A stretch of 64,000 nt of DNA from Bilabrum cf. latius (lineage: Eukaryota). Both the position numbers and the translations under genes were made by a program. Of this stretch, positions 1 through 64,000 are shown one piece after another. The notes beneath the pieces were generated by a model that was given only the letters and a program-made list of their open reading frames with translations, made no database searches and was not told where the DNA came from. The stretch covers positions 124,001 to 188,000 of the forward strand of contig OZ237736.1 in NCBI GenBank assembly GCA_965178125.1, given 5' to 3'. Numbering within the stretch: position 1 is the first letter of the stretch; each line of letters begins with the position of its first letter.

Positions 1-150
1 GTTGAATGCCTAAGTGAAGACTTAAATGATACCGTAGCCATAGATTTATTGGTTAAAAAAGAGAAGGAAGCCATTGAGAAATCAATAAAGAAATAGAAGG
101 ATGACATCATCAAAAAGGCTATAGATGACTTTATCTTACCCAAGGATTAA
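1..150 (+). CDS. 3' end of a viral hypothetical protein (partial; TAG=Gln)
   Basis: Open frame from the window edge, VECLSEDLND...FILPKD, ending at TAA 148-150, with one internal TAG. Confidence 0.45.
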
Positions 151-197
151 ACTATATATTAATAATAATAATAATAGTATTATTAAAATTCAAAAAT

Positions 198-545
198 TTA
201 TTCTAAAAACTCAATATCAAACCATTCATTTGAATCATCATATTCTTCAGCATACATCAACGATAATTCTATATACTCTTCTAATTCACTATTAGTAAGG
301 TTATCAATTTCTTCTTCTTTCAATAGTTTGAAATCGGTTCCGTTGTCATCATTAAAACTTTCAACTTGACCTTCTGCTTCCTTTTTATATTCTTCTTTCC
401 AATTATCACTCCATACAACTCTCTTCGCTTGGTCTTTTAAAGTGTCAGTATAAAGCTTTTGTGCTTCTTCCTTATTATTAAACTTTTTAACCCAGTGTGT
501 ATGATAACATTCACTACCCCACGCTAATGATACAATATAAACCAT
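198..545 (-). CDS. Viral hypothetical protein, 115 aa, acidic C-terminus
   Basis: ATG-to-TAA ORF with AT-rich flanks. Confidence 0.65.
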   Translation of the reverse strand: MVYIVSLAWGSECYHTHWVKKFNNKEEAQKLYTDTLKDQAKRVVWSDNWKEEYKKEAEGQVESFNDDNGTDFKLLKEEEIDNLTNSELEEYIELSLMYAEEYDDSNEWFDIEFLE

Positions 546-586
546 ATCTATAATAATTAAAAATAAAATAATTATTATAATAAAAC

Positions 587-1384
587 TTAATTAAAATTAT
601 CCTCTATCTCGTCTCGCTCCTCGTTATCCAATACCCAATCTAATCTTGAAGGGTGCCACGCTCTAGAAATTAATTCTTCTTTGATTTTTTTAGTTTGTTC
701 AATTGTTTCATCTTTCCGCTCTTCTAATGATGGGATTAATGTCGTGGAATAATCAATTCGTTCATCCTTAATTCCATTCTCCAAATGATTAAAACTAAAA
801 CAATTAGAAAACATACATTCCATATCTACAACATTTGAAACATCCCAGTTATTTAAAGGTTGATTTAGTGAATGGCAATCATAAAACATTCCGCACATAT
901 CTTTAACATTTGAAACGTTCCAATTATTCAATGGTTGGTTAAATGAATGGCAATCATTAAACATTTCACTCATATCTTCAACATTTGAAACATTCCAATT
1001 ATTCAATGGTTGGTTAAACGAATGACACTCATTAAACATACCGCCCATATCTTCAACATTTGAAACATCCCAGTTATTTAAAGGTTGATTAAACGAATGA
1101 CACCCATAAAACATATCGGTCATATCTTTAACATTTGAAACATCCCATGAATTTATTGGTGATTCAATTATCATATTATCAAATAGGTTTAACATATTCG
1201 TAATAAATGTTGTTACTAATAATTCAGGTTTCAAAAACTACAATGCGTGAAGAAGAAAATCTGTATCTTTAGCTACGTAATATGTTTTACCTTCAAATTT
1301 CACAATATAATTATCTTTTCTAAAATAATATTCTTTTGGTTTTGTAGCTTTCAAGGTTCCATTTTCCCATTTTAAAACTTCCAT
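587..1384 (-). CDS. DUF285/BspA-like 25-aa repeat protein A (265 aa with TAG=Gln)
   Basis: Repeats of the type SFNQPLNNWDVSNVEDMxxMF. The start MEVLKWENGTLKAT at 1384 is reached by reading through one TAG. C-terminal EELISRAWHPSRL. Confidence 0.85.
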
Positions 1385-1473
1385 TCTGTATATACCTATA
1401 ATAAATATATTATTTAAGCCTTTTTAAACTCACACTATAATATTAAATAATCATTAATATTATTAAAATTCTA

Positions 1474-2493
1474 TTAATTAAAATTATCCTCTATCTCGTC
1501 TCGCTCCTCGTTATCCAATACCCAATCTAATCTTGAAGGGTGCCACGCTTTAGCAATTAATTCCTCTCTATATTTCTTTGTTTTTTTAATGGTTTTATGT
1601 TTTCGTCTTTCTAACAACGGTATCAATGTTGTAGAATAATCAATTCTTATACCCTTAATACCGTTCTCTAAATGATTGAAACTTTCACAATCTTTTAACA
1701 TCTAAAACTTACTCTAGACATTGGAAACATCCCAATTATCCAATGGTTGATTGAAGTTCTAACATCCATTAAACATAGAGGATATATATTCAACGTTAGA
1801 AACATCCCAATTACCCAATGGTTGATTGAATCTTGAACAAGAACCAAACATACCACTCATATCCCTAACATTACTAACATTCCAATCGTTCAATGATTGA
1901 TTGAATTCAGAATGATAGAACATAGACGACATTTTTTCAACCTTAGAAACATCCCAATTATTTAATGGTTGATTGAAGTTCCAACATCCATTAAACATAG
2001 AGGACATATTTTCAACGTTAGAAACATTCCAGTTTGTTAATGATTGATTGAATCTTGAACAAGAACCAAACATACCACTCATATCCCTAACATTACTAAC
2101 ATTCCAATCGTTCAATGATTGATTGAATTTAGAACAAAAATAGAACATAGACGACATTTTTTCAACCTTAGAAACATCCCAATTGCTCAATGGTTGATTA
2201 AAGCTTCTACAACTTTGAAACATTAAACTCATATCCTTAACATTTGAAACATCCCAAGTATTCAAAGGTTCATTAAATTTATCCTATCCATTGAATACTT
2301 CACTCATATCTGTTATGAATGTTGTTATTATTTCATAAGGTTTATAGTCCTTCAAAAACCATCTTATATAATCTTTATCCATTGCTATATGATAGGTTTT
2401 CCCTTCAAAATTAACCTAAAATCCATTTCGTTCATAATATTCTTTTGGTTGTGTAGCTTTCAAGGTTCCATTTTCCCATTTTAATAATTCCAT
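1474..2493 (-). CDS. DUF285/BspA-like 25-aa repeat protein B (339 aa with TAG=Gln), tandem paralog of A
   Basis: ORF-track pieces 1474-1701 and 1759-2265 are in one frame, separated only by TAGs. N-terminus (MELLKWENGTLKAT) and C-terminus (WHPSRLDWVLDNEERDEIEDNFN) match paralog A. Confidence 0.85.
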
Positions 2494-2967
2494 TCTGTAT
2501 ATACCTATAATAAATATATTTTTTAAGTCAATTTAAACGCTCTATAACATTTTAAAAATAAAAGCGCGTTTGTTCCATTTGTGAAGGTATAAGCGAGGAT
2601 AAGGGGGTATAATGAAGGTAGTTTAGAAGGTTGAATAATGGAGTCCCATAAAGTGATGGAACTTTTGGCTAGAAAATGGCTAGAGTCCCAGAACACCTTC
2701 ACAAGAGGGCTACATCCACGTTTTGCTAAATAATACATATACTAATACGCAATTTGTGGATATGGTCATCGTATAGAGTTTTATATATAATTGATTTTCT
2801 ATAATTAGAAGGATAAAGCAGTTATATGAAGTAGCAGTATGAAGAGGCTCACCTTGACTTTTGGAGCGACTAGCGAGAAAAGGAATGGAGAGAGGGAAGA
2901 GCTTTAGCTCTGACTGAACGTAATTATTGAAACTTGTTTCCTTAACCGAAGGGAATAAATTTATTTA

Positions 2968-3102
2968 TTACCGTAGCGGGGGGGAACAGATACACTTCTA
3001 TTCGTTCTTTCTCTTACCATCAGGGACTAATAAAGGGGCTATCTTATCCCAGTCTGTAATATTTAGCTTATTGATTATGAAATTTTTGCACTTATAGCAC
3101 AT
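2968..3102 (-). pseudogene. Truncated copy (44 codons) of the Cys-rich viral gene at 27919-28452
   Basis: MCYKCKNFIINKLNITDWDKIAPLLVP...KCIC aligns with MCYKCRNFIINKLKINDWNKIAPLLIP...KCIC, then runs into unrelated sequence and a TAA. Confidence 0.7.
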
Positions 3103-3210
3103 TATAATATAGTATATACTATAATAATATATTATTTTTAAGTCTAATTAGTGTCATAAAAGCAACTTAAAGATAAAACAACTAATAACAATATAAACCA
3201 ATATAAAACA

Positions 3211-3840
3211 ATGCCTGACTACTCTAAAGCTAAGATTTACAAGTTATATTCACTTAATGACACTTCAAAAGTCTATTACGGTTCTACTTGTTAGACTTTA
3301 AGTCAAAGAAAAGGAGGACATACGAAAGATTATAAGTATTACAAGTAGAACGGAACAAAATACAAAGGGTTTGTCTCATCATTTGATATTTATGATTTAG
3401 GAGATGTAAGAATAGAATTAGTCGAGAATTGCCCATGCAAGAACAAAGAAGAATTAAAGAAAATAGAAGGTGGACATATACGAAGTAATAAGTGTGTGAA
3501 TAAGTGCATAGCTGGTAGGACCAAAAAAGAGTATCGTGAAGACAATAAAGATAAATTGAGTACACTAAATAAAATGTATAGACAGAAGAACAAAAGCAAG
3601 ATTAAGTAGTATCTCAAAGAATATAATGAAGTAAATAAATAGAAAATTTGTAGAATGAAACGAACCAATTACTTCAAAGATAAAGACAAGAGAAGGAAAT
3701 ACTTAGAAAAGAATAAAGACAAAATAAAAAAGCAAAAACAAGAATATTATCAAAGGAACAAAGACAAAATGAATGAAAGAAGAAGACTTAGAGCCAAAGA
3801 GAAAAGAGACAAAGAATATTAGGCTAAGACATCCACATAA
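3211..3840 (+). CDS. GIY-YIG endonuclease (209 aa with TAG=Gln; absent from the ORF track)
   Basis: MPDYSKAKIYKL...KVYYGSTC[Q]TLSQRKGGH...RIELVENCPCKNKEELKKIEGGHI...CVNK, followed by a Lys/Arg-rich tail. Only TAGs interrupt the frame before TAA 3838-3840. Confidence 0.85.
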
Positions 3841-3872
3841 TTATATTATTAAATGTATTTAATTTAATAGTA

Positions 3873-4280
3873 TTAATCCAGTATTTTCAAATACTTGAGT
3901 CTTGCGTCCACTTTAGACCTATAGTCATCTAACCATTTTTCCAAAGTATCCCCTTTAACATACCTTTTTACATCTAATACTCCATTGGCTAGTTTTGTTA
4001 AGTAGTCCTTAATAGCATTATCACTTCCCCATAAGATCTTATGACTGTGATATTTTGAGCTATTAGTATCGGTAGTCTTCCCGTGTCTTCGGTAGTATAG
4101 GCGTCGTCTTTTAGGGTCAATATGGTTATTATCTCCATACTTACCAATCAAATCAAAGTATTGAGCATATCGTGCATCACCAAAGCTAGTGATATACTTA
4201 CCATTTTTGAATACATCATATTTCTTATTTCTACGAGTAGAGGGTTTATATTTGAATCCATCAATAATTATCTCATACAT
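3873..4280 (-). CDS. Tlr6F-like protein (copy 1)
   Basis: Motif S-RRNKKYDV...SFGD-RY...H-D-KRRRLYYRRH...SKYHSHKILW resembles the Tlr6F family of Tlr elements, virophages and PLVs (recognised from memory). Confidence 0.65.
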   Translation of the reverse strand: MYEIIIDGFKYKPSTRRNKKYDVFKNGKYITSFGDARYAQYFDLIGKYGDNNHIDPKRRRLYYRRHGKTTDTNSSKYHSHKILWGSDNAIKDYLTKLANGVLDVKRYVKGDTLEKWLDDYRSKVDARLKYLKILD

Positions 4281-4288
4281 AATATATT

Positions 4289-4498
4289 ATGATACAAGAT
4301 TTATTAACTTAGTATATTGTCGGTAAGACTTGTAAATTAGTTATTAAATAGGTGAAGACTACCAAGACATATCATAAGACAAAATCATTTGTTAAGGACT
4401 AGTTAGAAGAAGTACTCAATACATTGATACAAGTTAAAGGACATTCTAAATATGAACACAAGATCAAATGGACCACTTCAAGTGGTATGAGTTAGTGA
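4289..4498 (+). CDS. Small viral hypothetical protein (69 aa with TAG=Gln); second copy at 29026-29235
   Basis: ATG 4289 to TGA 4498 with only TAG interruptions, followed by a hairpin repeat. Divergent from the Tlr6F-like gene. Confidence 0.4.
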
Positions 4499-4512
4499 AT
4501 ATGTAAAATTGA

Positions 4513-5740
4513 ATACGGGTGAGCGCCCAGAATTGCAAACATAATTTTCTTGATACTTATATATTTCCGCAATTTGGGGCGGTCATATCTGGAGATACAA
4601 TTTGGGGCGGTCATATCTGGAGATACAATTTGGGGCGGTCATATCTGGAGATACAATTTGGGGCGGTCATATTTATTATTAGTTATTTTAAAATATCTCG
4701 TCAAGTGGTTAAGTCTTTTTGTGATATCCCGTTAAGTGGTCAATAAAATGAACGGTAAGTCAAAAAAATTAATCAAAATAAAGAAGTAGTTGATTATTAA
4801 TTATTGAAGACACCTACGCGCCCAGAATTGCGACAATATCTCTTAATATCCTAATATATTTCCGCAATTTCGGGCCGTCATTTCTGGACATTTAATATAG
4901 CACATACTAGAAATATCTTTATTACAAAATTACACCTCTATAAGATAACTATGTCAAAATTAACAAAATATAAAACTCAATACACCTACGCGCCCAGAAT
5001 TGCGACAATATATCTTAATATCCTAATATATTACCGCAATTTCGGGCGCTAGTATTATACTATACCATATTTAATTATCCTATATTTTCCATTTAATCTA
5101 GTGATTAATCATTTCAAAGTAATACACTTGACATAAACCAGTTCATTGAGTCATTTTAAAGTCATCGTCAAAACATTTATCATTTTTAAGTTATCCCGCT
5201 TTGTATTCCTTTATATCATATACTCAAACAAAGGACTTTAACATATTTAAAGAATTATGAAAAATAAAAATCAATACACCTACGCGCCCAGAATTGCACA
5301 CATATATTCTTAAATGACTATATATTACCGCAATTTCGGGCGATAGATTAAAGGATGTATTTTTAAGGGGATACCCTTATATTTGAAGTTTTGAAGAGAT
5401 GACATATAAAAGACTTTATAAAGTGATTAATATCTCCTTCTAGTTATATTTAAATATTCAATTATTTAAGTATAGATTGACAAGTAATAAAAAAAGAGAT
5501 AAATTAAGTTGATATATTAGTTTAGTTTTATTTATTAATTTAAATTTTTCATTGGAAGTATTAAAAAGACTTTAATACTTCTGTCAATCTCTTTAAGTAT
5601 TTATTTAGTTATTTTCTAAAGTGGTAAATGTCAATTGATACTTAAAACCAAATCATAATATAAAACTCAATACACCTACGCGCCCAGAATTGCGAACATA
5701 TATTCTTAAATGACTATATATTTCCGCAATTTCGGGCGGG
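4513..5740 (+). repeat. Five copies of the ~70-bp virophage hairpin repeat (about 4513, 4810, 4978, 5272, 5668)
   Basis: Consensus CAATACACCTAC-GCGCCCAGAATTGCG-(AT-rich, ~30 nt)-CGCAATTT(C/G)GGGCG. Confidence 0.95.
4570..4672 (+). repeat. 28-bp tandem repeat, ~3.7 copies (CAATTTGGGGCGGTCATATCTGGAGATA)
   Basis: Directly visible; only ~1.7 copies at the equivalent site 29307-29353. Confidence 0.95.
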
Positions 5741-5939
5741 CATATCCTAAGACTTAGGCTAGGGATTCACTCAACAGATTAAGTAAAGTAAAGGTCTAAC
5801 AGATAGACATTAACGGCGCGAAGGTATTAAATTAGGTAGATATATGAATAAATAGCTATTAAATTATTATGTTCAAGTGAAGGACATTATGAAGGACTAC
5901 GGCTTAAGATGTTGTGAAGTGGTTAATATTGACCTCTTA

Positions 5940-6040
5940 TGTTATCCGCCAAAATGTGGAGTTATGATAACTCTATTTCTACTATATAGTAGAAATAGAG
6001 TTTACTTATATAAAAACTACACACATTTTGGCGGATAACA
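5940..6040. repeat. 101-bp terminal fold-back of copy 1 (TG...CA)
   Basis: TGTTATCCGCCAAAATGTG and CACATTTTGGCGGATAACA form a perfect 19-bp inverted repeat around the internal palindrome AACTCTATTTCTACTATATAGTAGAAATAGAGTT. Confidence 0.95.
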
Positions 6041-6240
6041 CAGGCAGCTCTCCGCGGTGCTCTCATGCCGCGAATTGGAAGCGAGTTACCATGGCGCTGG
6101 ACGGGGGAAATCATGTGAATGATCCTTGTTATTCTACTTGATGCTGCGTTCCATTGGATGAGATTCCTCTTTGCAACCGAACAAGTCAGACTCGGAAGTC
6201 CGCGGCCAATCCGCTTCACAACGTGCAGACCAAAGCGAGC

Positions 6241-7660
6241 TCACTGGCGCACCCTCGAGGTGGTCTTCTCCGCACCGCGGATGAAGGCAGGCACCTCGTT
6301 GTAGAAAATGTCCGTGTATAGCTCCGCCTCGTCGGGCAAGGGATGCTTCTTGGCCGCCTCGATCTCAGCGTCCACCTCCTTCCTGATGCCCTTCTCGATG
6401 GCCTTGAGCTCCTCCGCCGAGGCCCACCCCGCCTCCATGATCCTAGACTTGACCAGCTCGATGCAGTCCTTGGTCTTCCTCATCTCGTTGATCTCCTCCC
6501 TGTCGCGATAGGTCACCCCTGGGTCCGACATGGAGTGCCCATGGTACCGGTACGTCCTGCACTCCACGAACAGAGGGCCATTGCCTTTCCCTGCGTATTC
6601 CTTGCACCACCTCATGCCATCCCGCATGGCCAGCACGTCCATGCCATCCAGCTTGATACCGGGGATGGCCACGCCGCCCTGCTTGTAGTACTCGGGGTTG
6701 CAGCTGTGCCTGTCCACGCTCGTGCCCATGCCGTACTGGTTGTTCTCGCAGAATAGCATGAGGGGGAGGCCCCAAAGCTTGGACATGTTGGCCGCCTCCC
6801 AGATCTGCCCCTGGTTCGCCGCGCCGTCGCCGAACATGGCCACGGTCACGCCCATGTCCTAGCCCTCCTTGGCGAGGTACTTTTGCGCAAAGGCCAGCCC
6901 GGCGCCCACGGGCACCTGGGCGCCCACGATGCCGGCACCGCCCCAGAACCGGTTCTTCTTGGAGTACAAATGCATGGATCCGCCCTTGCCCGCAGACACA
7001 CCGCCCGAGTTGCCGAACAGCTCGGCAGCCACCCGCTCCACGGTGTCGCCTCGCACCAGCTGCAGTGCGTGGCATCGGTACGTTCCTACAAGGTCGTCGT
7101 CCTTGCCCAGTCCCGTCTGGAGACCAAGGGCAACAGCTTCCTATCCATCGTACAAGTGGCAGAAACCACGGATGTTGCGCTCCTTGTACTCCTTGTCGAA
7201 GGTGATCTCCATCCGCCGAATCCTAAACATCTCCTTGTGGTAGTGCATCATCTCGTCCTTCGTCGCTTTTGCTGTCTTGATTTCGGGGGTATCCACCACT
7301 GCAAATAAAACTTGAACATCAATGGATGACAGTGATGGATTGCGAGACGCACGCGCGGTAGCTTTGCGCCATGCCGCGCTGGATTTCGGGAAGATCAGGC
7401 AAGCTGGCCCCACCGATCCTATGCATGAAACGAAGGGCGCCACTCCCATTTTCATTCCATTACAAATGGTCTCAAATGGTGCTGAATACATGTCGGGCGC
7501 GTTGCTACGGCGCAGAGATCTCACGGTGGGTCTCGGGCTCGACCTTGAGCTCGAATTCGTACTCATCAGTGGACATCATCCGGGCCATTGGCCTACTAAA
7601 GGAGCTACGCATAGCTGATCGGCCAAGCACGGCAGTAGATCGGCGCATGGCACGCATCAT
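6241..7660 (-). CDS. PDHA1: Pyruvate dehydrogenase E1 alpha subunit, mitochondrial (intron about 7299-7524; two in-frame TAG=Gln)
   Basis: Motifs RGFCHLYDG[TAG][18 protein letters not shown] and [17 protein letters not shown] intron, Arg/Ser-rich presequence, TGA stop. Confidence 0.95.
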
Positions 7661-7839
7661 GGCTGCAAATATACGCGCAAGATGCAATGACGCGGAGGAC
7701 CAACTGTGCGCGCGGCGCCCATTCGGGCTGGTTCCGTAACGAAGAGAAACGGGGCTGACGCCGATTCTGTGTGCAATAGAAGGAAACGCGAACCAAATCG
7801 CACGCACTTTAACCTATCAATGCACGCAAATAACGCAAG

Positions 7840-10800
7840 TCACTCCGTGTAGGCTCTCAGCAGGCTTTTCTCGATCCCCCGGACGTCCACTTCCGCCTCG
7901 CCCGCCGATCCGCTGGCCTCGATGTGCCCGATGATGCTCGCCCCCTCCTCCCCGCGGCTGCGAAGGTCCCTGAGCACCTGCTCCGCGCTCTCCTCCTGCA
8001 CGACCACGACCATCCCGATCCCGCAGTTAAACGTCCGGAGCATGTCGCGCACGCTTGCAACCGGCTGCGCGGGCGCCTTGCTGCCGCCAGTTGGCCGAAA
8101 CAGCCACCGGAACACGGGCAGCATCTCCCACGCCGATGCATCAACGACGGCCCTCGTCCCCTTGGGCAGCACCCTCGGCAGGTTCTCAAGGAGCCCTCCC
8201 CCCGTGATGTGCGCCATGGCAAGGATGGGGCCCTTGCCCGCTCTCGCTGCCGCTGACCGCAGCATGGGCAGCAGCTGCCGAACGTACAGCCGCGTGGGCT
8301 CCAGCAGAGCATCTGCAAGGGTTTTCTTGGAGGACTTGAAAGGCGGCGGCTGGCCCCATTTGAGCCCGTACAGGTCGACGATCCTCCTGACGAGCGAGAA
8401 ACCGTTCGAGTGCACTCCAGACGAGGGCAGCCCGATGAGCTTGGCACCCGGCCGGATCGCTGCCAGCCGGGGCAGCAGCGCGGGCCGATCCACGGCTCCC
8501 ACGCAGAACCCAGCGACGTCATAGTGACCTGCCTGGTACATGGCCGGCATCTCCGCCGTCTCGCCCCCGATGAGCGCACACCCGCTCTCCCTACACGCAT
8601 GGGCGACGCCTGCCACCACCTGCGTGGCAGCGGGAACGTCCAGCGCCCCCGTGGCGAAGTAGTCCAGGAAGAACAGCGGCTCCGCCGCCTGCGTGAGGAT
8701 GTCGTTCACGCACATTGCCACCAGGTCAATCCCGATCCCTCCGTGTGCGCCCGCAGCGTTGGCCACCAGGAGCTTGGTGCCCACGCCGTCAGTCCCGCTG
8801 ACCAGCAGGGGGTCCTTGTACCCAGCAGACTTTAGGTCAAACACGCCGCCGAACCCGCCGACCTCCCCGTCCGCGCCCGGCCTAGCCGTGCTCCTGGTGA
8901 GCGGCGCGATGGACCTGACCAGCGCGTTCCCCCTGTCGATGCTCACGCCCGCAGCGGCGTATGCGTCCTCAGGCTCGCTGGACCCAGCCCCGGAGGAAGG
9001 TCCTGCTCCTGCCGCTGCTGTTCCCCCGGTCCTGTTGCCCCCAGAGGCAGCCTCCACGGCCCCGAGGTGCACCCGCGCCGTCGGCGGAATGACAACGCCC
9101 TCGAATCCGGACTCTGCGAGGATCACGCCAACCTGCGGACAGTCCCAACCGTGCTGCGCGATGGCAGCCAGAAGCCCGCGGTGGTCCGCAAACAGCCGGA
9201 TGGTGTCCAGGAAGGCCGCGCCCTCCAGCGCCTGCACCTTAGTCTTGAGGCTAGCGGCAGTCTCGCCCTTGGCAGAGCAACGCCTCTGGATTAAATACTC
9301 CCCGCCATCCACCTCGTCCGTCACGAAGTGGATGGTGCACCCGCTCTCCTCCGCACCGGACCGGATAACCTCCTCGTGCACGTCCGTGTCCATCCCGCCG
9401 GCAAACGCGGGCAGAAGTGAGGGGTGCACGTTCACTAGCCTCCACTTGTACCGGCTGGTGAGCTGCGGTGACACGATCCGCATGAAACCGATGAGCAGGA
9501 CCAGGTCAATGTCGCGAGACTCGAGCTCCGAGATCACCTCCAGATCGAATTGTTCCCTGGAGCGGCCAGCACTCTTGATGTGCACCGCTGGGATGCCGGC
9601 CTTGGCCGCCTTTGACAGGATGCCGCTGCTGGCACGGTTGGAGATCACCACCTCCACACGCGCGTTGAGGGGCTCACCTTCGCCCTCGCCGGCTCCAGCC
9701 GAGCCGCCGCCCTCGCCCGCCCTTCCCTCCTCGATGGCATTCAGGATGGTCTGGAGGTCCGTCCCGTTGGTGCTTCCGAGCACTCCGATCCTGAGAGGCT
9801 CCCTGCTCCTAGGCCTGAACCAGTGCTGCGCGATGTCCCGCCGCACGCCCATCCCCGGGAAGATCACAGCCTCCATGCCGTTGTAGGCTTTGGTCAGGGC
9901 CGCTTCCAGGGAGCCGGCGATGCCCGTCACCGCCAGCACGCGGCCGCCAGCGGTCACGAGACTCATTGCATTGCCGCGCCGCTCGACCGTCGTGCCGGCG
10001 TGGAACATGAGCGTGCCGTGCACCCCGCCCACGCCCTTCTCGCCCACCCCGTAGCCCAGCCCGGGCCCGTACACCTTGATGACGTCCCCCTTGCGGGGAC
10101 TGGAGGGGTACCCCGGTGCAACGGCGACGACGGCAGCCGAGTGAGCCCCCTTCCTGACCCGGAGGTGCTCCGGCGTGAGCCTGCCCTGCGTGCAGGCCAG
10201 CATGGCTTCGAGCAGGTCGCAGTCTCGCTCCAGCAGGGGCAGCACGGCCTGCGTCTCTGGGTCTCCCATCCTCACGTTGAACTCGAGCACCTTGGGGACG
10301 AGCCCGCCCGCCGGGCCGGTCGACTTGCAGAGCATGAGGCCGGCGAAGAGCACGCCCACGAAGGGCTTGCCGTCCTTGGCCATGCCCTCTACTGCGGGCC
10401 GCAGGATCGTCTCCATGATCTCGCGGTCCAGCTCGGGTGTGACGAGTGGGGACGGGCAGTAGACGCCCATGCCACCCGTGTTCAGGCCCTGGTCGAACTC
10501 ATGGGCGCGCTTGTGGTCCTGCGCCGCGGGCAGTGCCACCACGTGCTTCCCGTCGCAGAAGGCCAGGATGCTCGCCTCTGGGCCCTCAAGCATCTCTTCC
10601 ACCACGATGGTGCTCCCCGCGTCCTTGAACTTGCCGCCGTCCAGCATCTCGCGAGCGGCCTGCACGGCCTCCTCCTTGTCCTTGGGAATGAGCACTCCCT
10701 TCCCGCCGGCGAGGCCGGATGCCTTCACGACGACCCGCTCGGGGGCATCGGGTGACCGGATCCAGGCCTCTGCGGCGGCGCTCGAGGTGAAGGTCTCGTA

Positions 10801-11132
10801 CCTGGCCGTGGGGATGCCGTGCTTGGCCATGAAATGCTTGCAGAACGCCTTGCTGGCCTCAAGTTCGGCTGCTGCTCGCGATGGGCCGAAGCAGGGCACG
10901 CCAATCTCGGCGAGCCTATCTGCGATGGGGCGGCCAAAAACAGAAACAGCGGGCAAGGTGTAGCTCCACGTTCGAGCGGGTACGCGGCCTTGTGAGAACA
11001 TACGGCCACCATGATCGACGGAGAACCGACTCACCAGCCAAGCCAGCTGCCAACGGCTGCTCTGGGCCGACAATCACTACCTGTGGCCGGACCTGAGCCG
11101 CAAATTCCACTATCTGAGCAATTGATTTGATG
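7840..11132 (-). CDS. GART: Trifunctional purine biosynthesis enzyme in the order GARS(PurD)-GAR transformylase(PurN)-AIRS(PurM); 5' end lost in the gap; intron about 10920-11034
   Basis: Pur[42 protein letters not shown]. Pur[26 protein letters not shown]. Pur[43 protein letters not shown]. Confidence 0.95.
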
Positions 11133-11332
11133 NNNNNNNNNNNNNNNNNNNNNNNNNNNNNNNNNNNNNNNNNNNNNNNNNNNNNNNNNNNNNNNNNNNN
11201 NNNNNNNNNNNNNNNNNNNNNNNNNNNNNNNNNNNNNNNNNNNNNNNNNNNNNNNNNNNNNNNNNNNNNNNNNNNNNNNNNNNNNNNNNNNNNNNNNNNN
11301 NNNNNNNNNNNNNNNNNNNNNNNNNNNNNNNN
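11133..11332. other. Assembly gap (200 N)
   Basis: Run of N. The GART 5' end and the left half of virophage copy 2 are both missing, so the true gap is probably larger, or the join is artificial. Confidence 0.98.
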
Positions 11333-14300
11333 CGTTCGAGACTCGAACACAGGCTCCGGTCTACCAACGCGAGGTTGCAACCGCCAGTGCGACCAGCAGC
11401 TTGCGAGGCATTCCCTCGTCTCCTTCCTTAGGGAAGGGGGCGGGGCAGCGCGGCAGTGGCCGTTCCGGCTCATGCCGTTGTTTTGTTTAGTATTTATGTT
11501 CGGTTTGGTGCTCACACGGGTAGTGCTTAACGCCGTGTCAACTATCGCGCGTGTCCATGTGGGTCCGTTCGGCCTACATCGTGCATCCATCCTCGGCCTA
11601 CTTGGCGCTCCAGTGGATCCGAACCAATATTTACTTCGATGTGATCCATCTTTCTCGGCACATCGATGGGACTTCGGTCCGTTGGGCTCGGCTGCTGCTT
11701 GCGCCACGGTCTCCCGGGTGTGTGCTCGCCGATGGCATTTTCGCGCGATCTCTGCGTCCCTCCCTTTCGTACTTGTTCCTACGCACGGCCATGCATGTAG
11801 AAACATATTCAAATGGTTCGATCTTACGGTTTTCCGACGACCCAGCCTTTCCGTTGGCGAGGCGCGCTCCGCTTTTCCGGTCGCACCTCGAAAGCAACCA
11901 CTTTCGGCCAGATCAGCCATCGTACCAGGATACAGCACGATTTGCACCTATCGAGTGACTGATCATTTGAATTGTGCAGGGTGGGCACGTAGTCAGCTTG
12001 GACTCCATCGTCCTCTGGCTGCCGACGACAGCAGGCTCGGTGAGCCTTCGTCATCGTCCAGACAACCCTGCAGCTCGCACCAGGCGTGCGTGCAGGAGGT
12101 CGAAGCGAGCAGCGCGGTGTGGCGCAGCTCGTAGACGGAGGCCGGCCTGGAGCCTGGTCGGTTGACGCAGCATCAGTGGTGGGCTGGTGCTGTGTCTTGC
12201 GCGGGTGCCGGAGCTTGGCCACGGTGGCCTGCTGCTCCCTGCGCCCCACGCGCAGTTCCTCCCGCTCCGGCGGATGAGTCAGCAGTGGCACGTTGCCACC
12301 GGCTGACGACGACAGCAGGCTCGGTGAGCCTTCGTCATCGTCCAGAAAACCCTGCAGCTCGCACCAGGCGTGCGTGCAGGAGGTCGAAGCGAGCAGCGCG
12401 GTGTGGCGCAGCTCGTAGACGGAGGCCGGCCTGGAGCCTGGTCGGTTGACGCAGCATCAGTGGTGGGCTGGTGCTGTGTCTTTGCGCGGGTGCCGGAGCT
12501 TGGCCACGATGGCCTGCTGCTCCCTGCGCCCCACGCGCAGTTCCTCCCGCTCCGGCGGATGAGTCAGCAGTGGCACGTTGCCACCGGCTGACGACGACAG
12601 CAGGCTCGGTGAGCCTTCGTCATCGTCCAGAAAACCCTGCAGCTCGCACCAGGCGTGCGTGCAGGAGGTCGAAGCGAGCAGCGCGGTGTGGCGCAGCTCG
12701 TAGACGGAGGCCGGCCTGGAGCCTGGTCGGTTGCCGCAGCATCAGTGGTGGGCTGGTGCTGTGTCTTGCGCGGGTGCCGGAGCCTGGCCACGATGGCCTG
12801 CTGCTCCCTGCGCCCACGCGCAGTTCCTCCCGCTCCGGCGGATGAGTCAGCAGTGGCACGTTGCCACCGGCTGACGACGACAGCAGGCTCGGTGAGCCTT
12901 CGTCATCGTCCAGAAAACCCTGCAGCTCGCACCAGGCGTGCGTGCAGGAGGTCGAAGCGAGCAGCGCGGTGTGGCGCAGCTCGTAGACGGAGGCCGGCCT
13001 GGAGCCTGGTCGGTTGACGCAGCATCAGTGGTGGGCTGGTGCTGTGTCTTGCGCGGGTGCCGGAGCTTGGCCACGATGGCCTGCTGCTCCCTGTGCCCCA
13101 CGCGCAGTTCCTCCCGCTCCGGCGGATGAGTCAGCAGTGGCGCGTTGCCACCGGCTGACGACGACAGCAGGCTCGGTGAGCCTTCGTCATCGTCCAGAAA
13201 ACCCTGCAGCTCGCACCAGGCGTGCGTGCAGGAGGTCGAAGCGAGCAGCGCGGTGTGGCGCAGCTCGTAGACGGAGGCCGGCCTGGAGCCTGGTCGGTTG
13301 CCGCAGCATCAGTGGTGGGCTGGTGCTGTGTCTTGCGCGGGTGCCGGAGCTGGGCCACGATGGCCTGCTGCTCCCTGCGCCCCACGCGCAGTTCCTCCCG
13401 CTCCGGCGGATGAGTCAGCAGTGGCACGTTGCCACCGGCTGACGACGACAGCAGGCTCGATGAGCCTTCGTCATCGTCCAGAAAACCCTGCAGCTCGCAC
13501 CAGGCGTGCGTGCAGGAGGTCGAAGCGAGCAGCGCGGTGTGGCGCAGCTCGTAGACGGAGGCCGGCCTGGAGCCTGGTCGGTTGCCGCAGCATCAGTGGT
13601 GGGCTGGTGCTGTGTCTTGCGCGGGTGCCGGAGCCTGGCCACGATGGCCTGCTGCTCCCTGCGCCCCACGCGCAGTTCTCCCGCTCCGGCGGATGAGTCA
13701 GCAGGGGCACGTTGCCACCGACTGACGACGACAGCAGGCTCGGTGAGCCTTCGTCATCGTCCAGAAAACCCTGCAGCTCGCACCAGGCGTGCGTGCAGGA
13801 GGTCGAAGCGAGCAGCGCGGTGTGGCGCAGCTCGTAGACGGAGGCCGGCCTGGAGCCTGGTCGGTTGACGCAGCATCAGTGGTGGGCTGGTGCTGTGTCT
13901 TTGCGCGGGTGCCGGAGCTTGGCCACGATGGCCTGCTGCTCCCTGCGCCCCACGCGCAGTTCCTCCCGCTCCGGCGGATGAGTCAGCAGTGGCACGTTGC
14001 CACCGGCTGACGACGACAGCAGGCTCGGTGAGCCTTCGTCATCGTCCAGAAAACCCTGCAGCTCGCACCAGGCGTGCGTGCAGGAGGTTGAAGCGAGCAG
14101 CGCGGTGTGGCGCAGCTCGTAGACGGAGGCCGGCCTGGAGCCTGGTCGGTTGACGCAGCATCAGTGGTGGGCTGGTGCTGTGTCTTTGCGCGGGTGCCGG
14201 AGCTTGGCCACGATGGCCTGCTGCTCCCTGCGCCCCACGCGCAGTTCCTCCCGCTCCGGCGGATGAGTCAGCAGTGGCACGTTGCCACCGGCTGACGACG

Positions 14301-15778
14301 ACAGCAGGCTCGGTGAGCCTTCGTCATCGTCCAGAAAACCCTGCAGCTCGCACCAGGCGTGCGTGCAGGAGGTCGAAGCGAGCAGCGCGGTGTGGCGCAG
14401 CTCGTAGACGGAGGCCGGCCTGGAGCCTGGTCGGTTGCCGCAGCATCAGTGGTGGGCTGGTGCTGTGTCTTGCGCGGGTGCCGGAGCTTGGCCACGGTGG
14501 CCTGCTGCTCCCTGCGCCCCACGCGCAGTTCCTCCCGCTCCGGCGGATGAGTCAGCAGTGGCACGTTGCCACCGGCTGACGACGACAGCAGGCTCGGTGA
14601 GCCTTCGTCATCGTCCAGAAAACCCTGCAGCTCGCACCAGGCGTGCATGCAGGAGGTCGAAGCGAGCAGCGCGGTGTGGCGCAGCTCGTAGACGGAGGCC
14701 GGCCTGGAGCCTGGTCGGTTGACGCAGCATCAGTGGTGGGCTGGTGCTGTGTCTTTGCGCGGGTGCCGGAGCCTGGCCACGATGGCCTGCTGCTCCCTGC
14801 GCCCACGCGCAGTTCTCCCGCTCCGGCGGATGAGTCAGCAGTGGCACGTTGCCATTGACTGACGCCCCCTCGTCAGGCTTGCTCCCTACATCCAGTAGTT
14901 TGGAGCACCCTGATTTCCCGCTTTGCGGATGAGTCACTGCGGGTATATTCTCCGGCAGCTGACGATCTCTTGGGCCACATGGTTCCTCGCCCAGGAACAG
15001 GCATGTAGACACAGTGGTAGCCACTCCACTGGCCTACTTGCAGGTTCCCAATCGACTGGTTCTTCCACGGATGTCGCCGTACGTACCTCCTTTGGCACAA
15101 CCCGACTGCATAGTCGATGAGTTGTGTCAACGGACTCAACGCCGGCGCGGTTTCGTCCCTGACCTACGGTCGTCGACTCGACTACCGCTATCATCGACTG
15201 TTTCCACACGTCCTACAGATGGTCCCGACAACCAGTCAACTTCAATGATCAAGGCATGGCGATGTAAGACTTGGCTGATAGTGGAGCGGACGCGCAACCG
15301 ACGGTTCTGGTGCTTTCCAACCGACGTCGGCGCGCGGTCTGCTCAGATTGGCCATGCTTTGCCCATGTCTTGATTGAACTGGAGACGAAGTGTGTCGAGT
15401 AAGCATCGTTGCATCATAATGCTAACGCCGAATGGGGTTCGGGGTTGATGTGGCGATGCGTTCGAGACTCGAACACAGGCTCCGGTCTACCAACGCGAGG
15501 TTGCAACCGCCAGTGCGACCAGCAGCTTGCGAGGCATTCCCTCGTCTCCTTCCTTAGGGAAGGGGGCGGGGCAGCGCGGCAGTGGCCGTTCCGGCTCATG
15601 CCGTTGTTTTGTCCCACCCTCCTCTCCCTGGTTTGGCTGATAGTGGAGCGGACGCGCAACCGACGGTTCTGGTGCTTTCCAACCGACGTCGGCGCGCGGT
15701 CTGCTCAGATTGGCCATGCTTTGCCCATGTCTTGATTGAACTGGAGACGAAGTGTGTCGAGTAAGCATCGTTGCATCA
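11333..15778 (+). mobile_element. Non-autonomous Ngaro-like (DIRS-group) element with split direct repeats A1...B1-A2-B2
   Basis: A1 11333-11486 = A2 15459-15612 (154 bp); B1 15271-15416 = B2 15633-15778 (146 bp). No RT, RNase H or YR ORF is recognisable. GC-rich; the right end abuts the AT-rich penton gene mid-ORF. Confidence 0.8.
12024..14854 (+). repeat. Tandem array of ten ~283-285-bp units inside the Ngaro-like element
   Basis: Units start at about 12024, 12308, 12593, 12876, 13160, 13444, 13727, 14012, 14297 and 14581 (GACGACAGCAGGCTCGGTGAGCC...), differing by few SNPs and 1-bp indels. Confidence 0.97.
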
Positions 15779-16461
15779 ATCTCTGTACTAGATGTACTTT
15801 TATATGATGGTGTAAATTCTGGAAGTATTGGAAGAGATGGACTAATAATTTGAATATACTCCATAGTAGGAAACTAATCTAAGGTAGAAGCACTCTATTC
15901 ATTGTATCCATCTAAAAGATTTATATAAGTATCACTTTTAATGTCTTTACCTTCATCATCATATTCAAATGTCTCAAATATAGAGAATAAAGGAAAGTTA
16001 AAACTTAAAGTCCACGCACTTGTAAAAGCCGCTAAACGGGTGAAACTAAAAGTTTTAGTCTTACCGTGATATTCAAATACTATACTATCAGTTGGAATAC
16101 TAGCATCTCCACATAAATCACTAAGAGTATTATTAAATTCATTAGATAAGGTCTTAAGACTATAATATAACGACTTGGTTAAGACAATATTACGAGTGTA
16201 AGTAGTTCCATCACTCTTCTTCACAAACGACATCTTATAAATTGACTAATTATCGCTATTCTTTACTTCTTTACTTGCTACAAATAAAGGAATACGACAT
16301 TTAAGAGTCCATCGGTCAAGTGATAATAAGTAGTTTTGTGAATTTGTCAAGATATTACCTTGACGCTGTTCATGTATTGATACTGGTCTATTAGTATTAA
16401 TAGATGTTATAGTATCCTATGAGTTAATATAAAAGATATCTGGTTCTTGAATCTCTACCAT
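15779..16461 (-). pseudogene. Minor capsid (penton) protein, 5' part, disrupted by the Ngaro-like insertion
   Basis: Continuous frame with TAG=Gln from MVEIQEPDIFYINS through NYLLSLDRWTLKCRIPLF to [Q]SASTLD[Q]FPTMEYIQIISPSLPILPE. The pattern resembles virophage pentons, and the position after ATPase and protease matches the mavirus morphogenesis module. Confidence 0.7.
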
Positions 16462-16497
16462 TCTATAACATTTATCAAGAAAATAAGTCTTGTCTAA

Positions 16498-16740
16498 TGC
16501 CCCAAATTGCGGTAATATTATAGCTATTTAAGATATATTTCCGCAATTCTGGGCGCGTACCCGTATTGACTTTTTAAAAAAGTTTTTATTAATTATTTGA
16601 CTCATTGAAAAAATCCAATATTCCGAAATTTTAAAAATTTAGTATCTTAAGATATAGTATAATACCAGCGCCCCAAATTGCGATAATATATTAGGATATT
16701 AAGATATATTTCCGCAATTCTGGGCGCTTACCCGTATTCA
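16498..16740 (-). repeat. Two hairpin repeats (about 16498-16568 and 16668-16740), minus orientation
   Basis: Reverse complement of the hairpin consensus, between the protease stop and the penton start. Confidence 0.93.
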
Positions 16741-16821
16741 TTTTTATATTTTAGTCTTTTTAATATGGCCACCTTATAGATATCAATTTTCAATATCTAA
16801 AAATTTATGGTATATGTCATA

Positions 16822-17370
16822 TTAACTAATTATCAAAGTAATAAGTTCATCATTATCTAGTCCTCCTCCATACTTTTTAAAAGCCTTCTTTAATTGACTA
16901 TTAAACTAATCATTCGTTAAATTATGAAAGAGAAGTCTGAGCACACTCCACCGACCGCATGTGGCAGAGTTATTTGATATTAATTGATTCTTTTGATTTG
17001 AATAGTCAACATTAATACCAGCATCTAATACGTGATCTATTAGAAGACTACTTCTATCATATAGCTTCTATGGGTCTATGACTCCTCCTACGACTGGAAT
17101 ATGAGTATCAGGTAATTGACCATAACTATCCCAAAAATAAAGAGTATTCTTTGATTTATTAAATATGACCGCAGTATAATGACCGCTCATTGTTGCTCCT
17201 TCTACTAAGTTAGGATAATAAAGGACAAATAAAGGATTTTCATCTAGAAATTGTCTGATGTTATTAGTATCACTTATTTCTTCATACATTATAACTGGTA
17301 TATGCTACTTTGTAAATGTAAAGTATAGTCTTTGTACCTCTTCAGGACTTAATGCAGTGGTTATATCCAT
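16822..17370 (-). CDS. Adenain-like maturation cysteine protease (182 aa with TAG=Gln)
   Basis: SGHYTAV...YFWDSYG...NQLISNNSATCGRWSVLRL gives the catalytic His/Asp/Cys plus oxyanion Gln arrangement of adenovirus and virophage proteases. Confidence 0.88.
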
Positions 17371-17389
17371 ATACTTAATACTAAGAAAA

Positions 17390-18457
17390 TTAATATACGA
17401 ACATCTATTTAGGACAAGTGATAAAATTATAAGTCTTATTAATACATAGCCATCTATTACCTTCTCCAAACAATTTATAAACACGATTTATAAGACTTGC
17501 ATCAAATCCTAAATATGCTTTCATTAAATATTTGCTAAATTTCCATAGATTTCTCTTAAATAAAATAATATTATGACTTTCCATGACTATTGACCTAGTA
17601 TTCGCATAATCATTCGTTAAATGACTTATAACTATCATATTTGTTGAGCTATGTCTTCCAACTTCACCTATACGCTTAATTAAGAATAACGCTCTCTACT
17701 TTTTATCACCGTTTAAGGCTTCATAATCATCAAATACCACCACAGAAGGACCCTATTTTGCCCATTCTTCATACAATGGAGTAGTGGTAAATGATGCCTT
17801 TGTCTTGTCTTTACTTGTTGGTTTCATTCTTTCTATCTCTATCTCTCTTTTAATTAATTCATGAGGTTCTAATGACTTCTTTTCCTACCTAAAGAATATC
17901 TTTTCTTCTTTGTATTTCCTCATTAAGTCATCATAACTATCGTTTCTATCTACTGCTACTAATTTATCAATATCAATAAAATTACCATATTTTAAATAAG
18001 TTGGATTTGTTTCCTGTACTGGTGTAATGACTAAAACCCTCTTCTTTGGAATGAACATATGATAATACTTGAGTAAAGACTTAGCAATATAAGACTTACC
18101 AGCACCAGCCTAACCACTTAAATAGTGTATTTGTCTTTTGGTCTCATCATCAAAGAATGGGACTATTTCAAACTAACTCTTATCATCTATTCTTAACTCG
18201 TTAGTCTTTCTAACTAGTTTTTTATTTCCATTCACTAGCTTACACATCTCTTCACGTAATGCTTTTTTATTCTTCTCATATTTAATTGCTCTCTTTCCAT
18301 AATACTCTTCAAGTAAATCATCACTTATATCTTCTGGAGTTATGACTTTTTCCCCTACATCTTCACTAAAAAAGACGCTTTTGTTCCTCTTCTTGTGCTT
18401 GTATTCTCTTAAAGCAACTAAATGACTATTTGGTATTTCATCGTATGATAATGACAT
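17390..18457 (-). CDS. A32/FtsK-HerA-type genome packaging ATPase (355 aa with TAG=Gln)
   Basis: Walker A SG[TAG]AGAGKS, Walker B VVVFDDYE, arginine motif GRHSSTNMIVISH; ends in TAA. Confidence 0.9.
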
Positions 18458-18602
18458 TATATACTATATGTTAATATTTATTATTTTTCTAATAATTAGT
18501 GGGTTCAAAAGGTATATTGTGAGAAGTAGCCATTTCAAATATTCATTTTAGAGTGCACAGTCTTAAGAATATGATTAAAATATCATATAAATATATAGAA
18601 TT

Positions 18603-19124
18603 ATGGATCACAAACTTCTAATTTCAAAAAGATATATTAAATCATTTTATAAGTACTCATGTAAAGTTAATTAGTACTATAAGAAAGCAGAAGAGTAGCG
18701 TAATATGATGACAACTGATAGAGTAGATTGCTATACTAATTATATAACTTGTCTTCTAATTGCTCGTAAGTATAGAGAATGTATTATCAATTGCAGTAAA
18801 AAGTACTATTATGATATGGACTTTACGTTAAATGATAACGGATATGTATCGTCTTCTTTTGATCACTTAAAAACATTCAACTTTGACTATGCTAATTCAA
18901 TGAAAATAAATGAATGTATAGAACAATTTAAACAATCCGTTGAGTGGGAAAGGTTATTTAAAAAAGACTTTTTTCAAATGTAGTTAATTTATGAATATCT
19001 AAAATTTTTCAGACTTAAGTGCTATTTACATGACATACGACCAGATAATCCCCTCCATCCGACAGAAAAAGTTAATAAACTTAACGAAGAAGACATTGAC
19101 GAGCTATTTTATAGTGACTGGTGA
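18603..19124 (+). CDS. Viral hypothetical protein (173 aa with TAG=Gln)
   Basis: ATG 18603 to TGA 19124, immediately followed by a hairpin repeat. Confidence 0.65.
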
Positions 19125-19130
19125 GACGAC

Positions 19131-19320
19131 CGCCCCAAATTGCGGTAATATTATAGCTATTTAAGATATATTTCTGCAATTCTGGGCGCGTAGGCTGTTA
19201 GAGGTTTTACATTTTCGGGTCAATCTAATGAAAATCTCACAATATAGGGCGCCCCAAATTGCGGAAATATATAAGTATCAAGAAAATTATGTCTGCAATT
19301 CTGGGCGTTTAGGTGTATTC
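19131..19320 (-). repeat. Two hairpin repeats (about 19131-19195 and 19248-19320) between convergent genes
   Basis: Reverse complement of the consensus; the second copy overlaps the TGA of the NTase-like gene. Confidence 0.93.
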
Positions 19321-20137
19321 AATTATGTGAAACTAATTTAACGACCCTTTTATTGAGCTAGTCTTCTAAATATTTAATTATAATACTTACATCTTTACTA
19401 TTGAACGTATTAAAGTATTGATATACTGGTTTAATAAGTCCTAATTTACGTACATCATTCTTAAGTCTATCAATAACTCTATTTTTTAATTTAAATGGAA
19501 CTGTTGGAAGTAATAAACTTTTTAATCTTGTAATAGTCAAGTAAAGAAAGCCTACATCGGGATTCTTTATAAGTTGTTCAATCTCTTCCTGCTTCTTCTT
19601 TTGACCTAATTCGTCGTAAATTACATCTAGTCTTTTTAATATCTTGAAATATTTTCGTTCTTTTTGTAAGTCTTTTATGTCATCTATCATCCTATCAGCT
19701 ACTTGTTGAGGCTTCATTTTCAATATCTTACCTCCAATATCATATAATATGCTAACCTCTTCAATATATCCAGTATAGACCCAACTTTCAACGAATATCA
19801 TAGGATTATTCTACTATTTTAAAGATTTTAATATTTTAGGTCTATTAGTATCAAGAAATGTATCTAAAGAGACGCCATTATCATCATATTCAACGTTATA
19901 AATATGTATTAATCTACTCCCTCTTAAGGTCTTTAATTCATTTATAACACTATTGACATCAGACAATTTAACGGGAGAGTATAGGTCTATGTCTCCAGCC
20001 CAAAGTGAAAGCATATTATGAGTAAATGAATATGAACCATTTAAATAAATATCACTTCTATTTATTTTAAAAGACTTGAATATCTTATTATCAAATCGTG
20101 AATAATACTTTAGCTACTACTTTGTTAATTTAACCAT
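19319..20137 (-). CDS. Putative Pol-beta-superfamily nucleotidyltransferase (272 aa with TAG=Gln)
   Basis: IYLNGSYS-x10-GDIDLY matches the hGS...DhD signature. ORF-track pieces 19814-20014 and 19358-19801 are in one frame, joined over TAG TAG. Confidence 0.6.
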
Positions 20138-20171
20138 ATATTAATAAGAAATATTATAGTTCTTTATTATA

Positions 20172-20615
20172 ATGGACGATTTCATAAGACAAAGACTATA
20201 GCAACTAGGTAAATCACCCTCTAATGCCAAAGTCAACAATTTAAAAGACGAATTTAAGCAAAAACTACTTGAATTATTTGAAGACTATCAAATGAATGGT
20301 GTTCAAGGTGGTTCAAAAGTTGGACGTTTTTTTAAAAAAGTAGGTAGAAAATTCAAGAAAGTAGGGCGAACAATTAAAAAAGGTATTAAAAGTAACGTAG
20401 GAAAGGCAATACGAACAGGTCTTAAGTTTGTAGCCCCTGAAGTTGGTATCCCTCTTGATGCTGCACTTAAGACTGTAGGACTTGGAAAGGCTAAGCGTAA
20501 GAGGAAACCTAATCCAAAAGCTAAAGCAAGAGGTAAATTAGTGAGTGCGGTAATGAAGAAGTATGGCGTAAGTCTAGGAGAAGCAAGTAAAATATTAAAA
20601 GAAAATGGTATGTAA
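20172..20615 (+). CDS. Basic virion core/DNA-condensing protein candidate (147 aa)
   Basis: Lys/Arg-rich, with a VQGG/S adenain-type site and a C-terminal ARGKLVSAVMKKYGVSLGEASKILKENGM motif recalled from virophage/PLV basic proteins. Confidence 0.6.
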
Positions 20616-20654
20616 ATTTAATAATATTATCTATTATCATAATATAATTATACG

Positions 20655-22268
20655 ATGTCTAAAAAAAGAACAGCAGTATTGGAAGACTTACTCGATGGAC
20701 TTGTGGAAAGTAGAGCCCCTACAAGTCAAGCAAGACGAAAGGTAAGAAACGAAGAGAGAGCCATAAGAGCAGCTATAGGAGAAGCTAAACGAAAACAAAA
20801 GATTCAATTAGAAGAGGACTTTATGCCATTAGAAGAAAAGAGAAAATTAAAAAGAATAGCAAATCTTATGAAAAGGACTTTAAAAAGAGTTAAAGAGAAT
20901 AGCAAGAAAGGTAAAAAGTATAAAGTAGCTGATATTGATCAAGTTGTAAGACTAGCCAAAGATAATGAACTACTTGATGAAGATGCTGAAGCTATTGCTA
21001 AGATGATATAGAATATTCCATATATGAGCTCATCTAATACACTATTTCAAAAAGGTAAAGCTGAGTCAAAACTTAACGACGCATTAAATAACTTATTTAT
21101 TGAAGCGGAAGAAATTGATAATTTACCTAAAGATATAGAAGACCTAGAAGGTGACTTAAGCAAAGAGTAGCTCCAACAACTTCTTATTGATAATAATGTT
21201 AAACCTGAAACAATTGAAGGTATGAGTAAGCAGAGATTAAATGACCTAGCTACACGTATTCTTTTAATTAAAAGAAGACAAAATGAAAAAGGTAACCCAA
21301 GTAAAACATTTGAAAGAATTGAGGATGATTTTGACAAGCTAACTAGTCTAAGAAGACTTAATTTAAACAGGCAAGTATATGATTTTGATGAAAGAAGGAT
21401 GCTAGCCCGACGTAATGCACTTAGAAAGATTGCCCAAACAAAAGGTAATACAAGTGCTCTTGAAATGATAAACAAACTGACTAAATTACTTGGACCGACT
21501 TATCAAGGTAAAGCGTTGTCGACTATGGATTACCATACTGAACTTAAACCACTATTTAATGAAATTAAGTCTGGACGATATACTGACTTAAGCGCAGATG
21601 ATAGAGCGAAAGGGATTACTAGAATGGGTAAAGAGTTTGTTGAAAATGAAAAGAAGGTTAAAAGTATGGCCGATAATTCATCACGACGAAGAGCTTTTGG
21701 ATAGTTAAGAGATTTTACAAGTGCTCAAAAAGCTGAAAGAGAAGAAAAGTTGAAACAAAGACGTGAAAGACAAGACTCATAGATGGCACAATTGATGGCA
21801 GCACAAAGAAGCAGAAAAATGACGCAAAGACGCAAAAGATCTAAAAGTATAACAGAGAAAGCACCTCAACAGAAGACTCCTTCATCACCTGCTGGTGTAC
21901 TAATGACGAATAGACAAAGAGATCCAGACTTACGAAGACAGGCCGCTTTAAGTGGTCTATCTAATGAAGCTGCTGAATAGATTGCAAGAGGTAATGAACC
22001 TATAGATGATGAAACAGAAGGGACATTATTAGAACAAAGACCAGATGGTGAATTTGTAGCAAACGATGCAGGTGAAGATCTTGGTAAAGGTCAAGAAGCA
22101 AGAGCAAGAGCAGCACGAGCAGCACAAGAACGGGAAGAACAAGAACAAGAAGCACAAGGTCAATCATCTAGTGGAGCAAGTGAAAGTAAGACTGGTGAAG
22201 GTTCAGGTCTAAATAAGAGACTTGATACTCTAATATCTTGGTTGGATAATAGGTTAAGAAGTCTTTAA
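20655..22268 (+). CDS. Large charged/coiled-coil viral protein (537 aa with TAG=Gln)
   Basis: Three ORF-track pieces lie in one frame, joined only by TAGs; ends at TAA 22266-22268. Confidence 0.75.
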
Positions 22269-22511
22269 ATGGTATATACTATAATATTTTAATTTAAAAA
22301 TATTACATTGTAAGAGGTGGCTATATTAAAAATGACTAAATTATAAAAATCAATACGCCTACGCGCCCAGAATTGCAGAAATATATCTTAATATCCTAAT
22401 ATATTATCGCAATTTGGGGCGCTGGTATTATACTATATCTTAAGATACTAAATTTTTAAAATCTCGTAATTTAAAAAAAAAATATCTAGTCTAGCTAATA
22501 TATTATAAGTA

Positions 22512-23234
22512 ATGGCAGGAATATACAATCTCTTAAACAAAAATGAATATGAATTAAAGAGTAAGTCTATTGAAGTAGAATCAATTAAAGCAGAAGGCTT
22601 TGATGGAGCCGCTAACTTTGGACTTAACTTCAATGGTCAATCACTACCCTATATTATGAGTGGTACTAATGAAGATGCTAAGTCTTTCACATGGAGAATA
22701 GGTAAAAACTCAGCATCAGCAGGTGCATCTATCTCAATTAATGTCGCAGGTGATGGAACTCAAACCAGTACTATGACAGCAACCAACTTCTTATCATTTA
22801 CCGGTACACATGTTGCATCTTGTAGTGATGTTGCTTCTAGTTTACCAGCTGGTATTGGGTCAGTGGTTACTCTTGATAGTGTAGTTAATAAAGGACCCAC
22901 AACTAATGAATATGTCGTAAGTCAAGCATCTCAACATTCACCACCTTTTGGAGTATATGTAGGAGAACACCATGATGATGGTAAAGTACTTGTAGCATCT
23001 TTAGGTGATGGAGCTGTGAAAGTAAATAAAAATGGAGGAGATGTAAGTGCGGGTGACTACTTAATAAATAGCTCTGATAGTGGATATGTCTACGCGCCTA
23101 ATCCTCAACCAGTCTCTGTTGATTAGACTATTGTAGCAAAAGCTCTAGTAGATGAAGACTTTTCAAGTGGTACTTCTACTGATGCTAATGGAGTAGAATA
23201 TAAAGTCGTACCTTGTATTTTCTTAACAGGATAA
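22512..23234 (+). CDS. Putative fibre/receptor-binding protein with a C-terminal autocleaving chaperone-like domain (240 aa)
   Basis: Gly/Ser/Thr-rich, beta-type composition. SFTGTH...LGDGAVKV...AGDYLINS...TIVAKAL resembles viral fibre C-terminal domains. Confidence 0.5.
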
Positions 23235-23277
23235 TTGAGTTTAATTATAGAAATATCTTTTTTATTAATATAATAAA

Positions 23278-23916
23278 ATGGATGGAATCAGTTCAAGCAG
23301 TGTCGTTGTAGGAGGTTTAAGTGTCTTACTACCTCTAGCATACTCTGGTGGTATGTCTTGTTGGTAGTGGTTATGGGATAAACCTTTACATAAACGTAAA
23401 AAAATATGTATCTGTGTGCCTGAAGGTAGTGGTAAGTCTACCGCTTGTCAAATATTACGGTCTAGTTCTAAAGACTGTTTACTTGTTGATTTAGATAGTA
23501 CTCTAGGAGTATATGTCTAGGAGCCCGAACTACTTATGAAACTAGACGAATGTAAGTTAAAAAGTGATTGGGGTAATTATAATATACTTAATAGAAAAGC
23601 CAGTAAAGAAGCCCTTCAATGGGTAAAAGATAACTGGTTGAATGAAGGTAGTGAGAAGAGAGTAATATTTTTTACTAAAGAGTTAAGTCTAGCTAATGAG
23701 TTATTTAAAAAAGAAAGTATAGTTGTATGTCTTCCATCTAATTCACTATTCTAGAAGACATTAAAGGATAAGAAAGTAGATAAATAGAAGTCTATGTTAG
23801 AAGACCGTAACTCATATATCAAAGAATTGAACCCTTCTAGCTATTACATTTATAATACTTACGAATAGCTTCACGATAAATTGAGGAATTGCCTCTAGTT
23901 AGGTTACCAAATTTAA
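23278..23916 (+). CDS. P-loop NTPase/kinase-like protein with a hydrophobic N-terminus (212 aa with TAG=Gln)
   Basis: ICICVPEGSGKST...LLVDLD; N-terminal VVVGGLSVLLPLAY. Confidence 0.6.
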
Positions 23917-24050
23917 AAAGTCAATACACCTACGCGCCCAGAATTGCGAAAATATATCTTAAATAGCTATAATATATCCGCAATTTGGGGCGATCAAATC
24001 CTAAGTTTAATTATTCCGCCAAAAAATATTTACTATATATATATATAGAT

Positions 24051-24365
24051 ATGAACTTTAATAATATTTATAACATGAAAAGTTTGAACAATATATTAAA
24101 AAAGGTAAAGACAGCTTTTGATAAATTTTTTGATGGAAAGGACCTTCGTATTTGTGAAGTTGAAGAGCTAAAAGAAGTAGAAAAAGACTAGATTATTACC
24201 TACGAAGATATTAAGTCTATCCTAGGTCTTAAAATGGCTATGTTGCCTAAATATGAAGGAATGTTTTAGATGGCGCAAGATTACAAAGATTTTCGTATTA
24301 TTAATGGCTTACTTGATTTAGAAATTATGAATGAGTTAAAACGTGTGGAAAAATCAACACGGTGA
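24051..24365 (+). CDS. Viral hypothetical protein (104 aa with TAG=Gln)
   Basis: Preceded by the GTTTAATT..CGCCAA motif and a TA run; TGA is directly followed by a hairpin. Confidence 0.6.
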
Positions 24366-24480
24366 GACGCCCAGAATTGCGAAAATATATCTTAAATAGC
24401 TATAATATATCCGCAATTTGGGGCACTCGAAATATCTAACCTGTCAATTTGTATTTTTATAATTAAAATACATACTGATA

Positions 24481-24987
24481 TTACAATTTATAATCTAGAC
24501 AAATATTGTCTGGTTGTTTAGAAGTATTACATAATAGACTTAACTTTTGATCTATTTCTTTTTCTACTCCTGTTTTAGTCTTTTCGTCTTCTTGTTCCAT
24601 CTCTTGGACAGTCTCGTTGAATTTATCCATATCACCGTAAGTCTTTATAAATACTTGTTTTTTCTCGGACATCTTGATTTTGCTATCCTCCACATATTGC
24701 TCACCTTCAATATTACATAATATATTATTAAGATGGAGATAACTTTCTGCTTTGTCATCGTGATCGGTGCTTAATACTTCAACATACTTTGTTTTAAATC
24801 TAAGTTCCAAGTTATGACGTATTTCACTCATATGTTTATGGATCTCTTTTGGGTCTTCTATTTCGCTCTCTTCATACATTGCTATTATAGTACTTATGAC
24901 ATCACTAGGGTTTTCGTCTCGTATTTTAAGTATTAAACTAAAGACATCAAAGTATTCATTTAAAAACTTCCAAATTGTGTTTTTCAT
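24481..24987 (-). CDS. Viral hypothetical protein (168 aa)
   Basis: ATG-to-TAA ORF with a TATATATAG run upstream. Confidence 0.7.
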   Translation of the reverse strand: MKNTIWKFLNEYFDVFSLILKIRDENPSDVISTIIAMYEESEIEDPKEIHKHMSEIRHNLELRFKTKYVEVLSTDHDDKAESYLHLNNILCNIEGEQYVEDSKIKMSEKKQVFIKTYGDMDKFNETVQEMEQEDEKTKTGVEKEIDQKLSLLCNTSKQPDNICLDYKL

Positions 24988-25006
24988 TTACCTATATATA
25001 TAGTGG

Positions 25007-25672
25007 TCATTTTAATAAGATATTTTTAAACTTTGTAAAGTTATCATGAATTTTATCACTATCACCCCAGCACACTTTAGCATACCATAAGTTGCTGTCA
25101 TACATATCGGTCTCATCAAAATGAATATGTCCTAATACTCGCTTTCTCATTTTATCAGCGTGTGATTTACCTCTTCTTAAAGCATCAGGATAAGTCTATG
25201 TATTCTTTTTGTTAAAATATACCTTTGTATCATTAATCTCTACACAATAAACATATTCAGGTTTATCACTCACTGTAAGATCACTAATATTGATTTTTGG
25301 TTTTGGTTTCTCTTCAATGACTTCACTCACTACTTCACTACTTGTATCACTATATGTATCATTCAAATAGTCTTCCTCTTTATTATCCTCTATGTCTTCG
25401 CTATCTAATTCAACATCTTCCAATATAGCCTATTGTCGTTCTAATTGTGGAGGTTTTAACTAGATAGGTTCTATTTTAGACGGTTGTCTCACTAAATTTA
25501 TAGTTGCTATCTCGTCCCCTTCATCATCTATTTCACCCTATAAACTTGAATAATGCTTGTTAATCCATAACATTTTTAAGTCATCACGAGACCACTTGTA
25601 CTTTTCACTTAACTTGACTACTCTTTTTAGAAGGTCTTTATTTTTGTATCTTGTTATATTTAACAATTCCAT
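25007..25672 (-). CDS. Viral hypothetical protein (221 aa with TAG=Gln); acidic middle, C-terminus weakly Tlr6F-like
   Basis: ATG 25672 to TGA 25007 in one frame; C-terminal KVYF...Y-D...HADKMRKR...SNLWYAKVCW. Confidence 0.6.
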
Positions 25673-25902
25673 ATACTTATTATAAATAATTTCTTTGACT
25701 TTGTTTTATATTAATATGGTAAATACTAGAAAAAATTAATATTTCAAAAGTCGTATCTATACACTGGCTAACATAAAATGATAAAATTATAAAAATCAAT
25801 ACACCTACGCGCCCAGAATTGCGGAAATATATCTTAATATCCTAATATATTATCGCAATTTGGGGCGCTGGTATTATGCCATAAAGTATATTACTAGATT
25901 AA

Positions 25903-27558
25903 TTATCTCTATCTATCAGAATAGTCTTTCGCAAGTGGTCGTATTTGGTCTTTCCCATAATCCTATTCTAATTTCTTACGGGTAATCCATTCATTAAACT
26001 TATTAGAATATCCCTTATATTTGACTAAGTATTCAATAAGTCTATCTTTATTTTGTCTTTTATCTAAAAACTTCTCTATTGTGTCTGGTTCTACTTCTAA
26101 ACCTTCAACATTATCAATTTCAGGCTCTTCACTTTCCTTGTCTATGTCATCATTTACCTTATCTTCGTGTTCTACATTGTCTATTTTCTATAACTGTGAA
26201 GCATTAAAGAATCCAGTAAGAGGTTCTCCCTCTTTGTCCATTACTTTATATTTAATCCTCTACTTAGGATTTCTTGGTTTGGTCTTCTATCTAACAGTGA
26301 AGACTTCTCTAGACCAATTAAATAAATTTCCTTTAAACTTGTTCTTCTCAAGTAATACTCTAACTCTATCCCCTACATTAAGATCTTTATCATTCCCGTC
26401 GAAATTATTGGATAATTTCTTATTTTCAATTCTAGATCTAACTACTTCTAAATTTTCGGGTTTCATTGCTTCTAGTGGAGACATTCCTATAGTGTTGTGT
26501 TTTCTCTTATTATATGCTCTTACTAGTCTCTATAATGACGTATGCCAAACACCATCACTGTCATTCTTAATAGCAAAGTCTTTTCTAATCTATTCTTTTA
26601 TAGTCCTATTAAGTCTTTCAACTGCACCATTAGACTATGGATTTCCTGCGATGGTGAATAGTGGTTTTATGTCATTGTCATTCATAAATTTAATATATGC
26701 CTCTTTATTAAACTCATTATCACTTAACATAACAGTCGGTTTTCTCCAATTAGGTTTCTTAAATAGTTTCTTCATCTCACGAATTATATTAACTAATGTC
26801 TTATCTTTTAATGAAATACTCCATAGGTATTTTGTGAATATATCCATTATATTTAATATCCAATTATAGCCGTCATTAGTGTCTGAATACTTTTGCATGT
26901 CTATTAAGTCCAATGCGTAAATTGAGAAAGGCTTAGTAGGTACAAAAGAACTTACTGCTGACTGTTTAGGTCGTTTTTTGGTCAATTGGTGGAGCATCTA
27001 GTTATTTAACCACTTTTCTACTTGTCGTCTTTTAATACGTTTATCTTTTTGTCTAGCTAGGTCATATAACGCATCACGACTGACTACATTACCTTCTTCA
27101 TAATATAGTTTCTTTAATATTGGTTTATAATTAAATTTGTCTTTGTCGTCCTCATCTTCTACTTCAATTAATTTACCGGTTGGTTTATTAAGTTTTTTCG
27201 TCTAAGCTTTAGTCATCTTATAAAAAAGACGAACTAGGTTAGACTATTGAACGCTAAAATGAACACGACTCACTAAGTTATATAAAGTGAAATAGTCTCC
27301 ATCCTTCTATATTGAGTTAATTACCCCACCTCTTCTAAATAGTGGCTTTCCCTTGATATTACTTACATAAGATACATAAGAATATAAAGGTATTTTTTTA
27401 ATACTTGCTTTGGTAGTTGGTACCTCTTCAAATCCTTTATCAAGTAGTCCCTTAATAGTGGCTTCTAAATTATCACTATCTTTTTGATTTTTTGTCGGTT
27501 CATCACCATACGTGTAAGATATTTTACCTCTAGTGTATGTCTTGCCTTTATTAGTCAT
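25903..27558 (-). CDS. Retroviral-type (rve/DDE) integrase with a C-terminal chromodomain (551 aa with TAG=Gln)
   Basis: ALDLIDM...IMDIFTKYLW...LSDNEF...NP[TAG]SNGAVERLNRTIKE...YNKRKHNTIGMSP...VGDRVRV...NWSREVFTV. Chromodomain IEKFLDKR...EYLVKYKGYSNKFNEWI. About a dozen in-frame TAGs; ends in TAA. Confidence 0.93.
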
Positions 27559-27644
27559 ATTTACTATATATATAGTAGATATAAATTTTGGCGTTAATTA
27601 AACGATTTTTTAACATATTGTCTTCTGTTATTTCTTCTAGTTGT

Positions 27645-27878
27645 TTATGCTGTAATTGTTCCATTTTTCTTTAATATTTCTTCTCGTTCTTCTTTACTTT
27701 GAAGATTATAAAAAAGAGTCTATGATCCATTTGACATATCCCACTCATTGCCATCAAAACATAATTTAATTTCATCTTTTAAATTGTCCTCTATAGCTTT
27801 TATAGCCTTTTCAATAACTTTATTATTTTTACAAGCTTTTAAAAACTTGGGAGACATTATAATTTTCAAGTCGTACAT
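27645..27878 (-). CDS. Small viral hypothetical protein (77 aa with TAG=Gln)
   Basis: ATG 27878 is preceded by the shared GTTTAATT-ACGCCAA motif; TAA at 27645. Confidence 0.45.
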
Positions 27879-27918
27879 ATATATAAAGACGATATAATAT
27901 GTTGGCGTAAATTAAACA

Positions 27919-28452
27919 TTATTTCTTATATTTCTTTCTCTTCTAGTTACAGTCATAACAAAACCAGAAAGTGGCTCCTGGTTTAATAAGATACTTTTCA
28001 CATTTCTTACATTGTGAGTATTTCCTCTTTTTATTATAACAACTAAGACAAGTCTTTTTATATTTATGTTTTTCAATGAACTCATCGCAATCAGTGCATC
28101 TACTCTTATCTTTTAATATGTCTTTATTTAATTCGTGTTTAATGGATTTAATATGACTTTTCCAGCTACTACGTTTAACAACACAAGAGCATACATCACA
28201 AGTCTTATACATACAAGCCTTATACACATCATGATCCTTTTCGAATGTGTTATTAATACATTCAGAACCTAATTTAAATATATCACCAGTTGGGGGATAC
28301 TCAACGAAATGAACTTCCTTAATTTGGTGATCACAGATACACTTTCCGTCTTCTTCTCTAGTCTCTCCAGCTGGTATTAATAGAGGGGCTATCTTATTCC
28401 AGTCATTAATCTTTAGCTTATTGATTATGAAGTTACGACATTTATAGCACAT
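27919..28452 (-). CDS. Cys-rich multi-zinc-finger viral protein (177 aa with TAG=Gln)
   Basis: CICDH...LGSECI, a C2H2-like CDVC...HIKSIKH, and several CxxC pairs. Confidence 0.7.
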
Positions 28453-28530
28453 TATAATATAGTATATACTATAATAATATATTATTTTTAAGTCTAATTA
28501 AACGAGATGTCTTAAGCTCGATTCAAATTT

Positions 28531-28604
28531 GGGCGCCCGAAATTGCGGTAATATTATAGCTATTCAAGATATATTTTCGCAATTCTGGGCGCGTAGGCGT
28601 ATTG
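28531..28604 (-). repeat. Hairpin repeat just downstream of the Tlr6F-like gene
   Basis: Reverse complement of the consensus, starting ~5 nt after the TAA at 28610. Confidence 0.92.
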
Positions 28605-28609
28605 ACTTT

Positions 28610-29017
28610 TTAATTTAATATTTTTAATTGTTTCAGTCTTGCGTCCACTTTAGACCTATAGTCATCTAACCATTTTTCCAAAGTATCCCCTTTAACATAC
28701 CTTTTTACATCTAATACTCCATTGGCTAGTTTTGTTAAGTAGTCCTTAATAGCATTATCACTTCCCCATAAGATTTTATGACTGTGATATTTTGAGCTAT
28801 TAGTATCGGTAGTCTTCCCGTGTCTTCGGTAGTATAGGCGTCGTCTTTTAGGGTCAATATGGTTATTATCTCCATACTTACCAATCAAATCAAAGTATTG
28901 AGCATATCGTGCATCACCAAAGCTAGTGATATACTTACCATTTTTGAATACATCATATTTCTTATTTCTACGAGTAGAGGGTTTATATTTGAATCCATCA
29001 ATAATTATCTCATACAT
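28610..29017 (-). CDS. Tlr6F-like protein (copy 2)
   Basis: Identical to 3873-4280 except for the last residues. Confidence 0.65.
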   Translation of the reverse strand: MYEIIIDGFKYKPSTRRNKKYDVFKNGKYITSFGDARYAQYFDLIGKYGDNNHIDPKRRRLYYRRHGKTTDTNSSKYHSHKILWGSDNAIKDYLTKLANGVLDVKRYVKGDTLEKWLDDYRSKVDARLKQLKILN

Positions 29018-29247
29018 AATATATTATGATACAAGATTTATTAACTTAGTATATTGTCGGTAAGACTTGTAAATTAGTTATTAAATAGGTGAAGACTACC
29101 AAGACATATCATAAGACAAAATCATTTGTTAAGGACTAGTTAGAAGAAGTACTCAATACATTGATACAAGTTAAAGGACATTCTAAATATGAACACAAGA
29201 TCAAATGGACCACTTCAAGTGGTATGAGTTAGTGAATATGTAAAATT

Positions 29248-30420
29248 GAATACACCTGAGCGCCCAGAATTGCAAACATAATTTTCTTGATACTTATATA
29301 TTTCCGCAATTTGGGGCGGTCATATCTGGAGATACAATTTGGGGCGGTCATATTTATTATTAGTTATTTTAAAATATCTCGTCAAGTGGTTAAGTCTTTT
29401 TGTGATATCCCGTTAAGTGGTCAATAAAATGAACGGTAAGTCAAAAAAATTAATCAAACTAAAGAAGTAGTTGATTATTAATTATTGAAGACACCTACGC
29501 GCCCAGAATTGCGACAATATCTCTTAATATCCTAATATATTTCCGCAATTTCGGGCCGTCATTTCTGGACATTTAATATAGCACATACTAGAAATATCTT
29601 TATTACAAAATTACACCTCTATAAGATAACTATGTCAAAATTAACAAAATATAAAACTCAATACACCTACGCGCCCAGAATTGCGACAATATATCTTAAT
29701 ATCCTAATATATTACCGCAATTTCGGGCGCTAGTATTATACTATACCATATTTAATTATCCTATATTTTCCATTTAATCTAGTGATTAATCATTTCAAAG
29801 TAATACACTTGACATAAACCAGTTCATTGAGTCATTTTAAAGTCATCGTCAAAACATTTATCATTTTTAAGTTATCCCGCTTTGTATTCCTTTATATCAT
29901 ATACTCAAACAAAGGACTTTAACATATTTAAAGAATTATGAAAAATAAAAATCAATACACCTACGCGCCCAGAATTGCGGAAATATATCTTGAATAGCTA
30001 TAATATTACCGCAATTTCGGGCGATAGATTAAAGGATGTATTTTTAAGGGGATACCCTTATATTTGAAGTTTTGAAGAGATGACATATAAAAGACTTTAT
30101 AAAGTGATTAATATCTCCTTCTAGTTATATTTAAATATTCAATTATTTAAGTATAGATTGACAAGTAATAAAAAAAGAGATAAATTAAGTTGATATATTA
30201 GTTTAGTTTTATTTATTAATTTAAATTTTTCATTGGAAGTATTAAAAAGACTTTAATACTTCTGTCAATCTCTTTAAGTATTTATTTAGTTATTTTCTAA
30301 AGTGGTAAATGTCAATTGATACTTAAAACCAAATCATAATATAAAACTCAATACACCTACGCGCCCAGAATTGCGAACATATATTCTTAAATGACTATAT
30401 ATTTCCGCAATTTCGGGCGG
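29248..30420 (+). repeat. Five hairpin repeats in the terminal non-coding region of copy 2 (about 29248, 29489, 29659, 29953, 30349)
   Basis: Positionally equivalent to the five in copy 1. Confidence 0.95.
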
Positions 30421-30620
30421 GCATATCCTAAGACTTAGGCTAGGGATTCACTCAACAGATTAAGTAAAGTAAAGGTCTAACAGATAGACATTAACGGCGC
30501 GAAGGTATTAAATTAGGTAGATATATGAATAAATAGCTATTAAATTATTATGTTCAAGTGAAGGACATTATGAAGGACTACGGCTTAAGATGTTGTGAAG
30601 TGGTTAATATTGACCTCTTA

Positions 30621-30721
30621 TGTTATCCGCCAAAATGTGGAGTTATGATAACTCTATTTCTACTATATAGTAGAAATAGAGTTTACTTATATAAAAACTA
30701 CACACATTTTGGCGGATAACA
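30621..30721. repeat. 101-bp terminal fold-back of copy 2 (TG...CA)
   Basis: Identical to 5940-6040; host sequence follows. Confidence 0.95.
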
Positions 30722-30818
30722 CGGGCCACACAATATGTGGCTGCATCGTTGGGCTCAACGCTGCGTGGAATGATTAGGATGAATGCTAGTGCACTGTGCA
30801 AACCTAAACTTCATGCAG

Positions 30819-32369
30819 TCAGCACCTACTGAAGGCCAGCGTCGCGTTGGAGCCCCCGAACCCGAACGAGTTGCTCAGCCACAGGTCGGTCCTTGGCTGC
30901 ACCTCCCCTGCGCCCTCCCCGTGGCGCTAGCCCTCCACATCACCGTGGGCGACAGATCCACGTGCCAGCTTGATCCCATCCACCCCGCCCTCATCCACCC
31001 CCTTGAATTCCTCATCAGGCACCTGGAAATTCGCAGTCGGCGGCGTCCACCCCTCCTGCACGCTGAGGGCGCTGATGGCCGCCTCCAGTGCGCCCGCGGC
31101 CCCGAGCAGGTGCCCGGTGGCTCCCTTGGTGCTGCACACCGCAGCAGGGAGTGAATCCTCCTCCCCGCCGATCGTGAGGTACTCCCGCGAGTCGGCCGCT
31201 GCCTGGGCCTCCCAAGGGTCAACGACATCATCACCTCTATCGCTGCTGTCGCCTCCCCCAGTGGACTGTTCAGTGGACTGTTCTGCCAGCCTGGCGGGCC
31301 TCCCATTCACCAGCGACTGGATGGCCCGAAGCTCCCCCGCATCCCCGAGCGGTGTCCCCGTCGCATGCGCGTTCACCGACCGCACCCTGACCCTGGATCC
31401 AGCCAGCGCAGCCGCGTCCCTGCACGCGGCTCGCATGCTGGCCAGGGCGCCCGCCCCGTCGGGTCGAGGCGCGGTGACGTGGTGCGCGTCACTGGACATG
31501 CCGTACCCTACAAGTTCCGCAATGATCGGGGCGCCGCGCATTTCCGCGCTCTCCAGTGTCTCCAGCACGAGCACCGCAGCGCCCTCGCCCAGCATGAATC
31601 CGTTCCTAGACCTGTCGAAGGGACGGCACAGCGAGGCCGGGTCGCCGGAGTCCTCCTGCGGGGTGGCAAGCGCCCGCGCCTGCGAGAAACCAGCGATGCT
31701 GAGAGGCTCCACCGCGGCCTCCGTCGCTCCCGCCACGGCATAGTCCGCCATGCCCAGCTGCAGCCACCTTGCCGCGTCACCGATGGCATGGGAGCCAGTG
31801 GTACAGGCCGTGCTCGGCGCAGAGCTCGGGCCCCGGAGGCCGAACCGCATGGACACGTGCCCGCTCGCCATGTTCGTCAGCACTCGGGGAACAAAAAAGG
31901 GAGACACGCGCCTGGGCCGGCCTTCCTGCACCAGCGCGTGGGCGGCTGCGATTTCTGGCATCGGGCTCATCCCAGTCCCGACGCACACGCCGCACCGCTC
32001 CGAACGGAAATCTTCGTGCGACAGAAGCTTGCTGTCATCAAGGGCCATGCTAGCAGCAGCCATCGCGTACTCGATCGCGGGGACTCCTTTGATGGTTCGT
32101 GTGTCTTCCCGGCGCAACCAGTCCGCGGGATCGAAGGTCTCTAGGCCAAGCGATGAAGCTCGCACGTCCGTATCATCGCCTCTTCTGGGAACCGTGGCGG
32201 CTATTTTAACGTGCGAATTTTCAAATTGTACGCCTACAAGTTCCCTACCACCCCTGGCGCCCATGTTGAGGTTGTCCAGAACACGCGTTGAGCCAAGTCC
32301 AATCGGGGACACTATACCAACCCCGGTCACTACCACTCGCCGTAGCTACGCTGCCAGTGCTCTTTTCAT
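30819..32369 (-). CDS. OXSM: 3-oxoacyl-ACP synthase II (FabF/mitochondrial KAS)
   Basis: RRVVVTGVG, STACTTGSHAIGDA, SSDAHHVTAP, NAHATGTPLGD and STKGATGHLLGAAG. The terminal SNSFGFGGSNA lies beyond the TAG at 30927; the true stop is TGA 30819. Confidence 0.93.
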
Positions 32370-32456
32370 GTTGAACTAGAGCTCAATTTTCGCTTGAATG
32401 GGAGGAACCGCCAGAAATCGGGCGGTTTGACGCGATTCGGAGCCCAGAGGCGGCAA

Positions 32457-34559
32457 ATGCAACCACAAACGCAAGCATAAACGCACGGCATGGATGCGGT
32501 AGATTCTATTCGAACGGAGTTTCCGCGGGAGTGGTAGATTGTTAGTGATGCGTCTGGTCGTGAACTTTTGGAGAGGCCAGCCGTGAAGCGCATTAAACAG
32601 CTTGGTGGCGAGGCAGCCACAGACGACAGCACAAAGTCACTTGCAGTCAAGCTCCTCAAACTGCTGCGAAAGCCTGTCCGTGCAAAGGCGACTGCTCACA
32701 GATCAAGTCGAACAGGTCGGTTGTGGAGCTCGCTGCGCAGCGCAATTTTGAATGGAAGCGTGGAACGAGACGACACAGCCAGGTACCCATCCTTGTTTGC
32801 CCCACCAAGAAGCAGATCTTTGGTCGAGCCGGAAACTTCGGCATTGAGCAGGCTTGGTGTAATAGCAAAATAGGATGAACTGCGGGCGTCCCGCCGTGAT
32901 TTCAGCACCTCTCATGCCCGCTCAATTCTGGCGGCACATAGGCCACCGGAACTTCCACCACCCGATTGCTTACTGCCGTAGGATGGTGGCGCGTCTGAAG
33001 GGTATACAATGTATCTGCGTGCCGCATCCTCGGTCGAGTCCTTTGAAGTGATCCCGAGGCACAGGCGCCGCGCGATCACCCTGCAGCAGCTAGCGAGCAC
33101 CATCCCATCCAAGAAAACGAGCACGACTCCCGCAGCAGGTGCCTCCAGCAGCCGTGCCAGTGGGGGCGGGGAGGCAGTAGCCATTGATAGTGCCTCCATA
33201 GATGCACAGAGCAACGGCAAATCTGCAGCACCAGGCGCTGCCAGACCAGCGCATGCTCCTTCTCCATTGGATGGTGCATCGGATGGCAGTGCATCCCGCG
33301 CCGGCACCAGAGCAGTCGACAACACTGGTAACGTGCGGGTGTGGCCCGCGGAGGAGGCCCTGGCCCTGCTGCTGCTCCGCTGGTGCACCGCACTGCGGGG
33401 CAAGCATGTGCTGGAGCTGGGGGCGGGCAAGGCTGGGACTGCCGGCCTGGTGCTTGCGTCCACGGGATATCCCGAGCGAGTGTGGCTGACGGACGGGAAC
33501 GCAGACGCGGCCAGGGCGCTGGTGACATCGCTGCGGGTCGGACAGGTGCTGCGGCGAACGCACCGGAGCGATGATCTTGCATGTAGTGGTGCTGGCGCAA
33601 GTGCCGACACTCTGGCTGGTGAGCAGGGCACCGTCGCAGTTGAGTGCAAGGGCAAGGGCAAGGGCAAGGGCAAGGGCAGTGCTGAGGTGCTCCCAGCCGT
33701 GGAAGGGAAGCACTTAGGAGCGGAAGCAGTGGGTCAAGGATCAATCGGAAGCAGACCAACCAGTGCAGCCAATGCCCCGCCACAGCCTGATTTGTATCCA
33801 GTCTCTGCCACCAGTGATGCTGCTACCGCTGCCGCTACCGCAGCTGCTGAGCTGCCGCTGTGCACCCTGCTCGAATGGTCCCACGCGCCGCACTCGGGCT
33901 CTGAAGCTGGAGCAATCGATGCAGGTGTGATCAGTGAAGCCGCGGACGGTCCAACACCAACACCAACACGGGGATCGAAATCATCAGAGGCGGGAGCAGC
34001 CACCGCAGAAGCCACATCGAGAGCCGATGAACCGCACTCGTCACACTTTCCCGAGCGATGGGCATCCTGGGGGCAGGCAGACCTGGTGGTTGGTGCCGAC
34101 GTGACCTTCTTCGAATCGTTTCATGGTGACCTCGCCAGGTGCGTGACGAGTGCGCTAAGACGCTCGCCACAGGCAGCAGCAGCATCGCAGCCCGTGGGTG
34201 CCTCTTCAGGCGAGGGGCGACCCGCGGGAGATGGCTCGAGCGGGGGCTTGATTCCCCGCATGGGTCTGCTGCTGGCACCCAGCCGAGGGGGCTCACTGGA
34301 GCGGTTCGTGGGTGCAGTGCACGGTGGTGCATCTGGGGGTCCATCGGGTGTTGCTGCCTGCAGCGTGGAGGTTGTGGAGGGGTCCTATGCCCCTGGTGCT
34401 GGGGATTCTGATTGTTATGATGCACCGTGGTGGGTGATAGACCTCGCCTGGTTCCTGTCGCAGTGGAATGCTCGGCAGAGAGAAGTGCTGGAGGCAGCGG
34501 GGGCCGAGTACGACGCTGGGCGACACGAGCTGAGGGCAGTCGTGATTCGACTCGTGTAA
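32457..34559 (+). CDS. CAMKMT: Calmodulin-lysine N-methyltransferase-like protein (METTL21/CaMKMT family)
   Basis: DNTGNVRVWPAEE, VLELGAG, WLTDGN and DLVVGADVTFF. The frame extends upstream over TAGs (start uncertain); TAA stop. Confidence 0.75.
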
Positions 34560-34771
34560 TAAGGGGCGGAAGGCTATTGTCTCTGTGGATAAATTGCAGG
34601 GCATGCATAGGCTCCATGCACGTCGTCAGCCATCAGGCCTCCGCGTTGATGCTGCGTTTCGGCCCGTTTCGGGCAGATTGGTGCATAGCGAACGTTCGTT
34701 TGTGTGGGTTCGTTCTCGGACGAGATCGATCGCAAAACCCACTCCACCGCTAGCAATCTACTCGAAATCCA

Positions 34772-36310
34772 ATGGCAGATGTACAGCTTGACTTCTTTGG
34801 GTGGTATTCTCGCCTGCCGCCGATAACGAAGGCCATGCTGACAGGAGCTGTGGGCTTGACGGCAGCTTGCTCCTTGGACGTGGTGAATCCGTATGCACTC
34901 TACTTCAACTACGACCTCGTCTTCAACAAGCTGTAGGTAAGCGCACTCATAACTCGTGTATACAGCTATAGTTTCCGGCGTGCGCAGTTACAGTTTCGCT
35001 ACTATCTCAGCAAAACGAGACGGCTGTAACGTGGCAGGCCACATCAATTCTCACACAATCCCGATGGGATGCCGTGCGATTTCTCGAACGAACCCTATCG
35101 ATTCTCATGTTAATTTACCTCTCCCCCAACGCAGCTCTGGAGGATCGTCACCACGTTTCTGTTTTTCGGCCAGTTCGGAATAGACTTCGTTTTCTAGATG
35201 TACTTTCTGTGAGTATCGACGCAGCCTAGACCTATCTCGCTTACATACTAGCTGAAACATTATTTGCACCTTTGTTTATCGGGTCTGCTGCCACTTCTAC
35301 CCCGCAGTGTGTAGTACTCTGAAATGTTGGAGGCCTCGTCCTTCGCTGGCCGGAGCGGCGAGTTCCTGTACTTTTTGGTCTTCTCGGCCACGGTCATCAT
35401 TTTCCTGGCTAGGTATTGTAGCGTACTCTTCTTTGGCTCCGCACTATCCTTCGCGATGACGTACCTATGGTCCAGGCGGAACCGCCACGCCAACATGGCT
35501 CTCTTTGGCTTCATCGGTTTCCCGGCGGCCTACCTGCCGTGGGTCTACCTGGGTTTTTCCCTGCTGCTGCACCATAGCATGGTCACAGACATGATGGGCC
35601 TGGCCGCCGGCCACCTCTACTACTTCCTCTACGACGTGTGGCCGGCGGTGGCCGACTCCCGCGGGTGGTGGTGCCGCCGCCCCTGCAAGGCACCCGCCCC
35701 CTTCTACTGGATCACCGGGAGCGGTGTCCCCGACTCGAGCGACGATCCCGCCGAGCTGATCAACGTGGAGGATCTCAAGCGAGACGACCTGGAGGAGACC
35801 CGGGGCATCCTCAGGGAACAAGGGAGGGTCGCGGAGGGGCCCGATGTGGGCAAGCTGGTGGCAGACGTTGCGCCTGACGATTCTGAGGAGGAGGAGGAGG
35901 AGGAGGAAGGCAATCAGGGTCAGAGCGACTCGGAGAGTGACGATGGCTACGAGACGGGGTCGCAGGCAGGCAGCGAGCTGGAGGAGGAAGAGGGAGGAGA
36001 GGATGAAGGGGACCAGGAGGATTAGATGGGAGCAGGGCATGATTTGCTGCCAGAGCTGCCATCCCTGGCAGCGAGCGCATCTGCACGCGCGGGTGGAAGC
36101 GACTCCCGCGCGGCAGACGCATCGCCTGCAGAAGCTGCACAGGCCGCTGCAGCCTCAGGTGCACCGAACGGTGGTGCAGCGGCAACTGGGCAGCCTAGGC
36201 CGCAGCCAGTGCCGAGAGCGAATCGGGAAGATTGGCAGGCTGCGGGGGTTGCTGCCGGGGAGGTGCTCGGTGCCGATGGGGTTAGTTATGCAGATGACGA
36301 GTGGGGCTGA
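34772..36310 (+). CDS. Derlin (Der1-like ERAD membrane protein) with two introns and a long acidic C-terminal tail
   Basis: LPPITK...NPYALYFNYDLVFNKL[Q]/LWRIVTTFLFFG...MLEASSFAGRSGEF...YLWSRRN...AAYLPWV...GHLYYFL. Reads through the TAG at 36023 to TGA 36308. Confidence 0.88.
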
Positions 36311-36471
36311 TGGATCCGGAGTCTAAAACAAATACGACTGGTTAGCGGTTAGCTCTAGGCCTAGATCAAGTTTCGTTGCGTGATGCATGTTGCAGTCCAA
36401 AGAGGTGCATAGCAAGACACATTCGTGCGACCAGCGTTCGTTCATTCACTTGATGCTTCACCACTGGCCTT

Positions 36472-39297
36472 TCATCCGAGCGTCGGCTAGCTCATCCTCA
36501 ACAACTCAACGTCCCCCCCCTGGATGCCAACGGCAGGCCGCATCCAATGGATGGGTCGGGGCACGGGGTTGCCGTTGCTGCCTTGTCTCCCGGATGGGTG
36601 TGATACCGTGCCCCGCGCGCTGGAGATGATCCTCTAGTTCTTCCTGCCGCCGTGTCCTTTCTTGCCCGGTCCACTATTCTCTGGCCCGCGAGCACGCAGC
36701 GCTGCCTCCGCTGGTTGCATGGTTCTATTGGAGGTGCCCGCTGGAGACCTGGGCTGCAGCACCTCAGCGTCAACTGCGGCACCCGGCAGAGGAGCGTGCC
36801 AATCTCGCGACCCACGCCTGCCTACCACATGCGCCTGATACCCAGGGCTTGGACCCTCTGGCTGCGTTCCCCTGCTGGTTGACCCCACGGTGGAGACGGC
36901 GGGGGAGCCCCTGGAGGGTGGGGATAGCGACAGGCTCGCCCTTCTTGCTCTCACGTTCCTCCTCCTCCTCCGCCTCCTGGATTTGTCTTCGCCCCTGGTG
37001 TCTTCTCCGGTGCTGCCGTGCTCGAGCACCTGGCTGGTGTCGCGGCTCAGCTGCGACAGCCCCGGCTCGAAGGATACCGACACCCTGCGACGGCCGTGAG
37101 AACTGCCGTGTCCCATCGGCTGCCGGGAGCTCGAGGCACTCGCCAACGCTGACTTGGGCCTGTTTCTTCTTGCACCTGCTGTAATATCTGCGCTGCATGA
37201 GGCGGGTCGCGTGTCCATGGAGCCAACCGCGAGCAGGTTGACAGAAGAGGGGCGGAAGTGGGGCTGCCAGTGGACAGCAGGTCCCCCTCCCGGGACCGTG
37301 AAGAAGTCTCCACTGCTGTCCGGAGGGACCATGCTCGCGCCCTCCACGCTGCGAGAGTGCTGCATGGCCGTAGCTCCCCCATGCATTGACTCTGTCTTGG
37401 AGGCCTCGAGCTCAGATCGGTTGTTCCCATTGCTGTCGACAGGAGCCCGCGCGTGTTCACCATCTGTGTGATGACCCTGCATGTACTTGGTGCCTTGCGT
37501 ACCACCCATACTGCTTGTGCTGCTGTCCACAGTACCTCTGCTGCTGCCGCTACTAGAGGCACCACCTCTCCCACTCCCCTCAGGCTACCTGTTCGCTTCC
37601 TCCCCTTCCCCCCCTGCCTCCTCCTCGATCCCGTACATTGCGCCCATCAGGCGAGGAAACCAGACAGGGGTGGGATGGAACCCCGGCGTGCTCTGAGGAT
37701 CGTCACAGTTTTCGCTGGTTGCTTCAATTCGTAGGCTGCCCTCGTCCTCGTCTTCGCCCTCGTCCTATTCCTCGTTCTCGCCACCGCTCCATTCATCGCT
37801 CGAGGTGCTGGTCTGGCTTGCAGGTGGTCCTTGCCTCTCGTATTGGACCCTTGCTTGGGCGTGCTGCCACCCACCGCCTTCCTCTGTGCGATCATAACTG
37901 TTCGTATCACCCCAGTCTTCGTCCACCTGCTCCACTCTATCCTTCTTTTTCCTCTTTGTCTTCTTTTTCTTTCTTCTGCGCCCGACCCCACCAGGCAGCC
38001 GCAGCCTCGCTCCCATAGGCACCTGCAATTGGTCCAACTCCTGCAGGTGCTCCATGCGCCGCACCCTACGAGCACCCAGGGCGGCCCGCTCCAGGAGGCC
38101 CCGCCGCGTGCTCACTCGCGCCTCTTCATACACGCAAGCCGCGCCCCGCACGAACGCGTGCACTTTTTGCATGGCGCCTGCGCTGCCGAGCCCTCGCAAG
38201 TCCAGCCTTGGGGTGTGCGATGGCAGCGTCTGCAGCCGGGGGTATCTCGCGATCGATCGTGCTCCCTGGCTGCTGACCGGCCGCGGGTTCGGTTTCGCCG
38301 CCCTTGGGCGAGCAGGAGAGGAAGCAGCTGCTCCGGCCGACCCACCCATTCCACCGCGTGACAGCGGCATGGCTGATCTCGGCCTTTGTCTCTGCACCTT
38401 TCGGACCGTCTTGCCTGCCTCTCGTATTGCTTTCCGGGTGGCCTTGGAGCCCCTCTGCTTTCTCTGCCTCCGCTTGAGCTTCCTGGCGCGAGCTTCCTCC
38501 TGCGCCAGCATGGCTTCCCGCGCTTCGTGCGCCGCAGATCCCGCGCGCATGAATCTGCGGGCGGCCGCAAGGCTAGATTTCTTGTACCCTTCAAGATTCA
38601 GGTATCCCTGGGACCTGGCCAGCCCTTCGACATCCATGGCGCGAGCGGGTGTGAAGGTGGATGGTGCCCGGTGAGATCTAGCGGAGTCGGCTCCAACGGA
38701 CGCAGGACCCGGGCGATGAATGGCCTTGCTGTTTCGGAGTAGAAGAGTGTCTAGCATACGTTGCTTTCGCTGCTGTGCTCGCCTGGTGCGGGTGCGGGAG
38801 CTGCTGCGAGCCTGGCCGAGCGCGGGCGCGCCTGCGCCACCTGTGCTGCTCGAGCGCTCCCACACGTGCATGCCTTGCAACTCGACGGATTCCTCAGAAT
38901 GCACCCCGAGGTGCATGTGCCTGGTTGAATTCGGTGTGGTCGTAGCAGTGGCAGGGAGCTCAGGTGGAGCGTGCGGCTGCAACGGTTGATCCGCATTGAT
39001 ACCGTACTTCCACTCGGAGAAATCGACAACAAAGCCATTGTTTATGATGCTATCATCAATGGAACTGTCTTCCTAGCGGTGCATAGCACTGGTGAGCCTG
39101 GCTGGAGCCTGCCCAGCTTCGAGGCGCATCTTCTCGACGGTGGCACTCTGCAACATGGACTCGATCTGCTGTCGCAGGGGGCCCTTCTCCTACTACTGCC
39201 ATTCCATGCTGTTCTCAATCGCTACAACTTGCCGATTTCGTCGAAAGCATGGTGTGAAAGCTCTGCGAGCCGAGCACGAACTTTTGACCCGGCTCAT
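36472..39297 (-). CDS. Hypothetical low-complexity protein (~940 aa with TAG=Gln; start uncertain)
   Basis: ORF-track pieces 36634-37530, 37765-38982 and 39193-39384 share a frame and end only in TAG; the first TGA is at 36472. Confidence 0.55.
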
Positions 39298-39382
39298 AGA
39301 ACGTTCGGGGCGGGTTCGTTCATCCGTTGGGCCAAACTGTTGCAGCGCACTGCTCAGTATGTAGTTGATTCCTGAGCCCGAC

Positions 39383-42300
39383 ATGAATCAGTTGGATGAT
39401 TATTTGCGTAGATCCTGGTTGGAGCGGTAGCGCCGCGTCAGATCGATTCGTAAACTTGCGGAATCGCTTGTGAATGCCCCTTCTGGAGTGCGAGCGGGGT
39501 ATCGATGCAACGCCGCATTCGATGCTGCGATCAAGAAAGTGATGAGCTCAATGATCCACCTTCGTGGGCATACGCTTGAGTTGGTTGCAGCTGCTGTTGC
39601 TTGGCGGAACGCTGAAAGCCGGGCTAGACTATCGGGTTTCGAGCAGCGTTCGTACGCCCAGCTAACGCCTGGCCAGCTCCCGCGCGCTTTAGTTCGCCGC
39701 GATGGGACATTTGCCCACTTAGATATGAGTCTAAGCCGCTCTGCGGCAACGGGCGATCTGGGATCAGCAGAAGCGATCGACGTTCTGCTGCAGGCGGGTA
39801 ACGATCTGGACTTCTTGAGCCAGTGCATACCATTGCGAAACGCTGTCGGTCTGCCGAAGTCGCAAACGTTAGGAGCCACAGGAGATGCATCTGTGCTCGG
39901 CAGGACGAGCGCCTCATCCGCCAGCCTGCCCCGACTCCCTGGCAAGGCGCCCCTAGCGCGAGGCAGGACCCCCGGCCCAAAGGCGGGACGCAGGTCCGGA
40001 GACGCATTGAAATCAAAGGGGTCCGTTGAGTTGAAGCACCGCAGCGTAGTCTCGAAAGAGCGCCCGAAGAAACCTCTGGACCCCGCCGTGCGAGCCTGGC
40101 GGGCCGCCGCATCGGCCTCGAGCGACACCATGCGCTGCAACCCGCTCATGGCTCCGAGGCCGCTCACCCAGAGCCTCGCGTACGCGTGCCAGCAGGCAGG
40201 CAGCCGCGCGGGGGAGGCAGAGGCCGAGGGCAGGGAGGCCGGTGGGGGCCACGGGGGCAGGCGGGCACGGGCCCAGGCCAGGAGCGGGACTGCGGCTGGG
40301 TTCGAGCCCTCGTACTATCTGGAGGAACAAGAGGACGGGGATGGGGGTGACGGTGGGAATCCAGGAGACGGCTCAGTGAGAGGGGGTTCCAAGGGCGGTG
40401 CGGGTGCCGGCAGTGTGACGAGTGGGAGCAAGGACGGCAGCCTGAGCGTGGAGCGGGGGGAGCTGGCGGCGGACGGGAGGGTGCTGCTGGCGGCGGGCTC
40501 CGAATCCGACCGGGCCATGAGCAGCCGGGGAACAAGGGGCCCGCCGGGGTCGGCCCACGGCAGGGGCAAGGAGGCCAAGCCGGCGGAGGGGCTCGGGGGC
40601 GTGACCCCACCTGGGGGACAGAAGCCCCAGGGGTCCCGTGGGGAGTCCCCGGGGTACAGCAGCGATGAGGCCTCTGACTTCGATGGGTACGGATCCGGCA
40701 CTGATGGTGGTGGCGCTGGCGCAGGTGGCGCGGGTGCAGACGGTCCCCCGTCTGCAGCTCTCTCCATGCCTCTGCCGCTCGCGGAGGTGCTTCTCCTCCT
40801 GACCTCTCACTCGAACGAGCTGAAGGACGCGGGGATTGCGCTCGCCAGGCTGCTGTCGTCCACGGGGCACCTGCACGTCACCGCGCACCCGCTGGTGGCA
40901 GCGGCCAGCGAGGCAGCCGCAGTGGGTCTGGAAGCCTCCGCGCAAGTGGACGACGTCCAGCGGGCCTGGGCCACTCTGCCACCTCGGCTCGTGGCAGCGC
41001 ACAGGGCGGGCAGGAAGCTGCTGCGGCGGGAGCGGCGGCAGATCGACGAGGTGCTTGGCATGGAGGCGCAGTGCGAAGAGGTCGGGGCGCAGGCGCGGGC
41101 GGCCTACGATCGGGTGTTCGACATGGCGGGACAGCCGGGGCAGGTTGACCGCGGGCTCGCTGCCCAGGTCGTGCTTGTGCACCACGTGGGCTGTCTGGTG
41201 TCAGCCAGGGCGGAGGGAGCCCCGCTGTGTGACGAGGACCTGGCTGCGCTGGAGCCCTACGTTGCCGCTCTTCGGGGCAGTGGCGTTGGAGCGGTGAGTT
41301 CTGCTGCTGGCCGTGCGGCGAGTGGGTCGCCCGGCCGTGCAGCAGGACCCGAGAGCAAGGCGGCGGTTGACCCGGAGCAGCTTTCCCTGGATCCAGCTAA
41401 CCTGCCCGTGCAGGCACCTCTTGTTCCCCGGATGCTGGAGCAGTTCCTGGAGGAGGCAGACCCAACCGGACTGAGGCTGGCTGCCACTGTGGACGTCGAG
41501 CTGGGCTCACCGATGGCTGGGGGATACCCAGGAGGTGGCGAGAGGGATGGAGTGAAGTCGTCATCTGCTTCCAGGCGTGATTTGAAGCCTCCTCGCAGGC
41601 CAATCGCCAGCCAGCCGAAAGCAGGAGGCGCCCGCGGTGGCCAGCGGTCCGTGGTTTCGGGCAGGAGCCGTGGCACCGCACCAGCTGGCGCGTCCAGAGG
41701 CAGCTCACACGAGGAATCCAAAGCCAGAGACTCGGTTGCCACCAGCAGAGCAGGGTCGATGATCCGGGAAGGTTCCTCGGGTAGCATTGGAAATGTCCCC
41801 CGCGGGTCGAGGGGCGCGGGGCTTGCCACGAGCGGGCCCGGGTCACCGCCCGGGGCTCGGCTCGGGGTCGTGGCGTCGACCTACGGGGCGGGTGTGAGGG
41901 ATCTCCGTCGGATGCTGGCCGGGGAACAGGAACGCAAGCGGGTCATGATCGCGAGGCAGGGTTGGTAGCGGCGCGGCGGGCACCGACGGGGAGAGAAGCA
42001 TCCTGCCAGTGGTGAGATTGGTGTCGCTGGGGAAGGACCTGCATCACCCGATGCGGCAGGCAGTAGCGGAGTAAGCAATGCTGGCAGCAGTGGTCCTGCT
42101 GTTGCTGCTGTTGCATTCCCCGGGAGAAACCACGGCCCCAAAAAGCCAGATACAAAGGCCAACTCAAAATCGAGAGCCGGATCAAAGGCCCAATCGAGGG
42201 TGTCCCGCGGAACCAGGGCCAAGGCATCGCCGGGCAAGTCACCCACTCGTGGACAGAAAGCAGGCATGAAGACTACTGCCAGTCAGCGTAAGGCAGGCAA

Positions 42301-43423
42301 GTCCCCTGCCTCAATCCGGACTGCCAAGGGCCAAACGAAGGCGAGGAATACGCACAAGGGCAAGTCGGCAAAGGCGCCTAAGGGCAGGCGGTCCCAAGCT
42401 GCAGCTGCACCGGCTCGTGGCTCAGTCCGTTCCAAGGGCCGCGCAGCCAGCAAGAGCGGAGGCAAGCCCGCCCGATAGTCCGCACCCGTGCATGTTCATG
42501 TCCCCCTCGTGCAGCCCCCTTCGATGCACAGCCTGCAGGGCGGGACCATCATGCCCCCGGTGAGGGAAGTGGCCGAGACACCGGAGTCCCCCGGGCCGGA
42601 CATCGGGGCGGGGCTTGCGATGAGTAGCGGGGTGCTAACTGGAACTACCGGGGTGCATCAGGACGGGGCGGGGGAACAACGAGGGCAGGGCGATGTGGTG
42701 GCCTCCGGTACAGCCGCGGCATCGACTGGTACTAGCGTCGCGAATCCAGGGACACACAGCGTTGGCAAGGCAGGTAGCGGGGAGCACTTTGGCCGGACTG
42801 AAGGAAGAGGGGATGGCATCGACAATTATGACGACGATCAGGATGATGGCTACAGCGACGACGATGGCGAGGACGATGACGATGACGATGACGAGTACGG
42901 GGACGATTTCGAGGAGAAAGAGAGGGAAGAAGCCACAAGTGGGTCGAAGCATGGGCCTGGCTCACTACCAGTGGGGACATCTGCCGCTGTCAATCTGGAT
43001 CCCGCAACCACTGCGTCTGCTGGTGCTTCTACAGGTGCGTCTGCTGGTTCTTCTGCAGGTAGCGCGGGTCCCCCACTTGCCCAAGTCGAGGTATCACCCG
43101 CCTCCTAGTCTGGGCAGCCGATGATCGCCGGCGCCATGTCACCCGGGGAGGATTCCTACTCAGATGAAGAGGAGAGGGGAGAAGGCTAGGATGGAAGAGA
43201 GGGGGCTAGTGGGCCGATGGGCGGCCGTGTGGGGCCTGCCGGACACGGCGATGGCAAGGAGAGCGAATCGGGGGAGGACAGCTACAGCGAGGACGAGCAG
43301 GAAGCAGGGTCAGCAGCTGCACAGAGGACTGTTCCAGCTGTGTCGAGCTAGCCTGCCGCTGCAAATGGGGGCATGGATGTCGCTCTCAGCGATAGTGATG
43401 ACGAATACTCCGACGACGAGTGA
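39383..43423 (+). CDS. Hypothetical large low-complexity protein (~1346 aa with TAG=Gln)
   Basis: Pieces 39470-41968, 42200-42478 and 42488-43108 are in one frame, linked by TAG; TGA at 43421. Confidence 0.6.
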
Positions 43424-43551
43424 GCACAAGCTAATTTAGATTGATTCTCTCTTTCAAACAGAACCAGCGCGAAAGAAAAACTTGAAAAACTACACCACTC
43501 CTTCCCGACTCCTCGCCACTGAGACTACGAGCGTGTAAATTTGTGACTAGC

Positions 43552-44109
43552 ATGAGCGCAAAGGCTGGTGCAACCACGCTAGAGCTAGCTACTTCAGCTG
43601 TTGATGCTCTTCTTGGATACACTCGGCAACTCGAACCGTATGTTGCTGCGGGGCGCGCCCCAAACAGCGAGGAAGAGGGCAAACTGCTATCGCAAGCAGC
43701 ATCACTTGCAGTTAGCTCACATTCCAAGTTTGCTGCTGCAATGCGTGAGGGTCCAGACCGTGCGGCTGCTTCAACGGCTGCAGACACTGGCAGGGATGCT
43801 AGAAGACGGGAGAATCGACTATAGGAAGAGGCTGTAGAACTCCGAGAGTAGCTCAGTAGACTATAGCTTGAGTTAGAGCAAGAGCGAGCTGAAAAGGCAA
43901 GGATTCGCGCCGACTTGGAGCGAGTTCGAAACGACGAGATTGATACTACCAGAGCGGACCGCCTCCGACGATTCGTTGATGCAATAAGTGGTGCAGGCGA
44001 ATCTACTGCCAGCAAAGAAGCTTCATCAGCCGATACTGCATTGTAGGCGGTGAATTCGCTACCGCCGGAGATCGTGCGATCGATAGCTGCTCGCATGCGC
44101 AAGGGCTGA
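43552..44109 (+). CDS. Hypothetical coiled-coil protein (185 aa with TAG=Gln)
   Basis: RL[Q]EEAVELRE[Q]LSRL[Q]LELEQERAEK heptads read through TAGs; TGA at 44107. Confidence 0.6.
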
Positions 44110-45128
44110 CGAATGGTTCAAGCTGAACCCAGACTAGGCGCGAGGCAGCCGCGATGAGAACCTCTTATTGTCCTCTCCAGCCTAGCGTTATCATTGTGGC
44201 TTTTGGTTTGCTACTACAGTTTAGAATCTAGCAGGCTCTCCCCCCCCCCCCCTTGCCGTGAGTTCAAAGGGCCTATGCTAGACTCTACTAGTAAGTGGGG
44301 TATGATGCAGCTTTCACAGCACTACCGTATATCTGGCTAGCAGATGCAGGCTCAGATGAGGAGGCAGTGGAAATGAACGGTGCGTACGGTGTAGGTAGGC
44401 AGGAGGAAAGTAGTGGCAGTCGACGATGCTGTCGGATGCGCATGACCCTGCGCTGTTTGAGGCATCGGAAGGCGAGCAGTGGCCGAAATTTCCAGGGAGG
44501 GTTGTTGCATTGGCGGCCTCACGGTGTGGGTGAGTACGCCCGGGACGGTGGTGTGGTGTATCTGGTGGTGAGGGACGGCTGGCCCCTGTAGCAGGGGAAG
44601 CGGATTCGGTTGGACTTCCTAATAAACGGGCTTGGGGTGGGGGGTAAGTATGTGTGTACATGGAGCAATTGCGGGTAGCATCATTCACTTGTTGCGCTGC
44701 ACAGGCCCAGCTCATAGTATTTTTATTTTCTTCTTGAAATTTAAACCGGTCGCAACCACTAAAACCATCCAAAAGGATCCGACTAACGCAGACCTATTTA
44801 CAGCTTCAACTCCTACTGATCGGTTCAGGCATTGACATAGTCACGACTTTTTGTAGTAGTATTTTCGATCCAGCATTTACCAGGGTGTTTCAGCCGTTTC
44901 AGTCAGGATCTACAAACTCAAGATCTGTAGTTAGTCCCGTGACTGTGCGAAATAGGCAGAAATATCGCGCCAATTTTTAGTATGAATGGTACAACCAGTG
45001 GCGATCAACTTTAGCCAAAAGTCTCTATCGGTGGCGATTTGGTCCCAAGCTCAACGCAAAGCAAACCGGAGGTTTGCGGCCCCGCTGGCGGCGGAGACCA
45101 ACCTGCGCAATTAGATTCTGTCGAATCC

Positions 45129-48100
45129 ATGACTGCACCCAGAATTCAGATAATCCAAGGCAGCGAGTGTGCATACAAGCCCGCTGTCACTGTCGGGGAA
45201 TAGGCTATTGCGCGTGAGTCCGTTGCAGATCCTGCAGATCCTGGCCAATTGTCGGGGTCGAGCTCTGCTTCCACTGCCAGTGAGGTGCCTAACACCCCAG
45301 CGCGTGATACAAATGCAACTACACTTACCTTGTCTTTGAGAAGTGCAGCTCTTGGAGAGGCCTCCGAAGCATCCACTGACCCAGCCCACCGGAACGATGC
45401 AGCCGGGCCAGAGGACGCTAGCAACGGGCCCGCATCGGATCCACCTACTGATCAAGACCCTAGTATTGAAGATTTGCTTGCATCCACCTGGGCTTCTGCT
45501 GCATCTGGCGCGGGTGCAGACGATCACGTGCCACCTGTTTCCCGGTACTCAGGGGCATCGGCGGGGGCTGCAGAAAGGATCATCACAACAAGCGGGGCAG
45601 CCGACGCCGGCGCGGCACTGAGAGAACTCGCCGTAGGAAAGGAGAAAAATGACGATGAAGACGAGTCTTCCAACTCCCAAGGCCGACAGCCCGCCTTCGA
45701 GGCCGCCAAGCACACCGTGGCCCTGTGGCCGCACGAGCAGAAGGACCGCAAGCGAAGGCTAGACCGTATCGGTGTGCTCTTCAGGCAGGACGTGCGCAAG
45801 GCGCTGGAGGGTTTCCCCGAGGTGGAGATGCTTTGGAGGCTCAGGGACAGGTTGCTAGACCCCGTGGGCTTCACCGATGAGGACAAGGCCAAGATCGAGG
45901 AGGCCCTGGGTCTCAAGTTCATCGATGCAGGGGGCATGGCCGGGGGCATCAAGGCAGTGCATGAGGGCCTGGGTCTGTTCCTGAAGTTCGCCTTCGACCA
46001 CCTGGGCATCTACGGCAGCACGCGCATGGCGGCCAAGGCGGCGAAGCGGGAGGCGGCGGCGAGTCGTTGGGTGCATGCGATGGACAGCGTGCACGTGTCG
46101 ACGCCTCTGCTAGAGTGCGTGGATGTGCGAGTGGATGTGTCGGGCGGTGGCTGGTATGTGATTCGCGTGCAGGCGTTTGCTCGTGTGGATGTGCAGGGGT
46201 GCATGGCATGGGACCAGGCTGCATTCCGGACATCGTATCGAGAGCAGCACGATGGGCGGGAGCCTGATGCTGGGGCATTTGAGGCTGCATTCGATGTATC
46301 GGTCCGTGAGACGACTCTGCGCGTGGGCTCATCGGACGGCGGCATCAGCATGCATCAGGACGATGAGCAGCTGGAGGACGTGGTAAAGCCACTGGCCCGG
46401 CACTTCAGGGTAGCAGAGTACGAATGTGCTAATGTGGCCACATTGGTGAGGCACGTGTACGTCCCGACAACGTCTGGCACTGGCGCACTTGACGCCGCTG
46501 CGGCCGGTGCCGGGTCATTGTCTACCCGCACGTTCCTGGATGTGCTGCAGGATCGAGGGATGGACCCAGCCAAAGTGTAGCGCCTTAGGGCGGCACTGGA
46601 TCCCGCCCGCATGCGGCTGACGGAGGAGGATGAGAAAAAACTCACACTGCAGGAGCAGGAGCTGGCCCGGGCTGTGTATGCCGCAATCAAGAGTACGGGT
46701 GCGAATCTGGACTACAGGAAGCCACTGCCCGACGTGGAGCACGTGTGCAAGCCGGTGCACGGTAGGAAAGTCAACATGCGACTACCATTCGACGTGGAGG
46801 TGCACCAGCTGGCCAGCGGGCAGCGGGTGGTGCTGGACACGCACCGTCTGCTGATTCCAGATGTGGTGTGGATGGACTGGATGGAGTCGGATGAGGCCAA
46901 ACCACGGGTGTGGGCGACCAAGAATGTCAAATGCGGACCTACCACCGAGCCGACTATGTACCATAGTCAACTGGGCTCCTGGTGTGCGGCTACAGATGGC
47001 CAAATAGTGTCACTGGAGAGTGTATCAGCAGCCTTACAGTGTTGGTGCGACTCCACCGATGGCTTGACTGGCATCCGTTTCCAGCCCAATGACATGCAGC
47101 GCCACATGGATACAGGCTGTGTCAGTGCCAGCGCCAAGGACAGCAGCGGGCAGGTGAACATGGTAGCGATCGTATCATGTCCTCGGTGGTATTACTCCGG
47201 GTCGGCCTCCATGACGTGCTTGCTGCCCCCCGAGGCCGCGCATCGGCTGCGGGAGCTGCTGGGCGAGGATGCATTCGAGGGCCTGAGCCCTGACCTGATC
47301 ATGGAAGGGGATGCAGGGGCTAAATCACGAGCTCGAGAGTGCATCGGGAAGCTGTATGAGAAGGCTCGTGCAGAGGTTGAGGATCGGTACCGAGATGAGC
47401 TGGCGCTGGAGGTGTGTCGCACTGTGGATGTGGATGTGCAGGCTAATTGCGAGGTGCATCGTGGTGTACTGAAGCGTGTGATGCATTCATTTGGGCTGGG
47501 GCTGAGGCATGTGGGTCTGCTTGTGGATCAGCTGTTGCAATAGAGGGAACGCTTGCAAGTACAGTAGGCTGTCAGTATCCCATCATTGCGCAGTACGAAT
47601 ATGTTGCCCTGGCTACGGGCAGCAACCATCATTGGTGTTGAGCAATCCACCATGAGGTGCGCAGTGGCAGCGTTTGTTTATGGTCGGGCCATGGTTTGCA
47701 ACTCTGGTGCGTTTCTAGATGGTGCTGCATTGCACGCATGTCTGGCACCTCCCGAGCGGACAACGACGCCTACGGCACATTGCGTTGGCACCGATCTGGC
47801 ATCGGAAGGCGGCATGTACAACAGAGAACCATTAAGGGCGGTGATTTCTTTAGTCCAAGGAATAGCACACACTCAGCGTGTGGGGGGTAGTGAACTGTAG
47901 AGGGTTCTCGGGGCACTCCGCAAGTTCTGTTCGAGATCTTCCGGCCTTCACACTGTTTCGGTGGCATGCGCAGCGAGACAGCTGAAACCAAGCTGTGGTG
48001 TCAAGATCACTTCGATACCTTTCAATGAACGAAATAGTGGGATGGAATGCTGGAGCAGAATAGCAGACTATCTACGGTCTGACTGCCAGTACAGCGAGGC

Positions 48101-49718
48101 TATGGACCTGTATGAGCATTGCAGGCAGGTCCAGGAGACCACGTTGGGCAAACAGCATCCCTCGTACGGGGCAACGCTTAGAACAATGGCTGAGTGTCTT
48201 TTCGAGTAGGGCCACCCCAGCAAAGCCATATCGATTCTCTCCAAATGCAAAGAGATCGAAGAAACTTCCATTGGAAAGCAGCACCCCGACTATGCTAGCA
48301 CTCTGAACGGCATAGCAGCGTGCCTAAGCACACAAGGCCAGTACGCGCGAGCGATGCAGCTATATGTGCAAAGCAAGTAGATCTACGAGACGTTGTAGGA
48401 CAAGCAGCATCCAGATTATGCCACCACACTATGCAACATGGCCGGGTGTCTGAAATCTCAGGGCCAATACAAAAAGGCTATCGAGCTGTATGAGCAATCC
48501 AGCAAGATCCAGGAAACCGTGCTGGGCAAGCAGCACCCCGACCACGCTGAAACGCTGGGCAGCATGGCGGGATGTCTACAGTCCATGGGATAGTACAGCG
48601 AGGCCATGGAGCTGTATGAGCAATGCAGGCAAATCCTGGCTAGCGCGCTTGGCAAGCAGCATCGGTACTACGCGGCCATTCTTTGCAGCAAATCTTTATG
48701 TCTACATGATCAAGGTCATTACAACGATGCGATGGAGCTGTATGAGCAATGCAGACAGATCCAGGAGACCACAATTGGTAAGCGGCATCTCGACTATGCT
48801 ACCACCCTGGGCAATATGGGTTAGTGTCTGTCCTCGTAGGGTCGAGACGAGGATGCCATGAGTTTGATTGAGCAATCCAGGCAAATAAAGGAGGTTGCAG
48901 TTGGCACGCAGCATCCTTCGTACGTCGCGACGCTGAACAACATGGCAGCATGTCTGGAGTCCCAGGGCCAGTACAGCGAGGCCATGGAGCTGTATGAGCA
49001 ATGCAGGCAGATCCGCGAGGCCTCACTAGGCAAGCAGCATCGTGACTACGCCGTCACGCTGAACAATTTGGCTGAATGCCTGCAAAAGCAAGGGAAAATC
49101 AGTGAGGCGTTGCAGTATTTCGAGCAATGTAGATTGATCTACGAAGCTGCGCTAGGTACACACCACCCTGAGTACGCTGCTGCAATGCACAACGAAGCAG
49201 AATGTCTGGTATCGCGGCGCCGATATGCGGAGGCTATGTAGCTGTTTAATAGGTCCAGGCAGATACTTGAGGCAGCGCTAGGGCGTCAACACGCATACAT
49301 TGCCGCCGTACTTAATGGGATGGCTAGGTGCCTATATTTGCAAGGCAAACTTGAGGAGGCCTTGAGATGCTTCGAGGACTGCCGGGGAATATCTGCAATT
49401 TCAATGGGCAAGTCTCACCCGAAATATCTCATGATACTATCCAGCATGCAGACAGTGTGCCGATCCTCCGACACACCTATCTGCTGCACCATCGATGTTT
49501 TGATCCACCTAGAGGAGGCCCTGGCCCTGCAGAAGGGCAAGCAGAGCCAGGAGTACAGGGACACGGTGCAGGAGCTGGTGGGGCTGCTGGTGGATGAGGG
49601 CAGGATGAAGGAGGCCCAGAGGTACATGACAGAGACAGGTGGGGCGATCAAAGGGTCAGATTCGACAAGTCCAAGCGTGAGGCGGCAGAACGCTGGTACA
49701 CGGGACAATCGGTTGTGA
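45129..49718 (+). CDS. Clu-like region plus a kinesin-light-chain-type 42-aa TPR array (~1529 aa with TAG=Gln)
   Basis: About ten repeats of HPxYATTLNNMAxCLxSQGQYSEAMELYEQCRQIxExxLGKQ; LKRVMHSFGLGLRHVGLL is Clu-like. Single frame ending at TGA 49716. Confidence 0.8.
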
Positions 49719-49877
49719 AAACTTGAAGATGATAGCGAGATTCGTATATCGATCGTCAAGGGCAGGCCAAGCGGTGGTACTTCCGACGGTCTCCCACACG
49801 CACCTGTGCTGCAGCGAGCCAAACATGACGACGGATTCAACACGCCCTGGGACCAGAAGCAGGGTCCAGCGATTCAG

Positions 49878-51472
49878 TCAGCTCTCCCATCGCAGCCCGC
49901 CTGTCACCTTGTCCACCACATCGTGCACAAGCTTCATCTGCACACCAGACCGGTAAGCGAAGTCAGGGCCGGCATATCCCCACCAGCTGCGGAGAGCGTG
50001 AGAAAAATGAGAAACAAAATGAAAGCAACGAGGTACCGGTGCTATCAGACGGTCAGAATACGGATTGAACCAACTTCCGGCGAGGATTCAGCCATACGTA
50101 GGTCTGATTGGATATAGCCTGATCCCTCCAACTCACTCGAAGCACCCCTCCGGATTCTCAGGGAACAGCTCGCTCTTCACCACGTACGGATACACCACCA
50201 CGATCCCGTTGCTCTCCGCCCACTCGTTCAGCCCCACGTGCTGGGCGTAAGCAGCACCGATGTCGGCCTCAGTCTGCTGGCACCCGTGGAAGGACACGTG
50301 CAGCCTGCACCTGCTCCCCTGCTGGCACGAGGAAGGCACGTACACGTACCCCATCTTGGCGATCGAGTTGGAGCCGCCGCCGAAGGGGGTCTGGTCGAAG
50401 GTCTTGAAGTTGGCCGCGATGGCGTCCACCGGTGGATTTGACAGCCCGCCCATCCGTGGGGGCGCCAGCAGGGCACCCAGCGCCAGCCCGGCACCATCGT
50501 ATCCGCATTTGCCGATGTAGGGCGAGCCCAGCTGGGAGCAGGCCTCCCCGAAGGACCCGTTGGTGGGGAAGCAGTGCTCGCCCTGGATGGAGTACTCGGT
50601 GCTGACCTTCCCTCCCTGGGCTTCGTCCACCATGATGCGGTAGTACGCCTCCGTGGTCTTGACCACCTCTGGCTTGACCACGGAATCGAGTGCCCCCGAG
50701 AAGACGAACACGGAGTCGTCGGCGAGGTTGCTCGTGTTGGCGACGCGGCCGCCGATGACGTCTAGGTAGGTCATGTCTGCCAGGGCCTGGGCATTGGGCT
50801 TGTCCAGGATGGGGTTCATGCAGGTGGTCACTGCCTGCGAATGAAACACAGCCACGTAAATAGAAACAATGATGCTTGCATTCGATTGGAGTCTACTGGA
50901 TGCTCTGCAACACGTTCGAGAAGCCCACGAAAGTGTCCGAGCATTGCTTACAGTTGTTAGTTGGCCTTGTGAGCAATAGAACGGTCCACCAGCTGCGATT
51001 AATATTCAGGTACAAAGTAAGCAGACGGAATTTCGTCGAATCGGCCAATGCAGCAGAAGAACGTAGCAATGGAAACTCACCGAATACAGCAGCTCCTTGG
51101 AAAATATCGGAGTACGCCACGTGCACCTGGGAACTTAAAGCAGTAAAGGCATCAAAAAAATCGCATTGCGCGCATGTGTATGAACCAGTGAATCTGCTAT
51201 GGTGTCTGCCGGGTAGGCGCGTACCTTTTCTCACCTAGACAGCCATAAACGCGCCCGCGGAAAGGCCGCTCACTGCATGTTACGAATGATACAATATTGT
51301 CATAGAAACCTATCTCGTTCCATCCGATGCTTGCTTCAAAATCTCTCAGAGGGGTGACACTCTCACCGGTCATGCTATCTTTATCGATCACATATGGCCC
51401 AAGAGGGTCAGCAAGACGGGCCACCGCAAACGAGCTCGATAGTAAAGCAATTATTCCTGTGGCAAAAAGCAT
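49878..51472 (-). CDS. Secreted poly(3-hydroxybutyrate) depolymerase-like esterase (multi-exon)
   Basis: Signal peptide; VSGLSAGAFMAV; HVAYSDIFQGAAVF; FSGALDSVV; YVYVPSSC...LHVSFHGCQQ; NEWAESNGIVVVYP; NPEGCF/WWGYAG. Confidence 0.8.
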
Positions 51473-51734
51473 ATCCGATTGTTGGACTTGGCACCGGCTC
51501 AAACAACTCGGTTCTCGCTCGTGGCCACGCCGACCTTATTGCGGAACCGACGCCGTCATCGTAGTGCGCGGCGACGACTCGCCACCCATCCGTGGATTGG
51601 TACACCCATGGGAGTTTGCCTGGCTCTATTCTCATGCAAACTCGTGACTACAGTAGTAAGTTCATGGAAGCATTCAAAAATCGCATTAATTCTCTTCCAA
51701 TAAAATAATCCGCCGGGCAGGCAATAGGGGTGTA

Positions 51735-52508
51735 TCACACCACCGGCTCCTCGTCCCCTCCTTGCCCCGAATGAGGCCCCCCACCTCCTCCAGGAGACAT
51801 ATCATTCAACGGGTTGGCAGTCGACCGCTCTGACCTGCTGTCCCCGCTGCCTCCCCTGCTCCTGGACAAACCCCCGTTCCTCTTCGAGTTGCTCGCTCCT
51901 GGATCGGCGGCGTATGGGTAGGGTGAGGGTACTGCCGAGCCTGCCGGGTTCTTTACCTGCGTGCTGCCATCGCCAGCTGGGCCAGCCATCTATCTAGGAG
52001 GTGCCATCGGCCCAGCATTCATTCGTCGTCTGTTGCCCCTCGAATCCGAGCTCCTCATCTGGTCTATCTCAGCAGCCCCGGTGCCTGCCGAGGACGACGA
52101 CGACGACGTAAACTATCCGTTGGCTCCGTACAGCATGAATCGAGTCCTATCACAGCAGTCACAACAATTGAGAGCTGCCCACTGTTCCAAAGGTCCGCGG
52201 CCCCACTAATCGCGATCCGGTGAATTGCATTCGATCGCACAGCCTATGATTCCTGTCATTAACAGCGCAAATCCTAGCACTGACAACCCAGCAACAATAT
52301 TGACGGCAACACCTCCGATATCATCTTGCCCATCATCACCAGATCGTCCCGGATCTGTGCCATTTCCAGAATCATTGCTGCCTAATTTCCCGACGTTCTG
52401 CAAGGAGCGAAGACTGGGCACTATTTGCTTTGCATGTGCAGCCACCAGTCCTAAAATCAAGTATAAATAAACAAATATCGACTTTGCAGCGCCTGGTAGG
52501 CTTCGCAT
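51735..52508 (-). CDS. Hypothetical single-pass membrane protein (probably one intron)
   Basis: Signal-like N-terminus, TM segment VAVNIVAGLSVLGFALLMTGIIGCAI, and a C-terminal exon ending ...DEEPVV TGA. Confidence 0.45.
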
Positions 52509-52658
52509 CACGAAAAATGTGCAACCATAGCGGTATTCTCAAATCAGCACCTTACATGAACATGAAAAATCGGATCGGCGATCGAGCCCCACACTAGTTG
52601 TACTGCTGAAACCTGATTGCTGGCTCGGTTCTGTGCATTGATTCTATTTAAACTAGTA

Positions 52659-55600
52659 ATGCGCCGCAGTTCGAGTCGAGACGGACTGCTTTTTCGTAGT
52701 AATTCAGCCACTAGATTGAATCGCCGCTTGCACAGCAGCAACTCACTCAGACCTTCCGAACCGGATACGACTGAGGACTGGGGCCCCGGTGGTACCCCTG
52801 AGAGAAAGTCGCACACCTAGAAATCTCATGATAGCCGGGAGGTCCGGCACGACTCTCGCGATCGCCCAAGGATTGCCGGGGCATCAACATCAACATGTAT
52901 GCCGAAGCTGCCGAAGCAGGAAAGAGTCCGCAATAGAGGTGATAGTAGTGGCTATGCGATAGCTCAGAGATATTCGTAGTCCATGTCGAGCGGTGTACTT
53001 AGCAAACCATCTGGGGCTAACATGACAGCCGGTGCGCGGAGATCTTTGCACCCTGCTGTGTCTGATAGCTTCGATATATTGGATGAAGACACCGATATCA
53101 ATCGCAATGGATCACAAATTGGTATTAGTTTAGCTTAGTCTGCCGACCGCATCAAGCAATGGGAGCAGAACAAGAAAGCCGAGCAGCAGCGCCGCGCCAA
53201 GCTGTGCCCGGTGGTGGCGACGAGGTCCAAGCCATCAGCTGTGGCAGGACGGGGGACAGGACGAGTGAGCGGACTGCTCCGAAGATAGGGTGCGGGGTCC
53301 GTCTCCAAGTACCGCCCGGCTGCACCAGCAGCAAGCAGGCCGCTGACACCTGCCTCGGCCAGGAGTGCCGCTACCGCCTTGCTCAACCGGCGAGAGCCCT
53401 CCCCGCCGGCCACCGGCCAGCTGCGAGGGAACAGCGGACTCAAGCGACGAATGGAGCAGGCCCGTGCAGCCCGCACGCAGTCGGTGGAGAGAAAGGCCCG
53501 GGGCCTCTTGGCAGGAATACCGGTAGCGGCAAGCGGAGCCAGATTCAGCGGGCAGACGCAGCGGCGGCAGGGAACGAGGGAGAGCGATTCGGAATCAGAA
53601 TCAGGCGCGTCCCACAGCGGCACCGATTCCGATGGGGAGGCACGGGGTGATGCTGGGGATCATCATGCCGAGGGTGATGCTGGGGGAAAGAAGAAGAAGA
53701 GCAGGAGGAGGAGGAGAAGGGCGAGAGGTCGCGGTAGAGGCGCGACCCGGGCATTCGGCAGCGGCAGCGGCAAGAGCGGAGCTTCCGAAGCAAGTGCAGA
53801 TGCGGCCTCGAGGAGGTAGGCTCAGGCGAAGAAGCATCACGCGGAATTCGACATGGCCGTGCTAGGGGGCGGCACAGATGCAGGCAAGGATGGGAGTGGT
53901 GGAGCTGTTGGCAGCCTAGGCGAGGATACTGAGATAGGAGAAGGGTCCCCAAGCATCGAACCAGCGCTAATCATGTCAAAGAACGCAAGGAGAAAGAGGG
54001 CAGCGAGGCAGCGAAGGAGGGAGAGGGCGGGGCGGGAGGCTGCTGCTGCAGCTGCCGGTGATACAGGCGACGACAGCAACAGGAGGCCAGAAAGTGCTGG
54101 GACAAGCACAGACACTACAGCGAATGGGGAGGACGAGAGCAAGACTCGCGCTATGGCAGCCTCGACACCAGCACCCAGGAGACGGGCACCTCGGGCGGCT
54201 GCCGCTGCAGCGACTGCCAGGCTGGCCAGCACCTTTGAGCCAAGCATCCACTAGTGCCGTGACAGCAGCTCGACCTCAAGGAGCTCCAGCTCATCTCTAT
54301 CAACCCCTCAATCAGCCAAACCAAGCGCCTCTGTGGAGCCATCTCGCAGGCCGAGACGTGCTGCTGCCTCCATGGCCTCCGCGCTGCTCACTGCCACACA
54401 CGCTGACGCACCGCCAGCACGCAGAGCAGCTGGAAGTGCCAGCGCCAGTGTTGGGCCAGGCAGCAAGGCAATGCATGGCAGCGATAGATCCGACGTGGAT
54501 GAAGACTAGGAAAGCAGCTCCAACAACTCAAGCAGCAGCAGCGACAGCGATAGCGACAGCGACAGCGACGGAAGTGCCAGGTCTGGGCGCAAGCGCCCCC
54601 GTGCCACCGTAAGCTCAACCAAGACCAATAATTCCGCCAGCAAGCAGCCCCTGAGGCGCTCCTCCAGAGCGAAGCAAAGCAGTCGTCAGAAGGCAGCTCC
54701 TTCTTCTGGTGCGGGAAGTAGCTAGAGAGCAGCTGCGTCTTCCTCGTCATCCGCGTCGTCCTCTTCAGCGCGAGCCAGCCGGCACTCGCCTGAGATCAGA
54801 CAGCCATCCATCCCAGCCCCTCTGCACGCATGGCGTCTCACCCCGCCTTCAACTGCAGAGCATCGTGCAGCCGAGGCCAGGGTAGAAGCTGCGCTGGGCA
54901 TCGACAGGGCATCCTCAAGCAGCCGTGGCTCGTTGGGCAAGCGGAAGACCAGGAACCCGGTGCCGGAGCCTGGTCAACACAGCGCCGAGACCGCCACGCT
55001 GCCATCGTGGGTAGCTCGCTGGAGGCACCTGAGCGCATCTGATATATCTTCAAGTCTGGTCAGCCAGCAGCTGTCCCCGTTTGTTCTGCCTCCCGATGCA
55101 GCGCATTGCCGTGCCCTCGGTGCGGCCTATTCCCGTCGGAGGCTCGGCTCCTGGCGAGTCCTCTCAGGCAGAGCTGCCTGGGCTGCGGCTGCCGCCGCCC
55201 GCAGCCGGACGGAGGGAGCATCTCGTGCGAACCGCCGGGGGCTTGCTTCTGCGCTGCTGCAGCGGGAGACCCAGAGCGGTGCGTTGGAGCGGGAGCGAGC
55301 CAAGCAGCGCGGCCTGTAGCTCGAGCCTAGCCCGGACGCACTGCGAAGGCTAGCCAGGCGGCCGTGGGGACAGCTGGTCATGCAGCAGGGGAAGCAGATG
55401 GTTGATCCATCTGCTAGTGCGTCGGGGACCTCTAGCTCTGCCCCAAGTGCAGCTGCTGCTATCACATCGGCTGCGGAGATGCAGCCAAGTGCCAGCACCA
55501 CTACAGCCGATGGCAAGGGCATCAGCACTAACAGCACATAGGCACGGCCTTCACTCGAATTTCACCTGGCATCTTCCGCTGGGCTGGCCCATAGGCGCGC

Positions 55601-58600
55601 CGTGTTCGATGGAACCTCTTGCATGTGGCACAAGAGCAGCCGCATTGGGGCCTCCAAACGCGGCGTGATCGCGACTGTCAAGAGGGCAATCGCCGAGGAG
55701 GACGAGGGGGGTTCCAGCGCCAGTGCCGCGGCTGTGAGAGCCGACGCATCCCTGGGCCGGTCGGTGTCGCAGTGGGTAGACGCGATGAGGGAGCAGCTGG
55801 CGGGCAACACTGACGGTCCTACGGGTTCTGTCGGCTTGTCTGGACTGTCCACGGCACAGCTGCAGCGCGAGAGGAAGAGAAGGCGCGTGCAGCTGGTGCG
55901 AGTTGCGACCGGCCTGCTGCACGGGACGGTAGATCTGGGAGAGACCGAGGTGGACTCGATGCGCAGGCTGCAGGAATGCGCCGCCATTCCTGGCGCACCG
56001 CGGGTGGTGGTGCGGGACCCCACCACCGTGCTGCTTCCTCTGGACGACACCAACCCAGTCCCCGACCCGGAACGCCCGCCCCGCGCCCACGCCCTGGACA
56101 ACCCTCGCCCTGCCATTCGCGCAGCGGCAGAGTCAAAAGCCAAGCGAGGGCATGGGCGCCCCGGTGCAGACGAGAACGAGGGCAGGACGGTGGCAGCGCG
56201 CCGAGCCAGCGCGCGCAAAGCAGCAAGGAAGCAGGCCGCCCAACGGAACCGGGCCTCCCGCGCAGCGGCGGCGGCTGTGCCCGACCTGCCACTGGACGAT
56301 GTGGAGCTGCTACCGTGGGAGGAAGAAGACAGGCTGGTGGGCGCGGCTGCCGCCGCTATCGCTGCGGAGGGCATGGAGCAGCTGAGGGCCAGGCACAGGG
56401 CGCGGTGGCCCCAGTGGTTGCGCCGCTTGCGGGATGGCGAGGCTCTGTTGCTGGAAGGCGTAGGCAGCAAGAAGGAGCTGTTGGAGGCCTTTGGTGCCTG
56501 GATTGCCGTGCAGGAGGGTGCTGTGGACGTGCCTCCGAGCCTTGGATTCAAGGCCGAGCCCGAGTGCCGGCTGCCGGGCAGGGCCGCCCCCTCACCGCCT
56601 GCCTGTTTGGTGGTGAGAGGATACGTGCCTGGGTGCGACCTGCGCACGGGCCTGTCTGCTGCGGCCCGTCGGCTGGCAGACGAGCACAAGGGCCTGGCAG
56701 AGCGCGCGATGCAGGCTGCGGGGAGCATGCACACGATGGCGGCGGATCGCGCAGCGCGTGCTCTCCTCGCCGTGCTAGACGCAGCTGCTGCAGACTAGGG
56801 CGGGCTGGTGCAGTCGAGCATCACGGCGGCGCTGGCTGGGGGTGGTCAAAGTGGCATGTTCACTGCAATGGGTGGTACCAATGGTGCGGTGCTCATGGCG
56901 CAGCAGGCGGCTGCAGGGGCCTTCCACGGCGGTCGGTCTGTTGCTGCTGGCGACTAGGATGGTAGCGCACACTAGCTGCACGACGGCGAAGACCTTGCAC
57001 GGGAGATGCAAGCGCTCGGTGCAATCGAGGAGGCGGCGGCTGCTTCCAGCTTGGACGCTGCCTTGGACGCAGCGGCCCTGTCTCCCGCATACTTTGCCCA
57101 CTGGCAAAAGTGGCAGGGCGCCAGCCCATCCACCGGATCTGCCGCCATGGAGTCAGGGTCCGACTCCGAGGCAGGTACGGGCATTGATGCGGATGAAGAA
57201 TTTGGCGAAGACGCTAGCAGCGACGTGGAGAGCGACAGCGGCGATGACATTGCGGTGCGCAGTGCCGTCCCCACGCTGGCCGGTCTGCTGCAAGGGCACG
57301 GCATGGCCAACGTGGCTGCAGCCAGCGGCCATGCAGACTTCGACAGCGATGACGAAAGCGACCACGAGAATAAAAAAGGCGGTCGCAAGAGCAGAGGCAA
57401 GGGCAGAGCCCAAGGGCCTGGCAGGGGCGGCGGCTCGGGAGTGACGTGGCGCGGAGACGCTGGGCTGCAACTGGAGGCGGCTCAGATCCTGCACATGAAT
57501 CGTCTGGGGGCGCAGGCAGCCGGTGCCCAGCGAGGGAAAGCAAGCGGCACTGAAGATAGTCATAGCGAGGATGAGGACGACGAGGAAGAGAAAGGATTCG
57601 ATTTGGGTGACAAGTCGGCGTCCTCGAGTAGCACCGGCGCTGGCAATGGCTCTGTGTCAGATGGTGACCGATCACGATAGCCCATCGCCTAGCCGCAGCT
57701 GTGCCCGTGGGTGCACGGTGACTCCAGCTGCACACAGGGCCCCAGGCTTCTGCTGATCGTGCACGGCATAGACGCTCCTGCCCTGCGCGCGCCTGCCACC
57801 CAGAGAGCCATTGCGCTGCTGGCAGCGCACCCCAGGGTACAGGTCGTTGCCACTGCTGACCACCCGGAGGCAAGGCAGCTGCTGCGCCGCGCAGCTGCGC
57901 AGGTGGAGCGTGGGGCCGTGGGAGATCCTCTGCCGCAGGACATCCGCAGCCTGCTTGCCATGCGACGGATGGGCAAGGGTGCAGGCAGCGGGTACCGGGG
58001 TGTGCCTGCATGGAGCGTGGTGAGGGCGCCGACGTACTAGCCGTTCAGTCGCGAGGAGCTCGCCTGCCACGGCGCTCCCCTGCTGGCGATGGGGGGTGCC
58101 CTGGGCTGGTAGGGCGGGGAGGAGGGTGGTCCGGCCGGGGCCCAGGGAACAACGGCACAAAGCTTCGGCTGGGTGCTGCGCAGCCTGACCCACTCCCACG
58201 CCAGCCTGCTGGTGGAGATCTCCAAGGGTCTGGAGGTGCAGAGGAAGCTGGCCGAGAGGCTGAGGAAGAAGAGGGGAGGGCTGACGCAGGCAAGAGGCCG
58301 CGGTGAAGAAGACGAGTAGCGGCCGGGCATGGGACTCACATCGGCTGACCTTGCGCAGATCGTGGAGGCCGGCGGTGACTCGGATTCTGATTCCGAATCG
58401 GAATCGGACAGCGACGCCAGCGAGTCTTCCGACAGCGACAGCGACGAAGAGGGGGGCCGCCGCAATACCCGAGGGGCCAAGTCAGGGAGCGCGCGCGGCT
58501 GGCGGACCCATCGGGTCGCCAAGCGCGCTGTCAAAGGCACCCTTCACGCGCCCCTGGCCGCCCCTGGCCTCCGATTCGACGCCCTGCTCCGGCGCTGCCT

Positions 58601-59258
58601 CGACGGCATGTTGGCGGACACGGACGCGCAGCTGAGGATGCTGCTCACGGAGCTGCGGGACCACGCTCTTGTGCGGGAGGTACCCAGGGCGGTGGCGGTG
58701 GCGCAGCTGGAGCCAGGTGCGGCACTGACTGGGCGGATAGGAGGCTCGAGCGGCGGGGCGGGTGGAGGGTCTGGTGGGCAGGCGTTACTGCAGCTGGGTC
58801 TGCCTGACGCCGCGGTTCGTGCACTGGCTGAGGGATGGGACACGGAAGAGGTGGCGAAGCTGCTGGAGGGTGCGGGGGGCGGGCTCGGTGGGAACGGTGG
58901 CGCGAGGGCACACGGTGTGACGAGTGATCGGGGGATGGCAAAGCGTCGCGGAGTGGGTTCTGCCGGTGGGCGTGGATCGAGCCGTCGCCCTAGTGGCGGC
59001 GGGTCTTCCTCCTCGTTCTCTGGCTATGGATAGAAGCGCGGTGTAAGTTTTGGGAGCACTGGTGCTGGGCGGGACTTGGAGGATGAGGAGGAGGACGATG
59101 GGCTTGGACTCGATGGAGTGGAGGACAGCGACGGTGATGATGAGGACCACGAGGATGAAGATGAGGGGGTGGGAGGGGGTTGGATGGGCGCGATCGCGTC
59201 AGGGCAGGCCGCCATGGAGGACGTGGACATCGATGAGGAGTTTGCTGACTGGGGGTGA
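52659..59258 (+). CDS. ORC2: Origin recognition complex subunit 2, greatly expanded (~2199 aa with TAG=Gln)
   Basis: ORC2 blocks in order: LLLEGVGSKKELLEAF, LVVRGYVP, LLIVHGIDAPALR...LAAHPRVQVVATADH, PTY[Q]PF..E, VLRSLT, FDALLRRC...LRMLLTELRDHALV. All in one frame, separated only by TAG. Confidence 0.78.
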
Positions 59259-59845
59259 CTGACACTTGCGTCATAGCCACCCCAGCGTGCTGATTGGGGG
59301 TGACTTGCACTGTAGTAACTCGGTATTGGCCGCATATCCACCCCACTGGCAGCGTGGGACCCGCTCGACGGTAGAACTGTAGGGAGGACTTTGACTGCCT
59401 GGCTGTAGGGGCAGCTGAAAGCAACAACCTCGCCATGGTGGTCGCAAACGTCAAGGCAGGGTTGGGCCGTAGCAGGACGGTCACGGTGTGCCGGCAGCGG
59501 GCGCCGGTGGGAACGTGAACGCTGGCGCACAGCAGGGGGGTAAGGAGTCCTCAGGGTGAAGCTCAGGTGGCTTAGGCCATTGCAGCTGAAGCGTGAAGCC
59601 TGGTAGGCCCCGGGCCTTCGTTCCAGATGTACCAGAATAATACCAGAATAATTTGTAGGGTAAAGAAACCACACAAAGTAATGTGTAACCACGAATGGCG
59701 GTCACACCCCCAGGATGCAAATGCTTGCGTGATACTAGTAGCGTGTGCTTTTGAAGTTAACCGAACCTACCGCGCTACCGGTAGCCTACCGCCGCACGGT
59801 GAGCCGAAGGCGATTGACGCCATCATAAACGAGTTGTAGATTGCC

Positions 59846-62800
59846 ATGCAAATCATATGGCACTTGTTATTTGTATCTTTGACTGTTCTTGGTGCCTTGG
59901 CTACAAACTTGGGTAACCATTAGTACCATGTCGTGTGCCCGCATGCAGCCGCACAATCCGATGCTGCTTGGGTGCGACTCCCTTGGCGGCGTCAGGCAGC
60001 TCCTGACCCGCGAAATACAACATGCGTCGTAGTTTCATCAAGTGGGCAAGCAATAGCAAATCGAATTGACTCGGTTGGCCGGGCAGGTCTCGATCCGTTC
60101 GACGCCGGCGATGTCGCATTTCAGCCGGACTCATCAGCAATGAATTATACCCTGCACTGCTTTCCTTACGACTCGACCGGAAGTGCAACGGGTGTGTCAT
60201 ACAGAGCGCACTACCTGCCGCCGTACCAAGGCGCGGACGCCGCTTGGAGAGAGGCAAATAATTTGACTGAGAGTGGCCTGGACTCTGGGGCGTACAGGAC
60301 AACGCTGCCGCAGTGCATCTACAACGGTTATTCATCGCGAACGCCATTCGATGCCTTCTCAGACACGGCTCTGGTCGCCACAACCGCCGAGATGAAGGAG
60401 CTCTCGTCCCTCTAGAGCAACCTCGTCTTGTTTGCGGGCGACAGGCGAGCCCCCCTCAAGACGTTCGGGAACCGCCCACCGGCGGGGTGGATCCTCAACA
60501 GAACGAGGCTGTATCCGAATGGCCAAACTAGCGAGATTTTCGAGCCGCACGCCGCCCCGGGTGAATCCGTTGCACTGCAGGTCGGCGTCTGGGTGGGCGG
60601 CGAAGCGAGCATGCAGCTGCGCGACCAGGACGTCGTGCTCGCACCTCTTGTTCCTCAGGGAACAGTCACAACGGACCACGGCGATCGTCTGTCGCAGAGC
60701 GGCTGCCCCACTGCCGCTTCAACTCGGAGAGGGCCCGGGACTGCCACTCACTTGCCGTCGCACGGTAGCCTACACTCACCGTCGCAAGGTGTGCACACCC
60801 AGCAGGCCGAGGCAGCACTGACCAGCATCGGCACCCGCGGCTACACCGACTCTGGCGAGCCCTTGAGCCAGGCCCTCACCTTCCGCTCCCAGCGCGCTGG
60901 TGCCGTCTGGATGCTGGCACGGATGCCCGAGGATGCCCAGACCGGGGTGTGGTGCGGGTCTGCCTCCCTCACCTTCCGTCCCGTTGCCGCCGGTAACAAT
61001 GGCGCGGCGGGCTCTGCTGCAGTCGGTGACCCCGTCACCGTGACTGTGCCTATCGCGGTGAACGTCACGGAACGTTCCCCGATTCCCGAGGGCGGCGCAG
61101 TGGACACGTGGCGGCTGTCTCGCGCCGGCTGGCTGGACTCCCAGCTTGGTCTCGAGGACAGTGTGACGAGGAGGTATGCCCCTGTCGAGGTGTCGAGCTA
61201 GGGGAGCACGGTGGCTTAGATGACCGGCGCGGGGGTGAGGCTAGCCACCTCCGAGTCTGTCGTTGTCTTGAAGGGGGGAGGAACAAACCAGAGAGCAACT
61301 GGGGAGGCAACCGGATTCACTGTCGGCATCACCGGCCGTGAGATCGCAGTCAATGCCTCTGGTGAGAGCCTCTTCAGCAGCACCAGCGCCAATGGGCCCA
61401 GCGGGCAGCCAGGCGACCTGCAGCAGGTGCTGGGGCCGGTCTCCGTGCAAGCCACGCGAGGCGACGGCTCGACTGTCGCATGGTCAGGCAAAGGCGCCGC
61501 AGTGACGTCAGCGCCCACCGCCGTGAGCACGGCTTCCTGGAGCACGAGCAAGGCCAGCCAGAGGGGCGACCTGTGGGTCAGGTCCAACGTGACCGCCTGG
61601 TTCGATGGGTTCGTAGAGATCGATTTCGCCGTGGGGGCCACTGGCGCCGCGCCCGTGCCCCTGCAGGAAGTCTCGCTGCCGTTGGATCTGTCGGAGGGTG
61701 CTTGCTCCCTGGTGATGGGCCTTGGGTAGTAGGGCCAGAGTGTCGGAGTCCTTGCCAACAGCACGGCAAACGGGAGCGCCCTCATCGACTGGGAGTGGGG
61801 CGACCACGTGAACGAGGGCTCGAATCAGGTGTGGGTGGGTAGCGCTTGGGGAGGCGTCCGAGCCAAGCTAAAGGGGCAGGGTCACGGCTCCAACTACGGG
61901 TGGGAGAGCCCGCTGCACCAGTACGAGCTGACAGACGTGCCGAACTCATCATGGGCGGGGGAGGGCATGCGTGGCGGCATTCGATTCTCTTTGCAGGATA
62001 AGCATTCACCGCTCCGATCTAGATCCAACGAGCTTGGCCACTATGGTGGTCGTGCAAGCAGCCCGACAGCCGCTCAGAAGAAGTGGCTCGAAAGCCCGGG
62101 TGCCTGTCAGGTGTTGCTGCGGTCGGGCAAGGTCGTTGCAGCACCTGGCGACGGCACTGCGTTCAAGCTGGACCTGATGCTCACGCCCGTGCGACCGCTA
62201 GACGGGGAGGAGTGGAGACGTCACTTTGCTGACAGGTACTACCTGTACGGCTATCACGGCGAGCTCACACCGCCCAAGGTGGCACAGTTCAACACGACCG
62301 TGTTCGACACGCACCAGGGGCAGGTGCAGAACCCGTACATCAACTACCTCTTCCGAGAGGACACGGTTGGGATCCTCCGCAACTGGACGGACCTGGCGCG
62401 GTAGAGCGGCATGATTGCCTCCGAGGTGTACTACACGACCAGGGAGCTCAGCAACCGCGCCTACGAGCAATGGATCCTGTGGGCCATCCAGTCGGCAGGA
62501 GGGGACGCGTTCTACGTGGAGACGCCTGAAGACGAGCTGCCCACGGCCAGCAGGGGCAATGCCTGGCTGCAGGAGCACCTGGGCTCGGTGCCCTACACCC
62601 CCGCCTGGCAGACCGACCTGCCCTGGATGGACGCCCAGGATGCCGCGCTTCACAACAGCGGGCAGAGCCGCTGGAACAACTTTTACCTGCAAGGGCTCAA
62701 CTTTGCCATCGCAAGCCCGCTCGGACCGCGCACGAACGGCGTGTACATCGACGAGACCGCCTTCTCGCGGCTGACCGCGACTAGGATGCGTAGAGCGGAG

Positions 62801-63622
62801 GAGGCATCGGCCCTGACGCAGCTCGCCGACTCGCAAGGCCTCGCTGCTGAGGAATCCGGACGGCTGCAGCAGCAGGAAGCTCGGCAGATCGTGCGCAACA
62901 ATCTGCACTCCTGCAACAAATTCGTCTGCAGGACCGGGGACAGCCAGAGCACCGTCCTGCGCGCGTCTTCTGCGCTCATCTACGCGGCGCACCTGCCTAC
63001 TTTCGACCGGCTCTGGTTCGGCGAGGGCTTCTCCGGGGCGTACAAGACGGGCCAGCCCGACTACTGGCTGGCCGAGATGAGCGGCGTGCCGTTCGGCCTG
63101 ACGGCATCCATGCTGGATATGCCTGCCCAGGCGCTGTACAGGGGCATGGCGGCGGGGCTGGAGGACAACAGGCCTGCCACGTGCGTCTGGCCGGTGTGGG
63201 TGGATCTAGGGCTCGACCAGGGGGGCGCGGATGTGTACGGATGGTGGAACGCGTCGGTCCCTGTGAGTGTGGCGTCAGTGAACGGAGAGGAAGGGCTGGC
63301 GTCGGAGGTGCTGGCGTCCGTCGCAGTGAGACGCGCTGGCTCTGGGTCGGAGATCAGTGCGGAGGACGGGGTGGCTCTAGTGGCGGTGGCCAACTTCGCA
63401 TCGGGTGCCTTGGCCAAGGGAGCGCTGCAGGTGGTGATGCAGATCGATTGGCAGGCCCTGTTTGGCGCATAGGATGTCGGGGTGGCCTCTCAGCCGAACG
63501 TGTGCGGCTTTCAAGGAGCCGAGTAGCTGCCCCTAGGCCCCAACGGGACGCTCTCAATCACCATCGGGCCGCTCGAAAGCAACACCAACGGGAGGCTCAT
63601 CGAGCTGAGGCCGTCGCAGTGA
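59846..63622 (+). CDS. Secreted DUF6067/glycoside-hydrolase-like protein (~1258 aa with TAG=Gln)
   Basis: Signal peptide; NPYINY, YYTTRELSNRA, AWLQEHL...YTPAW, SRWNNFYLQGL, GVYIDE, DRLWFGEGF, PDYWLAEMSGVPFGL. TGA at 63620. Confidence 0.7.
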
Positions 63623-63832
63623 TGCAATGGCTGGTCCAACGGATACGTATGTGATGAGGGGGCGTGCCAGATTGTTGCATGCATACATAAGATATAATCT
63701 AATCTAGATCTGATCTCTTTTGAACTGGTCGAGCTCACGCCGCGGCTTTCTGACTCATCCTTATTCGCGAAACCAACTAAACTTCAACATGTCGGATCCG
63801 ACTGCTTCTCTCTAGCACTCCCCGCACGCGAT

Positions 63833-64000
63833 TCACTAACGCTTACGCTCGCCCAGATGCACTGTGCTCATGTGCGTATTGAGATGGCCGGCCCTCCCAA
63901 AGCGCTTCCCGCACACGCTGCATTCGTGCTTACGCTCGCCCAGATGCACTGTGCTCACGTGCGTCTTGAGACTGCCTGCCTGTCCAAAGCGCTTTCCGCA
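63833..64000 (-). CDS. C2H2 zinc-finger protein, 3' end (partial)
   Basis: CGKRFGQAGSLKTHVSTVHLGERKHECSVCGKRFGRAGHLNTHMSTVHLGERKR[TAG]TGA; explains the 87-bp direct repeat. Confidence 0.88.

Follow-up and report, generated by a model that had tools for sequence, protein, structure and literature searches.

The 64-kb window, the whole stretch of DNA that was analysed, raises the question of how its genes read the codon UAG, as TAG recurs inside its long coding frames. The sequence-only reading of this DNA had proposed that UAG encodes glutamine in the nuclear genome, and that UAA and UGA remain the sole terminators. The sample consisted of the window and an 11-kb metagenome contig from a relative (L001), which is less than a genome. 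On this sample, the assignment of UAG to glutamine across the nuclear genome with termination only at UAA and UGA (table 15), together with its mechanism proposed below, is judged highly probable. The proposal is supported by the codon counts, by glutamine columns in homologues, by spliced contigs, by the exchange of TAG and CAG, and by a TGA stop that is TAA in the relative.

Stop triplets were counted in 11 GC-rich host coding segments (10,534 codons). TAG was found in frame 62 times, and TAA and TGA 0 times; the frames were taken from stop to stop with approximate starts, and part of the 62 TAGs may sit in 5' leader sequence. The off-frame triplets of the same segments (21,046 codons) comprised 148 TAG, 49 TAA, and 357 TGA, with TGA the most frequent of the three in host genes. 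The terminators were TGA in 10 segments and TAA in 1, in agreement with the earlier claim that TAG is sense and that every gene ends in TAA or TGA, although part of this agreement is built in, since absence of TAA and TGA was how the frames were delimited. Frame length is free of this circularity. Host frames as long as 2,213 codons stay open only with TAG as a sense codon. At an off-frame frequency of 406 TAA plus TGA per 21,046 codons, the chance probability of TAA/TGA-free frames of 1,258 to 2,213 codons is 2e-11 to 2e-19, and these frames contain 9 to 19 TAGs each. At least one TAG is present in 9 of the 11 segments, the TAG-free ones being the GART segment and a 290-codon ORF. The UAG share of Gln-type codons in the GC-rich host genes is about 14%. 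TAA as a host terminator is represented by one ORF of uncertain C-terminus, by an orthologous stop in L001, and by the virus-like ORFs.

Similarly, the virus-like ORFs of the AT-rich inserts (4,537 codons) contain 60 in-frame TAG, 0 TAA, and 0 TGA, and their off-frame triplets (9,036 codons) include 250 TAG, 545 TAA (6%), and 359 TGA. CAA was counted 99 times and CAG 8 times, and UAG accounts for about 36% of the Gln-type codons. The terminators of 19 virus-like ORFs were TAA in 15 and TGA in 4. An rve integrase with a chromodomain (25903..27558, minus strand; Pfam rve and Chromo, rve-chromo at the Pfam cut-off) has 12 in-frame TAGs and a TAA stop, and the chance probability of its frame being free of TAA and TGA is 6e-26. 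One of its TAGs is located at NP[Q]SNGAVERLN, where PDB 4pa1 has Q and the Ty1 integrase has R. A P-loop ATPase (17390..18457, minus strand) with weak matches to Pfam AAA_22 and AAA_10, under the curated cut-offs, has 6 in-frame TAGs and a TAA stop, and one TAG lies within the Walker A stretch SG[Q]AGAGKS. The first AT-rich block encodes a DUF285 repeat protein (1474..2493, minus strand) with 5 in-frame TAGs and a TAA stop, and a DUF285 paralogue with 1 TAG (587-1384); the Pfam E-values of the pair are 2.6e-80 and 8.4e-55.

Virophage core genes are those for the major and minor capsid proteins, the packaging ATPase, and the cysteine protease, plus the rve integrase. A weak Peptidase_C57-like match was found among the insert ORFs, and the ATPase-protease gene order of the insert may resemble that of mavirus. 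No capsid gene was recognised in the profile matches of the insert ORFs. The search in IMG/VR returned no relatives of the two insert proteins searched, and the phage records contained no relative of the insert ATPase.

The PDH E1-alpha gene (6241..7660, minus strand; Pfam E1_dh, E 6.8e-98) was used to examine individual TAG codons. On the minus strand, it consists of exon 1 (7525-7660), a GT..AG intron of 226 nt (7299-7524), and exon 2 (6241-7298) with the TGA stop at 6241-6243. The spliced coding sequence has 397 codons from the ATG start to the TGA end, with 2 TAG, 0 TAA, and 0 TGA in frame. The TAG at 7141-7143 (CTA on the plus strand) lies in ...GFCHLYDG[TAG]EAV..., where the sequence-only reading had placed it at an invariant glutamine. 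The codon is indeed there, and all 120 PDH homologues compared, as well as human PDHA1, have Gln in its column. Among metagenome loci, this codon is CAG or CAA in 79 of 80, and TAG was found only in the close relative L001. The second TAG (6859-6861, minus strand) occupies a variable column with E in 70, W in 14, and Q in 4 of the 120 homologues, or about 59% Glu.

The two PDH codons were then compared with independent reads. The intron is absent from the contigs of runs X5, X6, and X7 (two studies), in which 7298 is joined to 7525, and both TAGs are unaltered in these spliced contigs with 0 other letters. The introns are retained in the DNA contig X1, which matches the window without a difference. 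In all, DNA and spliced contigs of 4 runs from 3 studies show identical letters over both TAGs. Splicing, editing, and sequencing error are thereby ruled out at these two sites, both in PDH, which are the ones that the independent-read check covered. The PDH contigs end 83-92 nt past the PDH TGA. The neighbouring trifunctional GARS-GART-AIRS gene (7840..11132, minus strand; five Pfam domains), which is cut off by an N run, has 0 in-frame TAGs. Its GT..AG intron of 115 nt (10920-11034, minus strand) is likewise skipped in the contigs, with a joint at 10919/11035, and its stop is TGA (7840-7842, minus strand). A loose end of 26 T at 7790 in X6 indicates a poly(A) tail 50 nt past this TGA.

These data bear on the explanation that the TAGs are untranslated, as products of sequencing or assembly errors, pseudogene decay, C-to-T hypermutation of the inserts, splicing, or editing. 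No support for it was found, and at both PDH TAGs the possibility of spliced-out, edited, or misread CAG codons is contradicted by X1, X5, X6, and X7. The same codon is also TAG in the independent metagenome contig. Decay or C-to-T change would yield TGA and TAA as well. Neither is present in frame in the 15,071 codons of the host and virus-like ORFs together, despite the CAA:CAG ratio of 99:8 in the inserts and the predominance of TGA among off-frame host stop triplets. This explanation is considered hardly credible.

The relative L001, whose PDH shares 91% amino-acid identity with that of the window, uses the same code. Its PDH carries TAG at the same invariant glutamine and a TAA stop exactly at the position of the window TGA. 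At GA[Q]VP, a glutamine in 118 of 120 homologues, L001 has TAG and the window has CAG. In GART, one L001 TAG likewise stands where the window codon is CAG, and the L001 codon opposite the window TAG at 6859-6861 is AAG. Thus, TAG and CAG are exchanged in 2 of 3 orthologous differences between the window and L001. Two further L001 TAGs can be placed by PDB alignment with CDR1. At the ABC signature ISGG[Q]RKR, the aligned residue is Q or E, with E in one of the two CDR1 ABC domains; at ILH[Q]P of the HQP loop, it is Q and Q.

The exchange of TAG and CAG was also found between paralogous repeats within the window. The CLU/TPR protein (44943..49718, plus strand; Pfam TPR_12, E 2.8e-101) contains 13 TAGs, of which 7 fall within the 42-residue TPR repeats. 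One repeat reads GGA TAG TAC AGC GAG GCC ATG GAG CTG TAT GAG CAA, with TAG at 48591-48593, and its partner reads GGC CAG TAC AGC..., with CAG at 48969-48971; the repeats are otherwise near-identical in DNA. This confirms the match that had been noticed from the letters. In one repeat column, TAG occurs twice and Q in 6 of the 9 other repeats.

The remaining host genes also carry TAGs along their length. The mitochondrial-type beta-ketoacyl-ACP synthase (KAS; 30819..32363, minus strand; Pfam ketoacyl-synt and Ketoacyl-synt_C) has TAGs at 32346-32348 and 30927-30929 on the minus strand and a TGA stop. The second TAG precedes SNSFGFGG, as the sequence-only reading had claimed, and the distance is 18 codons; in the PDB alignment, this motif is matched to the C-terminus of the human mitochondrial KAS (OXSM). 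An ORF with a weak lysine-methyltransferase match (Methyltransf_16; 32481..34559, plus strand) has 3 TAGs and is the sole host ORF with a TAA end. The Der1-like gene on the plus strand has its first exon within 34421-35026 and its second exon frame at 35213..36310, with Pfam DER1 in both pieces, a TGA stop, and one TAG (36023-36025) in the coding part taken. The ORC2-like ORF (52617..59258, plus strand; 2,213 codons, 19 TAGs, TGA stop) matches Pfam RecA-like_ORC2 (E 4.2e-30, best stretch 1708-1866), and the TAGs at 58038-58040 and 58110-58112 on the plus strand lie within this domain. The GH123-family protein (59846..63622, plus strand; Pfam GH123_N, E 3.8e-116; five homologues aligned) has a signal-peptide-like start, 9 TAGs, and a TGA stop. 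Three long host ORFs match no known family. The coding status of the ORFs at 36472..39387 (minus strand, 7 TAGs, TGA stop) and 38990..43423 (plus strand, 8 TAGs in the stop-to-stop frame, TGA stop), both without a known family, is inferred from ORF length only.

The amino acid encoded by UAG was evaluated by likelihood over 18 TAG columns. The log-odds were +12.6 for Q, -3.0 for E, -6.0 for R, and -11.6 for L. Gln was top-ranked in each of 3 genes separately, and its lead never fell below 9.3 when single sites were left out. As a control, the same method named 56 of 59 sense codons correctly. Of the 18 scored columns, only 3 have glutamine as their most frequent residue, most TAGs being in variable columns. 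Some single columns point to a different sense residue, namely Glu, Arg, or Leu. The GH123 residue-26 column has Arg in 4 of 4 homologues, one TPR column has Leu in 55% of 371 aligned stretches, the second PDH column is mostly Glu, and the ABC signature is E in one CDR1 domain. The log-odds stand against all three residues, as do the two PDH glutamine columns (120/120 and 118/120), the HQP loop, and the TAG/CAG swaps in orthologues and in the paralogous repeat. A residue other than glutamine is very improbable.

A dual role of UAG, with glutamine inside genes and termination near some 3' ends, was also considered, in analogy to Condylostoma, the karyorelictids, and UAA in Blastocrithidia. TAG is found 1 to 4 codons before the stop in the integrase (...DR[TAG]R-TAA), in the ATPase (...PK[TAG]MFVY-TAA), and in the host ORF 36472-39387 (...MS[TAG]PTLG-TGA), and at these three 3' ends a TAG stop with a short chance extension looks the same as a sense TAG. 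Against this, PDH, KAS, and GART, whose C-termini are placed by homology or transcript ends, all stop at TGA, the L001 orthologue of PDH stops with TAA at the same position, and TAGs are scattered over the full gene length. On this small sample, the dual role is regarded as improbable, and glutamine at all in-frame UAG codons is the preferred interpretation.

The code found here is a known kind, the table-15 type, in a new lineage. The nuclear code of the fornicate Iotanema spirale likewise has UAG as Gln, with termination at UAA and UGA (PMC5304391). The two organisms share the same codon table, in which only UAG is reassigned and UAA still terminates. Unlike Iotanema, which is a metamonad with an anaerobic, endobiotic life (PMC5304391), the organism here has PDH, mitochondrial type-II fatty-acid synthesis, and GC-rich DNA. 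The sequence-only reading had correctly listed Iotanema as a UAG-only case, but this list was incomplete, as the ciliates Hartmannula sinica, Trochilia petrani, and Protocruzia tuzeti are also reported to have it (PMC11687900). The UAG share of Gln codons is 18.5% in Hartmannula and 31.8% in Trochilia (PMC11687900), compared with the host and insert shares given above. The three ciliates favour UAA as a stop (PMC11687900), whereas 10 of the 11 host segments here end in TGA, and they belong to an unrelated lineage. In the more common code with UAR as Gln (NCBI table 6), reported for many ciliates, hexamitin diplomonads, ulvophytes, Streblomastix, and Amoeboaphelidium (PMC11687900), a stop codon also became glutamine, presumably via a mutated tRNA-Gln. 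However, UAA is Gln there as well, while no in-frame TAA was found here and TAA is the terminator in 15 of the 19 virus-like ORFs. Cases in which UAG and UAA have different meanings can be counted on two hands (PMC11687900, PMC5304391). No report of UAG as Gln in such an organism was found in the full-text literature, with most subscription journals outside the search scope, and this agrees with the earlier description of the reassignment as unreported.

The closest named homologue of the PDH is that of Cafeteria roenbergensis with 64% identity, which indicates that the organism is not Cafeteria itself, or at any rate not the sequenced species of that genus. Membership of Cafeteria or the bicosoecids is normally judged from 18S or many genes. 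In a one-gene PDH tree (70 of 120 homologues, quick search), the window and L001 were grouped together with a support of 100, beside a five-row clade containing Cafeteria (SH-aLRT 92). The earlier term "Cafeteria-like" is thus apt only in a loose sense. The host genes include PDH and mitochondrial type-II fatty-acid synthesis, and the PDH is nearest to stramenopiles. The virus-like inserts are AT-rich (about 30% GC) and lie in GC-rich flagellate DNA; in this, and in their rve integrase, putative packaging-type ATPase, and cysteine-protease-like gene, they may be compared with Cafeteria burkhardae and its EMALEs and Ngaro retrotransposons (PMC8547959, where the term "genetic code" occurs 0 times). 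Cafeteria differs in its PDH, which is only 64% identical and is predicted whole under the standard code. The gut phages with UAG as Gln are also mobile viral genomes rich in in-frame UAG, but their code differs from that of the host (PMC10879173), while the inserts here share the host's code.

The mechanism may resemble that of other UAG-only lineages. A tRNA-Gln with the anticodon CUA would read UAG and not UAA (PMC5304391), and the eRF1 N-domain would have lost its affinity for a stop codon with G in third position, so that termination at UAG would no longer occur (PMC5304391). Changes that weaken UAG recognition would be expected in the GTS, NIKS, and YxCxxxF motifs of this domain. The eRF1 of Iotanema carries a T32G change (PMC5304391). 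No tRNA gene of any kind was found in the 64-kb window or L001, and an eRF1 gene is absent from the window. The reassignment may have arisen after the split from the Cafeteria lineage, and at least one related species, represented by the metagenome contig L001, has it too. The inserts would be translated by host ribosomes and may be adapted to the host code.

A broader proposal is that UAG was independently reassigned to glutamine in an aerobic, free-living lineage of stramenopiles neighbouring Cafeteria, as the supergroup's first change of the nuclear code, shared by at least two species, with virophage- or polinton-like elements locked in; the chances for and against it are about evenly balanced. 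Standard-code gene prediction would truncate most genes here, because 9 of 11 carry an in-frame TAG. No published case was found in which integrated viral elements of a eukaryote use the host's variant code at a density above that of the host. Nuclear code changes are rare, and a GC-rich, apparently free-living lineage would be another independent test of the escape of UAG from UAA; it raises the questions of which eRF1 residues changed and of the origin of the CUA tRNA. If the proposal is true, the host code would be a barrier tying the integrated elements, and by implication any giant virus on which they depend, to recoded hosts, and the role of the code as a virus barrier or lock-in would be directly testable in a protist-virophage system.

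UAG is very probably a Gln sense codon in this DNA, with UAA and UGA as the stop codons. This was the claim of the sequence-only reading, and its observation is confirmed: every TAG site that it named is present in the sequence, and the Gln meaning is supported by the results below. In the PDH E1-alpha gene (6241-7660, minus strand), the CTA at 7141-7143 reads on the gene strand as TAG, in frame, within CHLYDG[TAG]EA, and the same strand has another in-frame TAG at 6859-6861. In the TPR array, the surroundings of the TAG at 48591-48593 are nearly letter-identical to those of the CAG at 48969-48971. In the KAS gene, the TAG at 30927-30929 precedes by 18 codons the SNSFGFGG motif, which corresponds in alignment to the C-terminal end of the human mitochondrial enzyme.

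Two kinds of DNA alternate along the window. GC-rich DNA (55-70% GC) occupies about 6,100-15,700 and 30,600-64,000, and AT-rich blocks (about 29% GC) occupy 1-6,100 and about 15,700-30,600. The genes for ORC2, GARS-GART-AIRS, PDH E1-alpha, a mitochondrial-type KAS, Der1, CLU/TPR and a GH123-family protein indicate that the GC-rich part is eukaryote nuclear DNA, and GT..AG introns are present in it. No Pfam family was matched by the ORFs at 36472-39387, 38990-43423 and 50136-51005. The C-terminal part of ORC2 had no match in the protein collection at E <= 0.001, which left the ORC2 TAG columns outside the amino-acid scoring below. A GC-rich tandem array at 12,017-14,854 (284-bp unit, 10.0 copies, 98% matches) sits between the GARS-GART-AIRS gene (7840-11132, minus strand; GART below) and the second AT-rich block, adjoining a run of N at 11,133-11,332.

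Codons were counted in 11 host segments of the GC-rich part, 10,534 codons in all. TAG occurred in frame 62 times, TAA and TGA never, CAG 300 times and CAA 83 times. Host gene starts are approximate, and a few of the counted TAGs may fall in leaders. The absence of TAA and TGA follows in part from the way the frames were chosen, but frame length does not. With TAG read through, frames of 2,213, 1,591, 1,477, 1,341 and 971 codons were found, with 19, 13, 8, 10 and 7 in-frame TAGs, respectively. From the off-frame rate of TAA plus TGA in the host segments (406 per 21,046 codons), the chance that host frames of 1,258-2,213 codons are free of both was calculated as 2e-11 to 2e-19. Decay of the genes should leave more in-frame TGA than TAG, since TGA is the commonest off-frame stop triplet in the host (357 versus 148 TAG), but no in-frame TGA was observed. 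The 11 segments terminate with TGA (10) or TAA (1). A dual role of UAG, as sense codon and as stop, is considered improbable.

The TAGs were then followed into sequencing-run contigs that match 6100-11100, a region that covers both PDH TAGs, or 2 of the 62 host TAGs. In run X1, which may be the source of the window itself, this region was recovered as a single DNA contig with no difference from the window. Runs X5, X6 and X7 represent three samples and two further studies. Their records do not list them as RNA, and this label is a guess judged by contig bridging only. Their contigs join 7298 to 7525, skipping 226 nt, and 10919 to 11035, skipping 115 nt; both skipped stretches are GT..AG on the gene strand. 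One X6 contig begins with 26 T at 7790, corresponding to a poly(A) tail 50 nt past the GART TGA. The intron-skipping joints and the 26-T end indicate that these contigs are copies of spliced, polyadenylated mRNA. No letter differed over 6156-7298 in the contigs of the three runs, which indicates that both PDH TAGs are kept in the mature message. The spliced PDH coding sequence runs from ATG to TGA with 397 codons, two TAGs and no other stop. Removal of the TAG by splicing, its change by editing, and sequencing error are thus excluded for these two sites.

The amino acid was determined by comparing the TAG columns with homologues. The first PDH column (7141-7143) is Q in 120 of 120 homologues, and the second (6859-6861) is variable, with E in 70, W in 14 and Q in 4 of the 120. 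Among the eleven 42-residue TPR repeats, two TAGs share a column in which Q fills 6 of the remaining 9 repeats, one TAG each falls in columns with Q in 4 of 10 and 6 of 10, and one falls in a hydrophobic column. When 540 TPR stretches from 150 representative proteins were compared, the most frequent residue was Q at two TAG sites (36% and 34%) and Leu at one (55%). The GH123 columns are weak, with 5 distant homologues only; one TAG aligns with Arg in 4 of 4, and the remaining columns are variable. A likelihood score was computed over 18 columns, 4 of the 22 TAG sites being dropped because fewer than 4 sequences aligned there. The log-odds were +12.6 for Q, -3.0 for E and -6.0 for R. Q ranked first in each gene scored separately, and the smallest Q margin after leaving one site out was 9.3. 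Only 3 of the 18 columns have Gln as their most frequent residue. As controls, the procedure was correct for 56 of 59 sense codons (the errors were GTA, TCA and TGT), and when sets of 18 CAG sites were drawn at random, 285 of 300 gave Gln the top rank.

A scan of metagenomes for PDH relatives returned 80 loci. One of them, the contig L001, carries PDH and GART in the same order as the window. Amino-acid identity to the window is 91% for its PDH and 84% for its GART, and nucleotide identity is 84% for the PDH. The L001 PDH has TAG at the same invariant Gln site as the window. Another TAG of this gene falls at GA[Q]VP, a site with CAG in the window and Q in 118 of 120 homologues. All of the remaining 79 loci carry CAG or CAA at these two conserved sites, and TAG is found in L001 only. 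One TAG of the L001 GART stands opposite a window CAG, and the second PDH TAG of the window is AAG in L001. The frames of the L001 calpain (5 TAGs) and ABCG transporter (9 TAGs) are open only when TAG is sense. The ABCG protein has TAG in the signature ISGG[Q]RKR, where a yeast-type CDR1 alignment has Q or E, and at ILH[Q]P, where it has Q and Q. The L001 PDH stops with TAA exactly at the position of the window's TGA, which is good evidence that both codons terminate. Within the present sample, these data show that UAG is translated as Gln and that UAA and UGA terminate translation.

Two further observations were made on these loci. At L001 1-5760, a calpain-WW protein and the ABCG transporter adjoin GART. 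The corresponding place in the window is taken up by the N run, the tandem array and an AT-rich insert, so the gene order differs beyond GART. In L022, an unrelated metagenome PDH locus (61% identity), an in-frame TAA stands opposite a Tyr of the query (residue 73) within the tblastn match; an error, the edge of an intron or a different code variant could account for it.

The host had also been described as Cafeteria-like. The closest PDH matches have 67% identity, and the closest named one is Cafeteria roenbergensis (64%); the other named matches are the stramenopiles Hondaea, Platysulcus and Chaetoceros. Of 10 PDH matches looked up by cluster, Platysulcus alone received a name, and a protein-atlas look-up of GART yielded no informative taxonomy. 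A PDH tree was built for this one gene by a quick search, from 70 of the 120 matches, with the window and L001 added. These two sequences pair with support 100 and adjoin a five-row clade containing Cafeteria (SH-aLRT 92). Given this neighbour, Cafeteria-like is a fair but weak description, but the organism itself is not Cafeteria. Halocafeteria was rejected as the host: its genome has 47% GC and is without Ngaro elements, according to the accessible part of a preprint (10.64898/2026.07.28.741278).

In the AT-rich blocks, the standard code gives 17 ATG-initiated ORFs of at least 90 residues, 11 of which end in TAG. When TAG is sense, clear genes appear: an rve integrase with a chromodomain (551 aa, 12 in-frame TAGs), a P-loop ATPase (355 aa, 6), a Peptidase_C57-like ORF (182 aa, 3) and two DUF285 repeat proteins in the first block, at 1474-2493 (339 aa, 5) and 587-1384 (265 aa, 1), both on the minus strand. 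The Pfam DUF285 matches of the latter two are strong (2.6e-80 and 8.4e-55). DUF285 is a family more familiar from bacteria and giant viruses. The integrase has TAG at NP[Q]SNG..E, where one solved integrase has Q and the Ty1 integrase has R.

Over 19 insert ORFs (4,537 codons), TAG occurs in frame 60 times, in 15 of the 19 ORFs, and TAA and TGA do not occur; CAA occurs 99 times and CAG 8 times. The terminators are TAA (15) and TGA (4). Hypermutation of C to T in the inserts is excluded, since the abundant CAA would have become in-frame TAA, and none was observed. Among Gln-type codons, the share of TAG is about 36% in the inserts and about 14% in host genes, and the higher share would be the expected product of AT pressure on a true Gln codon. 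The inserts share the host code.

No capsid gene was recognised in the inserts. Searches of the integrase and the ATPase against IMG/VR gave pattern matches with no confirmed relatives, and the ATPase had no match among phage records. The inserts are called virus-like, and are at most putative virophages in the strict sense. A DUF5754 match is shared by two ORFs of 135 residues that are almost identical to each other and lie one in each block, at 3873-4280 and 28610-29017 (both minus strand), so the blocks resemble copies or relatives of a single element family. The ORF at 15343-16461 (minus strand) begins in AT-rich DNA beside the protease-like and ATPase genes and continues into GC-rich DNA, and the insert appears to have been cut or invaded here. 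This is the position that the minor capsid gene would presumably take in the mavirus gene order.

Scans of the window and L001 for tRNAs and RNA families returned nothing. [quoted passage not shown] UAG could thus change its meaning alone. The available text of the same source also states that lineages with such codes tend to carry changes in the eRF1 N-domain, with T32G in Iotanema and Ala at position 69 in the rhizarian exLh as examples (PMC5304391). The codon table is the same as that of Iotanema spirale, Hartmannula sinica, Trochilia petrani and Protocruzia tuzeti, the UAG-only Gln codes given in the accessible parts of PMC11687900 and PMC5304391. A search of full texts, outside which most subscription journals and supplements fall, returned no report of UAG as Gln in a stramenopile, a Cafeteria relative or a virophage-like element, and the term 'genetic code' does not occur in the Cafeteria EMALE paper. 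The codon table itself is already known, and the originality of the finding lies more in the recoded virus-like elements.

What the first reader, a model, noticed from the sequence alone, without database searches (positions are those of the whole stretch)
15779..30721. Endogenous virophage that has adopted the host's UAG=Gln code
Seen: apparently shattered viral ORFs become intact with TAG=Gln: integrase (about a dozen TAGs, including NP[TAG]SNGAVER = the PQSNG motif), ATPase (Walker A SG[TAG]AGAGKS), protease, penton and GIY-YIG. No internal TAA or TGA appears in them, which random decay in AT-rich DNA would produce. Established: ATPase-protease-penton(-MCP) order plus an rve integrase is the mavirus/EMALE layout, and integrated mavirus is reactivated by a giant virus and protects the host population. 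Inference: this is a recoded virophage lineage restricted to UAG=Gln hosts. It predicts a similarly recoded giant virus and a genetic-code barrier to standard-code viruses. Standard pipelines would call these elements pseudogenised.
Basis: partly seen in the sequence, partly recalled or inferred. Interest (0 to 1): 0.92.

Follow-up and report, generated by a model that had tools for sequence, protein, structure and literature searches.

The report
Integrated virophage that reads TAG as glutamine
A mavirus-like virophage sits integrated in a GC-rich eukaryote whose own genes read TAG as glutamine, and the viral genes use TAG the same way, so they are intact genes and not wreckage.

Summary
Window 15779-30726 is a 30% GC island in about 60% GC host DNA. 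ORFs of 150 aa or more cover 19% of it under the standard code and 62% with TAG as sense (TAA sense 31%, TGA sense 19%).

- **Virophage genes.** The penton profile matches the mavirus minor capsid protein (E 1.7e-29). The ATPase model's best structural match is the mavirus FtsK-HerA ATPase (E 3e-22). The protease keeps the H-D-Q-C residues of adenain-type proteases. The integrase has rve and chromo domains.
- **Host code.** A host TAG stands at the conserved Gln of DGQEA in pyruvate dehydrogenase E1-alpha. Other host TAGs stand in Gln columns of TPR repeats.
- **Related virus.** A 16.4-kb metagenome contig (L001) also needs TAG read through in its MCP, integrase and polymerase-like genes.

- The copy is cut inside the penton gene and has no MCP or replication gene.
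- The GIY-YIG-like ORF lies in a second element (1-6045) and has no Pfam support.
- Integrated polinton-like viruses sharing their host's variant code are already published for Streblomastix strix.

Verdict: a real new variant of a known kind. The predicted recoded giant virus remains untested.

The parts
15779..30726 (.). Element 2: the integrated virophage copy. It is cut at its left side and its right end is intact.
   Evidence: GC 0.30 against about 0.59 in the flanks. The junction sequences were read. One contig of run X3 bridges 30726 with 33 nt on the element side.
15779..16461 (-). Penton (minor capsid) gene, first 227 codons only, 4 in-frame TAG. The viral sequence ends at 15779, and the open frame then runs on into host DNA.
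   Evidence: A 308-aa protein (P0155) matches it at 99% identity over 99% of the 232-aa query; read by eye, the two sequences agree up to the junction. Profile A2 matches 6g41_A 'Minor capsid protein' at E 1.7e-29 and 3j26_N at 3.1e-13.
16822..17370 (-). Cysteine protease of the adenain type, 182 aa, 3 TAG.
   Evidence: H64, D81, Q129 and C138 are invariant in 4 of 4 aligned sequences. Adenain 1avp_A is the only PDB match, at E 0.62, with His, Gln and Cys aligned. Pfam Peptidase_C57 scores E 0.004, below its cut-off. BLASTP to the ORFs of L001-L003 gives 1e-31 to 1e-33; in L001 and L002 these lie directly after the ATPase gene.
17390..18457 (-). FtsK-HerA type packaging ATPase, 355 aa, 6 TAG, one of them in the Walker A loop.
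   Evidence: The AlphaFold2 model has pLDDT 91.5. The best Foldseek matches are the mavirus FtsK-HerA ATPase (E 3.0e-22), the Yellowstone Lake virophage 5 packaging ATPase (7e-21) and Sputnik V3 (3.1e-15). HMMER finds 1489 homologues.
18603..19124 (+). ORF of 173 aa, unknown function, 3 TAG.
   Evidence: no Pfam match
19319..20137 (-). ORF of 272 aa, 5 TAG, shared with standard-code virophage-like contigs, where it lies just upstream of the ATPase gene.
   Evidence: BLASTP to L002 5.6e-16 and to L003 3.8e-14. Of the 9 differences from other copies shown here, 8 are synonymous.
20172..20615 (+). ORF of 147 aa, Lys-rich, 1 TAG.
20655..22268 (+). ORF of 537 aa, charged and low-complexity, 5 TAG.
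   Evidence: Of the 16 differences shown, 10 are synonymous.
22512..23234 (+). ORF of 240 aa, unknown function, 1 TAG.
   Evidence: no family match
23278..23916 (+). P-loop protein of 212 aa, 6 TAG, shared with L001 and L003.
   Evidence: Pfam AAA_18 at E 0.0027, below its cut-off. BLASTP to L001 6e-31 and to L003 2e-19.
24051..24365 (+). ORF of 104 aa, 2 TAG.
24481..24987 (-). ORF of 168 aa, no TAG.
25007..25672 (-). ORF of 221 aa, 4 TAG. Its C-terminal part is shared with L001.
   Evidence: BLASTP 5.5e-06
25903..27558 (-). Integrase with an rve core and a C-terminal chromodomain, 551 aa, 12 TAG.
   Evidence: Pfam rve scores 32.8 bits (cut-off 32.6) and Chromo 30.3 bits (cut-off 25.1). The TAG of NP[TAG]SNG aligns with the Gln of GNPQS in integrase chain 4pa1_A.
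27919..28452 (-). Cys-rich ORF of 177 aa, 1 TAG.
   Evidence: Weak Zn_ribbon_6 match at E 0.044
28610..29017 (-). DUF5754-like ORF of 135 aa, no TAG. A second copy lies in element 1 at 3873-4280.
   Evidence: Pfam DUF5754 scores 26.7 bits, just under its 27.4 cut-off. The two copies lie within the 98.4% identical stretch 3873-4616 / 28610-29353.
29018..30620 (.). Non-coding right arm holding 5 copies of the 80-bp hairpin repeat.
30621..30721 (.). Terminal palindrome of about 100 nt at the element's right end.
   Evidence: Folds at -51.8 kcal/mol, z -11.6, with 0 of 200 shuffles as good. The same sequence ends element 1 at 5940-6040.
1..6045 (.). Element 1: the right-hand part of a second, mosaic element that runs off the window start. 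It carries two DUF285-repeat genes (587-1384 and 1474-2493, both -), a GIY-YIG-like ORF without family support (3211-3840, +) and a DUF5754-like gene (3873-4280, -). Its last 2.1 kb matches element 2.
   Evidence: 3873-6045 matches 28610-30726 at 98.4-99.3% identity and the flanks beyond differ. DUF285 scores E 2.5e-80 and 8.3e-55.
6241..7566 (-). Host pyruvate dehydrogenase E1-alpha gene, a witness of the host's genetic code.
   Evidence: Matches human E1-alpha at E 2e-105. The TAG at codon 142 is the Gln of DGQEA.
44943..49718 (+). Host TPR-repeat gene, a second witness of the host's code.
   Evidence: Seven TAGs fall in the 42-aa repeats. At 4 of these 7 sites Gln is the commonest residue in the same column of the other repeats.

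Best explanation
This is an integrated copy of a mavirus-like virophage, and a second, mosaic copy end lies at 1-6045. The host is a eukaryote whose nuclear code reads UAG as glutamine and keeps UAA and UGA as stops.

**How it works**
- Shown: the viral genes are intact under that code.
- Inferred: viral mRNAs are translated by the host's ribosomes, so every gene had to end in TAA or TGA.
- Inferred: once TAG was free, the AT-rich virus drifted towards TAG as a glutamine codon. TAG makes up 64 of its 176 Gln codons and CAG only 9.
- Inferred: integration is carried out by the rve integrase, and its chromodomain probably guides target choice.
- Inferred: the packaging ATPase, adenain-type protease and penton, together with an MCP missing from this copy, build the capsid.
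- Inferred from mavirus, not tested here: the element is probably reactivated by a co-infecting giant virus.

This copy is cut inside the penton gene and has no MCP or replication gene. As assembled, it cannot make particles by itself.
For: **Code in the element**
- ORFs of 150 aa or more cover 0.19 of the island under the standard code and 0.62 with TAG as sense. The controls give 0.31 (TAA sense) and 0.19 (TGA sense).
- There are 64 in-frame TAG in 20 ORFs, and the 19 complete ORFs end in TAA or TGA.
- TAG stands at the Gln of the rve PQS motif.
- TAG stands at the Gln of mavirus penton ETQDASTL.
- The last strand of the ATPase model, residues 351-354, starts at the TAG codon 351, and the final ten-residue blocks average pLDDT 94-95.

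**Code in the host**
- The TAG at codon 142 of pyruvate dehydrogenase E1-alpha is the Gln of DGQEA.
- At 4 of 7 TAG sites in the TPR repeats, Gln is the commonest residue in the paralogous column.
- Frames of 1341-2213 codons carry 8-19 TAG each. The 7 frames examined end in TGA (6) or TAA (1).

**Virophage identity**
- Penton profile against 6g41_A: E 1.7e-29. Against Sputnik 3j26_N: 3.1e-13.
- ATPase fold: best match the mavirus ATPase, E 3e-22, TM-score 0.69/0.79.
- Protease: H, D, Q and C invariant.
- Integrase: rve plus chromo.
- Seven ORFs of the islands are shared with L001 by BLASTP, counting both DUF5754-like copies. The penton is also shared, by a separate pairwise comparison.
- L001's MCP matches the mavirus MCP 6g45_A at 2.6e-17.

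**Real sequence under selection**
- Contigs of two runs labelled as different organisms and studies carry the ATPase and integrase stretches with 0-14 differences.
- Of the 34 coding differences shown, 23 are synonymous and 11 are not.

**More than one insertion**
- Two right ends share 2.1 kb at 98-99% identity but have different flanks.
Against: - There is no MCP, no protein-primed polymerase or other recognisable replication gene, and no left end in the window.
- The left junction lies in repeated host DNA next to an N gap, and I could not verify it.
- At the 6 TAG columns of the ATPase alignment, Gln fills only 16 of 186 cells, against a background of 3.1%. Lys is commoner, with 47 cells, and one column is Tyr/His. 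That alignment alone does not fix the meaning of TAG.
- No tRNA gene lies in the window, so the decoding tRNA was not seen.
- The protease's similarity to known proteases is weak: E 0.62 in PDB and E 0.004 in Pfam.
- The AlphaFold2 model of the penton was unusable, at pLDDT 38.
- Expression, particle formation and dependence on a giant virus were not tested.
Confidence: 0.85

Rival explanations
1. It is a decayed, pseudogenised virophage in a host that uses the standard code, and the TAGs are nonsense mutations.
For: Under the standard code the genes are shattered: only 5 ORFs of 150 aa or more, the longest 241 aa. The copy is also cut and lacks an MCP.
Against: - Only TAG interrupts the frames, although TAA and TGA are 2.1 and 1.4 times as common as TAG out of frame.
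- Host genes carry in-frame TAG at conserved Gln sites.
- Differences between copies are mostly synonymous: 23 of the 34 coding differences shown.
- No frameshift breaks any of the recognised genes.
Confidence: 0.02
2. The virus recodes TAG by its own means, for example a suppressor tRNA, as some phages do. The host's code would then be irrelevant.
For: Suppressor tRNAs have been reported in metagenomic virophages: an ochre tRNA in clade 22 (PMC6905037, passage read).
Against: No tRNA gene lies in the window or in L001-L003. The host's own genes use TAG as Gln, so no viral device is needed.
Confidence: 0.03
3. It is a polinton-like virus or a Polinton, not a virophage.
For: [quoted passage not shown] The MCP, which is the most diagnostic gene, is missing here. 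The relative L001 carries an ORF that I read as a protein-primed polymerase from its motifs; Pfam gave no match.
Against: - Among solved structures the penton profile matches only the mavirus and Sputnik proteins, plus one chance-level hit.
- The top three structural matches of the ATPase are virophage proteins, ahead of an adintovirus protein.
- L001's MCP matches the mavirus MCP and Pfam MCP_V20_C.
Confidence: 0.05
4. The junctions are assembly chimeras. The element would then be an episome or a co-cultured virus, not integrated DNA.
For: - The left junction abuts a 146-bp exact repeat, a satellite and an N gap.
- Element contigs have about 12 times the word depth of the right-flank contig in run X3.
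- The 99%-identical full-length penton P0155 is listed on a longest contig of 48,603 bases, the same length as for the ATPase record.
Against: - The right junction is bridged by a contig of X3, though with only 33 nt on the element side.
- Two copies end at the same base in two different host flanks.
- Runs labelled as two other organisms carry the terminal 59-67 nt joined to yet another flank.
- The shared unusual code ties the virus to this kind of host either way.
Confidence: 0.05

Closest known systems
Mavirus and the endogenous mavirus-like elements (EMALEs) of Cafeteria burkhardae
   Same: The penton, packaging ATPase and adenain-type protease have mavirus proteins as their closest characterised relatives, and there is an rve integrase. 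The ATPase-protease-penton order on one strand is the mavirus order as I recall it, not from a call. Both are AT-rich islands in GC-rich host DNA with several copies per genome. Endogenous virophages of Cafeteria are reported as active and protective (PMC10945749, search listing and start of abstract only).
   Different: All genes here use TAG as a glutamine codon. No MCP or replication gene lies in this copy. An 80-bp hairpin repeat fills the spaces between genes. The TCTA core of the mavirus/CroV late promoter, a motif recalled from memory, is not enriched upstream of the genes: 4 of 19 against 6.0 expected.
Integrated polinton-like viruses of Streblomastix strix that use TAA/TAG=Gln (Bellas et al. 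2023, PMC10120064)
   Same: An integrated small DNA virus shares the variant stop-codon code of its host, and the authors read this as a sign of long association (passage read).
   Different: Those elements belong to a metamonad group of polinton-like MCPs, and both TAA and TAG are reassigned. Here it is a virophage of the mavirus type, only TAG is reassigned, and a free-standing metagenome relative shares the trait.
NCBI translation table 15 (UAG=Gln only)
   Same: TAG is sense at Gln positions while TAA and TGA remain stops.
   Different: According to PMC11687900 (passages read), this code is reported for Hartmannula sinica, Trochilia petrani, Protocruzia tuzeti and Iotanema spirale. The host here has about 60% GC, long uninterrupted reading frames and a mitochondrial-type pyruvate dehydrogenase. 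I did not identify it.
Giant-virus metagenome bins best read with variant codes (PMC13524828)
   Same: These are viruses of eukaryotes whose genes open up only under a stop-codon reassignment. One Imitervirales bin rises from 13% to 93% coding density under code 6 (passage read).
   Different: Those are giant viruses with no known host and mostly use other reassignments. None is linked to this element.

Membership tests
Virophage (mavirus-like) | Virophage-type penton (minor capsid) protein | tested here: met
   Profile A2 holds the full-length copy P0155, two relatives and the L001 penton. It matches 6g41_A 'Minor capsid protein' at E 1.7e-29 over positions 20-299 of 300, and Sputnik 3j26_N at 3.1e-13. 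The window copy holds only the first 227 codons.
Virophage (mavirus-like) | Virophage-type double jelly-roll major capsid protein | tested here: inconclusive
   Nothing in the window resembles the L001 MCP. The element is cut inside the penton gene, where mavirus, as I recall its gene order, has the MCP next. In relative L001 the neighbouring gene matches mavirus MCP 6g45_A at 2.6e-17 and Pfam MCP_V20_C at 4.3e-05, below its cut-off.
Virophage (mavirus-like) | FtsK-HerA packaging ATPase | tested here: met
   The model has pLDDT 91.5. The best Foldseek match is the mavirus FtsK-HerA ATPase at E 3.0e-22, followed by the Yellowstone Lake virophage 5 and Sputnik V3 proteins.
Virophage (mavirus-like) | Adenain-type cysteine protease next to the ATPase | tested here: met
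   H64, D81, Q129 and C138 are invariant in 4 of 4 sequences. Adenain is the only PDB match, but at a weak E of 0.62, with the catalytic residues aligned. The protease gene starts 20 nt after the ATPase stop.
Virophage (mavirus-like) | rve-family integrase (mavirus type) | tested here: met
   Pfam rve scores 32.8 bits against a cut-off of 32.6. Chromo scores 30.3 against 25.1.
Virophage (mavirus-like) | Terminal inverted repeats and target-site duplication | tested here: inconclusive
   Only right ends are in the window. Each ends in a 100-nt palindrome. No left end is available for comparison.
Virophage (mavirus-like) | Replication depends on a co-infecting giant virus | not testable with these tools
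   No culture or infection data are at hand. No giant-virus sequence using TAG as sense was found. The one DUF285 relative fetched from the viral collection (L126) uses the standard code.
UAG=Gln nuclear code (table 15) | In-frame TAG at conserved Gln positions of host genes | tested here: met
   DGQEA of pyruvate dehydrogenase E1-alpha. At 4 of 7 TAG sites in the TPR repeats Gln is the commonest residue in the column.
UAG=Gln nuclear code (table 15) | TAA and TGA remain stops and TAG is not needed as a stop | tested here: met
   The 7 host frames examined end in TGA (6) or TAA (1). The 19 complete element ORFs end in TAA (15) or TGA (4). Reading TAA as sense adds little coverage: 0.57 to 0.59 in the host.
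UAG=Gln nuclear code (table 15) | A tRNA-Gln with anticodon CUA and an altered eRF1 | not testable with these tools
   The window holds no tRNA gene and no whole genome is held for it.
GIY-YIG endonuclease | Match to the GIY-YIG domain | tested here: not met
   The ORF at 3211-3840 in element 1, outside the finding's range, has no GIY-YIG match in Pfam at E up to 5. Only a motif-level resemblance to the eye remains.

The most novel reading that the evidence does not exclude
The window and the metagenome contig L001 would sample a virophage lineage locked to UAG=Gln hosts. This would be one arm of a three-way system: host, giant virus and virophage. The still unseen giant virus would also have to avoid TAG as a stop, and the shared variant code would act as a barrier against standard-code viruses entering and against these viruses leaving. 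The 80-bp hairpins between genes and the shared upstream motif (GTTTAA, about 30 nt, then TATAG) would then be the transcription signals of that unknown helper virus.
Probability: 0.35. Interest if true: 0.85.

Novelty: new variant of a known kind. Interest (0 to 1): 0.64.

Why it matters
- **Annotation.** Standard pipelines would call these elements dead. Read with the right code, they are intact, multi-copy and under purifying selection. Surveys of endogenous virophages may therefore miss or mis-score whole host groups.
- **Evolution.** A virus that uses TAG for about a third of its glutamine codons cannot be translated in a standard-code cell. That gives a clean natural case for asking whether code changes isolate hosts from viruses.
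- **A concrete search target.** The finding predicts giant viruses that never use TAG as a stop. It also provides a relative (L001) from environmental DNA with which to look for the free virus.
- **The host.** A GC-rich eukaryote in which only UAG is reassigned to Gln belongs to a rarely reported class of code.

Tried and rejected
- **Penton model.** AlphaFold2 on a 4-sequence alignment gave pLDDT 38. I did not use it.
- **Word-based searches.** The ATPase search found only the protein itself and one fragment. The first scan of viral contigs with the ATPase found nothing. The 32-sequence alignment was too diverse to scan with.
- **Metagenome scan.** The six-sequence alignment returned only the L001 contig again (as L124) and a 4.5-kb near-copy, L125.
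- **DNA pattern scans.** A 14-mer of the hairpin repeat gave at least 120 single chance matches in the viral collection. The terminal 18-mer gave 0 matches.
- **Other scans.** The DUF5754 protein found no relative. The DUF285 protein found one standard-code contig, L126.
- **RNA families.** Rfam gave no match in the window.
- **ORF coverage on L001.** It does not tell the codes apart: 0.60 standard, 0.72 TAG sense, 0.73 TAA sense, 0.67 TGA sense. The case for L001 rests on domain continuity instead.
- **Expression.** No RNA holder was listed among the sequencing runs, so expression remains open.
- **Left junction.** No listed contig bridges 15779 (the table shows only part of the pieces).
- **Whole genome.** None is held for this window.
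- **Earlier findings of this scan.** Both look-ups returned nothing.
- **A trypanosomatid-like host.** I considered this because of the one-directional gene clusters. I dropped it because a trifunctional purine-synthesis gene is present (the argument rests on recalled biology).
- **Halocafeteria preprint.** 10.64898/2026.07.28.741278 does not mention a genetic code.
- **Supplements.** Supplementary tables of PMC10120064 and of the other papers were closed. They may list further hosts or elements with variant codes.

Full report
**1. What is in the sequence**

The window holds two AT-rich islands (GC about 0.30) in host DNA of about 0.55-0.70 GC. They lie at 1-6045 and 15779-30726. Under the standard code the second island has only 5 ORFs of 150 aa or more, covering 19% of it. 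With TAG read as sense it has 13, covering 62%, and the longest ORF grows from 241 to 551 aa. The controls do little: TAA as sense gives 31% and TGA as sense 19%.

Twenty ORFs of the two islands (4768 codons) hold 64 in-frame TAG, 103 CAA and 9 CAG. The 19 complete ORFs end in TAA (15) or TGA (4). The lack of internal TAA or TGA is partly by construction. Out of frame, however, TAA and TGA are 2.1 and 1.4 times as common as TAG in the same DNA, so random decay would not hit TAG alone.

**2. The host reads TAG as glutamine**

- The host gene at 6241-7566(-) is pyruvate dehydrogenase E1-alpha (E 2e-105 to the human enzyme). Its TAG at codon 142 is the Gln of the conserved DGQEA. A second TAG lies in an insertion and tells nothing.
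- A TPR-repeat gene at 44943-49718 has seven TAGs inside its 42-residue repeats. At four of the seven sites Gln is the commonest residue in the same column of the other repeats. At two sites no other repeat has Gln, and at one only 2 of the 9 other repeats have it.
- Host frames of 1341 to 2213 codons carry 8-19 TAG each. They hold recognisable ORC2, TPR and GH123 domains.
- The seven frames examined end in TGA (6) or TAA (1). TAG makes up 62 of their 396 Gln-type codons. These are stop-to-stop frames, so the figure is approximate.
- No tRNA gene lies in the window.

**3. The island is a virophage of the mavirus kind**

- **Penton.** The cut ORF at 15779-16461(-) matches a 308-aa protein on another public contig (P0155) at 99% identity over 99% of the 232-aa query; read by eye, the two sequences agree up to the junction. 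A profile of that protein, two relatives and the L001 homologue matches the chain deposited as 'Minor capsid protein', 6g41_A, at E 1.7e-29 over nearly its whole length. It matches Sputnik 3j26_N at 3.1e-13, and the only other hit is at chance level. That 6g41 is the mavirus penton is my recollection of the entry.
- **ATPase.** It has 1489 homologues by HMMER. It folds with pLDDT 91.5. Its best structural matches are the mavirus FtsK-HerA ATPase (E 3.0e-22, TM-score 0.69/0.79), the Yellowstone Lake virophage 5 packaging ATPase and Sputnik V3.
- **Protease.** The 182-aa ORF behind the ATPase keeps invariant H64, D81, Q129 and C138 in all four aligned sequences. It aligns these with the adenain residues, though only at E 0.62. 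The roles of the adenain residues are recalled.
- **Integrase.** It passes the Pfam cut-offs for rve and Chromo.
- **Shared genes.** By BLASTP, seven ORFs of the two islands (counting both DUF5754-like copies) have homologues on L001. The penton is also shared, by a separate pairwise comparison (E 2e-09).

**4. What is missing or doubtful**

- Nothing in the window resembles the L001 MCP or its polymerase-like ORF. The copy ends inside the penton gene.
- The DNA to its left is repeated host sequence. A 146-bp exact direct repeat abuts the junction, and a 284-bp satellite of 10 copies lies at 12017-14854. A 154-bp stretch recurs directly after the N gap at 11133-11332.
- The pieces listed by read laying do not bridge 15779. 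P0155, the full-length penton, is listed on a longest contig of 48,603 bases, the same length as for the ATPase record. I therefore cannot say whether the cut is real or an assembly join.
- The GIY-YIG-like ORF is in the other island (3211-3840) and has no Pfam support.

**5. More than one copy, and selection**

- The last 2.1 kb of both islands are 98.4-99.3% identical. Both end at the same base in different host flanks.
- Left of the shared DUF5754-like gene the two differ. Island 1 carries two DUF285-repeat genes (E 2.5e-80 and 8.3e-55) and the GIY-like ORF. Island 2 carries the Cys-rich ORF and the integrase.
- In run X3 the element's contigs have word depths of about 490-540, against 40.9 for the contig covering the right flank. 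In run X2 the figures are about 21 against 13.8. The tool warns that this is not a copy number, so I read it only as 'more than one copy'.
- A contig of X3 bridges the right junction with 33 nt on the element side.
- Runs labelled as two other organisms hold only the host repeat 14825-15662 and the terminal 59-67 nt of the element, joined to another flank.
- Read laying showed 40 of 76 differences between the window and those contigs. Of the 40, 34 are coding: 23 synonymous and 11 not, three of the 11 in one codon. None touches a TAG. This pattern fits copies that diverged as working viruses.

**6. A relative from environmental DNA shares the trait**

- L001 is a 16,376-base contig of the viral collection. 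The same contig was found again as L124. It carries the closest full-length ATPase (33% identity in the 32-sequence alignment, 35% by BLASTP).
- Its 15 ORFs hold 12 in-frame TAG and end in TAA (9) or TGA (6).
- The TAG at codon 109 of its integrase lies inside the Pfam rve match (residues 47-127). The standard-code ORF, which starts at nucleotide 1694, lacks that match entirely.
- The TAG at codon 95 of its MCP lies inside the alignment to the mavirus MCP.
- All 4 TAGs of its 592-aa ORF are kept in L125, a 97-99% identical contig from another metagenome record.
- ORF coverage alone does not tell the codes apart for L001. What amino acid its TAG encodes is not shown.
- Two further relatives, L002 and L003, use the standard code. 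TAG use is therefore not general in this group.

**7. Signals between the genes**

- An 80-bp unit with a 20-bp stem recurs 14 times in island 2 and 5 times in island 1. It lies in the spaces between ORFs or in the non-coding right arm, and overlaps an ORF end by at most 3-4 nt.
- Copies fold at -22 to -27 kcal/mol, z -2.1 to -4.5.
- Mimivirus transcripts and those of its virophage are said to end at hairpins. This is recalled and not checked here. Transcript-end signals are my preferred reading, but it is an inference.
- Upstream of the 19 ORF starts, TATAG occurs in 12 (expected 2.6) and GTTTAA in 7 (expected 0.8). In both cases 0 of 2000 random draws reached the observed count.
- TCTA is not enriched: 4 against 6.0 expected.
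- The first two motifs were picked after looking at the sequences, and two of the upstream regions are paralogous. These figures are exploratory.
- The right end is a 100-nt palindrome folding at -51.8 kcal/mol, z -11.6.

**8. Prior work**

- Bellas et al. state that integrated viral elements of Streblomastix strix use the same TAA/TAG=Gln table as their host (PMC10120064, passage read).
- Paez-Espino et al. report an ochre-suppressor tRNA in one virophage clade and suggest hosts with reassigned stops (PMC6905037).
- A 2026 catalogue reports giant-virus bins best read with variant codes and notes that all isolates so far come from standard-code hosts (PMC13524828).
- UAG-only reassignment to Gln is listed for three ciliates and Iotanema (PMC11687900).
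- My searches for a virophage with a reassigned stop codon found no such report. Supplements were closed.

**9. Verdict**

This is a mavirus-like endogenous virophage whose genes are intact under the host's UAG=Gln code. It is a new variant of a known kind, not a new kind. The wider claims are reasonable inferences that nothing here tests: restriction to such hosts, a recoded helper giant virus, and a code barrier.

Noticed in passing
window 31000-64000 and 6241-11073: The host itself appears to use UAG=Gln with UAA and UGA as stops, in a genome of about 60% GC. Its reading frames are long and uninterrupted, up to 2213 codons. The recognised genes lie on the - strand to the left of the islands and mostly on the + strand to the right. 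Reports of UAG-only reassignment to Gln are few (PMC11687900).
   Followed up: partly
window 1-6045: A second, mosaic element end. It shares its last 2.1 kb with the finding's element at 98-99% identity. Upstream it carries two DUF285-repeat genes and a GIY-YIG-like ORF instead of the integrase. A 165-bp stretch (2986-3150) is 85% identical to the start of the Cys-rich ORF of element 2.
   Followed up: partly
window 16491-30419, 14 copies; 4505-5737, 5 copies: An 80-bp palindromic unit with GC-rich stem ends lies in AT-rich DNA. It occupies most spaces between genes, in both orientations, and forms an array in the non-coding right arm. It may be a transcript-end signal, a protein-binding site or a small mobile unit.
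   Followed up: partly
window 30621-30721 and 5940-6040: A near-perfect 100-nt palindrome lies at the very end of both elements (-51.8 kcal/mol). Runs labelled as other organisms carry its last 59-67 nt joined to a different flank.
   Followed up: partly
window 11333-15778: Host repeat landscape at the left junction. A 284-bp satellite of 10 copies (98% alike) lies at 12017-14854. A 146-bp exact direct repeat lies at 15271-15416 and 15633-15778. The 154 bp at 15459-15612 recur directly after the N gap (11333-11486). The stretch 14825-15662 is at very high depth in all four runs laid.
   Followed up: partly
60 nt upstream of 19 ORF starts in both islands: TATAG lies 6-21 nt before the ATG in 10 of the 12 starts that carry it. 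GTTTAA lies about 39-51 nt before the ATG in 7 of 19. The recalled giant-virus promoter cores TCTA and AAAATTGA are not enriched.
   Followed up: partly
L001 1-16376 (same contig as L124), and L125: A metagenome virophage contig with MCP, penton, ATPase, protease, a polymerase-like ORF and an rve-chromo integrase needs 12 TAGs read through. Inverted repeats at 1-98 / 2358-2455 and 2567-2596 / 16347-16376 suggest a permuted assembly of a genome with terminal repeats.
   Followed up: partly
window 7840-11073 (-): A host purine-synthesis fusion gene has its domains in the order GARS, formyltransferase, AIRS. As I recall, the animal trifunctional enzyme has the order GARS-AIRS-GART. The gene has no TAG in 1077 codons.
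   Followed up: no
window 27582 and 19128; 16576 and 19127: Contigs of run X3 join distant points of the element: 27582 to 19128 with 35 other letters between, at depth 740, and 16576/16577 to 19127/19128. Either other copies have a different gene order or the assembly graph jumps at the hairpin repeats.
   Followed up: no
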